A stretch of DNA of 60,915 nucleotides, filler included, from 6 parts of 6 records of this genome joined end to end with filler, not necessarily neighbours in it, one strand, 5' to 3'. Counted from the whole stretch's first letter, positions 1 to 60,915 are shown. The notes: a model not told the origin generated them from the sequence alone. A program made the numbers and translations.

Positions 1-184
1 GGTGCGAACCGCGCTTGCGCGGAAATCGCCGCAGGGCGATCAAGCATATCCGTGTCGGCAGGTTGCCTTGAACTGGATGGTGCCAGATTCGGTTCGCCCC
101 TCAAGAGGCACTCCTGCATTTATCGTTGACGCACGAAACAGAACGGGGGCTCGAACCCTGTCCCTGTGTCGCTTGTTGCTGCTC

Positions 185-685
185 TTAATGTGTCGCCTGC
201 TGACGCGGCGGTTCTTGCTGGTGGATGCTGAGAATCAGCTGGTCTTCCAGGGCAAAGCGTTCTTCCAGGGTTTCCATCAGTGCACTGATGCGCTGGGGTA
301 GCACCTTGCGCTGGGCCAGGCACTGGTTCGGATGTTCGAAGTCTTCATTGAAAGCCAGGGCAGCATCGGTGGAGGTGTCCAGCTTCTGCATAATCTGCCG
401 GGTCAGTGCCGGGTTCTCCCGGTGAAAGTGGCGGGCTTCGTTAACCAGTTCCCGATATACCTCGAAATAGCCGGCACTGATGTAGTCCATCAGTAGCTGA
501 CAGAATCGCTGTACCTGCCGTTGCATGGGTTGCGGGTTGTCGTACGGTTGGGGGGTAGAAAGGCCTTTCAGGCCCTGCATGGTGCACAGCAGCACAATCA
601 GCTGTTGGCGTTCATCCAGCCAGGCCTGAACCAGGGCTTCGATACGTTGCCATTGAGCCAGTGCTGCAGATGTGGAACTCGCCAT
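185..685 (-). CDS. rsd: Rsd/AlgQ family anti-sigma70 factor
   Basis: 166-aa helical protein with WLDERQQLIV and FCQLLMDYISAGYFEVY, plus a C-terminal LEERFALEDQLI, all typical of Rsd/AlgQ. Confidence 0.88.
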   Translation of the reverse strand: MASSTSAALAQWQRIEALVQAWLDERQQLIVLLCTMQGLKGLSTPQPYDNPQPMQRQVQRFCQLLMDYISAGYFEVYRELVNEARHFHRENPALTRQIMQKLDTSTDAALAFNEDFEHPNQCLAQRKVLPQRISALMETLEERFALEDQLILSIHQQEPPRQQATH

Positions 686-966
686 TGTGTTCCCTCCTTA
701 GTGAATGGCTGAGACTGCCTTGGGCCGGGGGTACGAACGGTGCCGTACGAGCGGACGTCTGATTCTTCAGCAGGGCTATCGAGACTAGGATGGAGCGTGG
801 CGAGGGCGCAATGGGCAGAAAGTGACCTTTTCGCGGAGTGGGTGGAAACAGTGAAAAAAACAGCGTGGCGTCAGCCACTTGCTGATAAAGACGGATTTTT
901 TATAAGGCAGGGGCTTTTAGTGCTTTGTAACGGCAGGCGTGTGGCGTGCAGCCCCTGTTGCGGCTC

Positions 967-1704
967 TTACAGATATTGCGCCACCCAGGGCCACAGCCAA
1001 GGCAGTGCGATGGCGGTGACCAACCCACACAGGCCCAGCGCCAGGCCCGCAAAGGCGCCGGCTTTCTCGCCGTATTCGAAGGCTCTGGCGGTGCCGATGG
1101 CGTGGGCTACCAGCCCCAGTGCAAAGCCTTTTACCCGGTGGTCGGTAACCTTGAGCAGCCGGAAGATGGGGCCGGCGGAAAGCGCGCCGACAATGCCGGT
1201 GATGGCCACGGCTCCGGCCGCCAGCGAGACGTAGCCGCCGGTGGATTTCACCACTTCCACGGCAATTGGCGTGGTGATGGATTTGGGCGCCAGGGAACCT
1301 ACGACTTCGGCGGGCGCACCCAGCCACCAGGCCAGCCCCACCGCGATGGCGGCTGAGATGAAGGCGCCGAGAATGGTGGCGATGACAATGGGGGTAAGCA
1401 CGCTGCGCACAGTGTGCAGTTGCCGGTATAGCGGCCAGGCCAGGGCAACGGTGGCCGGGCCCAGCAAAAAGGCAATGATCTGGGTCTGGTCGCGGTATTC
1501 CTCGTAGTCCACATTCACCAGCGGCAACACGATAATCACCGGAATGGAGGCCACCAGAAACGGGTGAAACACGGGCAGGCTGTTGCTGCGGCCGTAGATC
1601 CAGAGGGCGAAACGGTAGCTGGCCAGCGTCAGTAGCACACCAAACAGGGGGGTGTGTACCAGCCCGGCCAGGTTGTCCAGGTTAGCCGGCATGGTCGTCT
1701 CCAT
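967..1704 (-). CDS. lrgB: LrgB family membrane protein
   Basis: Hydrophobic, with LLGPATVALAWPLY, SLAPKSITTPIA and GLVAHAIGTARA motifs; overlaps the upstream LrgA-like gene. Confidence 0.9.
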   Translation of the reverse strand: METTMPANLDNLAGLVHTPLFGVLLTLASYRFALWIYGRSNSLPVFHPFLVASIPVIIVLPLVNVDYEEYRDQTQIIAFLLGPATVALAWPLYRQLHTVRSVLTPIVIATILGAFISAAIAVGLAWWLGAPAEVVGSLAPKSITTPIAVEVVKSTGGYVSLAAGAVAITGIVGALSAGPIFRLLKVTDHRVKGFALGLVAHAIGTARAFEYGEKAGAFAGLALGLCGLVTAIALPWLWPWVAQYL

Positions 1705-2065
1705 GGGCTTTGCCTGTGGCTTCCTGGTGTTTGCCGCCCAGCAGCTTTTTCAGCATCAGGGTAACCACGATCATGCTGAGCAGGGTGCCCAGCACCACGG
1801 CCACGCCCAGCGCCAGGGCGTACTCCTCGTAGCGGTGCCACTGCAGCACGATGCCGACCCCGAGGGGAAAAATCAGCAGACTGATGTGTTTGATCAGGGC
1901 ACCGGCGGCCGGGGCCACCCGTTGCGTGAACGGGGCTTCCAGCAATAGTGCCAGCAGCAATAGCACCATGCCGACCACGGAGGCGGGCAGGGGAATGCCA
2001 GTGAGGCGAATAACCACCTCACCGAAAAACTGGAATAACAGCAGGATCAGCAGACCATCGATCAT
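1682..2065 (-). CDS. lrgA: CidA/LrgA holin-like membrane protein
   Basis: 127 aa, about 4 TM segments, GIPLPASVVGMVLL and LLIFPLGVGI motifs, directly upstream of lrgB. Confidence 0.88.
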   Translation of the reverse strand: MIDGLLILLLFQFFGEVVIRLTGIPLPASVVGMVLLLLALLLEAPFTQRVAPAAGALIKHISLLIFPLGVGIVLQWHRYEEYALALGVAVVLGTLLSMIVVTLMLKKLLGGKHQEATGKAHGDDHAG

Positions 2066-2072
2066 GGCGGGC

Positions 2073-2576
2073 TCAGCGGGGCAGCGGGCGGAACATCTGG
2101 ATCAGGGCAACGATCAGCAGGCCGGCAAACACCACCATGGACCAGGCGGGCAGGCTCAGGCCGAGAAAGGACCAGTCCATTTCGGCGCACTCGCCGGAAC
2201 CGGCCAGCACTTGCTGGAGCACATTCTGCAGGGGGAATACGTCGAGCATGTAGTCCAGCCCGGGGCCGCAGGCAGGCACCTGGTCCGCCGGCAGGTTCTG
2301 CAACCAGATATGGCGTGCTGCCACGGCGCCACCACCGAGGGCAGCCAGGGCGGTCAGCGCGCCGTAGATGCGCACCCCAACGCCTTTCGGACCGTGCAGG
2401 CTGGCGATCAGCAGGATCACCGCCCCGACGATCACGCCGACGCGCTGGAAAATACACAGCGGGCAGGGTTCCAGTCCATCCACGTGTTGCAGGTAAAGGG
2501 CGCCGGCCATGGCGGCCAGACAGGCAAGAAATGCGAGGATGTTCAGCGGGCGTGGAGCAGGAATGAAGGACGGCAT
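2073..2576 (-). CDS. dsbB: Disulfide bond formation protein B
   Basis: [11 protein letters not shown] motif, second Cys pair (PACGPG...SGEC) and 4 TM helices; start moved to ATG 2576 because the ORF-track extension looks non-coding. Confidence 0.92.
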
Positions 2577-2753
2577 GGGGCGGCTCTTTTCGTCGGGGAC
2601 CGGCGAAGGGTAGGCAAAAGCGCCGGTGGCGGCAAGGGCGAAGGAGGAGGGATGTTCACGCACTGTGTCGGGTGCGGGCGAGGCAGGACATGATGCCTGC
2701 ATCGCGACCTGCGCCAAACGTGAGAATTATCTGATCCTTTTTGCGGATTTGTC

Positions 2754-2945
2754 TCAGGCTTGTTTGGCGTTTTTCTGCTGCAGGTTACGGTCGTGCCAGG
2801 CGTCGATACCGGCCTGCCAGCCGTCAAACCACCATTGCGTCAGCGGGGCATCCGTATAGGGGCAACGATTGCTGTCGCCGCCGGACATGCCCCACATGCA
2901 TCCCTGATTGTACGCTTTTTCGCACTGCTCCCGGTCTGGAGACAT
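2754..2945 (-). CDS. rmf: Ribosome modulation factor (RMF)-like small protein
   Basis: KAYNQG..GMSG...RCPY......WWFDGWQAG matches the RMF pattern (RA..RG..AG..G....CPY......W..GW); AAGGAG lies 9 nt upstream of ATG 2945. Confidence 0.7.
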   Translation of the reverse strand: MSPDREQCEKAYNQGCMWGMSGGDSNRCPYTDAPLTQWWFDGWQAGIDAWHDRNLQQKNAKQA

Positions 2946-3147
2946 GCCCTTGCTCCTTGTCACGTTCCATTGAGAGTAGCACTACGGTGCTATTTGCATA
3001 GCGTGCGAGTCCGCATTTTTGTTGTGCAAATGCAGCAAGAGCGATCTGTGTGCAGCGTTAGCGGTGCGCTATGCAACGGAATGTGTCGCAGTGCAACGTG
3101 CCGTTGGCAGGGCGGAGCAAGCCAGAGAGAGAGCGAGATGGAGTGAG

Positions 3148-3196
3148 GCGGGGCTGCAGCGGTCCCCGTGGGGGGGGGGAGTCGCTGCAGCCCCGC
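3148..3196. terminator. GC-rich hairpin just downstream of gshA (terminator-like or mRNA-stabilising)
   Basis: Perfect 14-bp inverted repeat GCGGGGCTGCAGCG (3148-3161) / CGCTGCAGCCCCGC (3183-3196), 7 nt after the gshA stop; no U-tract. Confidence 0.5.
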
Positions 3197-3203
3197 TGGC
3201 CGG

Positions 3204-4766
3204 TCAATCGCGGAAGTAATCAGCCAGGTAATCTTCGAAGGATTGCTGGTCGGCGGCTTCCCCGGCGGCCTGTTCGGCCAGGCTATCGGCGGCCAGTTCT
3301 TCCAGACGCTGGTTGGTGGCGTCGCAGCGCTGGCGGGACAGGAAGTGATCACGGTGGGCCAGGGCCTGATCCATGGCGAACTGGAAGAAGCCCTGATTGC
3401 GGCTCTCCAGTTTTGCCAGAATGCGCGCGGATGGGGTGGCGTCCGGGTTATCCACTTTTTCCTGCTGATGCGCCAGTGCCTCGGCATAGTTGGTGCCGCC
3501 GTGGGCCCGGTCGAACAGTTCGGCGATGGGCTGCATCTGTTCCAGCTTTTCCGTGGCCCAGTCTTTCAGGGTCACCGATTTGCCCCAGTTGCACAGTTCT
3601 ATGCCGGTATTGCGTCCGTCGTAGACCACCTTGCGCAGGTTTTCCTTGCTGGCATGCAGGTCGCATTTTTCCAGTTGCGGCGATTCACGCAGCAGACAAT
3701 AGGTGGCGAACAGATCCAGGAAACGGATTTCCTGCTGGTTGATGCCCACGGGTTCGAACGGGTTCAGGTCCAGCGCGCGGATTTCGATGTATTCCACGCC
3801 TCGTTCCTGTAATGCCGTGGTGGGGCGCTCGCCCGGGTTGATGGTGCGCTTGGGGCGAATGGACGAGTAATACTCGTTCTCGATCTGCAGAATATTGGTG
3901 TTGAGCTGGCGGTAGTCATCGCCCACCTTCACACCGATTTTCTCGTAGGCCGGTTCTGGCGTCTTGATGGCATGGGTGAGCGTGCTGACGTACTCATCCA
4001 GGTTGTTGTAGCTGATCGCCAGGGAAGACTGGGCATTGTTCTGGTAGCCCAGATCGCTCATGCGCAGGCTGGTGGCCTGGGGGCGATAGAGGGAGTGGTC
4101 AAAACGCTCCAGCAGGTCGTGTTCACGGCCGGCCAGGAAAGAGGCGCACAATGCCGGTGAGGCACCAAACAGATAAACCAGCAACCAGGAATAGCGCTGG
4201 AAATTGCGCGTCAGGTCGAAGTAGCGACGGGAAATGTAATCCTGCAGCGGTGCGCTGTCGCCTTCCAATTGCTGGTTCAGTTTCCAGAATGCTTCCGGGT
4301 AGGAAAAGTTGTAATGAATCCCGGCGATGGTCTGCATCTTGCGACCGTAGCGGTGGCCCAGACCTTCGCGGTAGACGGTTTTCATGCGGCCCACATTGGC
4401 GCTGCCGTATTGCGCCACGGGTACATCACTGTCCTTGCCGATCATGCAGGGCATGGAGTTCACCCACAACACTTCATCACCAATATGGCTATACACATAG
4501 CGGTGGAGCTGTTCGAGAAACTCGATGGGTTTGTGCAGCTCGGTGCTGGGCGGGGTAATAAATTCCAGCAGCGCTTCGGAATAATCCGTGGTGATGTAGG
4601 GGTGAGTCAGTGCGGAGCCCAGCGCCTTGGGGTGCGGGGTTTGCGCCAGGGTGCCATCAGTGGTGATGCGCAGGCTTTCTTTCTCGATGCCACGACGGAT
4701 ACCAGCCAGGGTGGCGGCGGCATCTGAATCCAGCAGGGCATGAATTCTCTGTTCAAGATGCTTCAT
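3204..4766 (-). CDS. gshA: Glutamate--cysteine ligase
   Basis: RRGIEKESLR, ITTDYSEALLEFIT, GIHYNFS, LQIENEYYSSIRPK and GVEYIEIRALDLNPF motifs; probable start ATG 4766. Confidence 0.96.
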   Translation of the reverse strand: MKHLEQRIHALLDSDAAATLAGIRRGIEKESLRITTDGTLAQTPHPKALGSALTHPYITTDYSEALLEFITPPSTELHKPIEFLEQLHRYVYSHIGDEVLWVNSMPCMIGKDSDVPVAQYGSANVGRMKTVYREGLGHRYGRKMQTIAGIHYNFSYPEAFWKLNQQLEGDSAPLQDYISRRYFDLTRNFQRYSWLLVYLFGASPALCASFLAGREHDLLERFDHSLYRPQATSLRMSDLGYQNNAQSSLAISYNNLDEYVSTLTHAIKTPEPAYEKIGVKVGDDYRQLNTNILQIENEYYSSIRPKRTINPGERPTTALQERGVEYIEIRALDLNPFEPVGINQQEIRFLDLFATYCLLRESPQLEKCDLHASKENLRKVVYDGRNTGIELCNWGKSVTLKDWATEKLEQMQPIAELFDRAHGGTNYAEALAHQQEKVDNPDATPSARILAKLESRNQGFFQFAMDQALAHRDHFLSRQRCDATNQRLEELAADSLAEQAAGEAADQQSFEDYLADYFRD

Positions 4767-4870
4767 GTTTGGGGCCTGTCGTGCGGCCGCCCGGGTGTGG
4801 GGCTGGCCGCGGGTGTGACGGAATTCCGACAATCATGGGGCAATAGAATGACGCTGAGAAGTCACCCCGC

Positions 4871-5379
4871 TCAGGAGCGCTTCTTGCTGTCCTTCTTCTG
4901 CTTCTCTTCCTTGGCCTTGGCAAACAGGTCGGCGAACGTGCCGCCACCGCCCTGGGGCTGACCACCGGCGCGTTGACCGCCACCGTTACCGCCGCCACCG
5001 CGGCGTTGATTATTGCCTTTACCGGCCTGGTTGGCGCGATTGCTGGTGGGGCGTTGGCCACTGGTTTTTTCGGTGGGTTGGTCGTCCATGCGCATGGTCA
5101 GGCTGATGCGTTTACGATCCAGATCCACGTCCAGCACTTTGACCTTGACGATATCGCCGGGGGCCACCACCTGATGCGGGTCTTCCACAAACTTGTCCGC
5201 CAGTGCGGACACATGCACCAGGCCATCCTGGTGAACGCCGATGTCCACGAAGGCGCCGAAGTTGGTGACGTTGGTGACGGTGCCTTCCAGGATCATGCTT
5301 TGCTTCAGATCCTTGAGGGTTTCCACCCCTTCCTTCAGTGCCGCCGCCTTGAATTCCGGGCGCGGGTCGCGGCCGGGCT
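4871..5379 (-). CDS. tex: Tex transcription accessory protein, C-terminal S1 domain (5'-truncated)
   Basis: PGRDPRPEF followed by [28 protein letters not shown] (Tex S1 domain); runs into the spacer. Confidence 0.9.
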
Positions 5380-5479
5380 NNNNNNNNNNNNNNNNNNNNN
5401 NNNNNNNNNNNNNNNNNNNNNNNTTAATTAATTAANNNNNNNNNNNNNNNNNNNNNNNNNNNNNNNNNNNNNNNNNNNN
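5380..5479. other. Artificial contig spacer
   Basis: 44 N + TTAATTAATTAA (stops in all six frames) + 44 N. Confidence 0.99.
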
Positions 5480-5480
5480 G

Positions 5481-6167
5481 CCCTACAAGTCCTCGGGCAT
5501 GATGCTGACATGCTGGAAGGACGCCGGGATCGAAGGTCCAGAAGACCTGGACAACCGCACGCTGGGTGTCTGGTTCTTCGGCAATGAATTCCCCTTCCTC
5601 GCCTGGATGAGCCATCTGGACATCGGCACCGATGGCAAGGCCGAAGGCTCTGTCGAGGTGCTCAAGCAGGGGTTCAACGTCGATCCGCTGTTGCAGCGTC
5701 AGGCGGATTGCATCAGCACCATGACCTACAACGAATACGGGCAGGTGCTCGACGCGGGCGTCGACCCGTCGGAACTGATCACCTTCAAGTACGAGGATCA
5801 GGGCGTCGCGATGCTGGAAGACGGCCTGTATGTGCTTGAGGAAAACCTCGAAGATCCCGCCTATGTCGACAAAATGGCGCGTTTCGTGGCCGCCTCGATG
5901 CAGGGCTGGAAGTGGGCCGAGGAAAACCCCGAGGACGCAGCGATGATCGTGCTGGACTACGATGAAACCGGCGCACAGACCGAGGCACATCAGATCCGCA
6001 TGATGGGCGAAGTTGCCAAGCTGACAGCCGGTTCGAACGGCGCGCTGGACCCGGCGGATTATCAGCGCACGGTCGACACGCTACTGGCCGGTGGGTCGGA
6101 CCCGGTGATCACCAAGCAGCCTGAGGGCGCGTGGACACATGTGGTTTCCGACGCCGCGCTGAAGTAA
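5481..6167 (+). CDS. ABC transporter substrate-binding protein, NMT1/THI5-like (5'-truncated)
   Basis: GVWFFGNEFPF, ADCISTMTYNEY, LEDGLYV and FVAASMQGWKWA resemble alphaproteobacterial NMT1/THI5-type binding proteins. Confidence 0.75.
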   Translation, partial: PYKSSGMMLTCWKDAGIEGPEDLDNRTLGVWFFGNEFPFLAWMSHLDIGTDGKAEGSVEVLKQGFNVDPLLQRQADCISTMTYNEYGQVLDAGVDPSELITFKYEDQGVAMLEDGLYVLEENLEDPAYVDKMARFVAASMQGWKWAEENPEDAAMIVLDYDETGAQTEAHQIRMMGEVAKLTAGSNGALDPADYQRTVDTLLAGGSDPVITKQPEGAWTHVVSDAALK

Positions 6168-6182
6168 CTGGATGAAAAATTG

Positions 6183-6216
6183 ACGCGGGGCCCATTTGCG
6201 GGGCCTCGCGTTTTTT
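6183..6216 (+). terminator. Rho-independent terminator
   Basis: Stem ACGCGGGGCCC / GGGCCTCGCGT followed by a T-run, between convergent genes. Confidence 0.8.
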
Positions 6217-6232
6217 GGCCGGGTCACGCGGC

Positions 6233-7201
6233 TCAGCCGCCCTTTACACCCGCCACATTGACGTACAGCGCATAGACAGACTGCGACGCAGCCATGAAGA
6301 TTCGGCTATTGGCACGACCGCCAAAGCACAGGTTGGCACAGCGTTCCGGCAAGGCGATGCGGCCGATGGGCCTGCCATCCGGCGCAAAGATCATGACGCC
6401 ATCCAGCTCTGAATCGCCCATGCCCCAACCGCACCACAAGTTGCCTTCTACATCGCAGCGCATCCCGTCCGGCGTGCCCGGTCCGGCGTCGATCTGCACG
6501 CGTTTGTTGGACAGGGTGCGCCCGTCGCTGCCCATATCGTAGGCAAGGATCTTTCGGGTCGGGACGCCGCGGGACTCGACGATATACAGGATGCTTTCGT
6601 CCGGCGAGAAACACAGCCCGTTGGGGCCAAGAATGTCATCTGCAACCACGATCGCCTCGCCCGTGTCCGGGTTCAGGCAGTAAACGTTCTGAGTCAATTC
6701 CGGGTCAGACCGATAGCCCTCATAGTTGCCCAAGATTCCGAAAACCGGGTCCGAGAACCAGATCGAGCCGTCGGATTTGACGATGATGTCATTGGGCGAG
6801 TTCAGGGGTTTGCCATCAAAGCTGTCCATCAGGACCGTGATCGTGCCATCGTATTCTGTCCGCGTGATGCGCCGCCCGCCATGTTCGCATGAGATCAGGC
6901 GCCCCTGCCGGTCACGCGTGTGGCCATTGGCGAAATTCGACGGGGCGCGGTATTCGCTGACCTGCCCGGTTTCTTCGTCCCAACGCATGATACGGTTGTT
7001 GGGGATGTCGCTCCACAAAAGGTGGCGGGCATCGCCGAACCAGACCGGCCCTTCGGACCAGCGCATGCCACTGGCCAGCCGCTCGACGCCCGCCAAAGGC
7101 AGTCGGTATTTGTCAAACGCGGGGTCCAGCGATTGTACCGCCGGGTCGGGGTAACGTGTCGTCGGCACCCAGCCGTTCGGGAAAAGGTCTTTGTCGCTCA
7201 C
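6233..7201 (-). CDS. SMP-30/gluconolactonase/LRE family protein
   Basis: WSEGPVW, WSDIPNNR, NSPNDI, GPNGLCFSPD and PDGMRCD beta-propeller metal-ligand motifs. Confidence 0.92.
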   Translation of the reverse strand: MSDKDLFPNGWVPTTRYPDPAVQSLDPAFDKYRLPLAGVERLASGMRWSEGPVWFGDARHLLWSDIPNNRIMRWDEETGQVSEYRAPSNFANGHTRDRQGRLISCEHGGRRITRTEYDGTITVLMDSFDGKPLNSPNDIIVKSDGSIWFSDPVFGILGNYEGYRSDPELTQNVYCLNPDTGEAIVVADDILGPNGLCFSPDESILYIVESRGVPTRKILAYDMGSDGRTLSNKRVQIDAGPGTPDGMRCDVEGNLWCGWGMGDSELDGVMIFAPDGRPIGRIALPERCANLCFGGRANSRIFMAASQSVYALYVNVAGVKGG

Positions 7202-7252
7202 CTGAGATCTCCTGTTTCTGCTGCGCGTTGCGGCGCGGATATTGGGGACTGG

Positions 7253-7780
7253 CTATGTTGACGATCGTTTTTGCAGGGTGATCCCCTGCCCGGCTTGCAC
7301 GGGTCGCTCCAGCATCGCGTGTGCGGCCAAGACCTGCGCCAACCGGTCTGTCACCTGTGGCTGCCAGTTTTCTGCGCGGCGCGTATTGAGATTGAAGCCA
7401 AGGAATTTGACCTCATTTGTGGCTCTAAGGTTGCCGTCCGCATCCATCACCCGGTGGAACAGGACCAGCCGCTTGGCGTCCACGTCCAGCAGTTGTGTCT
7501 CGATACTGAATGCATCCCCTTCGGCCAGTTCACCGGTATAGGTGACGTGGTTTTCGACGATGGCGTACTCATGGCCCTGCCGCGCCTCGATGGTCTGGAC
7601 CGGCGCGTTGATCCAGTTCCAAAAGGCCCAGTTCGCCTGATCGCAGATGGTCAGGTAATGCGCCATGTTGAGGTGATGGAATTCATCCACCCAGTCAGAT
7701 TTGACCGTATTGCGGACCAGAACCAGCGGGGCGGCAGTATCCCCGGTCCAATCGTGCAGGAAGGTTTCCGTGACCAACAT
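7253..7780 (-). CDS. Hotdog-fold acyl-CoA thioesterase (4HBT/FcbC-like, possibly betainyl-CoA thioesterase)
   Basis: DWVDEFHHLNMAHY and VENHVTYTGEL motifs; overlaps the caiD stop. Confidence 0.75.
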   Translation of the reverse strand: MLVTETFLHDWTGDTAAPLVLVRNTVKSDWVDEFHHLNMAHYLTICDQANWAFWNWINAPVQTIEARQGHEYAIVENHVTYTGELAEGDAFSIETQLLDVDAKRLVLFHRVMDADGNLRATNEVKFLGFNLNTRRAENWQPQVTDRLAQVLAAHAMLERPVQAGQGITLQKRSST

Positions 7781-8562
7781 CAGCGGCCCTTCCAGACCGG
7801 GTCACGTTTCTCCGAGAAAGACGCGATGCCCTCTGCCGCGTCCTCGCTGGCATATACGCGATCATAGATCGGCAAATCGCCCGAGCGCATCTTGGCATAG
7901 GCCTCTTCTTCGTTCAGCCCGGTTGTGGCCCGGTCGATTTCCTTGATCGCTTGCAACGACAAGGGGGCAGAGGCGGCAACACGCTCTGCCAGTGCCATCG
8001 CCGCGTCCAGCAGGTCAGCGCCCGGCACAACCGCATTCACCACTCCCCAACGTGCAAGTTCTTCGGCTGTTGCGCGGCGACCGGTCATCATCATTTCCAT
8101 CGCCACGGCGCGTGGCAACAGGCGCGGCAGACGGATTGTCCCGCCAGAGTCGGGCACCACGCCGATGGTGGCCTCGGGCAGGCCAAATTCGGCATGATCC
8201 GCCGCCACGATCATGTCCGCTGCCAAGGCCAGTTCAAACCCGCCGCCCAGCGCCATACCGTTGACAGCTGCAATCACCGGCTTCTTCAGGCCCCAGAACT
8301 CTGTCAGGCCGGCAAAGCCGCCGACACCCTGATCCGCATCCGCCGCCTCGCCCTCTGCCGCCGCCTTGAGATCCCACCCGGCAGAGAAAAACCGCGTGCC
8401 GCCGCCTGTGATGATGCCCACCGACAGGCTGTCATCGTCCTGCAAGGTCTGGAACGCAGCACCCAGCGCCATGCTGGTGGCCGCCGCAATGGCGTTTGCC
8501 TTGGGTCGGTCCAAGGTGACCAGCAGGACGCGCCCGTGCCGCTGTGTGGTGACGTCGCTCAT
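7780..8562 (-). CDS. caiD: Carnitinyl-CoA dehydratase (crotonase family)
   Basis: [38 protein letters not shown] and [10 protein letters not shown] closely match E. coli CaiD as I recall it. Confidence 0.85.
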
Positions 8563-8921
8563 GTTTCAACCAATCGTGCCAGATAGGCACCGTAGCCTGA
8601 TTTTCCAAACAACCGAGCGCGCTCCATCAGCGCGTCGGCGTCGATCCAGCCCTGTTGATAGGCGATCTCTTCGGGGCAGCCAACCTGTTGCCCCTGCCGT
8701 TCCGATAGCGTCCGGACAAAATTGCCCGCGTCCAGTAGTGACGCATGGGTGCCGGTGTCTAGCCAAGCATAGCCCCGGCCCATCTGCTGCACGCTGAGCA
8801 ACCCGGCGTGCAGATACATTTCCAGCAACGAGGTAATTTCCAACTCTCCCCGAGGCGAGGGTGTCACCGCGCGGGCGCGCTCGGGGGCGGACCCGTCGAG
8901 GAAATAGAGCCCGGTCACCGC
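8559..8921 (-). CDS. rfbA: Glucose-1-phosphate thymidylyltransferase (5'-truncated)
   Basis: [28 protein letters not shown] and GCPEEIAY motifs of RmlA/RfbA. Confidence 0.93.
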
Positions 8922-8922
8922 A

Positions 8923-9022
8923 NNNNNNNNNNNNNNNNNNNNNNNNNNNNNNNNNNNNNNNNNNNNTTAATTAATTAANNNNNNNNNNNNNNNNNNNNNN
9001 NNNNNNNNNNNNNNNNNNNNNN
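8923..9022. other. Artificial contig spacer
   Basis: Same 100-nt N/TTAATTAATTAA linker. Confidence 0.99.
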
Positions 9023-10602
9023 CCGGCATGTTCGCGCATGGGATGAAACTCAATGGTTTCCCAACGCTTTTGCATCACATCAAGGTCAAATCTTGATGTC
9101 GCCAAAAATGCATGGGTGTTTGCGGCGTCAGTCACCATACGGCCCACGTTCGCATCCATGAAACGGCGCAAATCGTTGGCGTTCTTGCTGGTCACCCAAC
9201 GCGCGCAGCTGTAACGGCTTGAGGCCAGGCGAACTTCCACACCGTACTCGCCCTTCAGGCGGGCCTGCACCACTTCAAACTGCAGCTGCCCAATGGCACC
9301 CAACAACATTTCAGAACCCAAAATGGGTTTGAACACCTGAATGGCACCTTCCTGCCCCAACTCCATCAAGCCTTTCTGCAACTGCTTGCTGCGCATCGGG
9401 TCTTTCAATTCAACGGAAGCAAATAATTCTGGTGCAAAAAATGGCAGGCCGGTGAACTGCAAGCCCTCGCCCTCGCTCAAGGAGTCGCCCAACTGCAAAC
9501 CACCGTGGGTGGTCAAACCAATGATGTCGCCGGCATAAGCTTCATCAACCCGGTCACGACGCTGCGAAAGAAACGTCACCACGCTGGTGGGGCGGAAATC
9601 CTTTCCGGTGCGCAGCACCTTGAACTTCATACCGTGCTCAAAACGCCCGGACAACACACGAACAAACGCAATCCGGTCACGGTGCGCAGGGTCCATGTTC
9701 GCCTGAATTTTAAACACCACACCACTGAACTTGCTTTCAGTGGGCGCAACTTCGCGCTCAATGGCTTTGCGCGGACCAGGGTGTGGGGCCACATCCACCA
9801 GTGCGTCCAACACTTCCTGAACACCAAAATTGTTCACCGCAGAACCGAAAAACATGGGTGTTTGCTTGCCCGCCAGAAACACGGCAGGATCAAAGCTGGG
9901 CGCAGCGCCAGTGACCAATTCAATTTCCTGTTCAGCCTGTTGAAACTCTGCACCAAAACGGCTTCTCAGCAATTCACGGTTGTTGCCATCCACAACTTCG
10001 TCTTCGTCACGACGACGGTCTGCACCGGGCGTGAACACCCGCATGTGGTTTTTTCGAATGTCAAAAATTCCGTGAAACAACTTGCCCTGCCCCACGGGCC
10101 AGGCAAAAGGCACACATGGAATACCCAAGGTGCTTTCAATTTCGTCCATCAATTCAATTGGATCACGCACCTCGCGGTCCATCTTGTTGACGAAAGTAAT
10201 AATGGGCGTATTGCGGGCGCGGCACACCTCAATCAAACGCAGGGTTTGCGGTTCTACACCGTTGGCTGCGTCAATCACCATCAAGGCTGCATCCACGGCA
10301 GTCAACACGCGGTAGGTGTCTTCGGAAAAATCCTGGTGACCTGGGGTGTCAAGCAGGTTGATCACCTGGCCACGGTACTCCATCTGCATGACCGAACTGG
10401 CCACAGAAATACCACGTTGCTTCTCAATTTCCATCCAGTCAGATGTGGCGTGGCGGCTGGCCTTGCGGGCCTTCACACTACCGGCGATCTGAATGGCACC
10501 TGCAAACAACAACAGCTTTTCAGTCAGTGTGGTTTTGCCGGCATCCGGGTGGGAAATGATGGCAAACGTTCGACGACGCTTGACTTCGGATTCAATAGAC
10601 AC
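9023..10602 (-). CDS. prfC: Peptide chain release factor 3 (last few codons cut by the spacer)
   Basis: RRRTFAIISHPDAGKTT, SDWMEIEKQRGIS, DTPGHQDFSEDTYR and FKIQANMDPAHRDR. Confidence 0.97.
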
Positions 10603-10859
10603 AGCAGGCCTTTGGGCGCAAAAGCGGTGATTTTACACGGCCACAGACATTAATTCACCCTGTTTCATTTTCATATCAATTTATTAACCATTAATTTGCG
10701 GTTAACCCTGATGCGGACATCCCGTATTGCCCATTTTTTCAATAGACACGACATTACTGTAGTGTTTTCACACAAGCATGTCATTCACTTGATGAATGAT
10801 AACAATGACAAAGCCCAACACCCAATGGGCACAGTTTCATCAATACATAGGGGATATCA

Positions 10860-11840
10860 ATGAAAGCAATTCTGGCAAAATCCGCCGTTGCAATCAGCCT
10901 GGCCGCACTGGCCATGGGTGCAGCGCATGCAGACAAATCCAAGTGGCCCAAAAGCTTTACGGTTGGCACTGCCTCACAAGGTGGCACTTACTACGCATAT
11001 GGTGCTGGCTGGGCCAACCTGGTTGCAGAAAGTGTTGGCCTTACCGGCGGCGCGGAAGTAACTGGCGGCCCGACCCAAAACCTGGCATTGGTTCACACGG
11101 GCAAACTTGCCTTCGGCATGACCACCATGGGCCCAGCCCGCGATGCCCTGGATGGCAAAAGCCCATTGGCACCTGGCTTGAAAATGAACAAGGTGTGCGC
11201 CATGTTCCCGATGTACCAAACCCCGTTCTCGGTCACCGTGCTGTCATCAAGTGGCATCAAGTCGATCAAAGACATCCCTGCGGGCTCAAAAATTGGTTTC
11301 GGCCCAGCGGGTTCAACCTCCGACACCTACTTTCCAAAAATGCTGGAAACACTGGGCGTGAAGTTCGAGCGTCGCAATGGCGGCTGGTCCGACCTGGGTG
11401 GCCAGTTGCAAGACGGATTGATTGATGTTGTGGCCTTCGCAGCCGGTGTGCCCATTCCAGCGGTAACCCAACTGGAAGTACAAACCCAGATCAATATTCT
11501 GGAATTCACGGAAGCGGAACAGAAAAAAATCATGGACACCTACCCTGTGTCTGCTTTCCCAATCCCGGCCAGCACTTACAAAACCCTGAACAAGGATGCA
11601 CGTGCAGTGTCAATGTGGAACTACGCGATTGCCAACTGCGACTTGCCCGAAAGCTTTGTGTATGAAGCGACCAAGGCCGTGCTGGACAACAACCCGAAAA
11701 TGTTGACCATTCACAAAGGCGCACGCACCACGCTGGCAGAGAACTGGGACAAAAACACATTCATCCCGTTTCACCCCGGTGCAGCGAAGTACTACGAAGA
11801 AAAGGGTTTCAAAATTCCAGCGAATTTGAAACTGAAGTAA
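10860..11840 (+). CDS. TAXI family TRAP transporter solute-binding subunit
   Basis: Signal peptide, GTASQGGTYY, EVTGGPTQN and IPFHPGAAKYY motifs. Confidence 0.92.
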   Translation: MKAILAKSAVAISLAALAMGAAHADKSKWPKSFTVGTASQGGTYYAYGAGWANLVAESVGLTGGAEVTGGPTQNLALVHTGKLAFGMTTMGPARDALDGKSPLAPGLKMNKVCAMFPMYQTPFSVTVLSSSGIKSIKDIPAGSKIGFGPAGSTSDTYFPKMLETLGVKFERRNGGWSDLGGQLQDGLIDVVAFAAGVPIPAVTQLEVQTQINILEFTEAEQKKIMDTYPVSAFPIPASTYKTLNKDARAVSMWNYAIANCDLPESFVYEATKAVLDNNPKMLTIHKGARTTLAENWDKNTFIPFHPGAAKYYEEKGFKIPANLKLK

Positions 11841-11868
11841 ACAGACTTTCAATACGATTGATCTGAAC

Positions 11869-11899
11869 CACGTCGGGCCATCTTCACAGGCTCGACGTG
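11869..11899 (+). other. Intercistronic stem-loop between the TAXI binding-protein and permease genes
   Basis: CACGTCGGGCC / GGCTCGACGTG 11-bp stem (one G-U), no U-tract; typical position for a hairpin that stabilises the upstream mRNA. Confidence 0.55.
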
Positions 11900-11941
11900 C
11901 TCAGCCAGGCACATTCAATATTCTAAAAAATTGGTTTCATC

Positions 11942-14131
11942 ATGACCACACCATCCAGCGCAACAAATCCCGCAGACGAAGATCGTCTCATCGCCCATGG
12001 CGTCGACGAGGAACTGCCCGCGAACAACCAGCGTCAATTTACCCAAAACGCCGCACTGGTTGTTTCCATTATTTCAGCTGCCTATGCCTTTTGGCATGTT
12101 TTTACATTGAACGTGTCACCAGTGGAAACCTGGGCATTCAGGATACTGCACGTTGCCGGCGCACTGATGATTGGTTTTATCGCGTACTCATCGGCCAATG
12201 TGGATCAACCACAGCGTGGCAACCAGAATATTATCAAAGGGCTTGCGGTGCTGTTGGCTTTGCCGATTCTGTATTCGCTGTACGTTGTTTTCGAGATGAG
12301 CCAGATCATCGCCAACAGCGAAATGATCACACCTGAAATGGAAGTAAATCATTTTGGAATTCCACTTGCAGCGGCCTCGCTTGGTGCAATTGTTGCCAGT
12401 TGGTTCCTGCGACCCGAAGGCAATAGATTCAACTGGCTCGATGCCACCCTGGTATTGGCAGTAATCGCCAGCACCGCGTACCTGATGCTGCACCTGGATG
12501 GCACCGCTTTGCGTATGCGTGCGGGCACCCCCTTTGCATCTCCCGGCAACGCTTGGGCTGCCATGGTTGGTTTGGCACTCATTCTTGAACTGACACGTCG
12601 CGTGGCTGGAAGCGCTTTGGTAGTCATCTCCGTCATTTTCGTGGTGTATTCATTTGTCGGCCCCTATTTGCCAGGCTTTCTGACGCACGACGGTTTCGAT
12701 TTCAGTCGTTTTTTCTCTTACATCTACACCGATGCAGGCGTTCTGGGTGCAACCACAGCAGTGTCGTCCACCTACATCATTCTGTTCATCGTGTTCGCGG
12801 CGTTTCTGCAGGCATCCAAGGTCGGAGATTACTTCGTTAATTTTGCCTTCGCTGCGGCAGGCCGTGCGCGTGGCGGTCCGGCCAAAGTGGCGGTGTTTGC
12901 CTCTGGCTTGATGGGCATGATCAACGGAACCAGTGCCGGCAATGTGGTGGCCACGGGATCATTGACCATTCCATTGATGAAAAAAGTGGGATACAACAGC
13001 AAAACAGCGGGCGCCATTGAGGCAGCTGCATCCACAGGCGGACAAATCATGCCGCCCATCATGGGTGCAGGTGCGTTCATCATGGCGGAGATCACCGGCA
13101 TACCCTATTCCGACATTGCAATTGCTGCTGTCATTCCAGCCGTGCTTTACTTCCTGTCAACCTACCTGATGGTTGACTTTGAGGCTGCCAAACTGGGCAT
13201 GCGCGGCATGCGGTCTGACGAGTTACCGCAGTTCTCCAAAATGGTGAAACAGGTGTACCTGTTCATCCCGATCATCATTCTGATCGTTGCCTTGTTCATG
13301 GGCTACTCCGTTATTCGTGCGGGCACCTTGGCCACAGCAGCCGCAGCCGTGGTCAGTTGGCTGACCCCTTTTAAAATGGGGCCGAAAAGCATTTTCAAGG
13401 CCTTTGACCTGGCTGGCGTGATGTCTATCCAGATCATCGCGGTGTGTGCATGTGCGGGTATTATTGTGGGCGTGATCGCGCTCACTGGGGTGGGTGCTCG
13501 CTTCTCGTCCATTTTGCTGAACATTGCCGAGAATTCCCAACTGATCGCCCTGTTCTTTGCCATGTGTATCGCCATTTTGCTGGGCATGGGCATGCCCACC
13601 ACAGCAGCGTATGCAGTGGCCGCCTCCGTGGTAGCCCCCGGCTTGATCGAGCTTGGGATTGAACCGCTGGTAGCGCATTTCTTCGTATTCTACTTTGCGG
13701 TCATTTCAGCCATCACGCCGCCAGTGGCACTTGCATCCTATGCCGCAGCGGGTATTTCGGGAGCCAACCCAATGGCAACGTCTTTCACTTCGTTCAAGAT
13801 TGGATTGACCGCTTTCATTGTGCCGTTCATGTTCTTCTACAATGCGGCGCTGTTAATGGAAGGTGAATGGTTTGTCATCCTGCGCGCATTCACAACAGCC
13901 TGTATCGGTGTGTTCTTCCTGGCCGCAGCGATTCAAGGCTGGTTCTGGGGATCACATTCCAACTGGGTAGTGCGCGCGGTGCTGTTGATTGCGGCGCTTT
14001 GCATGATCGAAGGCGGCTTGTACACCGACATCGCTGGCGCTGTGTTGGCCGTGGTGGCCATCGTTCTTAATAAATTCTTTAAAGGAAAACCTGCACCACA
14101 ACCCATCGTCTCCACCCGGGGCATGGATTAA
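11942..14131 (+). CDS. TRAP transporter fused permease (4TM/12TM, TAXI type)
   Basis: Very hydrophobic, with GGPAKVAV, EAAASTGGQIMPPIMGAGAF, LGMGMPTTAAY and SAITPPVALA. Confidence 0.94.
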   Translation: MTTPSSATNPADEDRLIAHGVDEELPANNQRQFTQNAALVVSIISAAYAFWHVFTLNVSPVETWAFRILHVAGALMIGFIAYSSANVDQPQRGNQNIIKGLAVLLALPILYSLYVVFEMSQIIANSEMITPEMEVNHFGIPLAAASLGAIVASWFLRPEGNRFNWLDATLVLAVIASTAYLMLHLDGTALRMRAGTPFASPGNAWAAMVGLALILELTRRVAGSALVVISVIFVVYSFVGPYLPGFLTHDGFDFSRFFSYIYTDAGVLGATTAVSSTYIILFIVFAAFLQASKVGDYFVNFAFAAAGRARGGPAKVAVFASGLMGMINGTSAGNVVATGSLTIPLMKKVGYNSKTAGAIEAAASTGGQIMPPIMGAGAFIMAEITGIPYSDIAIAAVIPAVLYFLSTYLMVDFEAAKLGMRGMRSDELPQFSKMVKQVYLFIPIIILIVALFMGYSVIRAGTLATAAAAVVSWLTPFKMGPKSIFKAFDLAGVMSIQIIAVCACAGIIVGVIALTGVGARFSSILLNIAENSQLIALFFAMCIAILLGMGMPTTAAYAVAASVVAPGLIELGIEPLVAHFFVFYFAVISAITPPVALASYAAAGISGANPMATSFTSFKIGLTAFIVPFMFFYNAALLMEGEWFVILRAFTTACIGVFFLAAAIQGWFWGSHSNWVVRAVLLIAALCMIEGGLYTDIAGAVLAVVAIVLNKFFKGKPAPQPIVSTRGMD

Positions 14132-14143
14132 AAACCTGCATTG

Positions 14144-14183
14144 CCTGAGGCTTTCACACACATTTTTAGTGTAGAGCCTCAGG
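14144..14183. terminator. Hairpin after the TRAP permease
   Basis: CCTGAGGCT / AGCCTCAGG inverted repeat with partial inner pairing, 12 nt after the stop. Confidence 0.45.
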
Positions 14184-14269
14184 TTCAAACCCTTTCATTG
14201 CTGAATCGATTTCCCTATAGTGCGAAATGTCACGAAACTTGACTACTCGCCACCCAAGGAGATCTCACG

Positions 14270-14845
14270 ATGTACGCTTTCGAAAAAACAGCAGAACTGC
14301 TGACCAAAACCAACACCGAACTGAAAAGCCAACACCAGGCAGCGGCCAAAGCCCTGAACAGCCTGGTACAGACACAATTCGGCCTGCTGTCACAGGGTTT
14401 GGGCAATGCCTTCACCGCAGCCGAGAAGCTGCCATTGGCTGACAAGGCCGTTGTTGTGAATGCGCGCACCGAGATCAAGCAAGGCCTTGAGAAAGTAGTA
14501 GGCGTAAGCCAGGTCTACACACAAAAAGGCGTTGAGCTGTTTGAACAACAGTTGCCTGTGGTGATCGACAAGGGTTTTTCTTATGCTGCACTGGCCCTGT
14601 CACAAGCTGAGTCTTTGACTGAAAACGCCATCACCATGGGTGTAAGCGCCTTGGAACAAGCCAAGAAAAACGAAACACTGAAGCCCGCCATTGAGCAAGC
14701 TGAGCAAATTGCAGCCCAGTTGTTCGAAAAAATTGGTGTGAAAGGTGAAGCTGGCGCCAAGAAAACAGCCAAGAAGCCTGCTGCCAAGAAAGCTGCGGCA
14801 CCACGCGCCAAACGCGCTGCAGCTACGCCCAAAGCATCTGTCTGA
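14270..14845 (+). CDS. Phasin-like amphipathic helical protein with Lys/Ala/Pro-rich (histone H1-like) tail
   Basis: Strong RBS AAGGAG; Ala/Leu/Gln/Glu helical body; C-terminus AKKTAKKPAAKKAAAPRAKRAAATPKA; the family call is inference. Confidence 0.5.
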   Translation: MYAFEKTAELLTKTNTELKSQHQAAAKALNSLVQTQFGLLSQGLGNAFTAAEKLPLADKAVVVNARTEIKQGLEKVVGVSQVYTQKGVELFEQQLPVVIDKGFSYAALALSQAESLTENAITMGVSALEQAKKNETLKPAIEQAEQIAAQLFEKIGVKGEAGAKKTAKKPAAKKAAAPRAKRAAATPKASV

Positions 14846-14883
14846 AAAGACATGTCTCAGCTTGAGCTGAGCTTTGCTTAAAC

Positions 14884-14913
14884 AAAAAACCCTCGAAAGC
14901 TCGAGGGTTTTTT
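14884..14913. terminator. Bidirectional Rho-independent terminator
   Basis: AAAAAACCCTCGA-AAGC-TCGAGGGTTTTTT. Confidence 0.88.
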
Positions 14914-15209
14914 ATTCAGGTTGCCCAGGCATTGTCAGCACAGCCACAGAATCAGTGCGTAACAAATGCCCCCTCCCAAAACGCCTACAAACCATTCCCG
15001 CCGGGATTCCGCTTCGCTTAGCGAATGAACACCCAAACTGCTGTTGTTTGCAAAATCATCCATGGCCAAACTCCCGGTGCATAATACAAATGCGTGTGTC
15101 GATGGCTTTATTTAAAACCAGATTGCGTGCTCCGTCTTTCCCGCAATGGGGGCCACCTTAAACGATTACCTCTATCGCGTGAGGCAAGAACAGATTCAGG
15201 AAGATACAG

Positions 15210-16070
15210 ATGATGAAGCGCTTTAAACAAATGCTCACCTGCTGCCTGGTGGCACTGGTGGGCTTGAACGCCTGCACCACCACGCCACAAGGCAAGCATC
15301 AACCCAAAGCCAACTGGACAAGCTCTTTTCTAAGCATGGTGGTGGGCGGCCAAACCATGCCCGATGGTGTCAACAACTGGCAGTGCAAACCAGCACCGGG
15401 CCAAAACCCGGTTGTGCTGGTGCACGGCACCTTCTCCAGCTCCATGTATTCTTTTGGCGCATTGGGCCCTGCCCTGGCCAATGAATCCCTGTGCGTATTT
15501 TCCGTAGATTATGGCGCTGAAAAATCGAACGACTGGTTCAAAGGGGTAGGCCCGGTAGATGATTCAGCACATCGCATTTCAGAATTCGTGGGTTTGGTAA
15601 AAACAAGCACCGGCAGCAACAAAATCACATTGGTGGGGCATTCGCAAGGTGGCCTGATTGGGTTTTACTACTTGAAAATGCTTCAGGGTGCCGATCATGT
15701 TGATCGATTCATCGCATTGGCGCCCAGTGTCAACGGCACATCGATTGCAAAAACGCCCAACCGCAAAGCCGTGGAATATTGCATTGCCTGTGCCGACCAA
15801 CACCCAAAATCAGAACTGCTTCGCACACTGCAAGCGGGACAAATCGCTGTGCCCGGTGTGGCTTACAGTGTGTTGGTTACCAAAAACGACCAGGTTGTTC
15901 TGCCCGTTGAAAAACAGTTTGTGCGGGAACCTGGTGTGCAAAACATTTATATTCAGGATGTGCTGCCGGGCAAGCGCGTTTCACACAGCGGCATGCTTTA
16001 CGACAACGACACCGTGAAACTGATTACCCGGTTGGTCAAGGGTGAATTGATCCACACGGCGGCAAATTAA
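15210..16070 (+). CDS. Secreted or lipoprotein alpha/beta-hydrolase (lipase class 2-like)
   Basis: Lipobox LNAC, oxyanion-hole PVVLVHGT, nucleophile GHSQGG, and D (KNDQVV) and H (VSHSG) triad candidates. Confidence 0.85.
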   Translation: MMKRFKQMLTCCLVALVGLNACTTTPQGKHQPKANWTSSFLSMVVGGQTMPDGVNNWQCKPAPGQNPVVLVHGTFSSSMYSFGALGPALANESLCVFSVDYGAEKSNDWFKGVGPVDDSAHRISEFVGLVKTSTGSNKITLVGHSQGGLIGFYYLKMLQGADHVDRFIALAPSVNGTSIAKTPNRKAVEYCIACADQHPKSELLRTLQAGQIAVPGVAYSVLVTKNDQVVLPVEKQFVREPGVQNIYIQDVLPGKRVSHSGMLYDNDTVKLITRLVKGELIHTAAN

Positions 16071-16096
16071 AAACACGGTGCAGCACGGGTCAACTT

Positions 16097-17866
16097 TCAT
16101 TTCACGACTTCATAGCATTGTGTGCGGGCATTGAAACGATACAAGGAATCGTGAAACTGGTTTTGATCAATACCTTCTTTTTTCAATTGCACTTTTTGAT
16201 ACTTGAATGTTCCCGTGGTTTCAACCAGCTTCAAAACACGCACATATTGCGGCACCGCATAGGCTGGCAAATTTGAAAGCAGGTGGTTGGCCATGGTTTT
16301 CAAATCAAGCCGGCACCCCCGCTTCACTGCCACCGCCGCCATTCCCGCCCGGCCGTCAACACCCTCCAGCTTCACACCATAGACAACCGCATGCTCCAGA
16401 AAATGCAGCTTGGCCAACACCCCTTCCACCTCGGAAGTGGCCACGTTCTCCCCCTTCCATCGGAATGTGTCACCCAAGCGGTCAACGAACTGAATATGCT
16501 GCCAACCTTGCCTGCGCACCAGATCGCCGGAATTGAACCAGCAATCGCCTTTCCTGAAAACACTGCGCAGCAATTTGCCCTCATTGGCGGCAGGGTCGGT
16601 GTAACCATCAAAGGGACGCAACCCTGTGACCTCGCTGATCAACAAACCAACCGCCCCCCGAACCACCGGCGTGCAAAAACCACGGGCATCGCGCTCCACC
16701 TGCTCGGTGTCTGCATCGCAAGCCACAACTTCGTAAGGCATCGGGCAAAAACCCACGGTCTCTTTTAAACCAAAGGCATTCATGAACCCAAGGTTGGATT
16801 CACTGGCGCCATAAAACTCGAAAATCTGGTGAATGCCGAAACGATTTTCAAAGTCGCCCCATATTTCCGGGCGCAAGCCATTGCCCAAAATCAACCGCAC
16901 CTCGTGGTTTTGATCGTCCATGCGCTTTGGCTGGTTCAACAAATAACGCAGCAGTTCACCGATGTAACAAAACACGGTGGCCTTGTAATGCGCGATGCGA
17001 TGCCAGAATTTGCTGGCGCTGAATTTTTCATCCAAAGCAAAACAGGCGCCTGCCGCAACCACGACACCCAGGGAAACTGTCAGGGCATTGTTGTGGTAAA
17101 GCGGCAAGCAACAATAAAGGACATCGTCTGAATTCAGGCGCACAGCGGTATTCATGCCCAACGCGGCCTGCAACCAGCGGTAATGGCTCATCACCGAAGC
17201 CTTGGGCAAACCCGTAGTGCCTGAAGTGAAAATATAAAAGCAAGGCGAGCTGGCAATGATCTGCGCTGTGCACGCCAAATTGTGCGCGGGCTGGGTACAC
17301 CATGCGCTGCGAAAATCGCTGACCAGCAGATCACTGCTGGCCGCTTGAAGTGACAACACCTCGATTGGCTTCAAAAAACCTGGCTGCTCTTTGTCCAGGG
17401 TTTTCAATATGTCCATACCCTTGTCACAGGCAAGCACCAGGCGCGGCTTCACCAGCCCAATGCTGTGGGCCTGCACAGCCCCCTGCTGATTGGTGTTCAG
17501 CAAGGCAGCCACAGCACCCAGTTTTGCGCATGCGATTACAGCCAGCAGGGTTTCCGCCCGGTTGACAGACAGCAGCCCTACCGTGTCCCCAGCCTGCACG
17601 CCCAGGGCCTGCAAGCCACGCGCCATCTGGTTACAGCAGGCATTGGCTTTTTCATAGCTCCATGTTTCACCGCCGCTTTTCAGAAAGGGCTGCCGAGCAT
17701 GCTTTGCAGCAGTTTCCTGAAACAACAAACCCAGTGAACGCCGGGAATGAGGCCGAAGAAACGCCAGGTTAAACAACGAAGGCAAGATCCTGGGCATGTC
17801 CGGCAACAAGCCCAAAGCACCTCTCGCGATATCAATGGCTGAAACAGTTTTGCCTTGAACTGTCAT
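16097..17866 (-). CDS. Long-chain acyl-CoA synthetase, FATP/FACL family
   Basis: YIFTSGTTGLPKAS, EFYGASE, WFNSGDL and FATP signature DRLGDTFRWKGENVAT; start set at ATG 17866, which has a GGAG RBS. Confidence 0.92.
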   Translation of the reverse strand: MTVQGKTVSAIDIARGALGLLPDMPRILPSLFNLAFLRPHSRRSLGLLFQETAAKHARQPFLKSGGETWSYEKANACCNQMARGLQALGVQAGDTVGLLSVNRAETLLAVIACAKLGAVAALLNTNQQGAVQAHSIGLVKPRLVLACDKGMDILKTLDKEQPGFLKPIEVLSLQAASSDLLVSDFRSAWCTQPAHNLACTAQIIASSPCFYIFTSGTTGLPKASVMSHYRWLQAALGMNTAVRLNSDDVLYCCLPLYHNNALTVSLGVVVAAGACFALDEKFSASKFWHRIAHYKATVFCYIGELLRYLLNQPKRMDDQNHEVRLILGNGLRPEIWGDFENRFGIHQIFEFYGASESNLGFMNAFGLKETVGFCPMPYEVVACDADTEQVERDARGFCTPVVRGAVGLLISEVTGLRPFDGYTDPAANEGKLLRSVFRKGDCWFNSGDLVRRQGWQHIQFVDRLGDTFRWKGENVATSEVEGVLAKLHFLEHAVVYGVKLEGVDGRAGMAAVAVKRGCRLDLKTMANHLLSNLPAYAVPQYVRVLKLVETTGTFKYQKVQLKKEGIDQNQFHDSLYRFNARTQCYEVVK

Positions 17867-17997
17867 TTTGTGCGGTCTCCCGAGGCTGTACCGTGTTTTT
17901 TCATACAGAAAAAGATACACTCATTGGGTCAACGAAACTTGCGTACCCACCGTTTTTATCAATGTCATCCGGCTGCCCAGTTAATAAGTACTCCTCC

Positions 17998-18492
17998 ATG
18001 CCCATAGCCCAAGTACGCTTTAAAACCGTGTTTTGCCTGCTTGCAATTGCAGCTTCTTTCTTTGGGTCTACAGCAAATGCGAAAAATTTTATCGGCTACA
18101 CCGGCAAAGGCTGGAACAACGACTTCGGCGTATTGCGTGGTCAGTGCGACGCAAGCCAGGTTCAAGCTGAATCCCTGAAGGGCAGCTTGACCGAGCAGAT
18201 GGCCTACGTAGAATCTGGCGAAGCGTTTAAGTCGATCTTCCCCAAAACCGAGCTGGTTGACGCCTTCGCAGTTGATTCGCATTGCTTTGGCCATACCATG
18301 GAACTGGTACCCTCGGGTCAGGCAGTTCGGTGGATAAACCCAGCCAACGGAATTGGGGTGTATTTGTCGCCAGGCGCGAAGTCCGACACCTGCCGAACCT
18401 ACCTGGGTGTCACCATTGTGAATGGCGAGAAAACAAAGTTTCGTGGTGAAGTGTGTTCGCCCACCAAAGGCTTGTGGCGCGTTCAGCAGTGA
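17998..18492 (+). CDS. Secreted protein, 17-kDa surface antigen (RT0821/Lpp0805)-like
   Basis: Signal peptide ending in ANA, and C-terminal pattern ME....GQAVRWINP....G......CRTY........GEVC....G.W. Confidence 0.55.
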   Translation: MPIAQVRFKTVFCLLAIAASFFGSTANAKNFIGYTGKGWNNDFGVLRGQCDASQVQAESLKGSLTEQMAYVESGEAFKSIFPKTELVDAFAVDSHCFGHTMELVPSGQAVRWINPANGIGVYLSPGAKSDTCRTYLGVTIVNGEKTKFRGEVCSPTKGLWRVQQ

Positions 18493-20162
18493 ATTGCGTT
18501 TCGCAACCTGCCCAGTGTATTGGTGTGCCCTACCAACACCAGCAGTAATTTTGCGCGTGTCATCGCCACAAACAACTTCCTGAAATCAGTCTCGTTAAAT
18601 TCATCGAAAGCCAGTTCAGTGACCACAACCGCTTGGGCAGATTGCCCTTTAAAACGGTAAACCGATTCCGCATGCACATTGCCTTCGGTAAACACCTGGC
18701 TGCCATTTTCATCGTATCGGCCCGTAAAATGTCTCAAGCTGTGCGGCCCCAGGCTGGCTTGCGCCAACACTTTTGATTTCTCGTGACCACGCATGCTAAG
18801 CACTGCAATTTTGTCGCGCGTAAAACCATGCCGCAAACAGGCAGTGATGGACTTGGCAGTTTGGCTTAACAGCGACTCCTCGTTGTCGTACTCAAAAAAC
18901 TCAAGCGGCAAACCTTCCAAGGGGCATGCTGCTTCAATGTCCAATGACAAACGCGATTCAAACCTGAATTCCCGTTGCACCAGTTGCAAAGCCTGAACCA
19001 CACGCTTGGGGTTTCGGTAATTCATGGGGGTGTGCAGGCTAACCCAACCCGGCAGGCTGATAGGGGGTTTGGCATACAGGTTTTGAATGGGGTCTTCCAG
19101 CCACAACCAGCGTGTGCCGGAATGCGCGCAACGCTGAAGCACCGACAACCAGCTTTGGTCGAAATCCTGACCTTCATCCACCACAATTGAATCGAACACC
19201 CAACGTTTGTCCACTGGCGTGGCCAGCACTTGCTCGGCCAAGCGGCCAAACACCCCCGGCGATGCATAGTCCACTTCCTGCCCGGCATCGCGCAGCATGC
19301 GGTCGCACAGCGCATGAAAATTAAATACCACAGCGCCCATCAAACCCGCTTCGCGAACCTGCTGCGCCATGTGCGAAGACAGTGGGCGGTTGTAACACAC
19401 GTACAAGGTTCGGGCTTTTAAACCATGGTTGCGCTGCAATTCACTGAAAGCCAATTGCGATTTTCCACTGCCAGCAGTGCCTGTAACGCGCAGGCGAAAC
19501 GGCTCGAAACTGAGCCTTGAAACCCACTGCTCCAGGCCGTGCGACAAGCGCGTCACCAAAGTTTCTGCGGCCTGTGACAAGGCCCCTACTTCGGGAACCA
19601 GGTTCAGTTCATTGCACAAAAATGAATGAATCGCTTTGGGATTGGTCTGGCTGCTGAACAGGTCTGCCGTAATGTCGATGGTCTGTATCAGGGCGGCCAA
19701 TTCTTCTTTGTGTCGGGCATCCACCACGCGCTCGGCATTCACCGTAAGCCCGCCCGGGTCGGGCACTGTGAAGTCGGGGCAGTAAAAAATGGGTTCTACC
19801 CGTAGGGTGCCCTGGTGCTGCTGCCTGAACTTCTGGTTCAGCAAAGCACCTTGTTCGGCCAGGGCATTGAACACATCCTGACGCTGTTCACCCAACTGTT
19901 TCACCACCCGGCCTTGGTCCACTTTCATCAAACCGGTTTTCATCAAAATGCTGTAAACAATGCCGCTTGGGCCCAGTATCAAAAACTGGATACGCCCGGT
20001 GACTGTCAGCCCGTGCTCGATACGCGACCAATGTATGCCGTGATAAATGGTGTAGTTGTCGGGCAACTGCGCTTGCAATAGCAACAAGACATCCCGCTCG
20101 CGGGCTTGTGCGCCATCTAGCGCAAGCTCACTGGTGTCGGAGGGATAAACCTTGGCGGGCAC
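18483..20162 (-). CDS. NERD-like domain fused to a superfamily 1 (UvrD-like) helicase/ATPase
   Basis: Walker A GTAGSGKS, motif Ia YVCYNRPL, Walker B IVVDEGQD, DPIQN, NYRNP, SVYRFKG and FVAMTRA; N-terminal NERD-type region. Confidence 0.82.
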   Translation of the reverse strand: MPAKVYPSDTSELALDGAQARERDVLLLLQAQLPDNYTIYHGIHWSRIEHGLTVTGRIQFLILGPSGIVYSILMKTGLMKVDQGRVVKQLGEQRQDVFNALAEQGALLNQKFRQQHQGTLRVEPIFYCPDFTVPDPGGLTVNAERVVDARHKEELAALIQTIDITADLFSSQTNPKAIHSFLCNELNLVPEVGALSQAAETLVTRLSHGLEQWVSRLSFEPFRLRVTGTAGSGKSQLAFSELQRNHGLKARTLYVCYNRPLSSHMAQQVREAGLMGAVVFNFHALCDRMLRDAGQEVDYASPGVFGRLAEQVLATPVDKRWVFDSIVVDEGQDFDQSWLSVLQRCAHSGTRWLWLEDPIQNLYAKPPISLPGWVSLHTPMNYRNPKRVVQALQLVQREFRFESRLSLDIEAACPLEGLPLEFFEYDNEESLLSQTAKSITACLRHGFTRDKIAVLSMRGHEKSKVLAQASLGPHSLRHFTGRYDENGSQVFTEGNVHAESVYRFKGQSAQAVVVTELAFDEFNETDFRKLFVAMTRAKLLLVLVGHTNTLGRLRNAIHC

Positions 20163-20165
20163 GCC

Positions 20166-21104
20166 TTATACCTCTTTGAATTGTTGCTTCAGCGTGGTGC
20201 CGGAGTAACGATCAACCCCAGCCTGAATGCGAAAGCCCAACATGATTTTTCCAGTGGTGCAATACACCTGCTCTCGCAGCCATTCAATGACTTCTTTGCC
20301 CTCGGAAAAGCCCACCGCCTCGAATTCCCAAACACGGTCATCCGCATTCCAGCGAAAGCCCTTGGACTTTAGAAAATCTTTCTTCTCGAATGGCGCTTTC
20401 AATGCGGCGATTTGATAAATCGATTCATTGGCACTGTCGAACAAGACCTGAAACGGCATGCGCTGCGAAGTTTTCAAGGGCTGTGCCAACACATGAACCA
20501 GTGCATTGCAATCTTCAACTGCACGGTGTGCACCGTGAAAGTAACCACAATCCGACAACAGATATTCCAGTTTGCGACCTGAATAATTTTCCTGTGTCCA
20601 GGGCAATTCCCGAAACGTGCAGGCCCAGATTGATTTTTCAAGCCAGGGGAAACGGCGAAGCATGAAAGGTTTGTCGAAGGCCGCATTGTGAGCCACAAAC
20701 AGGGCTGCTTCGCCGCACAGGGCTTTGAGCGACACTTCGTCAAACTGCTGGCCTTTCACCATGTCGTTGCTAATACCGTGAATCGCAGAATTTTCAGGGG
20801 TAATGGGTACTTTGGGTTCTTCAAGCCCACCGTAAGTGCCCAGCACCGCGCCAATTTCTCCGGTGTCCTGGTCTACCTCAATCAGCACTGCCCCCACTTC
20901 AATTACTTCGCATGTCGCAAAATCAAGGCCCGTGGTTTCCGTGTCGACCACCAGCACTTTCACCGGGCTGTTCATTTGCCCGCCAAAACTTTCGCGCATT
21001 TGTATACGGCGCAGCACCTTGTAGTTGCCACTGCTTTCAAGCCACTGGGCCACAGTTTCCGGGTCAATATTGCCAATGCTGTTGTTCAATTCGTCGCTAT
21101 TCAA
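20166..21104 (-). CDS. DEDDh 3'-5' exonuclease (DnaQ-like)
   Basis: ExoI VVDTETTG, ExoII AHNAAFD, ExoIII HRAVEDC; C-terminal KDFLKSKGFRW extension. Confidence 0.88.
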   Translation of the reverse strand: MNSDELNNSIGNIDPETVAQWLESSGNYKVLRRIQMRESFGGQMNSPVKVLVVDTETTGLDFATCEVIEVGAVLIEVDQDTGEIGAVLGTYGGLEEPKVPITPENSAIHGISNDMVKGQQFDEVSLKALCGEAALFVAHNAAFDKPFMLRRFPWLEKSIWACTFRELPWTQENYSGRKLEYLLSDCGYFHGAHRAVEDCNALVHVLAQPLKTSQRMPFQVLFDSANESIYQIAALKAPFEKKDFLKSKGFRWNADDRVWEFEAVGFSEGKEVIEWLREQVYCTTGKIMLGFRIQAGVDRYSGTTLKQQFKEV

Positions 21105-21114
21105 AACATGTGTC

Positions 21115-22083
21115 CTATGGTTGGGGGTGTAGCAGGTGGGCCTGTTGTCGGCTTACTTTCACCTGCCATCCTTTTTTCACCTCGCGAATACCACCTTTGT
21201 TAATGCGCAGTTGGCGAGCCAACTCGATCAATTTCAGTTTGCCACAGCGCACGCCCTGCCCCAGCAACCAGTGACGAAGGGTATTCAACTGGGTTGTTTC
21301 GTCCAGTTCTCGCCACTGAATCAGCTGCAAGGCGCCTGCGGCGGAAACCACCTGCGGTGCATTGGCCTCAGTATTTGAATCTTCTTCAGAATAGTGTGCC
21401 TGAAAAAATTCGGCCAGTTGCTGCAAAGCCTTCGGGCTTTGCGGAAAGTGTTCTTCAAGGCTGGGAAGCAACTCATGACGCACCCAGTTGCGGCGCAGCG
21501 TGGTGTCGTTGTTGCTGGGGTCTTCAATGTGCTGCAGGCGATTCAAACGCGCATACTCCAGCAGGCTGGTTTTGCTGCAGCCCAACAGCGGGCGGCACAA
21601 CAAGAAATCGGCATGCAAGTGGCGGTCTACGCCCACAGGGCCAATCTGCCGCATACCACCCACACCGCGCAAACCCGAACCGCGCAACAACTGAAGCAGC
21701 ACTGTTTCCAATTGATCATCCAGGTGGTGGGCACACAGCAAAACGTTGTGTTGATTGGTTTTCATCCAGTTGAAAATGGCACGGTAACGCACCACGCGGG
21801 CTTGGCCTTCAAGGCCCAAATCGCCCGGTTCTACGTCCACCCGCAAGGCAGTAAATGGCACACACCACTGTTCGCACTGGTTTTTGCAGTGCGCTTCCCA
21901 AGCATTGGCTTGCGCCTGAATTTGATGGTTTACATGCACCGCATGCAGGGGCAAGCCCATTGAATGCAATGCATGCAGCAACACGGTGGAATCGACCCCG
22001 CCTGAATAAGCCACCACAAAACAGGCTGGCAGCGGGGCTTGGCGCTTGAAGTCGCTTAGAAAGGCTTCAAGCGACCGTTTCAA
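21115..22083 (-). CDS. tilS: tRNA(Ile)-lysidine synthetase (short form)
   Basis: PP-loop SGGVDS, HVNH, AHHLDDQLET, RPLL and EDPSN...RNWVRH; sits downstream of accA. Confidence 0.92.
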   Translation of the reverse strand: MKRSLEAFLSDFKRQAPLPACFVVAYSGGVDSTVLLHALHSMGLPLHAVHVNHQIQAQANAWEAHCKNQCEQWCVPFTALRVDVEPGDLGLEGQARVVRYRAIFNWMKTNQHNVLLCAHHLDDQLETVLLQLLRGSGLRGVGGMRQIGPVGVDRHLHADFLLCRPLLGCSKTSLLEYARLNRLQHIEDPSNNDTTLRRNWVRHELLPSLEEHFPQSPKALQQLAEFFQAHYSEEDSNTEANAPQVVSAAGALQLIQWRELDETTQLNTLRHWLLGQGVRCGKLKLIELARQLRINKGGIREVKKGWQVKVSRQQAHLLHPQP

Positions 22084-23046
22084 TTACTTGCTCACCTTGA
22101 AGTGACCGTAGCTCATCAGCCTGTCGTGACGGGCATCAAGCAGGGTTTTCGGCTTGTAGGAAACCAGCAGATTCAAAGCGGCTTTGATGGATGTTTTCAA
22201 GTTGTTCGCTGTTTGGGCATGGTCACGGTGTGCGCCACCGAAGCTTTCCTTCACGATTTCCTGAATCAGGCCCAAATCGCGCAAGCGTTTGGCGGTAATG
22301 CCCAAGGCCTCGGCAGCATCCGATGCCCTTTCCGCACTGCGCCACAAAATGGATGCACAACCCTCGGGCGAAATAACCGAATAGGTTGCGTATTCCATCA
22401 TGATCACGTGGTCTGCCACAGCAAGTGCCAAAGCACCTCCTGAACCGCCCTCACCAATAATGGCACTGACAATAGGCACTTGAATTTGAGCCATTTCGAT
22501 CAAGTTTCGGCCAATGGCTTCAGATTGACCACGCTCTTCAGCATCAATGCCGGGGTATGCCCCTGGTGTGTCAACCAGGGTCACAATGGGAATACCGAAT
22601 TTTTCAGCGGTTTTCATCAAACGAAGGGCTTTGCGGTAACCCTCGGGGCGCGGCATGCCGAAATTGCGCAAAGTGCGCTCTTTCACGTCGCGGCCCTTTT
22701 GGTGACCAATCACCATGACGCTTTCACCATCCAGGCGGGCCAAACCACCCACGATAGAAGGATCATCCGCAAAATGGCGATCGCCATGCAGTTCATGAAA
22801 ATCAGTGAACGCGTGGGCAATGTAATCCAGCGTGTAGGGGCGCTGCGGGTGGCGTGCCACTTGCGACACCTGCCAAGGCGTCAGCTTGCCGTACAGTTCT
22901 TTGGTCAGGGTGTCGCTTTTGCCTTCCAGCCGGCGAATTTCCTCTGACAAATCAACAGCCGAGCCGTCTTGCACCAAACGCAGCTCTTCAATTTTGCCTT
23001 TTAACTCGGCAATAGGCGCTTCAAAATCCAGAAATGTTTGCTTCAT
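22084..23046 (-). CDS. accA: Acetyl-CoA carboxylase carboxyltransferase alpha subunit
   Basis: [35 protein letters not shown] and [10 protein letters not shown]. Confidence 0.97.
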
Positions 23047-23055
23047 GAGGTTCTC

Positions 23056-23715
23056 TTAATAGTCCACCACGGCTGGGTCAAGGCTGCGCCACAAATACCA
23101 CGCTGCTACGGTCCGCCAAGGTTTTAATTTTTCCCCGAATTGTAGTGCTTCTTTCGGTCCGATGGGTTCACCTTCGAAAAATTGGCGCGAGATACCGCGC
23201 TGCACGCCAATATCATCCACAGGCCACACATTGGGCCGGCGCAAACAAAACATCAAAAACATTTGGGCTGTCCAGCGGCCCACACCCTTGATTTCACACA
23301 GGTGGCGCGTGCAGGTTTCGTCATCCATACTGTCCAGCAATTTCAAGGTCAACAAGCCATTTTGCTCGAATTCACTCAAAGCGCGTGAATAGGCTATTTT
23401 CTGGCGGGAAAGGCCGGTGGCTTTCAAACTGTCATCACTGAGGGCGAGCAAGGCCTGGCTCGTGATACTGCCACTCAAGGCCTCCACCACACGGGCCCAC
23501 ACCGCATCAGCAGCTTTTACGGAAATTTGCTGCCCGACCAGCGAACGCAACATGGTTTCGAAAGGTGCCCCGCGCGATCGAAGTGCGCGGTCTGAATGCC
23601 GCTGAATCAAATTGACCCACACTGGGCTTTGCAAAGAAAGTGCCTCGCAGGCCTCCTGCCAATAGGCAGGTGCCTCGGGATCCAGATTAAGCCCCTGAGT
23701 CAAGCCCGCCGCCAT
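23056..23715 (-). CDS. alkA: DNA-3-methyladenine glycosylase II family (HhH-GPD)
   Basis: GQQISVKAA, Hh[16 protein letters not shown] and [13 protein letters not shown]. Confidence 0.85.
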
Positions 23716-25106
23716 TCGGTGGCACCACCCCGCTTGTCCTCAAGCACAACGCCTTGGTCCAGCAGCTGCTGTCGAATGGCATCTGCCTTGGCAAAATCGC
23801 GATCTGCCTTCGCTTGGCTGCGGGCATCGATCAGGGCCTGAATGGCTGCTTCATCAAGACCGGCTAACTGTTCGCCCACCCCAGCGTGGTGAAAGGCCTT
23901 TGCTGTGCGGCCCAACAAACCCAAGACCTGTGCCAGGGCCTTCAGCCGGGCAGCAAGGCCTGAATCGCCCGTGCGGTTCACCTCATTGGCCATTTCAAAC
24001 AACACTGAGATAGCAATCGGCGTATTCATATCGTCGTTCATGGCCTCGGCAAAGCGGGCTTCAAAATCGTGATTCCAGTCCAGCCGTTCTGCAGCCTGCA
24101 CTTCACCCACAGCGGTGTAAAGACGGTCCAGGGCAGACTTGGCGTCTTGCACATGGGCCTCGGAATAAGTCAACTGGCTGCGGTACTGGGCGCGCAAGAT
24201 GAAAAACCGCACCACCTCGGCATCGTAAACTTTCAAAATGTCGCGAATCGTAAAAAAGTTGTTCAGCGACTTCGACATTTTTTCCGACTGGCCATTGGTT
24301 TCAACCCGCACAAAACCGTTGTGCATCCAGTACTGAGCAAAACTTTCACCGGTGGCACCCACGCTTTGCGCAATTTCGTTCTCGTGGTGCGGGAATTGCA
24401 GGTCGGCACCACCGCCGTGAATGTCAAAGGTGTTGCCCAACAGCTTGCAGCTCATGGCTGAACATTCAATGTGCCAGCCGGGGCGGCCTACACCGAAATC
24501 AGAATCCCATTTGGCGTCGTCGGGTTCTTCGGCTTTGGCACTTTTCCACAGCACAAAGTCCAGCGGGTCGTTTTTACTATCGGAAACGCCTACGCGCTCG
24601 CCTGCACGCAATTCATCCAGGCTTTTGCCTGACAGGCGGCCATACTCGGGAAAGGACCGCACCGCGAAATTCACGTCGCCTGAATCGTCGCGGTAGGCTA
24701 GCCGCTTGTTCATCAGGGTGTGAATCATTTCCTGCATTTCTGCCACATAGTCTGTGGCACGTGGCTCGTGGTCGGGCCGCTCAATGCCCAAGGCATCGGC
24801 ATCTTCGTGCATGGCCGCGATGAAGCGGTCGGTCAACGAACGGATGCTTTCACCGTTCTCAACAGCACGGCGAATAATTTTGTCGTCAATGTCCGTGATG
24901 TTGCGCACATAGGTGACCGGATAACCCGATGCACGCAACCAGCGCTTGAGCAGGTCGAAGACGACCATGACACGGGCGTGCCCAAGATGGCAAAAGTCAT
25001 ACACAGTCATGCCGCACACGTACATGCGTACGTTCTGGGGATCAAGGGGCAAAAAAGCCTGCTTTTTCCTTAGAATTGAATTGTAGATTTGGAGAGACGA
25101 TTTCAT
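23700..25106 (-). CDS. cysS: Cysteine--tRNA ligase
   Basis: [40 protein letters not shown] and KMSKS. Confidence 0.98.
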
Positions 25107-25236
25107 TGGGCTCAGAAAAAAGCGGATTCAGCCAATCAAAACGGTAGAATCTGATACAGGAATGGTCAGGAACCCTGATTCAGAAGCCAACCCGCTCTGG
25201 GGCTTGTTACAATAGCGCTCGAGTATAACATTACGC

Positions 25237-26424
25237 ATGATCGAGTTTTTCCCAAATAATCAGATGAAACGGGTAACCCCGCAAAGGCGCAATCGAATGC
25301 AGGCAAAAGAAACAATGACGTCGTTTGGCAGTAGCAAATTCACCAAAAGCAAATATGCATTGCTTTGCGCGCTCATCGGGCTTGCATTTGCAGGCGCACC
25401 AAGCCACGCCGACGAAGCAGATGAAGTATCCAAGCTCATTCAAAACAGTCAGTTTGAGCAGGCCCAAGCGCGGGCAGACGCCTTTTTGGCCAACCGCCCC
25501 AACGACGCACAAATGCGGTTTTTGAAAGGCCTGATCCTGACCGAGCGCAATAAAACCGCAGAAGCCATCACTGTTTTCACAAAACTGACAGAAGACTTCC
25601 CGGAATTGCCCGAGCCTTACAACAACCTGGCTGTGCTGTATGCCGGCCGGGGTGAATACGAAAAAGCCCGTGAATCCCTGGAAATGGCGATTCGCACCCA
25701 CCCCAGCTATGCCACTGCCCATGAAAACCTGGGTGACGTATACGCCAAGCTGGCCAGCCAGTCCTATGACAAAGCCTTGCAACTGGATGGCCGCAATTCA
25801 GCCGCACAAACGAAGTTATCGCTGGTTCGCAACCTGATTGGCGGCAAACCCGAAACAGTTGCAGTAGCTGCCGCACCAGCCGCTGCAACACAACCGGCAC
25901 CAGCCAAAAAGCCTGTACCAGCCGAGCCCAAGCCACCCGTGGTAAAAGAAGCCCCCAAAGCTGCACCGCCTGTTGTTGAAAGCCCACCGCCAGTGGCTGT
26001 TGCTCCCCCTGCCCCCGTTGTTGCACCTGCAGCACCAACTATTTCGGCAAGCAAACCCGCAGAGCCCAAGCCCAATTCAATTGGCATGGACAGCGCGGTA
26101 TTGAATGCAGTTGAAGCTTGGGCAAAAGCCTGGACAGATCAAGACATGGCCGGTTACCTGGGCGCTTACAGCAAAGAATTCGAGACCCCGGGCAAGATGA
26201 ACCGGGCCAACTGGGAAAAAATGCGTGAACAACGCATTGTGGGCAAAGAGACCATTCGTGTTGTGGTTGAAAACCCATTGATCACAATTTCCGGCAACGA
26301 AGCTGTTGTCAAGTTCAAGCAAAGCTATTTCTCCAACCGCCTCAACAATGTGTCCAGCAAAACGTTGACCATGAAACAGGAAGGCGGTACTTGGAAAATC
26401 ACAAGCGAGAGGGTGGGCGGTTAA
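25237..26424 (+). CDS. Periplasmic TPR protein with Pro/Ala linker and C-terminal NTF2-like domain
   Basis: Signal peptide (..SHA), TPR repeats (PEPYNNLAVLY, AHENLGDVY), PAPAKKP linker, WAKAW...YLGAYS...WKITSE; the true start may be a later ATG. Confidence 0.8.
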   Translation: MIEFFPNNQMKRVTPQRRNRMQAKETMTSFGSSKFTKSKYALLCALIGLAFAGAPSHADEADEVSKLIQNSQFEQAQARADAFLANRPNDAQMRFLKGLILTERNKTAEAITVFTKLTEDFPELPEPYNNLAVLYAGRGEYEKARESLEMAIRTHPSYATAHENLGDVYAKLASQSYDKALQLDGRNSAAQTKLSLVRNLIGGKPETVAVAAAPAAATQPAPAKKPVPAEPKPPVVKEAPKAAPPVVESPPPVAVAPPAPVVAPAAPTISASKPAEPKPNSIGMDSAVLNAVEAWAKAWTDQDMAGYLGAYSKEFETPGKMNRANWEKMREQRIVGKETIRVVVENPLITISGNEAVVKFKQSYFSNRLNNVSSKTLTMKQEGGTWKITSERVGG

Positions 26425-27720
26425 ATGTTGTCAAGAAACTGGCTCCATGTTGCACTCAGGGGATTGCGCATTGCCGCACCCCTCGTGTTCTGGACATTCA
26501 CGGCGGCCCCGTCTTTCGTGAATCCCGGGCAACAGGAATCATTCGACCTGGCCGCATACAGCAACCAGAAAAGCAGCCCGAATTCATTGGCTGGCAAGCT
26601 GTTTGAACAAGCCACCTATGAGCCCGTGATCGACAAGGCAGTAGAGGAAATTTACATCGCCTTGAGCAACCACGAGCTGAACAAAGCACTTGACCTGACC
26701 AACCGCCTGCTCGCAGAGTTTCCAAACTTCTTCCTGGGGCACATGCTCAAGGGCGATATTTTGTCCTTGAAGGCTGGTCGGCCTTTGAAAGACATCGGCG
26801 ACATGCCCAATGTGCCGGATGCCAAGAAAGAAGAACTTGCTGAACTTCGCGAAGAAGCCGTTGCCCGTTTCAAGGCGGTCAAAGACCGTCCGCAACGTGA
26901 CTTGCTACCCGCAGAACTGGTGCAACTGAACAACAACCAGCGTTATGTTATTTTGGTTGACACCATGCGTTCGCGGCTGTTCCTCTACGAAAACGCATTC
27001 CCACAACCCCGCCTGGTTACCGATTTTTATGTATCGCAAGGCAAGATGGGGGCTGTGAAAGTTCGCGAGGGCGACAAGCGCACACCAATCGGCGTGTACA
27101 CCATCACTGAACTGCTGCCCAAGGAAAAACTGACTGATTTCTACGGCCCAATTGCCCTGCCAATCGATTACCCGAATTCCTGGGACAAACGTTTGGGCAA
27201 AACTGGCTATGGCATCTGGCTTCACGGCATGCCCAAAACCTATGTCAGCCGCCCACCCAAAGCCAGCGATGGCTGCGTGGTATTGGCCAATCAGGATTTA
27301 CTGGCACTGAAAAAATTTGTTGACATTGGTAACACCCAGGTCGTGATCAGCGAACGGCTGGATTTCGTGCCAGTGGATGTATGGAAAAGCTATAGAACGG
27401 CTGCAATCCGCATGGTCGAAACCTGGAAAAACGACCTGGAAAAAGGTTTCGGGAAAGGCATTCACCACTATTCCAGTGACGTGGTAATCGACGGTCAGGG
27501 CCTGGTTGAATGGCAACAAAAAAACCAGATTGCCAGCAAATCGTTTGGCAAAATTACCATCGACGATCTCACCGTGATGCGCTATCCCAGTGACAAAGAC
27601 ATGATGCTTGTCTCCTTCAAGCAGGAAGACAAATTGTCAGGCGAAATCCGCAAACAGCAATACTGGATGAAGGTTGGTACGCGCTGGCAAATTGTTCAAG
27701 AAGACACCCGTAAACTGTAA
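26425..27720 (+). CDS. L,D-transpeptidase (YkuD) family protein with C-terminal NTF2-like domain
   Basis: [16 protein letters not shown] and catalytic GIWLHG...ASDGCV; ATG directly follows the upstream TAA. Confidence 0.88.
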
Positions 27721-27730
27721 GGAATTTGTC

Positions 27731-28333
27731 GTGACTCAAAGCAAACGTGTTTTCCTCAAATGGTCGATGTTCTCGGCGATTGCTGTTAGCATCGGTAATT
27801 CCTCAATTTCCTCTGCGTTTGCAAAAACGAAAAAACGAACCATGGTTAAACTTAAAACGAATTTTGGCGATATCACCATCGCCTTGGACGCCGAAAAGGC
27901 CCCCGCAACCGTTGCGAATTTTCTGGAGTACGCAAAAAGCGGCTACTACACCAACACCATTTTTCACCGCGTCATCAGCGGCTTCATGGTTCAAGGCGGC
28001 GGCTTCGAGCCCGGCATGAAACAAAAGCCCACCAAAGACCCCGTGAAAAACGAAGCAGACAACGGACTGAAAAACGAGAAATACACCGTTGCCATGGCAC
28101 GGACCAACGACCCTCATTCGGCCACAGCCCAGTTTTTCATCAACGTTGAAAACAATGAATTCCTGAACTTCAAAAGCCCGACACCACAGGGCTGGGGCTA
28201 CTGCGTGTTCGGTCAGGTTACCGAAGGCAAAGACATCGTTGACAAAATTGTTGGCGTCAAAACCGGCTCCAAAGGTTTTCACCAAGACGTGCCTGTTGAA
28301 GACGTGATCATTCAAGGCGTTGAAGTACTGTAA
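27731..28333 (+). CDS. ppiB: Cyclophilin-type peptidyl-prolyl isomerase (PpiB-like) with N-terminal leader
   Basis: [31 protein letters not shown] and WGYCVFG; GTG 27731 has an AAGGA RBS; the core domain begins at ATG 27842. Confidence 0.9.
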
Positions 28334-28361
28334 GTAGTTAAAAAAACCGTCAGGTGCGAAG

Positions 28362-29189
28362 TTGATCGAAATCCCCAAGCAAGGCGCTGCGTTTTTTGCA
28401 TCAGACCTGCATCTGTCGGAAGAAACGCCCAAAACACTGGAAGCCTTCGAAAGCTGGCTTGCCAGTGTTGCTCAAGCCAACACGCTTGTATTCCTGCTGG
28501 GTGATGTATTTGAGGTGTGGTACGGCGACGACTACAGCGACCCAACCACCAAACGCGTGGCGCATGCCATACAAAGCGCGCATGCCGCTGGCGCCAAGAT
28601 TTACTTCATGCACGGCAACCGCGATTTTCTGCTGGGTGAAACCTTTGCAGAAACAGCTGAATTTGAAATTCTTCCAGACCCCGAATTTTTGCTGGTCAAC
28701 CACAAAGTGGTGCTGATTACGCACGGGGATCAACTGTGTACAGACGACAAGGCCTACCAAAAATTTCGCCAGCAAAGCCGAAACGAAAAATGGCAAAGCA
28801 ATTTGCTGGCATTGCCTTTGGACAAGCGAATTGAAATGGCCAAGGCCATTCGCAGCGAAAGCAAAATGCACAAGGCCAACAGCGCCTTGAACATCATGGA
28901 TGCCAACCTTCAAACCGTCGCGGATACACTCAAAGGCAATTGGCCTGACGGATATTACGTGGGTAGAAGCGATGTTATTTTGCACGGCCATACCCACCGC
29001 TGCGCCATTCATGAACAACTGGACACACCCGCACCGAAAATGCCGGAAAGTACACAAGGCACACTGGACAATTGTGTTCGCATTGTGCTTCCCGACTGGG
29101 ATTTCGACCACCCAGAAAAAAACCGCCTCAAAGGCGGCTTTTTGAAACTTGAACCCAGTGGCGACTACACCCTGAACCTGTTCAACTGA
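28362..29189 (+). CDS. lpxH: UDP-2,3-diacylglucosamine hydrolase
   Basis: SDLHL, LLGDVFEVW.GDD, GNRDFL, HGDQLCTDD and HGHTHR; conserved ppiB-lpxH order. Confidence 0.92.
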   Translation: MIEIPKQGAAFFASDLHLSEETPKTLEAFESWLASVAQANTLVFLLGDVFEVWYGDDYSDPTTKRVAHAIQSAHAAGAKIYFMHGNRDFLLGETFAETAEFEILPDPEFLLVNHKVVLITHGDQLCTDDKAYQKFRQQSRNEKWQSNLLALPLDKRIEMAKAIRSESKMHKANSALNIMDANLQTVADTLKGNWPDGYYVGRSDVILHGHTHRCAIHEQLDTPAPKMPESTQGTLDNCVRIVLPDWDFDHPEKNRLKGGFLKLEPSGDYTLNLFN

Positions 29190-29705
29190 TTAATTATCAA
29201 CCAATTTATTCAAGGCTTTCAGTTCTTCGCAATCAGTGGAATCGCCTTGACCCAAAGCCGATTTGTCCTTGTTCAGCAATTTTTCCAGCTGCTCAATGCG
29301 CTGTTGCTGGGCAATCGCCTGGTCTATCAAACCATGCATGGCCTTGATCAGCGGGTCATCCCCATTCTTTGAAACACCGTAGGCAGCAAATTCTTCCTTG
29401 GTTTTTGCGGCACCAGTCAATGGCACCTCGCGCACTGCGCTGTCTTCTTTCAAAATCATGCGTGCCGGGTTGCCCACTGCGGTTGCACCAGCAGGTACAG
29501 ACTTGGTCACCACCGAATTCGATCCAATTTTCGCACCTTCGCCCACCACGAAAGGCCCCAACACTTTGGCACCCGCACCCACCACCACGCCCTTCTCAAG
29601 GGTCGGGTGGCGCTTGCCTTTTTCAAGCGAAGTACCGCCCAGCGTAACGCCTTGGTAAATGGTCACGTCATCATGAATTTCTGCGGTTTCACCAATCACC
29701 ACACC
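29190..29705 (-). CDS. cysE: Serine O-acetyltransferase (5'-truncated)
   Basis: [23 protein letters not shown] and GAGAKVLG hexapeptide repeats. Confidence 0.93.
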
Positions 29706-29706
29706 C

Positions 29707-29806
29707 NNNNNNNNNNNNNNNNNNNNNNNNNNNNNNNNNNNNNNNNNNNNTTAATTAATTAANNNNNNNNNNNNNNNNNNNNNNNNNNNNNNNNNNNNNN
29801 NNNNNN
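29707..29806. other. Artificial contig spacer
   Basis: Same 100-nt linker. Confidence 0.99.
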
Positions 29807-29807
29807 G

Positions 29808-32800
29808 CAGCGCCTCTGGTTCCTCGCGCAGCTGGAGCCGGATAACCCCTTCTACAACACGCCGTTGGCACTGCGGTTGCAGGGGCATCTGGACAAGGAA
29901 GCCCTGCGCTTCGCTCTCAACAAACTGGTTGCGCGTCACGAAGTGCTGCGTTCCGCGTTCCGCAATCGCGACGGTGAGGCGGTTCAGATCATCCTTGATC
30001 ATCTCGACGTGCCCTTGCGTGAGATCGATCTGACCGCAACACCCGAGGCCGGGCGGGAAGCCGCGATGCTGGCCGAGGCCGAACGCGCCGCGCGGGAGCC
30101 TTTCCCTGATCTCGGTGCCCCGCCGCTGCTGCGTGCTGAGCTGGTTCTGCTTGAGCCGGGAGAGCATGTCCTACTCCTCACCTTCCACCACATCGTCATC
30201 GACGGCTGGTCTCTCAATCTTCTGTCCGGCGAGCTGGCCCGCGCCTACTCGGCCCATCTGGACGGCACCGCCGACGAGTTGCCGCCTCTGCCGGTTCAGT
30301 ATGCCGATTTCGCCGCCTGGCAGCGCGACTGGCTCACCGGCGATGTGCTGGAACAACAATTGAGCTACTGGCGGGATCAACTGGCCGACGCACCACCCAT
30401 GCTTTCGCTGCCGACCGATCGGCCAAGACCGGCGGTGCAGAGCTTCCGGGGCGGCAGCCTGCGTTTTACCATCGACGCGGAAACACGCGACAGTCTGAAG
30501 CAGCTCGGCCGGGCGCATGACGCGACCCTGTTCATGACCCTGCTGACGGGCTTCTCCGCGCTGCTGTACCGCTATAGCGGGCAGAACGATATCGTCATCG
30601 GATCACCGATCGCGAACCGCACCCACGCCCAGACAGAGGAGCTCGTCGGCTTCTTCGTCAATACGCTGGCGCTCAGGGTCAGACTGTCGGGGACGGCCGG
30701 CATACCCGCCCTGCTGGACCAAGTCCGGCAAACGGCGCTCGACGCCTATGCCCACCAGGACCTGCCGTTCGAACATCTGGTTGACGCGCTGCAGCCGGAC
30801 CGCGACCTCAGCCGCAATCCGGTCTTCCAGGTCATGATGGCGCTACAGAACATGCCGCTCGACCGGGGTGACGTGCGGGGGCTGACGCTCAGCTCCGTGC
30901 ATGTGGACCGTCGCGCCGCCCTGTTCGATCTGGTTCTGGATTTCTGGGACATGGATGATGGGCTGCAGGGCGTCATCGAATATAACCGCGACCTGTTCGA
31001 CCACGACACGGTCGTGCGCATGACCGGTCATTTCACGGTCTTGCTGCGCGCGATCGCTGCCGCGCCGGAGACGCCGGTCGACCTTTTGCCCCTGATGGAG
31101 CCGGATGAACGGGCCGCCGTTCTCGCACTGTCGAATGGACCCGACATTGTCCATCCGGTCGCGCAGAGCCTTGCCGAAGCCTTCGAGGCCCAGGTCGCGG
31201 CGACACCGGAGCGCGTGGCGGCGGAAGCGCACGGGGTCAGCCTCGATTATGACGCGTTGAACCGGCGCGCGAACCGGCTTGCCAATCTCCTGATTGCACT
31301 GGATGTCGCGCCGGGCGATCCGGTCGCTGTCCTGGTGCCCCGCGGTCTCGATTATCTCGCAAGCATACTCGGCATCATCAAGGCGGGCGGCTTGTTCCTG
31401 CCGCTCGACACGGCCTATCCGGGCGCCCGCCTGCATCACATGCTGGACGACAGCACTGCCGCCATCCTCGTCGCGGATGGGGACAACCTCGCGGCGCTCT
31501 CTGAAGAAGGTCTGCCGGAGAGTGTCGGAGACGTGGTTCTCTGCGGCGGCAATGCGACGCTGGAGAACAGCCCGGTCGGAGTCCGGGTTCACATGGCCAG
31601 CGCGCTCTCGGCCCAACCGGATGAGAATCCGCCGCTTACCAGCGGCCCCCGCGATCCGCTCTACCTGCTTTACACGTCCGGTTCGACGGGGCGACCGAAA
31701 GGCGCGCTCGTGCGTCATGAAGGCGCGCTCAACCATATCTTCGCCGAGTTCCGGCTGATGGATTTCGATGCTGACGGGGCCATCCTGCAAAGTGCACCGG
31801 CATCCTCGGACATCTCTGTCTGGCAATGCCTCGGGCCACTTCTGGTCGGCGGGCGTGTCGTCTTCGCGGATTTCGAGACCGTCGCCTCGCCGCGCGCCCT
31901 GCTTTCCCTCATCAGGGAAAGCCGCGTCAGCCTGATCGAGCTGGTGCCCGTGGTTCTCGAAAGCCTGATGAACGAGGCGGACGGCCTGCCCGGCGACCGC
32001 AGGGCATTGCCCGATCTCAAGCAGGCCATGGTCACCGGGGAATCCGTCTCCGTCGCCCTGGTGAACCGCTGGCTTTCGCTCTGGCCGGATATCCCGCTGA
32101 TCAATGCCTACGGCCCGACGGAAGCCGCCGACGATGTATGCCAGAGCGTGCTCGACACGCCGCTGCCAGCCGAACAGGTGACGGTTCCGATCGGCATGCC
32201 CGTCGACAATATGTCCGTGCAGATCCTCAACCCCTCTCTCGCCCTGCTGCCCATCGGCGTGCCCGGTGAGATCTGCGTCAGCGGTATTGGCGTCGGGGAC
32301 GGATACTGGCGCCGGCCGGAGCTGACCGCCGCGATGTTCGTCGATAATCCCCACGCGGATGAAACCTTCGGCGGCACTCTCTACCGCACCGGCGATCTCG
32401 GACGCTGGCGGCCGGACGGCTCTCTCGACTATCTCGGCCGTATCGACGGGCAGGTGAAAATCCGGGGCTTCCGGGTCGAGCTGGGCGAGATCGAAGCCGC
32501 CATCGGCCGCAATCCACAAATCCGCGAGGTTCTGGTCCAGGACTTCGTGGATGCCTCGGACGAGCGGCGCTTGTCTGCCTACATCCAGGTCCGGATGCCA
32601 GACGCCGAAGCGTCGGAGCTGGTTCAGGATCAGGTCGCGCTCTGGAAGGAGCTGCACGAGGCCAGCTATGCCGACGAATCCGCGGCAGAAGAAGATGCCA
32701 CCTTCAACACCATCGGCTGGGACAGCACCTTCACCGGTGAGCCCCTCTCGGCCGAAGAAATGCGGGAATGCGTCGATAACGCGATCTCGCGCATCCTTGC

Positions 32801-35800
32801 ACTGAAGCCTCAAAACCTTCTGGAAATCGGTTGCGGCACCGGCCTGCTACTTTACCGGCTGGTGCCGGAATGCGCGCACTATCTCGGCACGGATCTCTCT
32901 GCCGTCGCCATCGCGCAGCTTCAGGAGCGGCAGAACCGGCTTCTCATCGAGAAGCTGAGTGACGCCGAATTGCGGGCGCAAACCGCCGACGATTTTCAGG
33001 GGATCGCGCCGGGCAGTTTCGATACGCTCGTGCTGAATTCGGTGATCCAGTATTTCCCGAGCCGCGATTACCTGCTGGCGGTTCTGAGCGAAGCCGTCGC
33101 GCGCTGCGCCGATGGTGGTGCGATCTTTGTCGGGGACGTACGCAGTCTGCCTCTTCTGCGCGGCTATCACGGCGCCGTGCAATGCTTCAAGGCGGAGTCC
33201 GATGTGACCCGCGCCGAGCTTGCCGGGCGGATCGAGGACCAGCTTTCCCGCGAGCAGGAACTTGCCGTCGCGCCCAAGTTCTTCGAGACGCTTCGTCAGG
33301 TTCTGCCCCGTATCTCCGGGGTGGAAATCCGGCCGAAGCGCGGCACGGTCCACAATGAGATGACCTGCTTCCGCTACGATGTCGTGATCCGGGTCGCCGA
33401 ACCGGACAGAGTGCCCGATGACGGCGCACGGACGGATATCAACTGGGAGGATTGGCGGAAGGAGCGTCCGGCACTGGGCGACATCCGGGACCGTCTGGAA
33501 AACGCCTCCGGGGTCTGGGCCCTGCGCAATATTCCGAACGCGCGGCTCGACGAGATGCGCGCCCTGCTTGGCTGGCTTGAGGAAGCCCCGTCGAGTGCGG
33601 CGGTCGAGACCGCGAAAAGCAGAATGGCAGAGGCTGCCGGTCAGGGACTCGATCCGGAACAGCTTTGGGGACTGCAAGATACTCTTCCGGTAGAGGTCGA
33701 AATCTTCTGGGAGCCGGAAAGCGATTGCGGCGAGCTGGCCGTGCTGTTCCGGCCCAAAGGTCACGCCGCGATCCCGGATCCTGCCGCCAGCCTCTCGCAG
33801 CGGGAGATTTTCGAATCCCCGTCGCATCCCGAAGATCTCTTTGCCGGGATGACCAGCAATCCGCTGAGTGAGAGCTTCACCCGTCATCTGCTGCCGCGCC
33901 TGCGCCAGGATCTGAAGGGCCGTTTGCCGGAGCACATGATCCCGTCGAGCTTCGTGGTGATGGACCGTTTCCCACTCCTGCCGAACGGCAAGATCGACCG
34001 GCGTGCTTTGCCCGCACCGCGCATCCTCGCCCCGCTTCCCGGCAGCGGCACGGGACCCGAAACACTGACGGAGACAGCAGTGCAGCAGATCTGGGCCGAG
34101 GTGCTCGGGATCGCACCTCCGGGCACGGACGAGAATTTCTTCGAGCTCGGCGGCCACAGCCTGAAGGCAACCCAGGTGCTGAGCCGCCTGCAGGACAGGC
34201 TGCGCAAGGAGCTGACCCTGCGGGACATTTTCAATAACCCCACGATTGCCGCCCAGGCAGAGCTTCTCGACCGGCAGGAAAACGTTGCCTCGGAGCCGAT
34301 AACGACACTTCCGGACGCCGAGGATTATCCGGTGTCCTACGCCCAGCAGCGTCTCTGGTTCCTGGCGCAGATGGACGGGGGCGAGGCCTATCATATGGCG
34401 GACAGCCTGCGGGTGCGCGGTCTGCTGGAGATTGAAAGCCTGCGGCATGCCCTCGGGACCGTGATCGCCCGCCACGAAAGCCTCCGGACCAGCTTCCTGG
34501 AACAGGACGGCACATTACGCCAGCGGGTCGAGGCACCAGGCGCCATCCCGCTTGAGCTGATCGACCTCAGCCGGGAGGCCGACCCGCTCGCCGCCGCAAG
34601 ACAGCATGCCCTTGAGGATGCCCGCCGGGGCTTCGACCTCAGCCGGGCGCCACTGATCCGCCTGCATCTGCTGCGGCTTGGCGCGGACGATCATGTGCTG
34701 CTGTTCAACATGCATCACATCATCTCCGACGGCTGGAGCATGGACGTGCTGGTGCGCGAGATCATGACGCTCTACCGGGCAGCGCTGGGGAATGGCAATG
34801 CCGACCTGCCGCCGCTCGCCATCCAGCATCGCGACTATGTCGCCTGGCAGTCAGAGCGCCTGACAGAGCGGGCAGGTGCCCACCGTGCATTCTGGCAGAA
34901 ACAACTCGGCGACCTGCCGCCTCCGCTGGAGCTGCCCTGCGATTTCCCGCGCCCGCCGGTCAAAACCTATAACGGGGGGCGGCTGCGGCAGACCCTGGAT
35001 GCGGGCATGCTGGACAGTCTCAACACGCTGGCCCAGACCCACGGGACGAGCCTCTTCATGGTGCTGACGGCGCTGGTAAAAGTCTTCCTGCACCGGATCA
35101 GCGGGGCGGAGGATATCAGCCTCGGCGTTCCCGCTGCAGGGCGCGGGCATATGGATCTGGAAGGCCAGATCGGCTTCTTCGTCAACACGCTGGTTCTGCG
35201 TGACAGTATCGGCGGATCGGACAGTTTTGCGGAACTGCTCGACCGGGTTCGTCAGACATCGATAGAAGCCTATGCGCACGAGGATTATCCGTTCGACGAG
35301 ATCGTGCGCGACCTGAACGTGCCGCGCGATCCCAGCCGCAACCCGCTCTTCGATGTAATGGTCGCCTTCCAGAATACGGAGAATGTCGCCCTCGACCTCC
35401 CCAACCTGGAGATCACGTCACTCGGGCTGGATTACGGCACAAGCCAGTTCGATCAGCTCTGGAGTTTTTCCGAGACCGCCACCGGTCTGCAACTGGAGCT
35501 GCGCTTCAACCGGGATCTGTTCGAGGAAGCCAGTATCAGGCGCCAGATGGACTGCTGGACGGTTCTCGCCGAAAGCGCGGTCGATGCTCCGGAGGATGCA
35601 ATCGGACGCCTTCCGCTACTGACCCCAGATGAACGCACAGCGCTTCTGTCCCGGAACACTCCGATCGTGCAAACCGCTCCGGCACATGCCGGCCTTGCGG
35701 ACTGGTTCGAGGCACAGGCGGCCAGAACCCCGGATGCGATTGCGGTCAGCGACGGCGGGGAACATCTGAGCTATGCGGAGCTGAACGCCCGGGCCAACCG

Positions 35801-37583
35801 GCTCGCCCACCGCCTGCGCGGATTAACCGAAGCACCGGAGGGCGAAGACGCGCCGCTGATCGGGCTCTGCCTGCCGCGCTCGGCCGAACTGATCGTCGCC
35901 ATGCTGGCGATCCTGAAGGCAGGCGGCGCCTATCTGCCGCTCGACCCCAACGCGCCGGCATCGCGTCTCTCCTTCATCCTGCGGGACGCTCAAGCGCCGG
36001 TCCTGGTCACGTTCAAGGAGTTCTCCGCACTCGCCGGGGAGGGAGAATGTGCACTGTGTCTGCTGGATAACACTGAGACATCGGACGTGGGTGACGACAG
36101 CAACCCTGCCCGCCCGCAAAACCCGGACCGCGCGGCCTATGTGATCTACACCTCCGGCAGCACTGGAGAGCCGAAAGGCACGGTGATCACCCACGCCAAT
36201 GCGATGCGTCTGTTCACCGCAACGGATCACTGGTTCGGCTTCGGGCCGGAGGATGTCTGGACCCTGTTCCATTCCTTCGCCTTCGACTTCTCCGTCTGGG
36301 AGACATGGGGGGCACTGCTGCATGGCGGACGGCTGGTCATCGTGCCTTACGATGTCAGCCGCGCGCCGGACCGGTTCCTCGATCTGCTGGAACGTGAACG
36401 GGTCACGGTGCTGAACCAGACCCCCTCGGCCTTCCGCCAGTTATTGCAAGCCGATCCGGAGCAGGCCACCTCGCTTGCCCTGCGCTATGTGATCTTCGGC
36501 GGCGAAGCCCTCGACCCGACGATGCTGCGGAGCTGGTTCGAGCATCGTGGCGACCGTCAGCCGCAACTCGTGAACATGTACGGCATTACCGAAACGACCG
36601 TTCACGTGACCTATCGGCCGCTTTCCGCCAGTGACGCGGAAAAACCGGCCAGCCTGATCGGCGTGCCGATCCCCGACTTGCAGCTCTATGTCCTGGACGA
36701 GGGTCTGGAGCCCGTGCCAGACGGCGTTCCGGGCGAGCTGTTCGTCGGCGGACCGGGTCTCGCCACCGGTTATCTCGGGCGGCCGGAGCTGACAGCCGAA
36801 CGTTTCATCCAGAGCCCCTTCCAGACGGATGAACGGCTTTACCGCACGGGCGACAAGGTGCGGCGGCGCAATGATGGCGAGCTTGAATATCTGGGCCGTC
36901 TCGACAACCAGGTGAAGCTGCGCGGCTTCCGCATCGAGCTTGGCGAGATCTCGGCGGCCTTGAGCCAGCATCCGGAGGTCCGCGAGGCCGCCATCACCCT
37001 GCATGAGAGGGACGGCGACAAATCCCTGACCGGCTATTACATACCCGGCGATGGCGTCCCCACGGCGGATAGCCTGCGCCAGCATCTGCAGGCACGGCTT
37101 CCCGCCTACATGATCCCGGCCCGTTTCATTGCGCTGGAACGGCTGCCACTAACCATTAACGGCAAGCTCGATCACCGCGCCTTGCCCGCCCCGGAAACGG
37201 TTGCTGCGGAGGAGACGGGACGCGCGCCCCGGACGGAACGCGAGGCCCAGATCCTCTCCCTCTGGCGGGAGCTGCTGGGCCATCCGGGCCTCAGCCTTGA
37301 GCAGAATGTCTTCGAGCATGGCGCCCATTCCGTGCTCGCCGTGCGGGCCCGGGCCCGGATCCAGGATCTGGTCGGGCGGGACATCAGCATCGTTCTGCTG
37401 TTCCAGCATCCGACACCGGCAGCCCAGGCGGCCGCACTGGACGCTTCAGGCGGGGAAGCCGCATCCGGCGAAGGTGCGAAGCGGGCGGCGAAGCGGCGCG
37501 GCGCAATGCACGGACAAGGGCGCGGACGCGGCAAAACCAGAACGCGCGAAAAACAGAAGCAGCATGGAGGCCGGGCCCAATGA
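29808..37583 (+). CDS. NRPS, 5'-truncated: C-A(N-methyltransferase insert)-T-C-A-T
   Basis: Frame open from the contig edge (QRLWFL); C motifs HHIVIDG and HHIISDG; A motifs YTSGSTG.PKG (x2); MT LEIGCGTG/LNSVIQYF; T motifs GGHSL and GAHSV. Confidence 0.96.
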   Translation, partial: QRLWFLAQLEPDNPFYNTPLALRLQGHLDKEALRFALNKLVARHEVLRSAFRNRDGEAVQIILDHLDVPLREIDLTATPEAGREAAMLAEAERAAREPFPDLGAPPLLRAELVLLEPGEHVLLLTFHHIVIDGWSLNLLSGELARAYSAHLDGTADELPPLPVQYADFAAWQRDWLTGDVLEQQLSYWRDQLADAPPMLSLPTDRPRPAVQSFRGGSLRFTIDAETRDSLKQLGRAHDATLFMTLLTGFSALLYRYSGQNDIVIGSPIANRTHAQTEELVGFFVNTLALRVRLSGTAGIPALLDQVRQTALDAYAHQDLPFEHLVDALQPDRDLSRNPVFQVMMALQNMPLDRGDVRGLTLSSVHVDRRAALFDLVLDFWDMDDGLQGVIEYNRDLFDHDTVVRMTGHFTVLLRAIAAAPETPVDLLPLMEPDERAAVLALSNGPDIVHPVAQSLAEAFEAQVAATPERVAAEAHGVSLDYDALNRRANRLANLLIALDVAPGDPVAVLVPRGLDYLASILGIIKAGGLFLPLDTAYPGARLHHMLDDSTAAILVADGDNLAALSEEGLPESVGDVVLCGGNATLENSPVGVRVHMASALSAQPDENPPLTSGPRDPLYLLYTSGSTGRPKGALVRHEGALNHIFAEFRLMDFDADGAILQSAPASSDISVWQCLGPLLVGGRVVFADFETVASPRALLSLIRESRVSLIELVPVVLESLMNEADGLPGDRRALPDLKQAMVTGESVSVALVNRWLSLWPDIPLINAYGPTEAADDVCQSVLDTPLPAEQVTVPIGMPVDNMSVQILNPSLALLPIGVPGEICVSGIGVGDGYWRRPELTAAMFVDNPHADETFGGTLYRTGDLGRWRPDGSLDYLGRIDGQVKIRGFRVELGEIEAAIGRNPQIREVLVQDFVDASDERRLSAYIQVRMPDAEASELVQDQVALWKELHEASYADESAAEEDATFNTIGWDSTFTGEPLSAEEMRECVDNAISRILALKPQNLLEIGCGTGLLLYRLVPECAHYLGTDLSAVAIAQLQERQNRLLIEKLSDAELRAQTADDFQGIAPGSFDTLVLNSVIQYFPSRDYLLAVLSEAVARCADGGAIFVGDVRSLPLLRGYHGAVQCFKAESDVTRAELAGRIEDQLSREQELAVAPKFFETLRQVLPRISGVEIRPKRGTVHNEMTCFRYDVVIRVAEPDRVPDDGARTDINWEDWRKERPALGDIRDRLENASGVWALRNIPNARLDEMRALLGWLEEAPSSAAVETAKSRMAEAAGQGLDPEQLWGLQDTLPVEVEIFWEPESDCGELAVLFRPKGHAAIPDPAASLSQREIFESPSHPEDLFAGMTSNPLSESFTRHLLPRLRQDLKGRLPEHMIPSSFVVMDRFPLLPNGKIDRRALPAPRILAPLPGSGTGPETLTETAVQQIWAEVLGIAPPGTDENFFELGGHSLKATQVLSRLQDRLRKELTLRDIFNNPTIAAQAELLDRQENVASEPITTLPDAEDYPVSYAQQRLWFLAQMDGGEAYHMADSLRVRGLLEIESLRHALGTVIARHESLRTSFLEQDGTLRQRVEAPGAIPLELIDLSREADPLAAARQHALEDARRGFDLSRAPLIRLHLLRLGADDHVLLFNMHHIISDGWSMDVLVREIMTLYRAALGNGNADLPPLAIQHRDYVAWQSERLTERAGAHRAFWQKQLGDLPPPLELPCDFPRPPVKTYNGGRLRQTLDAGMLDSLNTLAQTHGTSLFMVLTALVKVFLHRISGAEDISLGVPAAGRGHMDLEGQIGFFVNTLVLRDSIGGSDSFAELLDRVRQTSIEAYAHEDYPFDEIVRDLNVPRDPSRNPLFDVMVAFQNTENVALDLPNLEITSLGLDYGTSQFDQLWSFSETATGLQLELRFNRDLFEEASIRRQMDCWTVLAESAVDAPEDAIGRLPLLTPDERTALLSRNTPIVQTAPAHAGLADWFEAQAARTPDAIAVSDGGEHLSYAELNARANRLAHRLRGLTEAPEGEDAPLIGLCLPRSAELIVAMLAILKAGGAYLPLDPNAPASRLSFILRDAQAPVLVTFKEFSALAGEGECALCLLDNTETSDVGDDSNPARPQNPDRAAYVIYTSGSTGEPKGTVITHANAMRLFTATDHWFGFGPEDVWTLFHSFAFDFSVWETWGALLHGGRLVIVPYDVSRAPDRFLDLLERERVTVLNQTPSAFRQLLQADPEQATSLALRYVIFGGEALDPTMLRSWFEHRGDRQPQLVNMYGITETTVHVTYRPLSASDAEKPASLIGVPIPDLQLYVLDEGLEPVPDGVPGELFVGGPGLATGYLGRPELTAERFIQSPFQTDERLYRTGDKVRRRNDGELEYLGRLDNQVKLRGFRIELGEISAALSQHPEVREAAITLHERDGDKSLTGYYIPGDGVPTADSLRQHLQARLPAYMIPARFIALERLPLTINGKLDHRALPAPETVAAEETGRAPRTEREAQILSLWRELLGHPGLSLEQNVFEHGAHSVLAVRARARIQDLVGRDISIVLLFQHPTPAAQAAALDASGGEAASGEGAKRAAKRRGAMHGQGRGRGKTRTREKQKQHGGRAQ

Positions 37584-40500
37584 TCACTTCCCCACTGACC
37601 ACTCCCCCGGAGGCAGGGCAGAACGCCGACACCGACCGGAACCTGATTGCCATCGTCGGCATGGCGGGACGGTTCCCGAAGGCGGACGGGGTGGACGCTC
37701 TCTGGCGTCTCCTGCGGGAGGGGGGTGAAGGTCTCATCCGTTTCGAGCCCGGCGCCCTGCGCGCCGCCGGTGTACCCGAGGCGCTTTTCGGCGAGGAGGG
37801 CTATGTGCCGGTGAACGGCGCCCTCGACGGGATCGAGATGTTCGATGCCAACTTCTTCCAGATGCCGCCGAGCGAGGCCCGGATCACCGATCCGCAACAC
37901 CGGGTCATGCTGGAGCTGGCGTGGAACGCGCTGGAGCATAGCGGCCACGATCCGGAACGCGTCAAGGGGACGGTCGGCGTCTATGTCGGCTGCGGGCCCA
38001 GCAGCTATCTGCTCAACAATCTCTACCCCAACCGTGCCAGCCTGGCCGGAGCCGGGGAACTGCCGATCCAGATCGGCAACAACAAGGATTATCTGGCGAC
38101 CCGGATCTCCTACAAGCTGAACCTCACAGGCCCGAGCGTCTGCATCACCACCGCCTGCTCCACATCGCTCGTCACCGTGCATTTCGCCGCCCAGGCCCTG
38201 CTGGACTATCAGTGCGACATGGCGCTGGCGGGCGGAGCGTCGATCCAGGTGCCGCAGGATACGGGCTATCTGTATCAGGAAGGCGGCATCCTCTCGCCCG
38301 ACGGTCATTGCCGCGCCTTCGACGCCGAAGCCAGTGGCACCGTCAGCGGCAATGGCGCCGCCATCGTGGTCCTGAAACGCCTTGCCGACGCGGAGGCGGA
38401 CGGTGACCGCATCCATGCCATCATCCGTGGCTCGGCGGTCAATAATGATGGTGCCGACAAGGCCGGGTACACAGCCCCAAGCGTCAGCGGTCAGGCCCGT
38501 GTGATCGCCGAAGCCCTGGAGGTGGGCGAGACCGATCCGGCCAGCATCGGCTATATCGAGGCGCACGGCACCGGCACTCCGCTCGGCGATCCGATCGAGA
38601 TCGCGGCCCTTGCCCAGATTTTCGGCCGCGATGGCGCGGGCCGTCATATCGGTTCGGTCAAAACCAATCTTGGGCATCTGGACGAGGCCGCCGGAGTGAC
38701 CGGTCTTATCAAGACGGTGCTGGCCCTCGGCCACCGGGAAATCCCGCCCAGCCTGCATTACGAACGCCCAAACCCCGAGATCGACTTCGCCGCCAGTGGC
38801 CTTTCCGTGAATGCGGACCTCCTGCCCTGGCAGGAGGCAGCGGACGGCACCCCACGACGCGCGGGTGTGAGTTCCTTCGGCATCGGCGGCACCAACGCGC
38901 ATGTCGTGCTTGAGGAAGCCCCGCACAGACACACAGCGCCGGACCAGCGCCCGTTTCAGCTCCTGCCGATCAGCACGCGTAGCGAAGCTGCCCTCACTGA
39001 GCGCGTTCAAGCGCTCGCGACGTGGTTAAGGGTGCATCCGGAAGAGTCCCTGAGCGATGCAGCCTTCACCCTGCAATGCGGGCGGCGTGCCTTCCGTCAC
39101 CGTGCCGCGATAGTCACCGGGAACGCTTCAGACGCACGCGAGGCGCTGCTTAGTGTCTCGACCATATCCGCGTCACCGGAGAGGCCACCACCCGTCATCT
39201 TCCTGTGCAGCGGTCAAGGCAGCCAGTATCCCGGTATGGCCCGCGCGCTCTATGAACGCGAGCCGGTCTTCCGCGCGGCGCTGGACGATTGTGCTGTGCG
39301 CTTGCAGCCGCATATCGGCCAGGACCTGATTGCCCTGCTCTATCCCCCTGCGGGAGGTGACGAAGCAGCGGCCGGGGAGCGCCTGCGCCAGACGGCTTTG
39401 GCACAACCCGCCCTGTTCTCAATCGAATATGCGATGGCCGCTCTCTGGCGCCATTGGGGCATCCGGCCGACGGCACTGATCGGCCACAGTCTTGGCGAAT
39501 ATGTCGCCGCCTGCCTCTCCGGTGTGATGGATCTGGATACCGCTCTGGCTCTCGTCGCCGCGCGTGGCCGCCTGATGCAGTCCGCCCCTGCCGGGGCGAT
39601 GCTGGCCGTGGCAATGCCGCCACGGGATCTGGAGAATTTTCTCGGCGCCGGTCTGGATCTCGCCACCATCAATGCGCCGGACCGCTGCGTTGTCAGTGGC
39701 GCCAGCACCGCGATCGAGGCGCTGGCCGAACGGCTGGAGGCGGAAGGGCATCAGGCGCAGAGGCTCAATGTGTCCCACGCCTTCCATTCCGCCCTCATGG
39801 ATCCGGTGCTTGAAGCATTCGGGAAGGAGCTCCACCGCCACATCCTGAATGATCCCGAAATCCCCTATGTTTCTAACGTGACCGGGAGCTGGATCAGTGC
39901 GAAAGAGGCGCGCGATCCCGCCATGTATGTGCGCCATCTGCGCGCGCCGGTCGCCTTCCGGGACGGCATCGACTGCGTGCTGCGGGAATACCCGGACGCC
40001 ATCTTCGTCGAAATCGGCCCCGGACAGGCCCTGACGGCCATGGTGCGCCGGATCGCCGGGCCGAAAATCCATGCGCTTGCCTCCTTGCCGCCCGCCGGGA
40101 GCGCGACGGACGATCACAAGATGCTGCTCACCAGCCTCGGCACGCTTTGGCAGCAAGGGGGAGACATCGACTGGGAGGCGTTCGCCGAACCTGATCGCGG
40201 CCGCGTGCCCCTGCCGGGTTATCCGTTCGAACGCGCCCGCCACTGGGTGGATGCAATTCCCACCGGCGCCCTGCCCGCGCCCGAGACCGGCAAGCGCGAC
40301 GATGTCGCCAAATGGTTCTACAGGCCGACCTGGAAGCGCCTGCCCTGGAACGACGGCGATGAAGCGCCCGCAACGGAGAACAGGCGCCCGTGGCTTCTGG
40401 TCGGGGACGCCGACGGGATTGGCGGCGATCTGGCCGACCGCCTGAGGGCACGCGGCGAGCGTGTCGTCATTGCGCGCGCCGGTCCCGGTTTCTTCAGCCT

Positions 40501-43474
40501 CACCGCCGACACTTTTATGGTGCGTCCCGGCGCCTGGCAGGATTTCGTCACTTTGCTGGACACTCTTGCCGGCGCCGGTATTACACCCGGCCATATCGTG
40601 CATCTCTGGTCGCTCCGCGCGGACATGCCGGATCGCGACACTCTTGTCTTTCAAAGCCTGATCGCCACCGCGCAGGCCCTTGCGGAGCGCCGGGCCGATG
40701 AGCCGGTGGAGATCACTCTGGTCTGCCGTGGTGTCGAGGAGGTGAATGGCGAAGAAGACCTCAGCCCGCATGCCGCCGCCGCGATGGGGCCGGTACTGGT
40801 CATTCCCCAGGAACTCCCGCACATCTCCTGCCGGAGCATCGATATCGTCGTTCCGGACGGTGAAGGCATCACGCGGAACATTTGCCTCGACACGCTGGTT
40901 CAAGAGCTGGCCGCTCCCGGTACCGCCCGGCGCGTCGCCTTGCGGGGCCGTTACCGCTGGGGCCAGCTTTTCGAGCCTGCGCCCGCGCCCCTGCCCGGCG
41001 AGGGACTGCCGAAACGATTGCGGCACAAGGGCGTCTATCTGATCACCGGCGGTCTTGGCCGGATCGGCATGCTGCTGGCGGAATATCTCGCCGAGCGTGT
41101 CGAGGCCCGGCTGGTGCTGATCGGACGGTCGGCCCCGACGGACGCACAATCCGGGCGCATCGCCGCCATCGAGCAGAGCGGCGGCCGGGTGCTCATGATC
41201 CGCGCCGATATTGCCGATCCGGATGACATGAGCCGCGCCAAAATCCTCGCCGAAGAGACGTTCGGCCGGATCGACGGGGTGATCCATGCAGCGGCCCTGC
41301 CCGCTTCTGAAACCTATCGCGAGATCCGCGCCCTCACACCGGCCGACCGTGCGGCGGCGTTCCATGCCAAGGTCGGCGGCCTCGCCGCGCTTGAGCAGGC
41401 CTTCGCCGAGGTACCGCCCGACTTCTTCATGCTCTTCTCCTCATTGTCGGCAGTGCTCGGCGGGCTCGGTTTCGCCGCCTATGCAGGCGCCAACAGCGTG
41501 CTCGATGCCACGGCCAGGGAACGGCAACGGACGAGCAAAGCCACATGGATCAGCGTGAATTGGGACGGCTGGGATTTTGAGGCAGCCTCCACCGGTCAGT
41601 CCGCCTTCGAAAGCCGCTTGCAGAATGCGTCCATCACGCCGGACGAGGGCCGGGCAGCCTTCGAATTTCTGTTCAACGGATGTTTCTCCGGTCAGGTCGC
41701 CGTCTCCACCACCGATCTCGCGGACCGTCAGGCACGCGGGCATCAATCGCCTTTGCCTGAAACCGGAAAGCACATTGGCAGCATCGACGAGCGTCCGGAT
41801 AGCGGGCCGGAAGCGGAAATGGCGGCGCTCTGGTGCGCGGCTCTCGGGCTCGAGCAGGTCGGCCCGCATGACGATTTCTTTGCCCTGAACGGGGATTCCC
41901 TGCTCGGCACCCGCCTGATCGCGCAAATCAACCGCCATTTCAACAGCCGTCTCGAAGTGCGCGCCCTGTTCGAGCACCCGACCGTGGCCGGTCTTACGGC
42001 CCGGCTTATGGCAGACGGCACCATCGGGGCAGGCAATGACGCGGACGGAGACCGGAGCATGGACATCATCCTGCCCGCGGTTCCAGCACGGGATTACCCG
42101 CTGACGCACGGCCAGAAACGGCTGTGGATCCTGTCGCAATCCGAGGATGCGTCGGTCGCCTACAACATGGCCTACAATATGCGCCTGCGCGGCCCGCTTG
42201 ATGCCGAAGCGTTGCGTGCGGCTTTCGCGCACATCCTCAGCCGCCACGAAAGCCTGCGCACCGCCTTCGTGATGCGTGAGGGCATGCCGCGTCAGGAAAT
42301 CCGGGACGGCCTGCCTTTCATGCTCCCGGTCAGGGATATCTCGAAAGCAGAGGATCCCGTCGCCGAAGCGCGCGCGGCGGCCCGCGCGGAAGCCCGGCGG
42401 CCTTTCGATCTGACCCAGCCTCCGCTTCTTCGCGCCGAACTACTGTCCCTTTCCGCGGACGACCACGTGCTGCTGATCAGCCTGCATCACATCGTCTGCG
42501 ACGGTCTGAGCCTGAATATCCTGATGCGCGAGCTGCACGAGGCCTACAGCGCCTTCCGTGACGGCAGCGCCCCCGCGCACCCTCCCCTGAAGCTGCAATA
42601 CCGGGACTTCGCGGTCTGGCAGACCAGCGGTGCGGAAAGCGCGGCCATGGCATCTCATCGCGCCTATTGGCTGGACAGACTTCAGGGCGAACGCCCCTCT
42701 CTCGGGCTCGCCAGAGACTATACTGAAGGCCAGGAACACGGCTTCAGCGGCGGCCAGATTTTCGTGACGCTGGAGCGGGCCGAACGCGATCTGTTGCTCG
42801 ATCTGTGCCGCGATCAGAAGATCACCCTGTTCACGCTGTTGACCGCAGCCTTCAAGGTCCTGCTGCATCAGGCGAGCGGCCAGGACGACATTATTGTCGG
42901 CACCCCGGTGGCCGGCCGCGAACAGGCGGAGCTTGAAGGCCAGATCGGGTTGTACCTCAACAATCTGGTTCTGCGCGATCACGTCACCCGGCGCGAAAGT
43001 TTCAAGGATCTGCTGCGGCGCGTCCGCACGACCGTGACCGAGGCCTTCGCGCATCAATCCTATCCGTTCGACCGGCTGGTCGAGGATCTGGCGGTCCTCG
43101 GCGAGAAGCAGACACCGCTTTTCGAGGTCATGCTCAATCTGATGCCAAGTCAGGATCTCGACCTGCGGCTCGGCGATCTAACGCTGGAGAGCTTCCTTCT
43201 CGAAAACGAAAGCGCTCTCTTCGACCTGAACGTCATGGTCAACGACGCTTCGACCGGCCTTGCCATGGAGTTTTCCTACAACCTTGAACGGTATGAAGAA
43301 GCGCGGGTCCGGGCATTGGCTGAGAATTACCTGATCCTGCTCAGAAGCGTGGCGGCAAACCCGGAACAGAACGTCCGCGCCCTCTGCGCCCGCCTCGGAA
43401 GAGAGACCGGAGGATCAGAAACCGAGAAGGCCGACTTCCTCTCCAGCGCCCTCAATCTCGACGAGGTGTTCTAG
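37580..43474 (+). CDS. Hybrid type I PKS-NRPS: KS-AT-KR-ACP-C
   Basis: KS TACSTS/HGTGT/NLGHL; AT GHSLG plus HAFH; KR GGLGRIG...YAGAN; ACP GDSL; terminal C HHIVCDG; ATGA overlap with the NRPS. Confidence 0.95.
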   Translation: MITSPLTTPPEAGQNADTDRNLIAIVGMAGRFPKADGVDALWRLLREGGEGLIRFEPGALRAAGVPEALFGEEGYVPVNGALDGIEMFDANFFQMPPSEARITDPQHRVMLELAWNALEHSGHDPERVKGTVGVYVGCGPSSYLLNNLYPNRASLAGAGELPIQIGNNKDYLATRISYKLNLTGPSVCITTACSTSLVTVHFAAQALLDYQCDMALAGGASIQVPQDTGYLYQEGGILSPDGHCRAFDAEASGTVSGNGAAIVVLKRLADAEADGDRIHAIIRGSAVNNDGADKAGYTAPSVSGQARVIAEALEVGETDPASIGYIEAHGTGTPLGDPIEIAALAQIFGRDGAGRHIGSVKTNLGHLDEAAGVTGLIKTVLALGHREIPPSLHYERPNPEIDFAASGLSVNADLLPWQEAADGTPRRAGVSSFGIGGTNAHVVLEEAPHRHTAPDQRPFQLLPISTRSEAALTERVQALATWLRVHPEESLSDAAFTLQCGRRAFRHRAAIVTGNASDAREALLSVSTISASPERPPPVIFLCSGQGSQYPGMARALYEREPVFRAALDDCAVRLQPHIGQDLIALLYPPAGGDEAAAGERLRQTALAQPALFSIEYAMAALWRHWGIRPTALIGHSLGEYVAACLSGVMDLDTALALVAARGRLMQSAPAGAMLAVAMPPRDLENFLGAGLDLATINAPDRCVVSGASTAIEALAERLEAEGHQAQRLNVSHAFHSALMDPVLEAFGKELHRHILNDPEIPYVSNVTGSWISAKEARDPAMYVRHLRAPVAFRDGIDCVLREYPDAIFVEIGPGQALTAMVRRIAGPKIHALASLPPAGSATDDHKMLLTSLGTLWQQGGDIDWEAFAEPDRGRVPLPGYPFERARHWVDAIPTGALPAPETGKRDDVAKWFYRPTWKRLPWNDGDEAPATENRRPWLLVGDADGIGGDLADRLRARGERVVIARAGPGFFSLTADTFMVRPGAWQDFVTLLDTLAGAGITPGHIVHLWSLRADMPDRDTLVFQSLIATAQALAERRADEPVEITLVCRGVEEVNGEEDLSPHAAAAMGPVLVIPQELPHISCRSIDIVVPDGEGITRNICLDTLVQELAAPGTARRVALRGRYRWGQLFEPAPAPLPGEGLPKRLRHKGVYLITGGLGRIGMLLAEYLAERVEARLVLIGRSAPTDAQSGRIAAIEQSGGRVLMIRADIADPDDMSRAKILAEETFGRIDGVIHAAALPASETYREIRALTPADRAAAFHAKVGGLAALEQAFAEVPPDFFMLFSSLSAVLGGLGFAAYAGANSVLDATARERQRTSKATWISVNWDGWDFEAASTGQSAFESRLQNASITPDEGRAAFEFLFNGCFSGQVAVSTTDLADRQARGHQSPLPETGKHIGSIDERPDSGPEAEMAALWCAALGLEQVGPHDDFFALNGDSLLGTRLIAQINRHFNSRLEVRALFEHPTVAGLTARLMADGTIGAGNDADGDRSMDIILPAVPARDYPLTHGQKRLWILSQSEDASVAYNMAYNMRLRGPLDAEALRAAFAHILSRHESLRTAFVMREGMPRQEIRDGLPFMLPVRDISKAEDPVAEARAAARAEARRPFDLTQPPLLRAELLSLSADDHVLLISLHHIVCDGLSLNILMRELHEAYSAFRDGSAPAHPPLKLQYRDFAVWQTSGAESAAMASHRAYWLDRLQGERPSLGLARDYTEGQEHGFSGGQIFVTLERAERDLLLDLCRDQKITLFTLLTAAFKVLLHQASGQDDIIVGTPVAGREQAELEGQIGLYLNNLVLRDHVTRRESFKDLLRRVRTTVTEAFAHQSYPFDRLVEDLAVLGEKQTPLFEVMLNLMPSQDLDLRLGDLTLESFLLENESALFDLNVMVNDASTGLAMEFSYNLERYEEARVRALAENYLILLRSVAANPEQNVRALCARLGRETGGSETEKADFLSSALNLDEVF

Positions 43475-43476
43475 AC

Positions 43477-45348
43477 ATGTGCGGTTTCGTCGGATGCCAT
43501 AGCCCTGATGCGCCCGCCCCGTTCGACATGGTCCTGTTGCGGCGCATGACCGACACGCTGGCGCACCGGGGGCCGGACAAGGAGACGTACACCTGCGCGC
43601 CCGGTCTGGCGCTCGGGTTTCGCCGTCTTGCGATCATAGATCTGGATGGCGGAGACCAGCCGATCCGCAATGAAGACGATGCAATCACCCTCGTCTGTAA
43701 CGGGGAGATCTATAATCACCGGGAGCTGCGCGACGATCTCATCCGCCGGGGACACTGCTTCCGGGCGCAGGTCGACGTGGAGGTGCTGGTGCATCTTTAC
43801 GAGGAATACGGCCCCTCCTTCGTCGAGCGGCTGAATGGCCAGTTCGCCTTCGCGCTGCATGACCGGGCGCGGGACCGTCTGCTGCTCGGACGGGACCAGG
43901 CGGGCATCGCGCCGCTTTTCTATGTCTATCGCGACGGCGTTCTTCTGTTCGCCTCCGAGATCAAGGCGCTGCTGGAACACCCGATGGTCAGCCGCCGGGT
44001 CGACATGACTGGACTGGACCAGGTGCTGACCTTCCCAGGCCCGGTCAGCCCGAACAGCCTGTTCGCCGACGTGCGCAGTCTGCCGCCGGGACATCTGCTC
44101 ACCCTGGAAGAGGGCAGGCTCACCGTTAAGTCTTACTGGGATCTCGACTATCCGCTGGCAAAGGATCTGGATCCGGCGGCGGAGCCTGATTACCAGGATC
44201 TGGAAGACCGGCTGCGCACCTCCGTCGCCCGGCGCCTGCAGGCCGATGTGGATGTCGGTTTCTATCTGAGCGGCGGTCTCGACTCCTCGTTGATCGCCAG
44301 CCTGATCAGCGAACATGACGACGCTCATTATCTGAACCGCGCCAGGCACGCTTTCTCGATCGGCTTCACCGACACGCTGATCGACGAGCGGGCCATGCAG
44401 AACCTGATGGCCCGCCAGGTCGGCGCCCGTCATCACACCGAGATTTTCGACAGCGACGCTATCCAGAGCCGCCTGCGTCAGGCGATCTGGCATGCCGAGG
44501 CACCCCTCAAGGAAACCTACAATACCTGCTCGCTCGCCCTTTCGGGTCTGGTGCGCGGCAATGCCCTGAAGGTGGTTCTGACCGGAGAGGGCGCGGACGA
44601 ACTGTTCGGCGGCTATGTCGGCTATCGCCTCGACCAGCAGCGCCATGGCGCGGCGGATGATTTCAGTCTGGAAGCCCAGCTCAACCGGGAGACCCAGGAA
44701 CGTCTCTGGGGCGATCCCGGCTTCTTCTATGAGCGCGATTATGGCGCGTTTGCCGAGACCAAGGCCGCTTTCTACGCACCGGATGTCGCCGCCGGTCTGG
44801 CCTCTTTCGACTGCTGCCGGAATGCCCCCCTCGACAGCGCCAGGATGAAAGGCCGGCATCCTCTGCACCAGCGTTCCTATGCGGATTTCAAACTCCGTCT
44901 GGCCGATCATCTGTTGTCCGATCACGGCGACCGGGTCGCCTACGCTCATTCGGTCGAGGCCCGTTACCCGTTTCTCGATCCTGACGTTATCGAGTGGGTC
45001 CGGACCGCATCGCCGGACTGTCTGGTGCGTGACATGACGGAAAAATATCCGTTGCGGCGGCTCGCCGCGCATCGCCTGCCGCCGGAAATCACCAGGCGCG
45101 AGAAATTCGGTTTCGTCGCGCCTTCAAGCGCCTCCCTGCTGCAGGAGGGCGTCGCCTGGGTCGAAGACCTGCTGAGCCATGACCGGATCAGGCGCGCCGG
45201 CTATTTCAACGCCGACACGGTGGAGCGCCTGAAAACCCGCTACCGGCACCCCGGCTTCCGGCTGAACACCACTTTCGAGCCCGATCTGCTGATGATCGTC
45301 CTCTCCTTCGAAATCTTTCGGGAGTGTTTCGATGTCCCCCCTCTGTGA
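43477..45348 (+). CDS. asnB: Asparagine synthase (glutamine-hydrolysing)-like amidotransferase
   Basis: N-terminal MCG (Ntn Cys), HRGPD, NGEIYN, PP-loop LSGGLDSS, LTGEGADELFGGY and EARYPFLD. Confidence 0.93.
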   Translation: MCGFVGCHSPDAPAPFDMVLLRRMTDTLAHRGPDKETYTCAPGLALGFRRLAIIDLDGGDQPIRNEDDAITLVCNGEIYNHRELRDDLIRRGHCFRAQVDVEVLVHLYEEYGPSFVERLNGQFAFALHDRARDRLLLGRDQAGIAPLFYVYRDGVLLFASEIKALLEHPMVSRRVDMTGLDQVLTFPGPVSPNSLFADVRSLPPGHLLTLEEGRLTVKSYWDLDYPLAKDLDPAAEPDYQDLEDRLRTSVARRLQADVDVGFYLSGGLDSSLIASLISEHDDAHYLNRARHAFSIGFTDTLIDERAMQNLMARQVGARHHTEIFDSDAIQSRLRQAIWHAEAPLKETYNTCSLALSGLVRGNALKVVLTGEGADELFGGYVGYRLDQQRHGAADDFSLEAQLNRETQERLWGDPGFFYERDYGAFAETKAAFYAPDVAAGLASFDCCRNAPLDSARMKGRHPLHQRSYADFKLRLADHLLSDHGDRVAYAHSVEARYPFLDPDVIEWVRTASPDCLVRDMTEKYPLRRLAAHRLPPEITRREKFGFVAPSSASLLQEGVAWVEDLLSHDRIRRAGYFNADTVERLKTRYRHPGFRLNTTFEPDLLMIVLSFEIFRECFDVPPL

Positions 45349-45367
45349 GCCATCAAGGACCGCATTC

Positions 45368-47227
45368 ATGAACAAACTCATTCCGCACAGCGTTTTCGAG
45401 CATGTCGCCGCACAGAACGGCCCCCGGACCGCCATCGAGGAGCCCGGCCGCACGATCACCTATCAGGCGTTGAATGAGGCCGCCAACCGGGTGGCCCATG
45501 GACTGACGGAACATGGTCTGAAAACGGGCGATGTTGTTGCCCTGCATCTTCCCGCCGGAGTGGATTATGTGATTGCCCTGCTCGCCGTGGCCAAGGCGGG
45601 CGGTATCTTCCTGCCGCTGGATCTCACCGCACCGTCCCAGCGTCAGGCACATATCCTGTCCGTCGCCGCCCCTGCCCTCGTGATCTCCGGCAAGACGGCG
45701 GAACTCGCGACCGGCGCCCCGATTAAACGCCTCGCGGACCTGCCGCTCGACCGGACGGAAAATCCGGACATCACAACCGGGGGCGACGATGCCAGCTATA
45801 TCGTCTTCACCTCGGGCTCAACCGGAACGCCGAAAGCGATCCTCGGCAGCCAGAAGGGGCTCAGCCATTTCCTGCATTGGGAAATTGGCGAATTCGGCCT
45901 CGGCACGGAGACCCGGATCAGCCAGCTCGCGCCCGCCACCTTCGATGTCAGCCTGCGCGATATCCTGACGCCCCTGCTGGCGGGCGGGACCCTCTGCATT
46001 CCGCCGGAGGAGGCGCGCGGCAGCAGCCGGCATCTGCTGTCCTGGCTCGAGGATGCCCGGATCACGCTGACACATTGCGTGCCGTCCCTGTTCCGCGAGT
46101 TCATGACGGAGCTGGAAGCTGGCACCGCTTCCAGCTCGCGACTACCTTGCCTCAGCGATCTTCTGCTGGCCGGCGAGCCGCTTTACGGCGCCGACATCCG
46201 GCGCTGGCGGACGCTCATGGGAGACAGTGTCCACCTCACCAATCTCTACGGCCCGTCCGAGACCACACTCGCCAAGGCCTTCCACCGGATCGGGGATACG
46301 CCGGCCGAGCCGGGGCGCATGGTACCTGTTGGCAAGCCCCTGCCCAACAGCGCCCTGCTGGTGGTTAAGGATGGCGAGCTTTGCGATGCGGGAGAGATCG
46401 GCGAGGTCTTCATCAAGACGCCGTTCATGAGCAAGGGGTATCTTGGCGCGCCGGACCTCATGTCCGGGGTTTTCGTGCAGAATCCGTTAACCCCGGACAC
46501 ACCGGATATCGTCTATCGCAGCGGCGATATCGGCCGCTATATGGGCGACCATACGGTCGAGCTGCTGGGCCGGAAAGACGATCAGGTCAAGATCAACGGC
46601 ATCCGGATCGAGCTTGCCGAAGTCGAGGCCGCGATCCGGCATCATCCGGCCATCACGGCCGCGATCGTCATCGCGCACCGCCCGGCGGCACGGGAACCAA
46701 GCCTCACCGCCTATTACATTTCCGCTACGCCCCTCACCGGGTCCGAGATCCGCCAGCATCTCGGCGACTGGCTGCCGCCAAGCATGCAGCCAGCCCATTT
46801 CGTCGAAATGGATCAGTTCCCGCTGAACCTGCATGGAAAGGTGGACCGCCGGGCCCTGCCCCCGCCCGTCGACCTGCTCTATCTCGACGCCCCCTATGTC
46901 GCCTCCGCGAACGAAACCGAAAGCAGCCTGGCCGCGCTCTGGGGTGAGGTGCTTGAGCTTCCGAAGGTTGGCGTCACGCATAGCTTCGTCGATCTCGGCG
47001 GCGACTCCCTGAAGGCGATCCGCGTTCTGTCGCGCGTCTACCAGACATTCGGGATCGAGGTGAAGCTTCAGGAATTGTTCCCGGACGGCACCGTGCGCGG
47101 CCTCGCCCGGGCGCTGACCGCACGCGGCGCCGGAAACAGTCCAGTGGCCGAGCCGGAACTGGTAACGGCCGGCATCCAGGAGGACCGGTCGCGACAACAA
47201 AGCGGCAAAGCGGGAGCCCGGCCATGA
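45368..47227 (+). CDS. Stand-alone NRPS A-T didomain
   Basis: FTSGSTGTPK, YGPSET, YRSGD, LHGKVDR and T motif GGDSL; no C domain; ATG 45368 has an AAGGA RBS. Confidence 0.92.
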   Translation: MNKLIPHSVFEHVAAQNGPRTAIEEPGRTITYQALNEAANRVAHGLTEHGLKTGDVVALHLPAGVDYVIALLAVAKAGGIFLPLDLTAPSQRQAHILSVAAPALVISGKTAELATGAPIKRLADLPLDRTENPDITTGGDDASYIVFTSGSTGTPKAILGSQKGLSHFLHWEIGEFGLGTETRISQLAPATFDVSLRDILTPLLAGGTLCIPPEEARGSSRHLLSWLEDARITLTHCVPSLFREFMTELEAGTASSSRLPCLSDLLLAGEPLYGADIRRWRTLMGDSVHLTNLYGPSETTLAKAFHRIGDTPAEPGRMVPVGKPLPNSALLVVKDGELCDAGEIGEVFIKTPFMSKGYLGAPDLMSGVFVQNPLTPDTPDIVYRSGDIGRYMGDHTVELLGRKDDQVKINGIRIELAEVEAAIRHHPAITAAIVIAHRPAAREPSLTAYYISATPLTGSEIRQHLGDWLPPSMQPAHFVEMDQFPLNLHGKVDRRALPPPVDLLYLDAPYVASANETESSLAALWGEVLELPKVGVTHSFVDLGGDSLKAIRVLSRVYQTFGIEVKLQELFPDGTVRGLARALTARGAGNSPVAEPELVTAGIQEDRSRQQSGKAGARP

Positions 47228-49020
47228 CCACGCTGGAATTCTATCCGGTGGATGATGTCGAGTCGGGCACGAAGCAGTCCTATCCCGGCTCGTTTGCGCA
47301 ACAGCGCCTCTGGATCCTGTCCCAGATGGACCGGTCCATTGACGCCTATGTCATTACCCGTGCTCTCAGAGTGCGCGGCCCTCTCGACCTGCCCGCCCTG
47401 ACGGCCACCATCGACGGCATCATGGCCCGGCACGAGATGTTGCGGACCCGCTTCGAGATGCAGGACGGCGCGCTCCGGCAGATCGTCGAGCCACACATAT
47501 CCGCGCCCATCAGGCAAAGCGACGTCAGTGGAACGACGGATCCGGAGGCGGCGTGCCGCGCCCTTCTCCGGGAGGATCTCGCCGCCCCCTTCGCTCTCTC
47601 CCGGACGCCTTTGTGGCGTGTCCGTCTCTGCAAGCTCGGCGACGGGGACTGGGTGCTCGCCCTGATCGTCCATCACATCATTGCGGACGCATGGTCGATG
47701 GAACTGCTGCAGCAAGAACTCGCGCTGCGCTACCAGGCCCATGTCTCGGGCGCGGAGCTGGCACTACCCGCGCCCCGCCGGAACTACGGCGACTATGCCG
47801 CATGGCAGCACTCGCCCGAAGCCTGCGAGGCGATGGAGGAAGCAAGAGCCTACTGGATGCAAAAGCTGGCGGACCCGGAGCTGCTGGAGCTGCCCGCCGA
47901 CATGCCCGGCCCGCGCCGCATGCTGGCACCTGCTGCAACCCTCCGGCACGCATTCGACCCGATCCAGGTTCAGGCCCTGAAAATGCTGGCCACGGACCAG
48001 AGCAGCTCCCTCTTCATGGCCTTGACCGCGCTGGTCAAGACGCTGCTCTACCGGTATTGCGGCCAGCGTGACATCACGGTCGGCACGCCCGTCGCCGGAC
48101 GAAACCGGCCGGAGCTGGAAACAGTCGTCGGGCTGTTCATGAATGTCGTCGCCCTGCGGGACGAGATTGATCCCGGCGACGGCTTCACCACCCTGCTCGA
48201 TCAGGTGGCACGCACCGCCTACGAAGCCTTCGCCCATCAAAATTACTCGCTGGAACATCTGATCGACGATCTGGATCTGGAACGCGACGCCGCCCGGGCA
48301 CCCCTGTTCGATGTTCTGGTCGCCCTGCAAAACGTTCCCGCGGCAAGCTCCCGCGTCGCGGACCTGCAGATCGGCCCCTTCGAGGCAGGACCGGAAGCAG
48401 CGAAATACGACCTGATCTTCGAATTCGCGGAAGACGGCGACGGCCTGATCCTCAACCTGATCTACAGCACCGGTCTGTTCAGCGCCGAAGCCATGACGCG
48501 TCTTTGCAGCCATCTCGAACGGCTATTGGAAGGTCTGCTCTCGGCGCCCGAAGCCCCCGTCGGTACCCTGCCGCTGCTGACCCGCGCAGAACGGGCCGAG
48601 CTTGCAGGCTGGGCCGGGGGAGCCTCCCCCTATCCGCGTGAAGCATCGCTGACCGATCTCTTCGAAGAGATCGTTGCGGCTACCCCCGATGCGCCGGCGC
48701 TGCGCTTTGGTGAGACCACGCTGAGCTATGCGCAGCTTGATGACCGCGCAGGCAAGCTCGCGGCTTATATCGATGCGCACTACGCGCCCGAACCCGGTGC
48801 CGTCATCGGGCTCTGTCTTGAGCGCGGCATTGATCTCGTTGTTGCCATGCTCTCCATCCTGAAGACAGGCGGGGCTTATCTGCCGCTGGACCCGGACCTG
48901 CCTGCCGAGCGCCTCGGTTATATGATCGGGGAAGCAAAGGTCGGGCTCGTCGTCAGCCAGAAGGCGCTGGTGGAGGCGTTGCCCGAGGGAGGCTACGCAC
49001 AGCTTCTGATCGACAGGGAC
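47224..49020 (+). CDS. NRPS, 3'-truncated: C-A(N-terminal part)
   Basis: SFAQQRLW, HHIIADAWS, then LSYAQLD and GGAYLPLDP; ATGA overlap with the A-T gene. Confidence 0.93.
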
Positions 49021-49120
49021 NNNNNNNNNNNNNNNNNNNNNNNNNNNNNNNNNNNNNNNNNNNNTTAATTAATTAANNNNNNNNNNNNNNNNNNNNNNNN
49101 NNNNNNNNNNNNNNNNNNNN
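49021..49120. other. Artificial contig spacer
   Basis: Same 100-nt linker. Confidence 0.99.
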
Positions 49121-49990
49121 GACGAGGTGGCCGCTGCCGCCCAAGTGATGCGAGACCTGGTAACACCGGTCAGCTTGCCTGCGGAAACGGAAGTGGTTGA
49201 TTTGTGCGGAACCGGCGGTGATGGCGCGCAAACCTTCAATATTTCCACAGCTTGCATGTTTGTGTTGGCGGCGGCTGGTGCCAAAGTGGGCAAGCATGGC
49301 GGGCGCAGCGTGTCGTCCAATTCGGGCAGCGCCGATGTGCTTGAACTGTTGGGCGTCAATATCAACCTCAAACCTGAACAGGTGGCTGATTCGATTGCCC
49401 AGGTGGGTATTGGCTTCATGTTTGCGCCGAATCACCACAGCGCCATGCGTTTTGCCGGTCCTGTCCGCAAAGAATTGGGTGTGCGCACAGTCTTCAATAT
49501 TCTGGGGCCGCTCACCAACCCGGCCAACGCCAAGCGCCAGGTCATGGGGGTGTACAGTGCCAACCTGCTCGATCTGCAGGCACAAGTACTGAATCGCTTG
49601 GGCTCAGTGCAAGCCCTGATTGTTCACGGCGAAAACGGCATGGATGAACTGTGCATTGAATGCGACTCCAGAATTGCAGAACTTCGCAACGGCGAAGTCA
49701 GCCACTACAGCATCAAGCCCGAAGACTTTGGCTTGGCACGTGCCTCACACAGCAGCCTGCATGCAGCCTCAGTGCAAGAATCACGCGACAAAATTTTCCA
49801 CGCCTTGAGTGGCAAAGGTGGTGCTGTTGGCGACATCGTGTTGCTCAACAGTGCGGCTGGCTTGTACACCGCTGGTGTGGTGTCCAACTTGAAAGAAGGG
49901 GTTGATCTGGCTCGCGCCACCATTGCCAGTGGCTCTGCATTTCGCAAACTCAATGAGTTCGTCGACTTTACCCAGTCGGTCGGGCAGTAA
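49121..49990 (+). CDS. trpD: Anthranilate phosphoribosyltransferase (5'-truncated)
   Basis: [39 protein letters not shown] and GMDE. Confidence 0.96.
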
Positions 49991-50003
49991 GGTACACCGC
50001 ATC

Positions 50004-50792
50004 ATGAGCGACATACTCGATAAAATTCTGGCCACCAAACGCGAAGAAATTGCACAGGGCAAACAGGTACTGTCTGAAGTGCAGTGGTTGGCCAAAGCCG
50101 CCCGCCTTGAGCCCACGCGTGGATTCGCCATGGCCATGAAAACTGCTGTGGCCAAAGGGCTGCCAGCCGTGATCGCCGAAGTGAAACGAGCCAGCCCCAG
50201 CAAGGGCATTCTGCGCGAACCATTCGACCCTGTTGAAATTGCAACAAGCTATGCGGAACATGGTGCCACCTGTTTGTCTGTACTCACCGACATTCAGTAT
50301 TTCAAAGGCGCTCCCCAGTACCTTGACATGGCGCGCCAGGCCAGCGGCCTGCCTTGCATTCGCAAGGATTTCATCATCGACACCTATCAAGTGGTTCAGG
50401 CGCGCGGGTTAGGTGCCGACGCCATCTTGTTGATCGTGTCCGCACTTGAATTGCCTCAGTTGCTTGAACTGGAACAATGTGCGAATGAATTGGGCATGGA
50501 TGTATTGGTGGAAGTGCACGACGCCGCTGAAATGGATGTTGCGCTGCAATTGAAAACCCCCTTGATCGGCGTCAACAACCGCAACTTGCGCACCTTTGAA
50601 ACATCGCTTCAAACCACCATCGACCTGAAGAATCGCGTGGGCGATGATCGCCTTCTGATCACTGAAAGTGGCATTGCAACGCGTGAAGACGTTGCCCTGA
50701 TGCGCTCGAACGACATTCACGCATTTCTCGTCGGTGAAGCGTTCATGCGCGCCCCGTCACCGGGGCAGGCATTGGCCGATCTGTTTGGCTGA
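50004..50792 (+). CDS. trpC: Indole-3-glycerol phosphate synthase
   Basis: [29 protein letters not shown] and ESGI; start ATG 50004 (MSDILDKI). Confidence 0.96.
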
Positions 50793-50795
50793 AAT

Positions 50796-52637
50796 TTATC
50801 CGTTCAGCCAGGGGCAGGGCACCACCTTGTGTCCTGGTTTGTCCAGTTTTTCAATCAGCCATTCGTTCGACGCAGCTTCACCCGCACGCAGGGAAAACTC
50901 CATCACACGCTCAGCCCGAAAACCGATCACATCGAAATCTTCACCTGGCTGCGCGCTGGCCAAAAACCGCTTGTAATTGATTTCAGTCAGCCGCTTGCCG
51001 CCCATAGCCACCAACACATCCCCAGCCGATACCCCAGCCAGGTGTGCCGGACCACCATTGATCACCCGTTTCACCAGCATGCCCTCGGGCTTGAATTGCC
51101 CGTTTAACCCCAGATAAACCGCCTCGTCATTCGGGCTTTGCGAAAGCGAAAAGCCATAGGTTTTCAGCGCATTGTTCAGTGGCAGTTCAGCCGTGCCGTG
51201 TGTCCATTGTTGCAGTTGTTGTTGAAGGTCAATGCCGGTGGCTTCTTCAACCAGCGTTGCAAACTCGTCTTCGTGCAACCCTTCGCCAGTCAAGCCTTTG
51301 CGTTGCCACATCAGGCGCATTACGTCGTCCAGGTTTTTCTTGCCCGCTGTGTGCTGTCGAATGGCTGAATCCAGGCACAAAGCCACCAAAGCGCCTTTGG
51401 TGTAGTAACTCACAATTGAATTCGGTGCATTTTCATCCTGCCGGTAATATTTGGTCCAGGCATCAAATGAACTGTCTGCAACGCTTTGGTTCAAGCGCCC
51501 GGGGCCTTTCATCACTTGCGCAATGGTTCTACCCACTGATTTCAAATACCCAGTTTCGTCCAGCTTGCCTGCGCGCGCCAACATCAAATCATCGTAATAC
51601 GACGTGAATCCCTCGAAAATCCACAGCAAGCGCGTGTAGTTTTCCTGTGTCAAATCATAGGGAACAAATGCAGCAGGTTTCATTCGCTTTACATTCCAGG
51701 AATGAAAATACTCATGGCTGCACAGCCCTAGAAACCCCTCGTAACCTTTGGGTGCTTTTTCAACGCCGCATTGTGGAAGTTCGGCGTTGTTGAACAACAG
51801 GGACGTGCTGTTTCGGTGTTCAAGGCCGCCGTATCCGTTGTCCGTTGCATGCAGCATGAACCAATAAGTGTCGAATGGTGCGCGTTTGCGGTCGGGTTCA
51901 AACAAGGCAATCTGTGCCTCGCATACCGGCTTGATGTCATTGCAAATGCGTTGCAGGTCAAGGTCCCTGTCGGCCCCGTAGACCGCAAACACATGTTTTA
52001 TGCCCAAAGCATCGAAGCTTTCAACGTGCAACACACCCATTTCCACGGGGTGATCAATCAAGCTGTCGTAATCAGGGGCGGTAAATTTAACTTGCCCACC
52101 TGCTTTCAGGACAGGGCAACCATGCGCATCTTTCAGTGTGCCCGGCTGGCTTGGCAAGCCGCAGGCCACCACCCAGTCAGCAGCATTTTCACCGGGGCGA
52201 GAGACGATCAATTCAATGTGCGAGTTCTCGAACCCTGTCGGGCACAGGAAAAGGCTGGTGCCATTGAAAAATCCATGTGTGTCATCCAGGTGCGCACCAC
52301 GCACCGACAAATCCCAGGCGTACACACGCCAGTGGCACAACAACAGCACCGATGAATGGGCAGAACTCACCACGGCTGCGTCCACATGCACGCGCCAGTG
52401 GTCCTTGCCCACTTTTACACACACCGCGTCCGCGCCATTCACCGCACTTTTTACATACAGAATGTTTCGGGCAAATTCCCGAATCAAATAGCTGCCGGGA
52501 ATCCAGGCGGGCAGGGTCAAATCAACCCAGCGATCTGCCTGTTCCCCCTGAAGCTTTGCAAGCGGAATCTCCACTTGCAACTGCACATCAAAATAGTGGC
52601 CTTTTGGGTCGGCCACCTCGACCAGATAATGCAACAT
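50796..52637 (-). CDS. M61 family glycyl aminopeptidase with PDZ domain
   Basis: LPAWIPGSY, GGLEH, zinc motif HEYFH, WIFEGFTSYY and SYYTKGA; C-terminal PDZ (GPAHLAGVSAGD). Confidence 0.92.
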   Translation of the reverse strand: MLHYLVEVADPKGHYFDVQLQVEIPLAKLQGEQADRWVDLTLPAWIPGSYLIREFARNILYVKSAVNGADAVCVKVGKDHWRVHVDAAVVSSAHSSVLLLCHWRVYAWDLSVRGAHLDDTHGFFNGTSLFLCPTGFENSHIELIVSRPGENAADWVVACGLPSQPGTLKDAHGCPVLKAGGQVKFTAPDYDSLIDHPVEMGVLHVESFDALGIKHVFAVYGADRDLDLQRICNDIKPVCEAQIALFEPDRKRAPFDTYWFMLHATDNGYGGLEHRNSTSLLFNNAELPQCGVEKAPKGYEGFLGLCSHEYFHSWNVKRMKPAAFVPYDLTQENYTRLLWIFEGFTSYYDDLMLARAGKLDETGYLKSVGRTIAQVMKGPGRLNQSVADSSFDAWTKYYRQDENAPNSIVSYYTKGALVALCLDSAIRQHTAGKKNLDDVMRLMWQRKGLTGEGLHEDEFATLVEEATGIDLQQQLQQWTHGTAELPLNNALKTYGFSLSQSPNDEAVYLGLNGQFKPEGMLVKRVINGGPAHLAGVSAGDVLVAMGGKRLTEINYKRFLASAQPGEDFDVIGFRAERVMEFSLRAGEAASNEWLIEKLDKPGHKVVPCPWLNG

Positions 52638-52658
52638 GGTTCTCTTTAAGTGGAAACA

Positions 52659-53642
52659 TCACATTTTGATAACAACGCGCCCGGTGTTCGCGCCCGCCAT
52701 AATTTGCCCCGCCGCCTCAATCGCACCTTCAAGAGGCAGTACGCGCGACAAACTGGATAATTTGTTCAAATCAAGGTCCGTAGCCAGTCTGCGCCACGCT
52801 TCCTCGCGAATGGCCAATGGCGCCATCACGGAATCCACACCTTTCAGTGTCACGCCGCGCAAAATAAAAGGTGCCACCGACGAAGGCAAATCCATGCCTT
52901 GCGCCAAGCCACATGCGGTTACTGTACCGCCGTATTTTGTTTGTGCGCAGGCATTGGCCAGGGTGTGTGAACCCACGCAGTCCACCACGCCGGCCCAGCG
53001 CTCGCGTTGCAGGGCTTTGCCAGGTTCGCTCAGTGTTTTTCTATCCAGCACTTCAGCGGCGCCCAGGTTTTTCAAGAACTGGCTTTGCTCGGGTTTGCCA
53101 CTGGTCGCCACCACAGTAAAGCCCAGCTTACTCAGCAAGGCAATCGCCACCGTGCCCACGCCACCTGTGGCACCGGTTACCAAAATTTCACCTTGCTCGG
53201 GCTTCACGCCATGGGCCTCAAGGCCCATCACGCACAACATGGCCGTGTAGCCAGCAGTGCCAATTGCCATGGCCTGCTCCGCACTCAAACCAGCGGGGCG
53301 CTTAATCAGCCAGTCGCCTTTCAGTTTTGCTTTCCCGGCCAGGCAGCCCCAATGGGTTTCGCCCACACCAAAGCCGTTCAGAATCACCTCGTCACCGGCC
53401 TTGAAATTGGGGTGCGCGCTCTCCAGTACCGTACCTGCCCCATCAATGCCGGCAACCATCGGCCATTGCCGAACCACAGGCGATTTGTTGCAAATGGCCA
53501 GACCGTCTTTGAAATTCAGTGTGGAATGTGAAATCTGCACCAGTACATCGCCTGCCTCAGGCAATTGCGACTCATCCAGTTGCGCAAGGCTTGCGCTGAA
53601 TTCACCCTGTTCGTTTTTTTGAAGAAATACTGCCTTGAACAT
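52659..53642 (-). CDS. acuI: Acrylyl-CoA reductase AcuI/YhdH family (MDR)
   Basis: STLNFKDGLA, AMAIGTAGYTAML, VTGATGGVG and PFILRGVTL.GVDSV. Confidence 0.88.
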   Translation of the reverse strand: MFKAVFLQKNEQGEFSASLAQLDESQLPEAGDVLVQISHSTLNFKDGLAICNKSPVVRQWPMVAGIDGAGTVLESAHPNFKAGDEVILNGFGVGETHWGCLAGKAKLKGDWLIKRPAGLSAEQAMAIGTAGYTAMLCVMGLEAHGVKPEQGEILVTGATGGVGTVAIALLSKLGFTVVATSGKPEQSQFLKNLGAAEVLDRKTLSEPGKALQRERWAGVVDCVGSHTLANACAQTKYGGTVTACGLAQGMDLPSSVAPFILRGVTLKGVDSVMAPLAIREEAWRRLATDLDLNKLSSLSRVLPLEGAIEAAGQIMAGANTGRVVIKM

Positions 53643-53691
53643 AATGGCTCCGTCTATGCGTGTTGTTGTCTCGAAAACAAGACTACACCAT

Positions 53692-54177
53692 TTACGCGAA
53701 GCAGGCAGTCACTCCCAAGCCAAGCGCCGCACCCAAAGTCAGGTGGGTGCGAAGCTTCAGGTAGTGATCAAATACCCTCATGGGCTTCAGAAAATGCCGG
53801 TCAACAAACCACACAAGCAGCAAAACAAAGGTCAGAATCCAAAGCGCAAGTTGCGTGGACGCAAATGCACTTGCCAGCCAAGCCAACAGCGAGGGAGTAA
53901 CTCCCCAAATGAAGCTTCTCGTCTCAAATGCCTCTTGGTCAATGCCTGCCAAATACACAGGGGCTTCATGATGATGGCTCAATGCAATCGCCAAGCCCCA
54001 ATGCACAGCACCTAAAAATGAAATGATCGCCAAGCCGTACAGCAGGTTGTAGTTGGCCAAGGTCGTTGCCATGTCCGTGTCGTCGCACAGGGCGACCAAT
54101 GCCGCAAAGCCCAAAAACGGGATCAAACCGGCGTATCCCAGAACATTCATCCAGTTTGTTTTTAGCGCTGTGGTCAT
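53692..54177 (-). CDS. DUF3429-like membrane protein
   Basis: LGYAGLIPF, Y...IISFLGAVHWG and YLKLR..LT motifs. Confidence 0.8.
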   Translation of the reverse strand: MTTALKTNWMNVLGYAGLIPFLGFAALVALCDDTDMATTLANYNLLYGLAIISFLGAVHWGLAIALSHHHEAPVYLAGIDQEAFETRSFIWGVTPSLLAWLASAFASTQLALWILTFVLLLVWFVDRHFLKPMRVFDHYLKLRTHLTLGAALGLGVTACFA

Positions 54178-54180
54178 GCC

Positions 54181-55461
54181 TCACTCCATCAAAACATCGT
54201 CATGAACCGCTTCGTTCAGGCTTCCTGCCATGTACGTGGCCTCGCGGTAAAAGCGCGAAAAGCTTTGCTGAAAGCGCACGGGGTTTGGCAGCAAGCGTTC
54301 CTCAGCCAGCCACCCTACCGGTAGACAGCGTTGCATCAATGCATAGCCAGGGTTCAGCGTCTCCCGCATTTCAAATCCGGAATTGGTTTGCGTAAAAACG
54401 GGCAACATTGTTGCGCAATGTGCAATGTCGTCCGTGTCGACAATCCACAACTGCTCACAACCTTGTTCCAGTGCCTCCAGCACAAATGCCCAGCGCGCCT
54501 TGTCCCACCGATACTCATCATGAAATGCCACATCGATAATGCCCACGCGCAGTTCATTTTCCTGTTTCAACTCAAAACAGTTGCGCAAATCCCAAGGGTG
54601 AATCAGACGGACCTTTTTGAAATTGCCAACAGTATTTACTGCGGTTTCAAGGCCTGCCTGGTCACGCAGGTCAACGGTATTGGGTTGCAGGCCTGTGCTG
54701 GGTAACTGCGTTTCGAATGCAAAAACAGCGGGTTCGCATAGGCCTTGTATCGGCGCACCGGGTTCAGCGCCAGCATCCTGCCGCCTTCGGGCAATGTTCT
54801 CCAGATCCTCGTAAGTCGTGTCGATGGCCGAGCCTGAACAGTCCCAGTGCTGAGCATACTTTTGAACATTTCCGGCATTGAATACATAGGGTTTGTGACT
54901 GAACGTACCAGCCACCCACTGCCAGCTTAGGTGGTTGGACGCCAAATCCCCATCCAGCAAATGTGAATACATCCAGTCGGCACCCACTTTCCAGTGCACT
55001 TTGCGAATGTGCACCACATAAGAAGCGATCCACATGCGGACATGGTTGTGCAGGTATCCCGTTTCGTACAACAAACGAACACCTTCATCAATCGCCTGTA
55101 TACCCGTGCGGCCTTCCCGAATGTCGTCGGGTAGCGCCTGTTGATAACGCCCTGGCCAAACAGGCTGGCGAATATCAGAAAAAATCCCGTCGCCCAATTC
55201 ACCGTGGACATGTTTGAAAAACTCGCGCCATGCAAACTCGAAGATCAGTTTGTCTTCAAAGGACAATCGGTGCTTTTCCATCAGTAGCCGGGCTGCCTCG
55301 CGTACGCTCAGAATTCCGTGCGTGATCCACGGCGACAATCCGGTCACCGCGCCGTCCAGAAAGTTGCGCGACTTGCTGTATACCGCCGGATCCACCTTGG
55401 CCAGGGCATCCAGCGCAGCCTGCCGGTTCGGCTTGTGCGTGAATGAAGTGTGAAGTTGCAT
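54181..55461 (-). CDS. Photolyase/cryptochrome family protein with N-terminal FAD-binding domain (inverted order, NewPHL-like)
   Basis: SRNFLDGAVTGLSPWITHG, AWREFF, GYLHNHVRMW and LLDGDLASNHLSWQW all lie in the first ~200 aa, with no N-terminal alpha/beta domain. Confidence 0.8.
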   Translation of the reverse strand: MQLHTSFTHKPNRQAALDALAKVDPAVYSKSRNFLDGAVTGLSPWITHGILSVREAARLLMEKHRLSFEDKLIFEFAWREFFKHVHGELGDGIFSDIRQPVWPGRYQQALPDDIREGRTGIQAIDEGVRLLYETGYLHNHVRMWIASYVVHIRKVHWKVGADWMYSHLLDGDLASNHLSWQWVAGTFSHKPYVFNAGNVQKYAQHWDCSGSAIDTTYEDLENIARRRQDAGAEPGAPIQGLCEPAVFAFETQLPSTGLQPNTVDLRDQAGLETAVNTVGNFKKVRLIHPWDLRNCFELKQENELRVGIIDVAFHDEYRWDKARWAFVLEALEQGCEQLWIVDTDDIAHCATMLPVFTQTNSGFEMRETLNPGYALMQRCLPVGWLAEERLLPNPVRFQQSFSRFYREATYMAGSLNEAVHDDVLME

Positions 55462-55468
55462 GGCGTAC

Positions 55469-56215
55469 TTACTTCACCAGCGGGCGAATGTTCCGGAACC
55501 CGCCATCCACGTTCAAAATTGCGCCTGTCATTCGGCATGCGCCGTCGCCAAGCAACCAATGCATGGCATGCGCAACCTCAATGGGTTCGTTGACGCCTTG
55601 CAGTGGGTACTGTTTGCTGCTGGCTGCGCGCATCACATCGCTTTTCAGGAAAGCTGATGCAATGGGTGAATCCGTTAATCCAGGTGCCACCACATTGACT
55701 CGAATATTGTCAGCAGCATGTGTGGCCGCTGCCGATTTCGACAAACCTTCAATGCCTGCCTTGGCGGCGGCAATCGCCTCATGGTTGGGTACGCCAATTC
55801 CGGTTGCGCAAGTAGACACCAGCACCGCAGCACCACCTTGCCCCTGGCTTTTCGCCTGTTTTAAAAACGCGCGCAAACCATACATCGCAGAAATCAAATT
55901 GACCTGCATCACATTGTCAATCTGCGCATCTGTTGTTTTCGTCAGCGGTGCCACCAATATAGAGCCCACACAATGCGCATATCCATCCACCGGTGTTCCG
56001 GCGTTTGCAAGTGCCTCGAATGCCGCATCCACTGAAGCAGAATCGCAGGCTTGCACTTCTACTATATGTACACCCGCCTTTTTGCCATACAGCGCTTCCA
56101 GCACAGACGCATCGCGGCCCGCAGCAATCACTTCCTGCCCCGACTTCACACACAAGTCCACCAGTGCCTGGGCAATCGCACTGTTGGCACCCATTACAAA
56201 CACACGCTTTGTCAT
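55469..56215 (-). CDS. Atypical short-chain dehydrogenase/reductase
   Basis: GANSAIA dinucleotide loop, IRVNVVAPGLTD and MTGAILNVDGG; the YxxxK position reads IAAAK. Confidence 0.85.
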   Translation of the reverse strand: MTKRVFVMGANSAIAQALVDLCVKSGQEVIAAGRDASVLEALYGKKAGVHIVEVQACDSASVDAAFEALANAGTPVDGYAHCVGSILVAPLTKTTDAQIDNVMQVNLISAMYGLRAFLKQAKSQGQGGAAVLVSTCATGIGVPNHEAIAAAKAGIEGLSKSAAATHAADNIRVNVVAPGLTDSPIASAFLKSDVMRAASSKQYPLQGVNEPIEVAHAMHWLLGDGACRMTGAILNVDGGFRNIRPLVK

Positions 56216-56368
56216 TGTTAACTACCTGTTTTGTACAAAGTAAATTCATTTTGTCCTAGACAGAAAATAAAGTCACGCGTTCAATCAAAACTTCCAGGCA
56301 TCACAAGAAAGCCCAAATTGTCCGGTTAGACTTTCTCCATCCCCATTACAAAGCAGGAGACTCACCAC

Positions 56369-57145
56369 ATGACTTATGAAACCATTCTTGTTGAAACCCT
56401 TGGCAAGGTCGGCTTGATCCGCCTGAACCGTCCCCAGGTGTTGAATGCCCTGAACGACCAGCTGATGACCGAACTGGGGCAAGCGCTGGTCGCCTTTGAC
56501 GCCGATGAAAATATCGGCGCCATGGTAATTACCGGCAGTGACAAAGCGTTTGCCGCTGGTGCCGACATCGGGGCCATGGCCTCCTTTACATATATGGATG
56601 TCTACAAAAGCGAATACATCACCCGTAACTGGGAAACAATCCGCAATGTTCGCAAGCCAGTGATCGCCGCTGTGCGCGGGTTCGCCTTGGGCGGTGGCTG
56701 TGAGCTTGCAATGATGACCGACTTCATTATTTGTGCAGACACCGCCAAGTTTGGTCAGCCCGAAATCAAACTGGGCATCATTCCCGGTGCCGGTGGAACC
56801 CAGCGCCTGCCCCGTGCTGTCAGCAAAGCCAAGGCCATGGACCTTTGCCTGACCGGTCGCATGATGGACGCCGCCGAAGCCGAGCGCGCTGGCTTGGTCT
56901 CCCGCGTGGTTGCCGCAGATCGCTGCCTTGATGAAGCCATTGAAGCGGCCACGGTCATCGCGGCTTATTCAACACCTTCTGTCATGATGGCCAAAGAAAG
57001 CATTAATCGTGCATTTGAAGGGTCGTTGTCTGAAGGGATGCTGTTTGAACGCCGCATGTTCCACAGTTTGTTTGCCACTGAAGACCAAAAAGAGGGCATG
57101 GCAGCCTTTGTTGAGAAGCGAAAACCCGATTTCACCAACAAGTAA
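56369..57145 (+). CDS. Enoyl-CoA hydratase (crotonase)
   Basis: [28 protein letters not shown] and [25 protein letters not shown]. Confidence 0.94.
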
Positions 57146-57251
57146 GGTGCTTAAATCCCAATTAATTGGGAATTAAATCGAATTAAATTCGAATTGTTCA
57201 GGTCTCGTACCGTTGAAACAGACCGTCTCAGTAAAAAATTTGAAATATTTT

Positions 57252-57278
57252 AAAGGCTCCAAACGGAGCCTTTTTTTT
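57252..57278 (+). terminator. Rho-independent terminator
   Basis: AAAGGCTCC-AAAC-GGAGCC followed by T8. Confidence 0.8.
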
Positions 57279-57359
57279 AAGCAACACATCAAAATATCCT
57301 TGTGCGTCAGGGGCTTGTTTTGGTCGGCATGTGGGGTGTTTGGGACAGAGTTTTGACGT

Positions 57360-57415
57360 GTTGCGGAAAAATACAAATTTCTTCGCAAAAGTGTTTGACA
57401 GGTTTTGAATTGATG
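57360..57415 (+). promoter_or_regulatory. Probable strong sigma70 promoter, truncated (UP-like A/T tracts plus -35)
   Basis: Consensus TTGACA at 57395-57400 preceded by A/T tracts; the contig ends 15 nt later, before the -10. Confidence 0.5.
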
Positions 57416-57515
57416 NNNNNNNNNNNNNNNNNNNNNNNNNNNNNNNNNNNNNNNNNNNNTTAATTAATTAANNNNNNNNNNNNNNNNNNNNNNNNNNNNN
57501 NNNNNNNNNNNNNNN
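57416..57515. other. Artificial contig spacer
   Basis: Same 100-nt linker. Confidence 0.99.
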
Positions 57516-58205
57516 CTGGAATTCGAGACCGTGTTCCTGCCCGGCTGGGAGGAGGGCCTGTTCCCGCACCAGCGCGCGCTCGACGAGGGCGGCCGGTCCG
57601 GGCTGGAGGAGGAGCGCCGGCTCGCCTATGTCGGGCTGACCCGCGCCAAGCGCCATTGCCACATCTGGTTCGTCTCCAACCGCCGCATCCACGGCCTGTG
57701 GCAATCGACGCTGCCCTCGCGCTTTCTCGATGAACTGCCCGAAGCGCATGTCGAGGTGGCCGAAATGGACACCGGCTTCGGCGGCTACGGCCGCGGCGGC
57801 CGCTTCGGCGCTTCTGGAAGTTATGGGGGAGGCCATTCCGGCGGCCCCTACGGCGCCTCGCGCTTCGACAAGGCCGAGCCCTTTGCCGGCAACTACAACA
57901 CGCCCGGCTGGAAACGCGCCCAGGCCAACAAGACCGACGCCGCCCGCGACAACTGGGGCACCCGCTCCGGCCACGCCGTCGAGCGCATCGCCTACGGCGA
58001 ATCCGGCCCGCGCGGCTCCACCATCGAAGGCGAACTCGTCGCCAAATCCACCGGCACCACGTCGGCCTACTCGGTCGGCGACCGCGTCTTCCACCTCAAA
58101 TTCGGCAACGGCAACATCGCCTCGATTGATGGAAACAAGCTGACGATTGATTTCGACAAGGCCGGGCAGAAGCGGGTGCTGGACGGGTTTGTGGAGCGGG
58201 TTTGA
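57516..58205 (+). CDS. uvrD: UvrD/PcrA helicase C-terminal part (5'-truncated)
   Basis: [17 protein letters not shown], motif [24 protein letters not shown] and Tudor-like [12 protein letters not shown]. Confidence 0.93.
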
Positions 58206-58220
58206 AATATAAAATGGCTG

Positions 58221-59036
58221 CTAGCGAGATGGGATATGGAGTTCCATATTCTCCCAAAGCTCTTGGGCACGCTTTTTTGCTATCTCACGGGAGTCCCGTT
58301 GAATATCAAAGCTTGTTCCATTCACCCAGCAATAGAAGTTTTCGGCAAGCCAGATGCTTTGCCTTAGTAAACGCACCTCATCACCATACTTCATAGGGGC
58401 TACAGGATTTCGTCTTTCTCTCCGTGTTTGTATCAGGGCATGAGCGATGTGCTTGTCTCGGGAGTTTCGTAGTCGTTCGAGGGCATGGGATTCTGCTATT
58501 TTCCGGGCGATACAAATGGCGCGCCTTAAGCGCCTGCGAGCTTTCCACGATTGTTTTTCGGCAAATTGGTTTTGGCTGTCTTCAATGGATTGTTCTATCG
58601 CGGCTTGAAGGGCTGGATCTGAATGTGGCTTGTTCAGCATACGAATCCCACGTGATGCATGCGCATGCCGATGTTCTTCGGCTAGCGCGTTAATGACGTC
58701 ATCGTCATCGATGTATTCAACAATTGTTAGAATGCTCGCGGTATTCTCATCTGCCGCATCCCACAACGCCGCTGTTCGCAGTACCGCGAATAAAAATGAA
58801 GTTTGGCTCAAAATATTGTAGGCGTTAGCGGCATAAGATCGTGGGATTTGTATAGTCAAGCGATTGGAATAAACGAGGTACTCGTTGTTGGCCTGTATAG
58901 CTACGACTTCGAGCACATGGTCGATGATCTTTTCCCTGATCATCATTTTTGCACATTCGATTCTGGTTTTTGTGTCCATCTGCGCCACTCGTGCTTTAAA
59001 TGGTGAGCGTTTGGAAGAACCCATAATCTCCATCAT
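58221..59036 (-). CDS. HEPN-motif protein (AbiU2-like), putative RNase
   Basis: All-helical 271 aa with LRTAALWD and RNSRDKHIAH (Rx4-6H); visibly more AT-rich than its flanks. Confidence 0.65.
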   Translation of the reverse strand: MMEIMGSSKRSPFKARVAQMDTKTRIECAKMMIREKIIDHVLEVVAIQANNEYLVYSNRLTIQIPRSYAANAYNILSQTSFLFAVLRTAALWDAADENTASILTIVEYIDDDDVINALAEEHRHAHASRGIRMLNKPHSDPALQAAIEQSIEDSQNQFAEKQSWKARRRLRRAICIARKIAESHALERLRNSRDKHIAHALIQTRRERRNPVAPMKYGDEVRLLRQSIWLAENFYCWVNGTSFDIQRDSREIAKKRAQELWENMELHIPSR

Positions 59037-59175
59037 CCTATCTGATAATTACTGTTGTAACCGAAAATAGATACGGCAATAATTTCATGAATACATTGTC
59101 CTTTCATTTTTATGCTCCGGCGTCCGACCGTCACCGGCGTGATCCAAGCGCCATTCGCGGACGCCCTAGCCTTAA

Positions 59176-60036
59176 TCATCGCCTCCGCCCCAACTCCCCC
59201 ACCAGATAATCCGCAAAAATCCCCACATGCGGCCCGCAGGCTGCCTTGTGGTAATGCACGCTCATGGCGATTTCGGGCAACGGCGGGAAGCCCTCCTGGC
59301 CGTCGAGGATGCGCAGGGTGTCGGGGATGATCGAGGCTTCCATCACCGAGACTGCCGAGCCGTTGAGCACGGTTTGCTCGATCAGGTCGACGCTGCGGGT
59401 CGAACAGGTGATGCGCCAGGGCCGCTCGATCTGTTCGAGCGCCGCGAGCCCGGCCTTGCGCACCGCGCAGCCGTTTGGAAACAGGGCCAGCTTCAACCGT
59501 TGCTCGGGGTCGTCGAGATAATCGGGGGCGGCCACCCAGTGCAGCGGCTCGTAGCGGGCGATCCGGCCCTTGACCTGGTCCGAGCTGTGGGTGGCAAGCA
59601 GAATGTCGATCTCGCCCCGCTCGAGCATCGGCAACAGGTCGATCGAGCTTTCGCAGGTGAGTTCGAACTCGATCAGCGGATACTCAGTGGTGAATGCCGC
59701 CAGCAGCGGCGCCAGCAGGTAGGTGGCGTAGTCGTCCGGCGCGCCGAAGCGGATCAGGCCTTCGGCTTCGGGGCGGCGCATATGTGACAGGGCCGCCTCG
59801 TTGGCCGACAGGATCCGGTTGGCATAGACCAGCAGCGCCTCGCCCGAGGGGGTGATCTCGACCGCGTTGCGGCTGCGCTCGAACAGCCGTTCGCCGGTAA
59901 TCTCCTCAAGCCGCTTGAGCTGCAGGCTGACCGCGGATTGGGTCCGCCCGATGGCCTCGGCGGCGCGGGTGAAATTGCGGTGCGCGGCAATCGCCACGAA
60001 GGAGCGCAAAAGGTCGATTTCAAGATCACGTTGCAT
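59176..60036 (-). CDS. LysR family transcriptional regulator
   Basis: LLRSFVAIA..RNFTRAAEAIGRTQSAVSLQLKRLEE HTH and G.IRFGAPDDYA. Confidence 0.95.
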   Translation of the reverse strand: MQRDLEIDLLRSFVAIAAHRNFTRAAEAIGRTQSAVSLQLKRLEEITGERLFERSRNAVEITPSGEALLVYANRILSANEAALSHMRRPEAEGLIRFGAPDDYATYLLAPLLAAFTTEYPLIEFELTCESSIDLLPMLERGEIDILLATHSSDQVKGRIARYEPLHWVAAPDYLDDPEQRLKLALFPNGCAVRKAGLAALEQIERPWRITCSTRSVDLIEQTVLNGSAVSVMEASIIPDTLRILDGQEGFPPLPEIAMSVHYHKAACGPHVGIFADYLVGELGRRR

Positions 60037-60043
60037 GCCTCAT

Positions 60044-60089
60044 ATTAGAAAATCTCATCACAAGAAGCAAATTAATTCGTTTTACGCAT
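60044..60089. promoter_or_regulatory. Two LysR-type T-N11-A boxes in the divergent promoter
   Basis: ATTAGAAAATCTCAT (60044-60058) and ATTCGTTTTACGCAT (60075-60089). Confidence 0.55.
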
Positions 60090-60142
60090 CAGTGGTGCGG
60101 GCGTAGGGTTTTCCCATCGCAACAGCAAAGCAGGAGAAAGCC

Positions 60143-60307
60143 ATGTTCAACCTGATCGCCAATGCCATGTTCGAAGCCACGCGGCTGCCCGCACCGCCGA
60201 CCGCGCCCGTGCGCAACCGCTGGTTCGTCGGCAGCAACCGCAACCCGGCCGCGTCGGGCTGGCAAGATGCGGCGGCAGTCAAGGCCGATACCGCGCCCGA
60301 CCGCTGA
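60143..60307 (+). CDS. Small hypothetical protein (54 aa), absent from the ORF track
   Basis: AGGAG 6 nt upstream of ATG; MFNLIANAMFEATRLPAPPTAPVRNRWFVGSNRNPAASGWQDAAAVKADTAPDR*; GC3-rich codons; divergent from lysR. Confidence 0.65.
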   Translation: MFNLIANAMFEATRLPAPPTAPVRNRWFVGSNRNPAASGWQDAAAVKADTAPDR

Positions 60308-60436
60308 GACCGCGGCAGAAGGCAGCGCGCGGCTGTGAGAGCATTTGCAGGGCGTTGAGAGCCGGTGGCGGACGTCACCGGCTCATTTGCCTTGGCCGTT
60401 GCGATTTCCCCATGCATCATGCGAGCCGGCAAGCCT

Positions 60437-60477
60437 GGATGAATGCCGGATGAATTTGCCGTTCAAGGCTGGTTCAA
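60437..60477. promoter_or_regulatory. Phased repeats, candidate response-regulator operator
   Basis: GGATGAAT x2 (60437, 60448) and GTTCAA x2 (60461, 60472), both with 11-nt period; the TGAA and TTCA cores are mutually inverted. Confidence 0.45.
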
Positions 60478-60531
60478 CCGGCTGGCAGCACAACGGGGCA
60501 TCACTCGATGGTCAACAAGGGGGACCGGTCC

Positions 60532-60915
60532 ATGAAAAATCTCGTTCGCAGCCTTCTCGCTCTGAGTTTCCTGTTTGCTGGCCAGGCGGTGGCCAAGGCG
60601 GAGGAAGTTTTTCTCCAGTCGGTCCAGTCCGGCAAATATGTCACCGTCGTCGGCGGCACGCTTGCCGCCGCCGCCGATGTCCGGAGCGCCAGCCGCCTCG
60701 ACACGATCCGGCTGGAAGGCAACAGGATCGCGTTTCGCGACCTTGCCACCGGCAGCTTTGTCCGCGCGGGCGTTGGCCAGGGCACCTTACTGGCCGCGGG
60801 CAGCCCGCATATCAGGGGCTGGGAAACCTTCGAGCTGATGGGGGTCAACGGACGCAACGTCGCGCTGCGGTCGGTCCAGAACGGCAAGTTCGTCCGCGCC
60901 GGCGTTGGCAAACGC
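60532..60915 (+). CDS. Secreted fascin-like beta-trefoil protein (3'-truncated, absent from the ORF track)
   Basis: RBS AAGGGG; signal peptide MKNLVRSLLALSFLFAGQAVA; repeats VFLQSVQSGKYV / IAFRDLATGSFVRAG..GWETF / VALRSVQNGKFVRAG. Confidence 0.72.
   Translation, partial: MKNLVRSLLALSFLFAGQAVAKAEEVFLQSVQSGKYVTVVGGTLAAAADVRSASRLDTIRLEGNRIAFRDLATGSFVRAGVGQGTLLAAGSPHIRGWETFELMGVNGRNVALRSVQNGKFVRAGVGKR

Follow-up and report, generated by a model that had tools for sequence, protein, structure and literature searches.

A hybrid NRPS-PKS cluster fragment of probable Nisaea-like origin with a candidate AsnB-linked adenylation-carrier cassette

The block at positions 29807-49020 of the window (the whole stretch of DNA that was analysed, 60,915 nt) is a complete contig of 19,214 nt. 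It carries five co-oriented genes, all on the + strand and with no internal stop in any reading frame, and is bordered on both sides by artificial sequence. The following features were found.

29707..29806, no strand: artificial spacer that joins the block to the contig on its left, 44 N + TTAATTAATTAA + 44 N
29808..37583, +: gene 1, NRPS truncated at its 5' end, C-A(MT)-T-C-A-T, 2591 aa in frame from 29808 (Pfam, frame, motifs)
29808..31142, +: C domain 1, HHIVIDG at aa 127, end coordinate approximate (Pfam, motifs)
31197..34013, +: A domain 1, code DIWEMTADDK, with a methyltransferase inserted between A8 and A10 (motifs)
32754..33143, +: SAM-dependent methyltransferase insert, Methyltransf_12/23/25, LLEIGCGTG (Pfam, motif)
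34077..34268, +: T domain 1, LGGHSL (Pfam, motif)
34320..35648, +: C domain 2, HHIISDG (Pfam, motif)
35706..37166, +: A domain 2, code DFWNIGMVHK (Pfam, motifs)
37239..37442, +: T domain 2, GAHS variant, passing the chain on to the KS; approximate coordinates (Pfam, motif)
37580..43474, +: gene 2, hybrid PKS-NRPS, 1964 aa, its ATG overlapping the gene 1 stop (ATGA) (Pfam, motifs)
37646-38764, +: gene 2 KS, Cys193, His329, His366 (Pfam, motifs)
39197-40051, +: gene 2 AT, GHSLG...HAFH (Pfam, motifs)
41030-41572, +: gene 2 KR, Ser-Tyr-Asn region present (Pfam, motifs)
41822-42007, +: gene 2 ACP, GDS (Pfam, motif)
42089-43381, +: gene 2 C domain, at the end of the gene (Pfam)
43477..45348, +: gene 3, glutamine-dependent AsnB-family amidotransferase, 623 aa (Pfam GATase_7 and Asn_synthase)
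45332..47227, +: gene 4, stand-alone A-T, 631 aa; translation may in fact begin at the Met at 45368 (Pfam, motifs)
45395-46861, +: gene 4 A domain, code DVRHLALLAK (Pfam, motifs)
46928-47116, +: gene 4 T domain, LGGDSL (Pfam, motif)
47224..49020, +: gene 5, NRPS truncated at its 3' end (Pfam, motifs)
47275-48603, +: gene 5 C domain, HHIIADA (Pfam, motif)
From 48661, +: gene 5 A domain, with about 116 of 384 profile positions present before the contig ends (Pfam)
49021..49120, no strand: artificial spacer that joins the block to the contig on its right, 44 N + TTAATTAATTAA + 44 N

The spacers are 100 nt each and consist of N-runs with a six-frame stop linker. Since the contig runs from 29807 to 49020, both ends of the block are truncated; C domain 1 lacks only a few residues, because its start falls in the C1 motif region. 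A TTG start at 29865 and a stop at 49068, both proposed by the ORF finder, were rejected as artefacts of the spacer. The spacers part the block from contigs of other organisms, and the neighbours thus give no genomic context. As a separate contig in a mixed-organism concatenation, a status overlooked in the first-pass annotation, the block can be assigned neither host nor flanks from the window. Indeed, where several organisms' contigs are chained, any flank-based inference on host, regulation or island borders would mislead.

The domain order returned by Pfam was C-A(MT)-T-C-A-T / KS-AT-KR-ACP-C / GATase + Asn_synthase / A-T / C-A (partial), which amounts to four C, four A (one partial) and three T domains plus the ACP of the PKS module. 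We observed HHxxxD(G/A) in all four C domains, motifs A3-A10 and the carrier-domain serines, and the PKS module is complete by Pfam and motif check (KS triad, AT, KR and ACP). A gap of 2 nt separates gene 2 from gene 3; with the ATG at 45332 as its start, gene 4 shares 17 nt with gene 3; and the ATGA overlaps described at 37580 and 47224 were confirmed. The five genes are predicted to be translationally coupled. The first-pass annotation, which had described five co-oriented and tightly spaced genes in this domain order with truncated ends, was thus correct on each of these points. The functions for loading (starter unit) and release (TE or R domain), like a PPTase, would be encoded outside the contig, past either end. 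Overall, the block is an ordinary orphan NRPS-PKS cluster fragment with one putative tailoring cassette.

The A-domain codes were read by hand at motif positions and compared with reference codes for Dab and Thr. The code of the first A domain of gene 1 differs by one residue from what we take to be the Dab code, and that of the second is identical to what we take to be the Thr code. The insert in the first A domain was assigned as an N-methyltransferase because of its position inside that domain. An earlier reading of this part as an N-methyl-diamino acid followed by Thr is thus supported by comparison with these codes. In a PDB comparison of the first A domain, no Dab-activating domain was singled out and the top matches were gramicidin synthase; a literature search on A-domain specificity codes found no reports. 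The A domain of gene 4 carries an unusual Arg-His at code positions 3-4 and matches no recognisable Asp or Glu code. The (amidated) acidic residue proposed earlier for this position therefore stands only in part: an acidic or amide type linked to AsnB is plausible, but the code itself names neither Asp nor Glu. Arg-His might accommodate either a carboxamide or a carboxylate. A protein cluster search retrieved generic A-T clusters only.

Gene 3 starts with MCGF (nucleophile Cys2), has the PP-loop SGGLDS at aa 265 and matches TIGR01536, the general asparagine synthase model, end to end with 428 bits (cut-off, 267). Its nearest PDB structure is the hydroxyamidotransferase 7ylz (E 3e-58, alignment accuracy 0.79), and E. 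coli AsnB, 1ct9, is matched at 4e-47.

The relatives of the contig were then considered. Over 2537 aa, gene 1 shares 80.4% identity with the partial Nisaea sp. protein P0311, in which both A codes are the same and at least one further module lies upstream. The AsnB gene is 86% identical to that of N. nitritireducens and 73% identical to that of Thalassobaculum sp. OXR-137. By these matches, the contig probably comes from a Nisaea-like (Thalassobaculaceae) marine alphaproteobacterium. The same gene order was found in an acidobacterial genome, a Vicinamibacterales MAG (unannotated and uncharacterised locus L003, JBFWUK010000002.1), as ...A-T-C-A(Thr code)-T / KS-AT-KR-ACP-C / AsnB / A-T (DVRHLAVLAK) / C-A-..., with a Thr code identical to that of the second A domain of gene 1 and an A-T code nearly identical to that of gene 4. 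Identities are 52% for gene 1, 48% for gene 2 (across its full length, with positions 4207-9999 of L003), 62% for AsnB, 54% for the A-T and 42% for gene 5, the last with the first C-A of the downstream NRPS. This relative belongs to another phylum and is just 42-62% identical; its downstream modules have two DAFFLGVTFK codes and one E domain, a region that the cut gene 5 of the contig does not reach. The L003 homologue of gene 5 has at least 2731 aa and is still open, and this together with the upstream module in the Nisaea protein P0311 supports the earlier claim that the cluster exceeds 19 kb. The best match of gene 5 among proteins of 1050-2995 aa was 41% identical, and there is thus no orthologue in that size range. 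A DNA similarity search against E. coli genomes gave no match, a search of plasmid DNA gave 119 records, which match generic KS or A segments at 70-78% identity and each cover at most 4% of the contig, and a literature search on nonribosomal synthesis in Nisaea found nothing relevant.

In Thalassobaculum sp. OXR-137, an uncharacterised 95-kb NRPS/PKS cluster on genomic island GI13 was described in 2025 (PMC12016528). As described there, the cluster has CAL, KS-AT-KR, nMT (Fig. 3 legend), E and two TE domains, an ABC exporter and a prohibitin gene, its closest relatives in nr belong to Nisaea sp., and its best known-cluster match in antiSMASH is tubulysin, at 6% (PMC12016528). This low match in a related cluster agrees with the first-pass annotation, which could match the assembly line to no known compound.

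We then investigated the surroundings of AsnB homologues. The search of genome contigs gave at least 79 loci, with no Nisaea or Thalassobaculum genomes among the matches listed. Of the loci fetched, 17 have an AsnB of at least 44% identity (among the matches listed). An A domain whose code has Arg-His at positions 3-4 was found in 12 of them, and in 8 of the 12 the first NRPS gene to follow AsnB is the one that encodes it. Across the at least 79 loci, the Arg-His type accounts for 16 of 53 NRPS-type A domains near AsnB among the matches listed, compared with 10 of 670 A domains (1.5%) of unrelated NRPS proteins. The AsnBs of all 12 Arg-His loci and that of the window fall into one 18-row clade with an SH-aLRT of 100, and this placement among NRPS-embedded homologues argues for a specialised AsnB substrate. 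The pairing was seen, among the matches listed, in Pseudomonadota, Acidobacteriota, Bacteroidota, Actinomycetota, Verrucomicrobiota and Lentisphaerota, with Thalassobaculum sp. OXR-137, Tenacibaculum litoreum and Streptomyces cellostaticus as examples of cultured carriers. One locus type has a TauD hydroxylase beside AsnB. In the other 5 of the 17 close loci (among the matches listed), no Arg-His A domain lies within 10 kb: L001 and L038 are short contigs, L009 has other NRPS types, and L005, like L002, has NRPS genes with Phe- and Tyr-like codes. In L002, a beta-lactamase-like protein and then AsnB close the run of NRPS genes, an arrangement that fits post-assembly tailoring better. The L002 AsnB also adjoins SPFH and ABC genes.

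Taken jointly, we consider it likely that the contig is an internal piece, on a contig of its own, of a large Nisaea-like cis-AT NRPS-PKS line in which AsnB would amidate the residue on the gene 4 carrier. By colinearity, the incoming chain (carrying a Val/Ile-like residue in the Nisaea homologue) would be condensed with an N-methylated Dab-like residue, and Thr would be added second. KS-AT-KR-ACP would then add one malonate unit and reduce the ketone, giving a statine-like 4-amino-3,5-dihydroxyhexanoyl unit. The terminal C domain of gene 2, which has no A-T of its own, would draw its acceptor from gene 4, whose stand-alone A-T would complete a split module, and the C-A of gene 5 would extend the line. 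The conserved association suggests that AsnB works with the gene 4 A-T. Most likely, it would amidate, with glutamine and ATP, the free carboxylate of an acidic (Asp-like) residue on, or just condensed onto, the gene 4 carrier, yielding a residue of the asparagine or isoasparagine type. A large lipopeptide-polyketide is the probable product; taking the 95-kb relative as a guide, the block would represent about one fifth of its assembly line.

More generally, we tentatively put forward, as a possibility, that AsnB and the Arg-His A-T form a widespread and undescribed NRPS cassette, in which the A domain loads an acidic amino acid and AsnB amidates its free carboxylate on the carrier to give an asparagine/isoasparagine-type residue. 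A literature search on AsnB-like amidation on carrier proteins, or on stand-alone A domains with asparagine synthetase, found nothing relevant. If true, the tRNA-dependent route to asparagine would have an equivalent on carrier proteins. Amidation of a carrier-bound residue would also be a tailoring step that present specificity predictors mis-call, and would make the pair a genome-mining marker of amide-bearing residues in many unexplored clusters.

A role of AsnB away from the carrier, either in supplying free asparagine as a precursor or in amidating the released product late, seems to us rather doubtful but deserves weight. It is consistent with the score of gene 3 above the cut-off of the general TIGR01536 model and with L002 (perhaps also L005), where AsnB ends the NRPS genes and no Arg-His A domain lies within 10 kb. 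Moreover, the best 150 AsnB representatives include no fusion with an A-T (149 are of 344-679 aa and one is an ATP-grasp fusion), and the nearest solved structure, 7ylz, is a hydroxyamidotransferase that presumably acts on a free polyketide acid. However, asparagine supply predicts ordinary Asn-type codes, whereas AsnB tracks the rare Arg-His type (16 of 53 among the matches listed, against 10 of 670), and loci L018 and L020 carry a standard Asn-like code plus two Arg-His domains. In the contig itself, AsnB is wedged between a gene ending in a C domain and the A-T, with predicted translational coupling to both.

That AsnB transfers hydroxylamine instead of ammonia, producing a hydroxamate as the trichostatin enzyme does, appears very unlikely. 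The top PDB match is indeed the hydroxyamidotransferase 7ylz (E 3e-58, against 4e-47 for 1ct9), but this margin over a true AsnB is small at an alignment accuracy of 0.79, the contig has no hydroxylamine-donor genes, and gene 3 aligns with the full length of the general AsnB model.

We likewise regard it as highly improbable that the cluster is of the paenilamicin or galantin type of cationic peptide-polyketide, a likeness drawn in the first-pass annotation. What recalls these compounds is only the Dab-like code on a methyltransferase-bearing A domain, together with the amino-acid-derived ketide that comes next. Among the matches listed in the plasmid, protein or genome-contig searches, none was a relative from a producer of this kind; the closest relatives are Nisaea, Thalassobaculum and the acidobacterial MAG, and the related OXR-137 cluster has tubulysin as its best antiSMASH match, at 6% (PMC12016528). 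The likeness lies in a predicted N-methylated diamino acid in a peptide-polyketide hybrid; the producers are of other taxa.

We give equally little credence to the block being a horizontally acquired island in a genome bearing the flanking genes of 52-53% G+C: G+C does step sharply at both edges (64.7% in the block, 52.7% and 53.5% in the adjacent contigs), but the N-runs and six-frame stop linker there, of which identical copies occur at five places in the window, mark contig joins and not sequence continuity, the flanking hexapeptide transferase and trpD are cut at spacers, and the window's contigs map to three different genera. Among neighbour-contig genes, accA, L,D-transpeptidase, esterase and SDR fall in clusters named Limnobacter at 90% identity or more, and LrgB and a sigma D regulator in Alcanivorax clusters.

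Returning to the reading of the contig as part of a Nisaea-like line with an amidating AsnB, its value is as a pointer to an uncharacterised compound family common to marine Thalassobaculaceae and at least one soil acidobacterium, for which the cultured strain Thalassobaculum sp. OXR-137 is at hand for chemistry. The 95-kb cluster of that strain resembles the contig in being a Thalassobaculaceae NRPS/PKS hybrid with KS-AT-KR, nMT and nearest relatives in Nisaea. The contig differs in covering 19 kb only, without the CAL start, E, two TE, ABC exporter and prohibitin gene, and the 73% identical AsnB is a likeness at the level of the strain.

The XrtA/PEP-CTERM system also pairs an AsnB-family amidotransferase with an adenylate-forming enzyme, in that case an acyl-CoA ligase. 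Membership was rejected, since gene 3 scores 383 bits with TIGR03108 (cut-off, 816.9) and gene 4 scores 151 bits with TIGR03098 (cut-off, 592), both far below, and the tree places gene 3 apart, the ligase-associated AsnB clade being sister to the NRPS-associated one. The ligases of XrtA-type loci are also of about 520-550 aa, and their pocket residues are quite different.

In the CysH system, a stand-alone A-T-type module prepares a tailored asparagine/isoasparagine-type residue on its carrier and feeds it in trans to a line without a working A domain at that position, similarly to what we propose for gene 4. CysH, however, loads Asn directly, has an AMDH domain in cis and transfers the residue via the shuttle protein CysB, whereas the contig has no AMDH domain and no CysB homologue but a separate AsnB-family enzyme. 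Finally, in the thalassospiramide and didemnin lines of marine Rhodospirillales, an amino-acyl carrier delivers to KS-AT-KR-ACP, and a gamma-amino-beta-hydroxy acid results in the peptide. To our knowledge, their products involve no Dab and no AsnB step; it is this NRPS-to-PKS statine hand-over that the contig resembles in its predicted architecture.

Five identical spacers of 100 nt, each made of 44 N, TTAATTAATTAA and another 44 N, were found by script in the window, which is thus made up of six contigs strung together and does not represent a continuous genomic stretch.

Segments of the window and the spacers between them
1-5379: segment 1, G+C 60.5%
5380-5479: spacer
5480-8922: segment 2, G+C 61.7%
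8923-9022: spacer
9023-29706: segment 3, G+C 52.7%
29707-29806: spacer
29807-49020: segment 4, G+C 64.7%
49021-49120: spacer
49121-57415: segment 5, G+C 53.5%
57416-57515: spacer
57516-60915: segment 6, G+C 59.9%

The block under study coincides exactly with segment 4, which is an entire contig (19,214 nt). Since spacers between contigs create false starts or stops in any ORF that touches them, the TTG start at 29865 and the stop at 49068 called by the ORF finder were products of the stop-in-all-frames linker and not gene ends. The inner-edge genes of the neighbouring segments were also broken by spacers (on the left a hexapeptide transferase, on the right a trpD without its N-terminal part). 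By exact-sequence look-up, accA, an L,D-transpeptidase, an esterase and an SDR from segments 3 and 5 fell into Limnobacter-named clusters (90% identity or higher), and LrgB and the sigma D regulator of segment 1 into Alcanivorax clusters. Matches to the AsnB homologue encoded by gene 3 of the block included a metagenomic protein at 99% identity, one from Nisaea nitritireducens at 86% and one from Thalassobaculum sp. OXR-137 at 73%. A search with residues 1-600 of gene 1 turned up P0311, an incomplete Nisaea sp. protein (3467 aa), to which gene 1 was 80.4% identical across 2537 residues. Judged by these matches, the window mixes at least three genera, the NRPS contig being Nisaea-like, so that the flanks are uninformative about the NRPS-PKS cluster; the source "genome" is, on the same grounds, either a mixed assembly or a bin whose members were poorly separated.

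Other features outside the block
16097-17920, minus strand: 607-aa AMP-binding gene of acyl-CoA-ligase type on the Limnobacter-like contig, unrelated to the NRPS block although it might be taken for a member of it
57531-58205: short ORF beginning at the contig edge, in which just the C-terminus of a UvrD-like helicase is present
58221-59036, minus strand: AbiU2-type HEPN protein on the last contig, adjoining the short ORF

The HEPN gene and the helicase remnant (57531-59036) may be part of a defence locus.

Genes of the block, with Pfam domains
29808-37583: gene 1, C-A(MT)-T-C-A-T
37580-43474: gene 2, KS-AT-KR-ACP-C
43477-45348: gene 3, GATase and Asn_synthase
45332-47227: gene 4, A-T
47224-49020: gene 5, C, followed by an A domain that is covered up to position 116 of 384

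The domain order proposed in the first-pass annotation was borne out by Pfam, and the ATGA overlaps that it placed at 37580 and 47224 were both found. None of the five gene frames contained an internal stop. In all four C domains, the HHxxxD motif had its second His and its Asp, the KS of gene 2 had Cys193, His329 and His366, every carrier domain retained its serine, and Cys2 and the SGGLDS PP-loop of AsnB were intact. The AT of gene 2 carried GHSLG and HAFH motifs, which we take to mean malonyl-CoA specificity. The block is genuine and intact, yet incomplete: an orphan NRPS-PKS fragment of a Nisaea-like bacterium, on its own contig.

The earlier view that both ends are truncated and that the cluster exceeds 19 kb also held, as the block is a whole contig and its relatives extend further. 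P0311, itself cut, has one additional upstream module, (C)-A-T, with the code (ten A-domain pocket residues) DAFFLGGTFK. DNA searches of E. coli genomes and plasmids gave no colinear relative. A genome-contig search with AsnB gave 79 loci among the matches listed, with no Nisaea or Thalassobaculum genomes among them; one of these, L003, on a 278-kb contig of a Vicinamibacterales MAG, had the same gene order as the block.

Genes of L003 compared with the block
...A-T-C-A-T: 52% identity to gene 1
KS-AT-KR-ACP-C: 48% identity to gene 2, full length
AsnB: 62% identity to gene 3
A-T: 54% identity to gene 4
NRPS of at least 2731 aa, C-A-T-C-A-T-E-C...: first C-A 42% identical to gene 5

No full-length gene 5 orthologue was present among proteins of 1050-2995 aa, which agrees with gene 5 being very long.

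Codes were read from aligned A domains at positions set relative to the core motifs. The first A domain of gene 1, which contains the MT, gave DIWEMTADDK, one residue off the Dab code, and PDB comparison singled out no Dab-activating domain for it. The second gave DFWNIGMVHK, which matches the Thr code and is shared unchanged by L003 and P0311. The last domain of gene 2 is a C domain without its own A-T and gene 4 is an A-T without a C domain, and we read the two together as a split module. By colinearity, the predicted chain would be ...(Val/Ile-like)-N-Me-Dab-like-Thr-[malonate, reduced]-X-..., in which Thr and the ketide would form a statine-like 4-amino-3,5-dihydroxyhexanoyl unit. The N-methyl-diamino acid, Thr and reduced ketide of the chain drawn up earlier are retained as predictions; for the amidated acidic residue placed next, the gene 4 code, DVRHLALLAK, matches none known to us.

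The pairing of AsnB with this A-T protein is the sole feature of the block beyond a routine orphan cluster. Pocket codes were taken from all A-type domains in the 79 loci among the matches listed. Among NRPS-type A domains lying near AsnB relatives in these loci, 16 of 53 had Arg-His at code positions 3-4, against a background of 10/670 A domains of unrelated NRPS proteins, namely those returned by the searches with gene 5 and with residues 1-600 of gene 1. Among the matches listed, 12 of the 17 loci whose AsnB was at least 44% identical to gene 3 had an Arg-His domain, and in 8 of the 12, as in the window, it was carried by the first NRPS gene to follow AsnB.

Arg-His codes
Window, gene 4: DVRHLALLAK
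L003: DVRHLAVLAK
L004, Flavobacteriaceae MAG: DVRHFALLAK
L018 and L020, Tenacibaculum: DVRHLAILAK and DARHLSLMIK
Four Streptomycetaceae loci: DARHLALMTK
L007 (Roseivirgaceae MAG) and L014 (Acidimicrobiales MAG): DARHLSLMVK
L019 and L028 (Lentisphaerae and Verrucomicrobia MAGs): DVRHLALL(K/A)K

In a quick IQ-TREE phylogeny of AsnB (76 rows; L038 was too short for inclusion), the window protein and all 12 AsnBs of Arg-His loci fell into one 18-row clade (SH-aLRT 100). The sister clade (24 rows) contained all 17 AsnBs adjoining 520-550-aa ligases of a different pocket type, and a third (34 rows) had no ligase close by. The 12 Arg-His loci do not count as 12 separate events and represent about six lineages. 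Members of the 18-row clade without an Arg-His domain were L001 (a 7.4-kb contig), L010 (no ligase), L009 (other NRPS types), and L002 and L005, whose NRPS genes carry Phe- and Tyr-like codes; L038, a 3.1-kb contig, also lacked one.

Gene neighbourhoods of other AsnB relatives
L002, 7624-14421 (Tahibacter MAG): AsnB after a beta-lactamase-like protein at the end of NRPS genes, facing an SPFH/prohibitin gene and an ABC transporter
L004, 10001-21857: PKS ending in C, AsnB, luciferase-like monooxygenase, then three consecutive Arg-His modules of one shared code (two of them A-T-C genes, the third an A domain that runs off the end of the locus)
L019, 7163-15851, and L028, 4629-17594: compact set of A-T (Arg-His), NAD-synthase-like PP-loop enzyme, AsnB, C-A-T and PPTase, among glycosyltransferases; the single C-A-T has a Pro-like or Val code
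17 loci (e.g. L011, L013, L017, L024, L027, L030-L032, L035, L036): AsnB relatives 35-40% identical, beside adenylate-forming ligases of 500-600 aa whose pocket strings include DYYPTTM-RK and SYSSTAMARK

In L004, it is as if one AsnB-linked residue were added three times. The L019/L028 set may serve to couple a small amidated peptide to either a glycan or a lipid, and the 17-locus set looks like an exosortase-associated amidotransferase/ligase pair. P0525, an AsnB-type representative of 1103 aa, is an amidotransferase fused to an ATP-grasp domain; the best 150 AsnB representatives included no fused AsnB-A-T protein.

The gene 4 code retains the Asp of position 1 and the Lys of position 10, indicating that the substrate is an amino acid, and the Arg and His of the pocket suggest that its side group is acidic or strongly polar. 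To our knowledge, the only well-known codes with Arg-His at positions 3-4 are those of the microcystin modules for iso-linked D-methyl-aspartate and D-glutamate, residues that retain a free carboxylate. Judged by its motifs, AsnB is fully equipped to hydrolyse glutamine and to adenylate a carboxylate. We tentatively favour amidation at the carrier level. The gene 4 A domain would load an Asp-like acid onto its own carrier, AsnB would convert the free carboxylate to an amide before or just after chain attachment by the gene 2 C domain, and the C domain of gene 5 would pass the chain on, with asparagine or isoasparagine as the resulting residue. In the Tenacibaculum loci, a TauD-type hydroxylase, of a kind known to hydroxylate carrier-bound Asp or Asn, lies beside AsnB. 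A role of AsnB in precursor supply or late tailoring seems rather unlikely to us, and we give little weight to hydroxamate formation, to which the sole pointer is the best PDB match of AsnB, 7ylz. Searches of the open-access PMC and bioRxiv literature gave no description of an AsnB working with a dedicated A-T protein.

The block belongs to a well-known kind of system, the modular cis-AT NRPS-PKS hybrid with a trans-acting module, and to a cluster family without an assigned product. According to PMC12016528, the hydrothermal-plume isolate Thalassobaculum sp. OXR-137 has a related 95-kb cluster of 12 NRPS and 3 PKS modules, published in 2025 as novel and uncharacterised. Its domains include CAL, nMT, E and two TE; it adjoins a cyclic-peptide ABC exporter and a prohibitin gene, a pair like that of L002, and its nearest nr relatives are from Nisaea sp. 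The AsnB that is 73% identical to gene 3 comes from this strain and may lie within the 95-kb cluster. The likeness to paenilamicin/galantin suggested earlier found no support, because no such relatives appeared in searches with the contig against plasmids, with AsnB, with gene 5 or with gene 1 residues 1-600, the actual relatives came from other taxa (Nisaea, Thalassobaculum, the Vicinamibacterales MAG), and the best antiSMASH match of the OXR-137 cluster was tubulysin A at 6% (PMC12016528). The closest described logic is that of the cystobactamid linker, in which the stand-alone module CysH modifies asparagine on its carrier and supplies it in trans (PMC7966384); that route relies on an AMDH domain in cis plus a shuttle protein and on no AsnB, whereas the block pairs its A-T protein with an AsnB.
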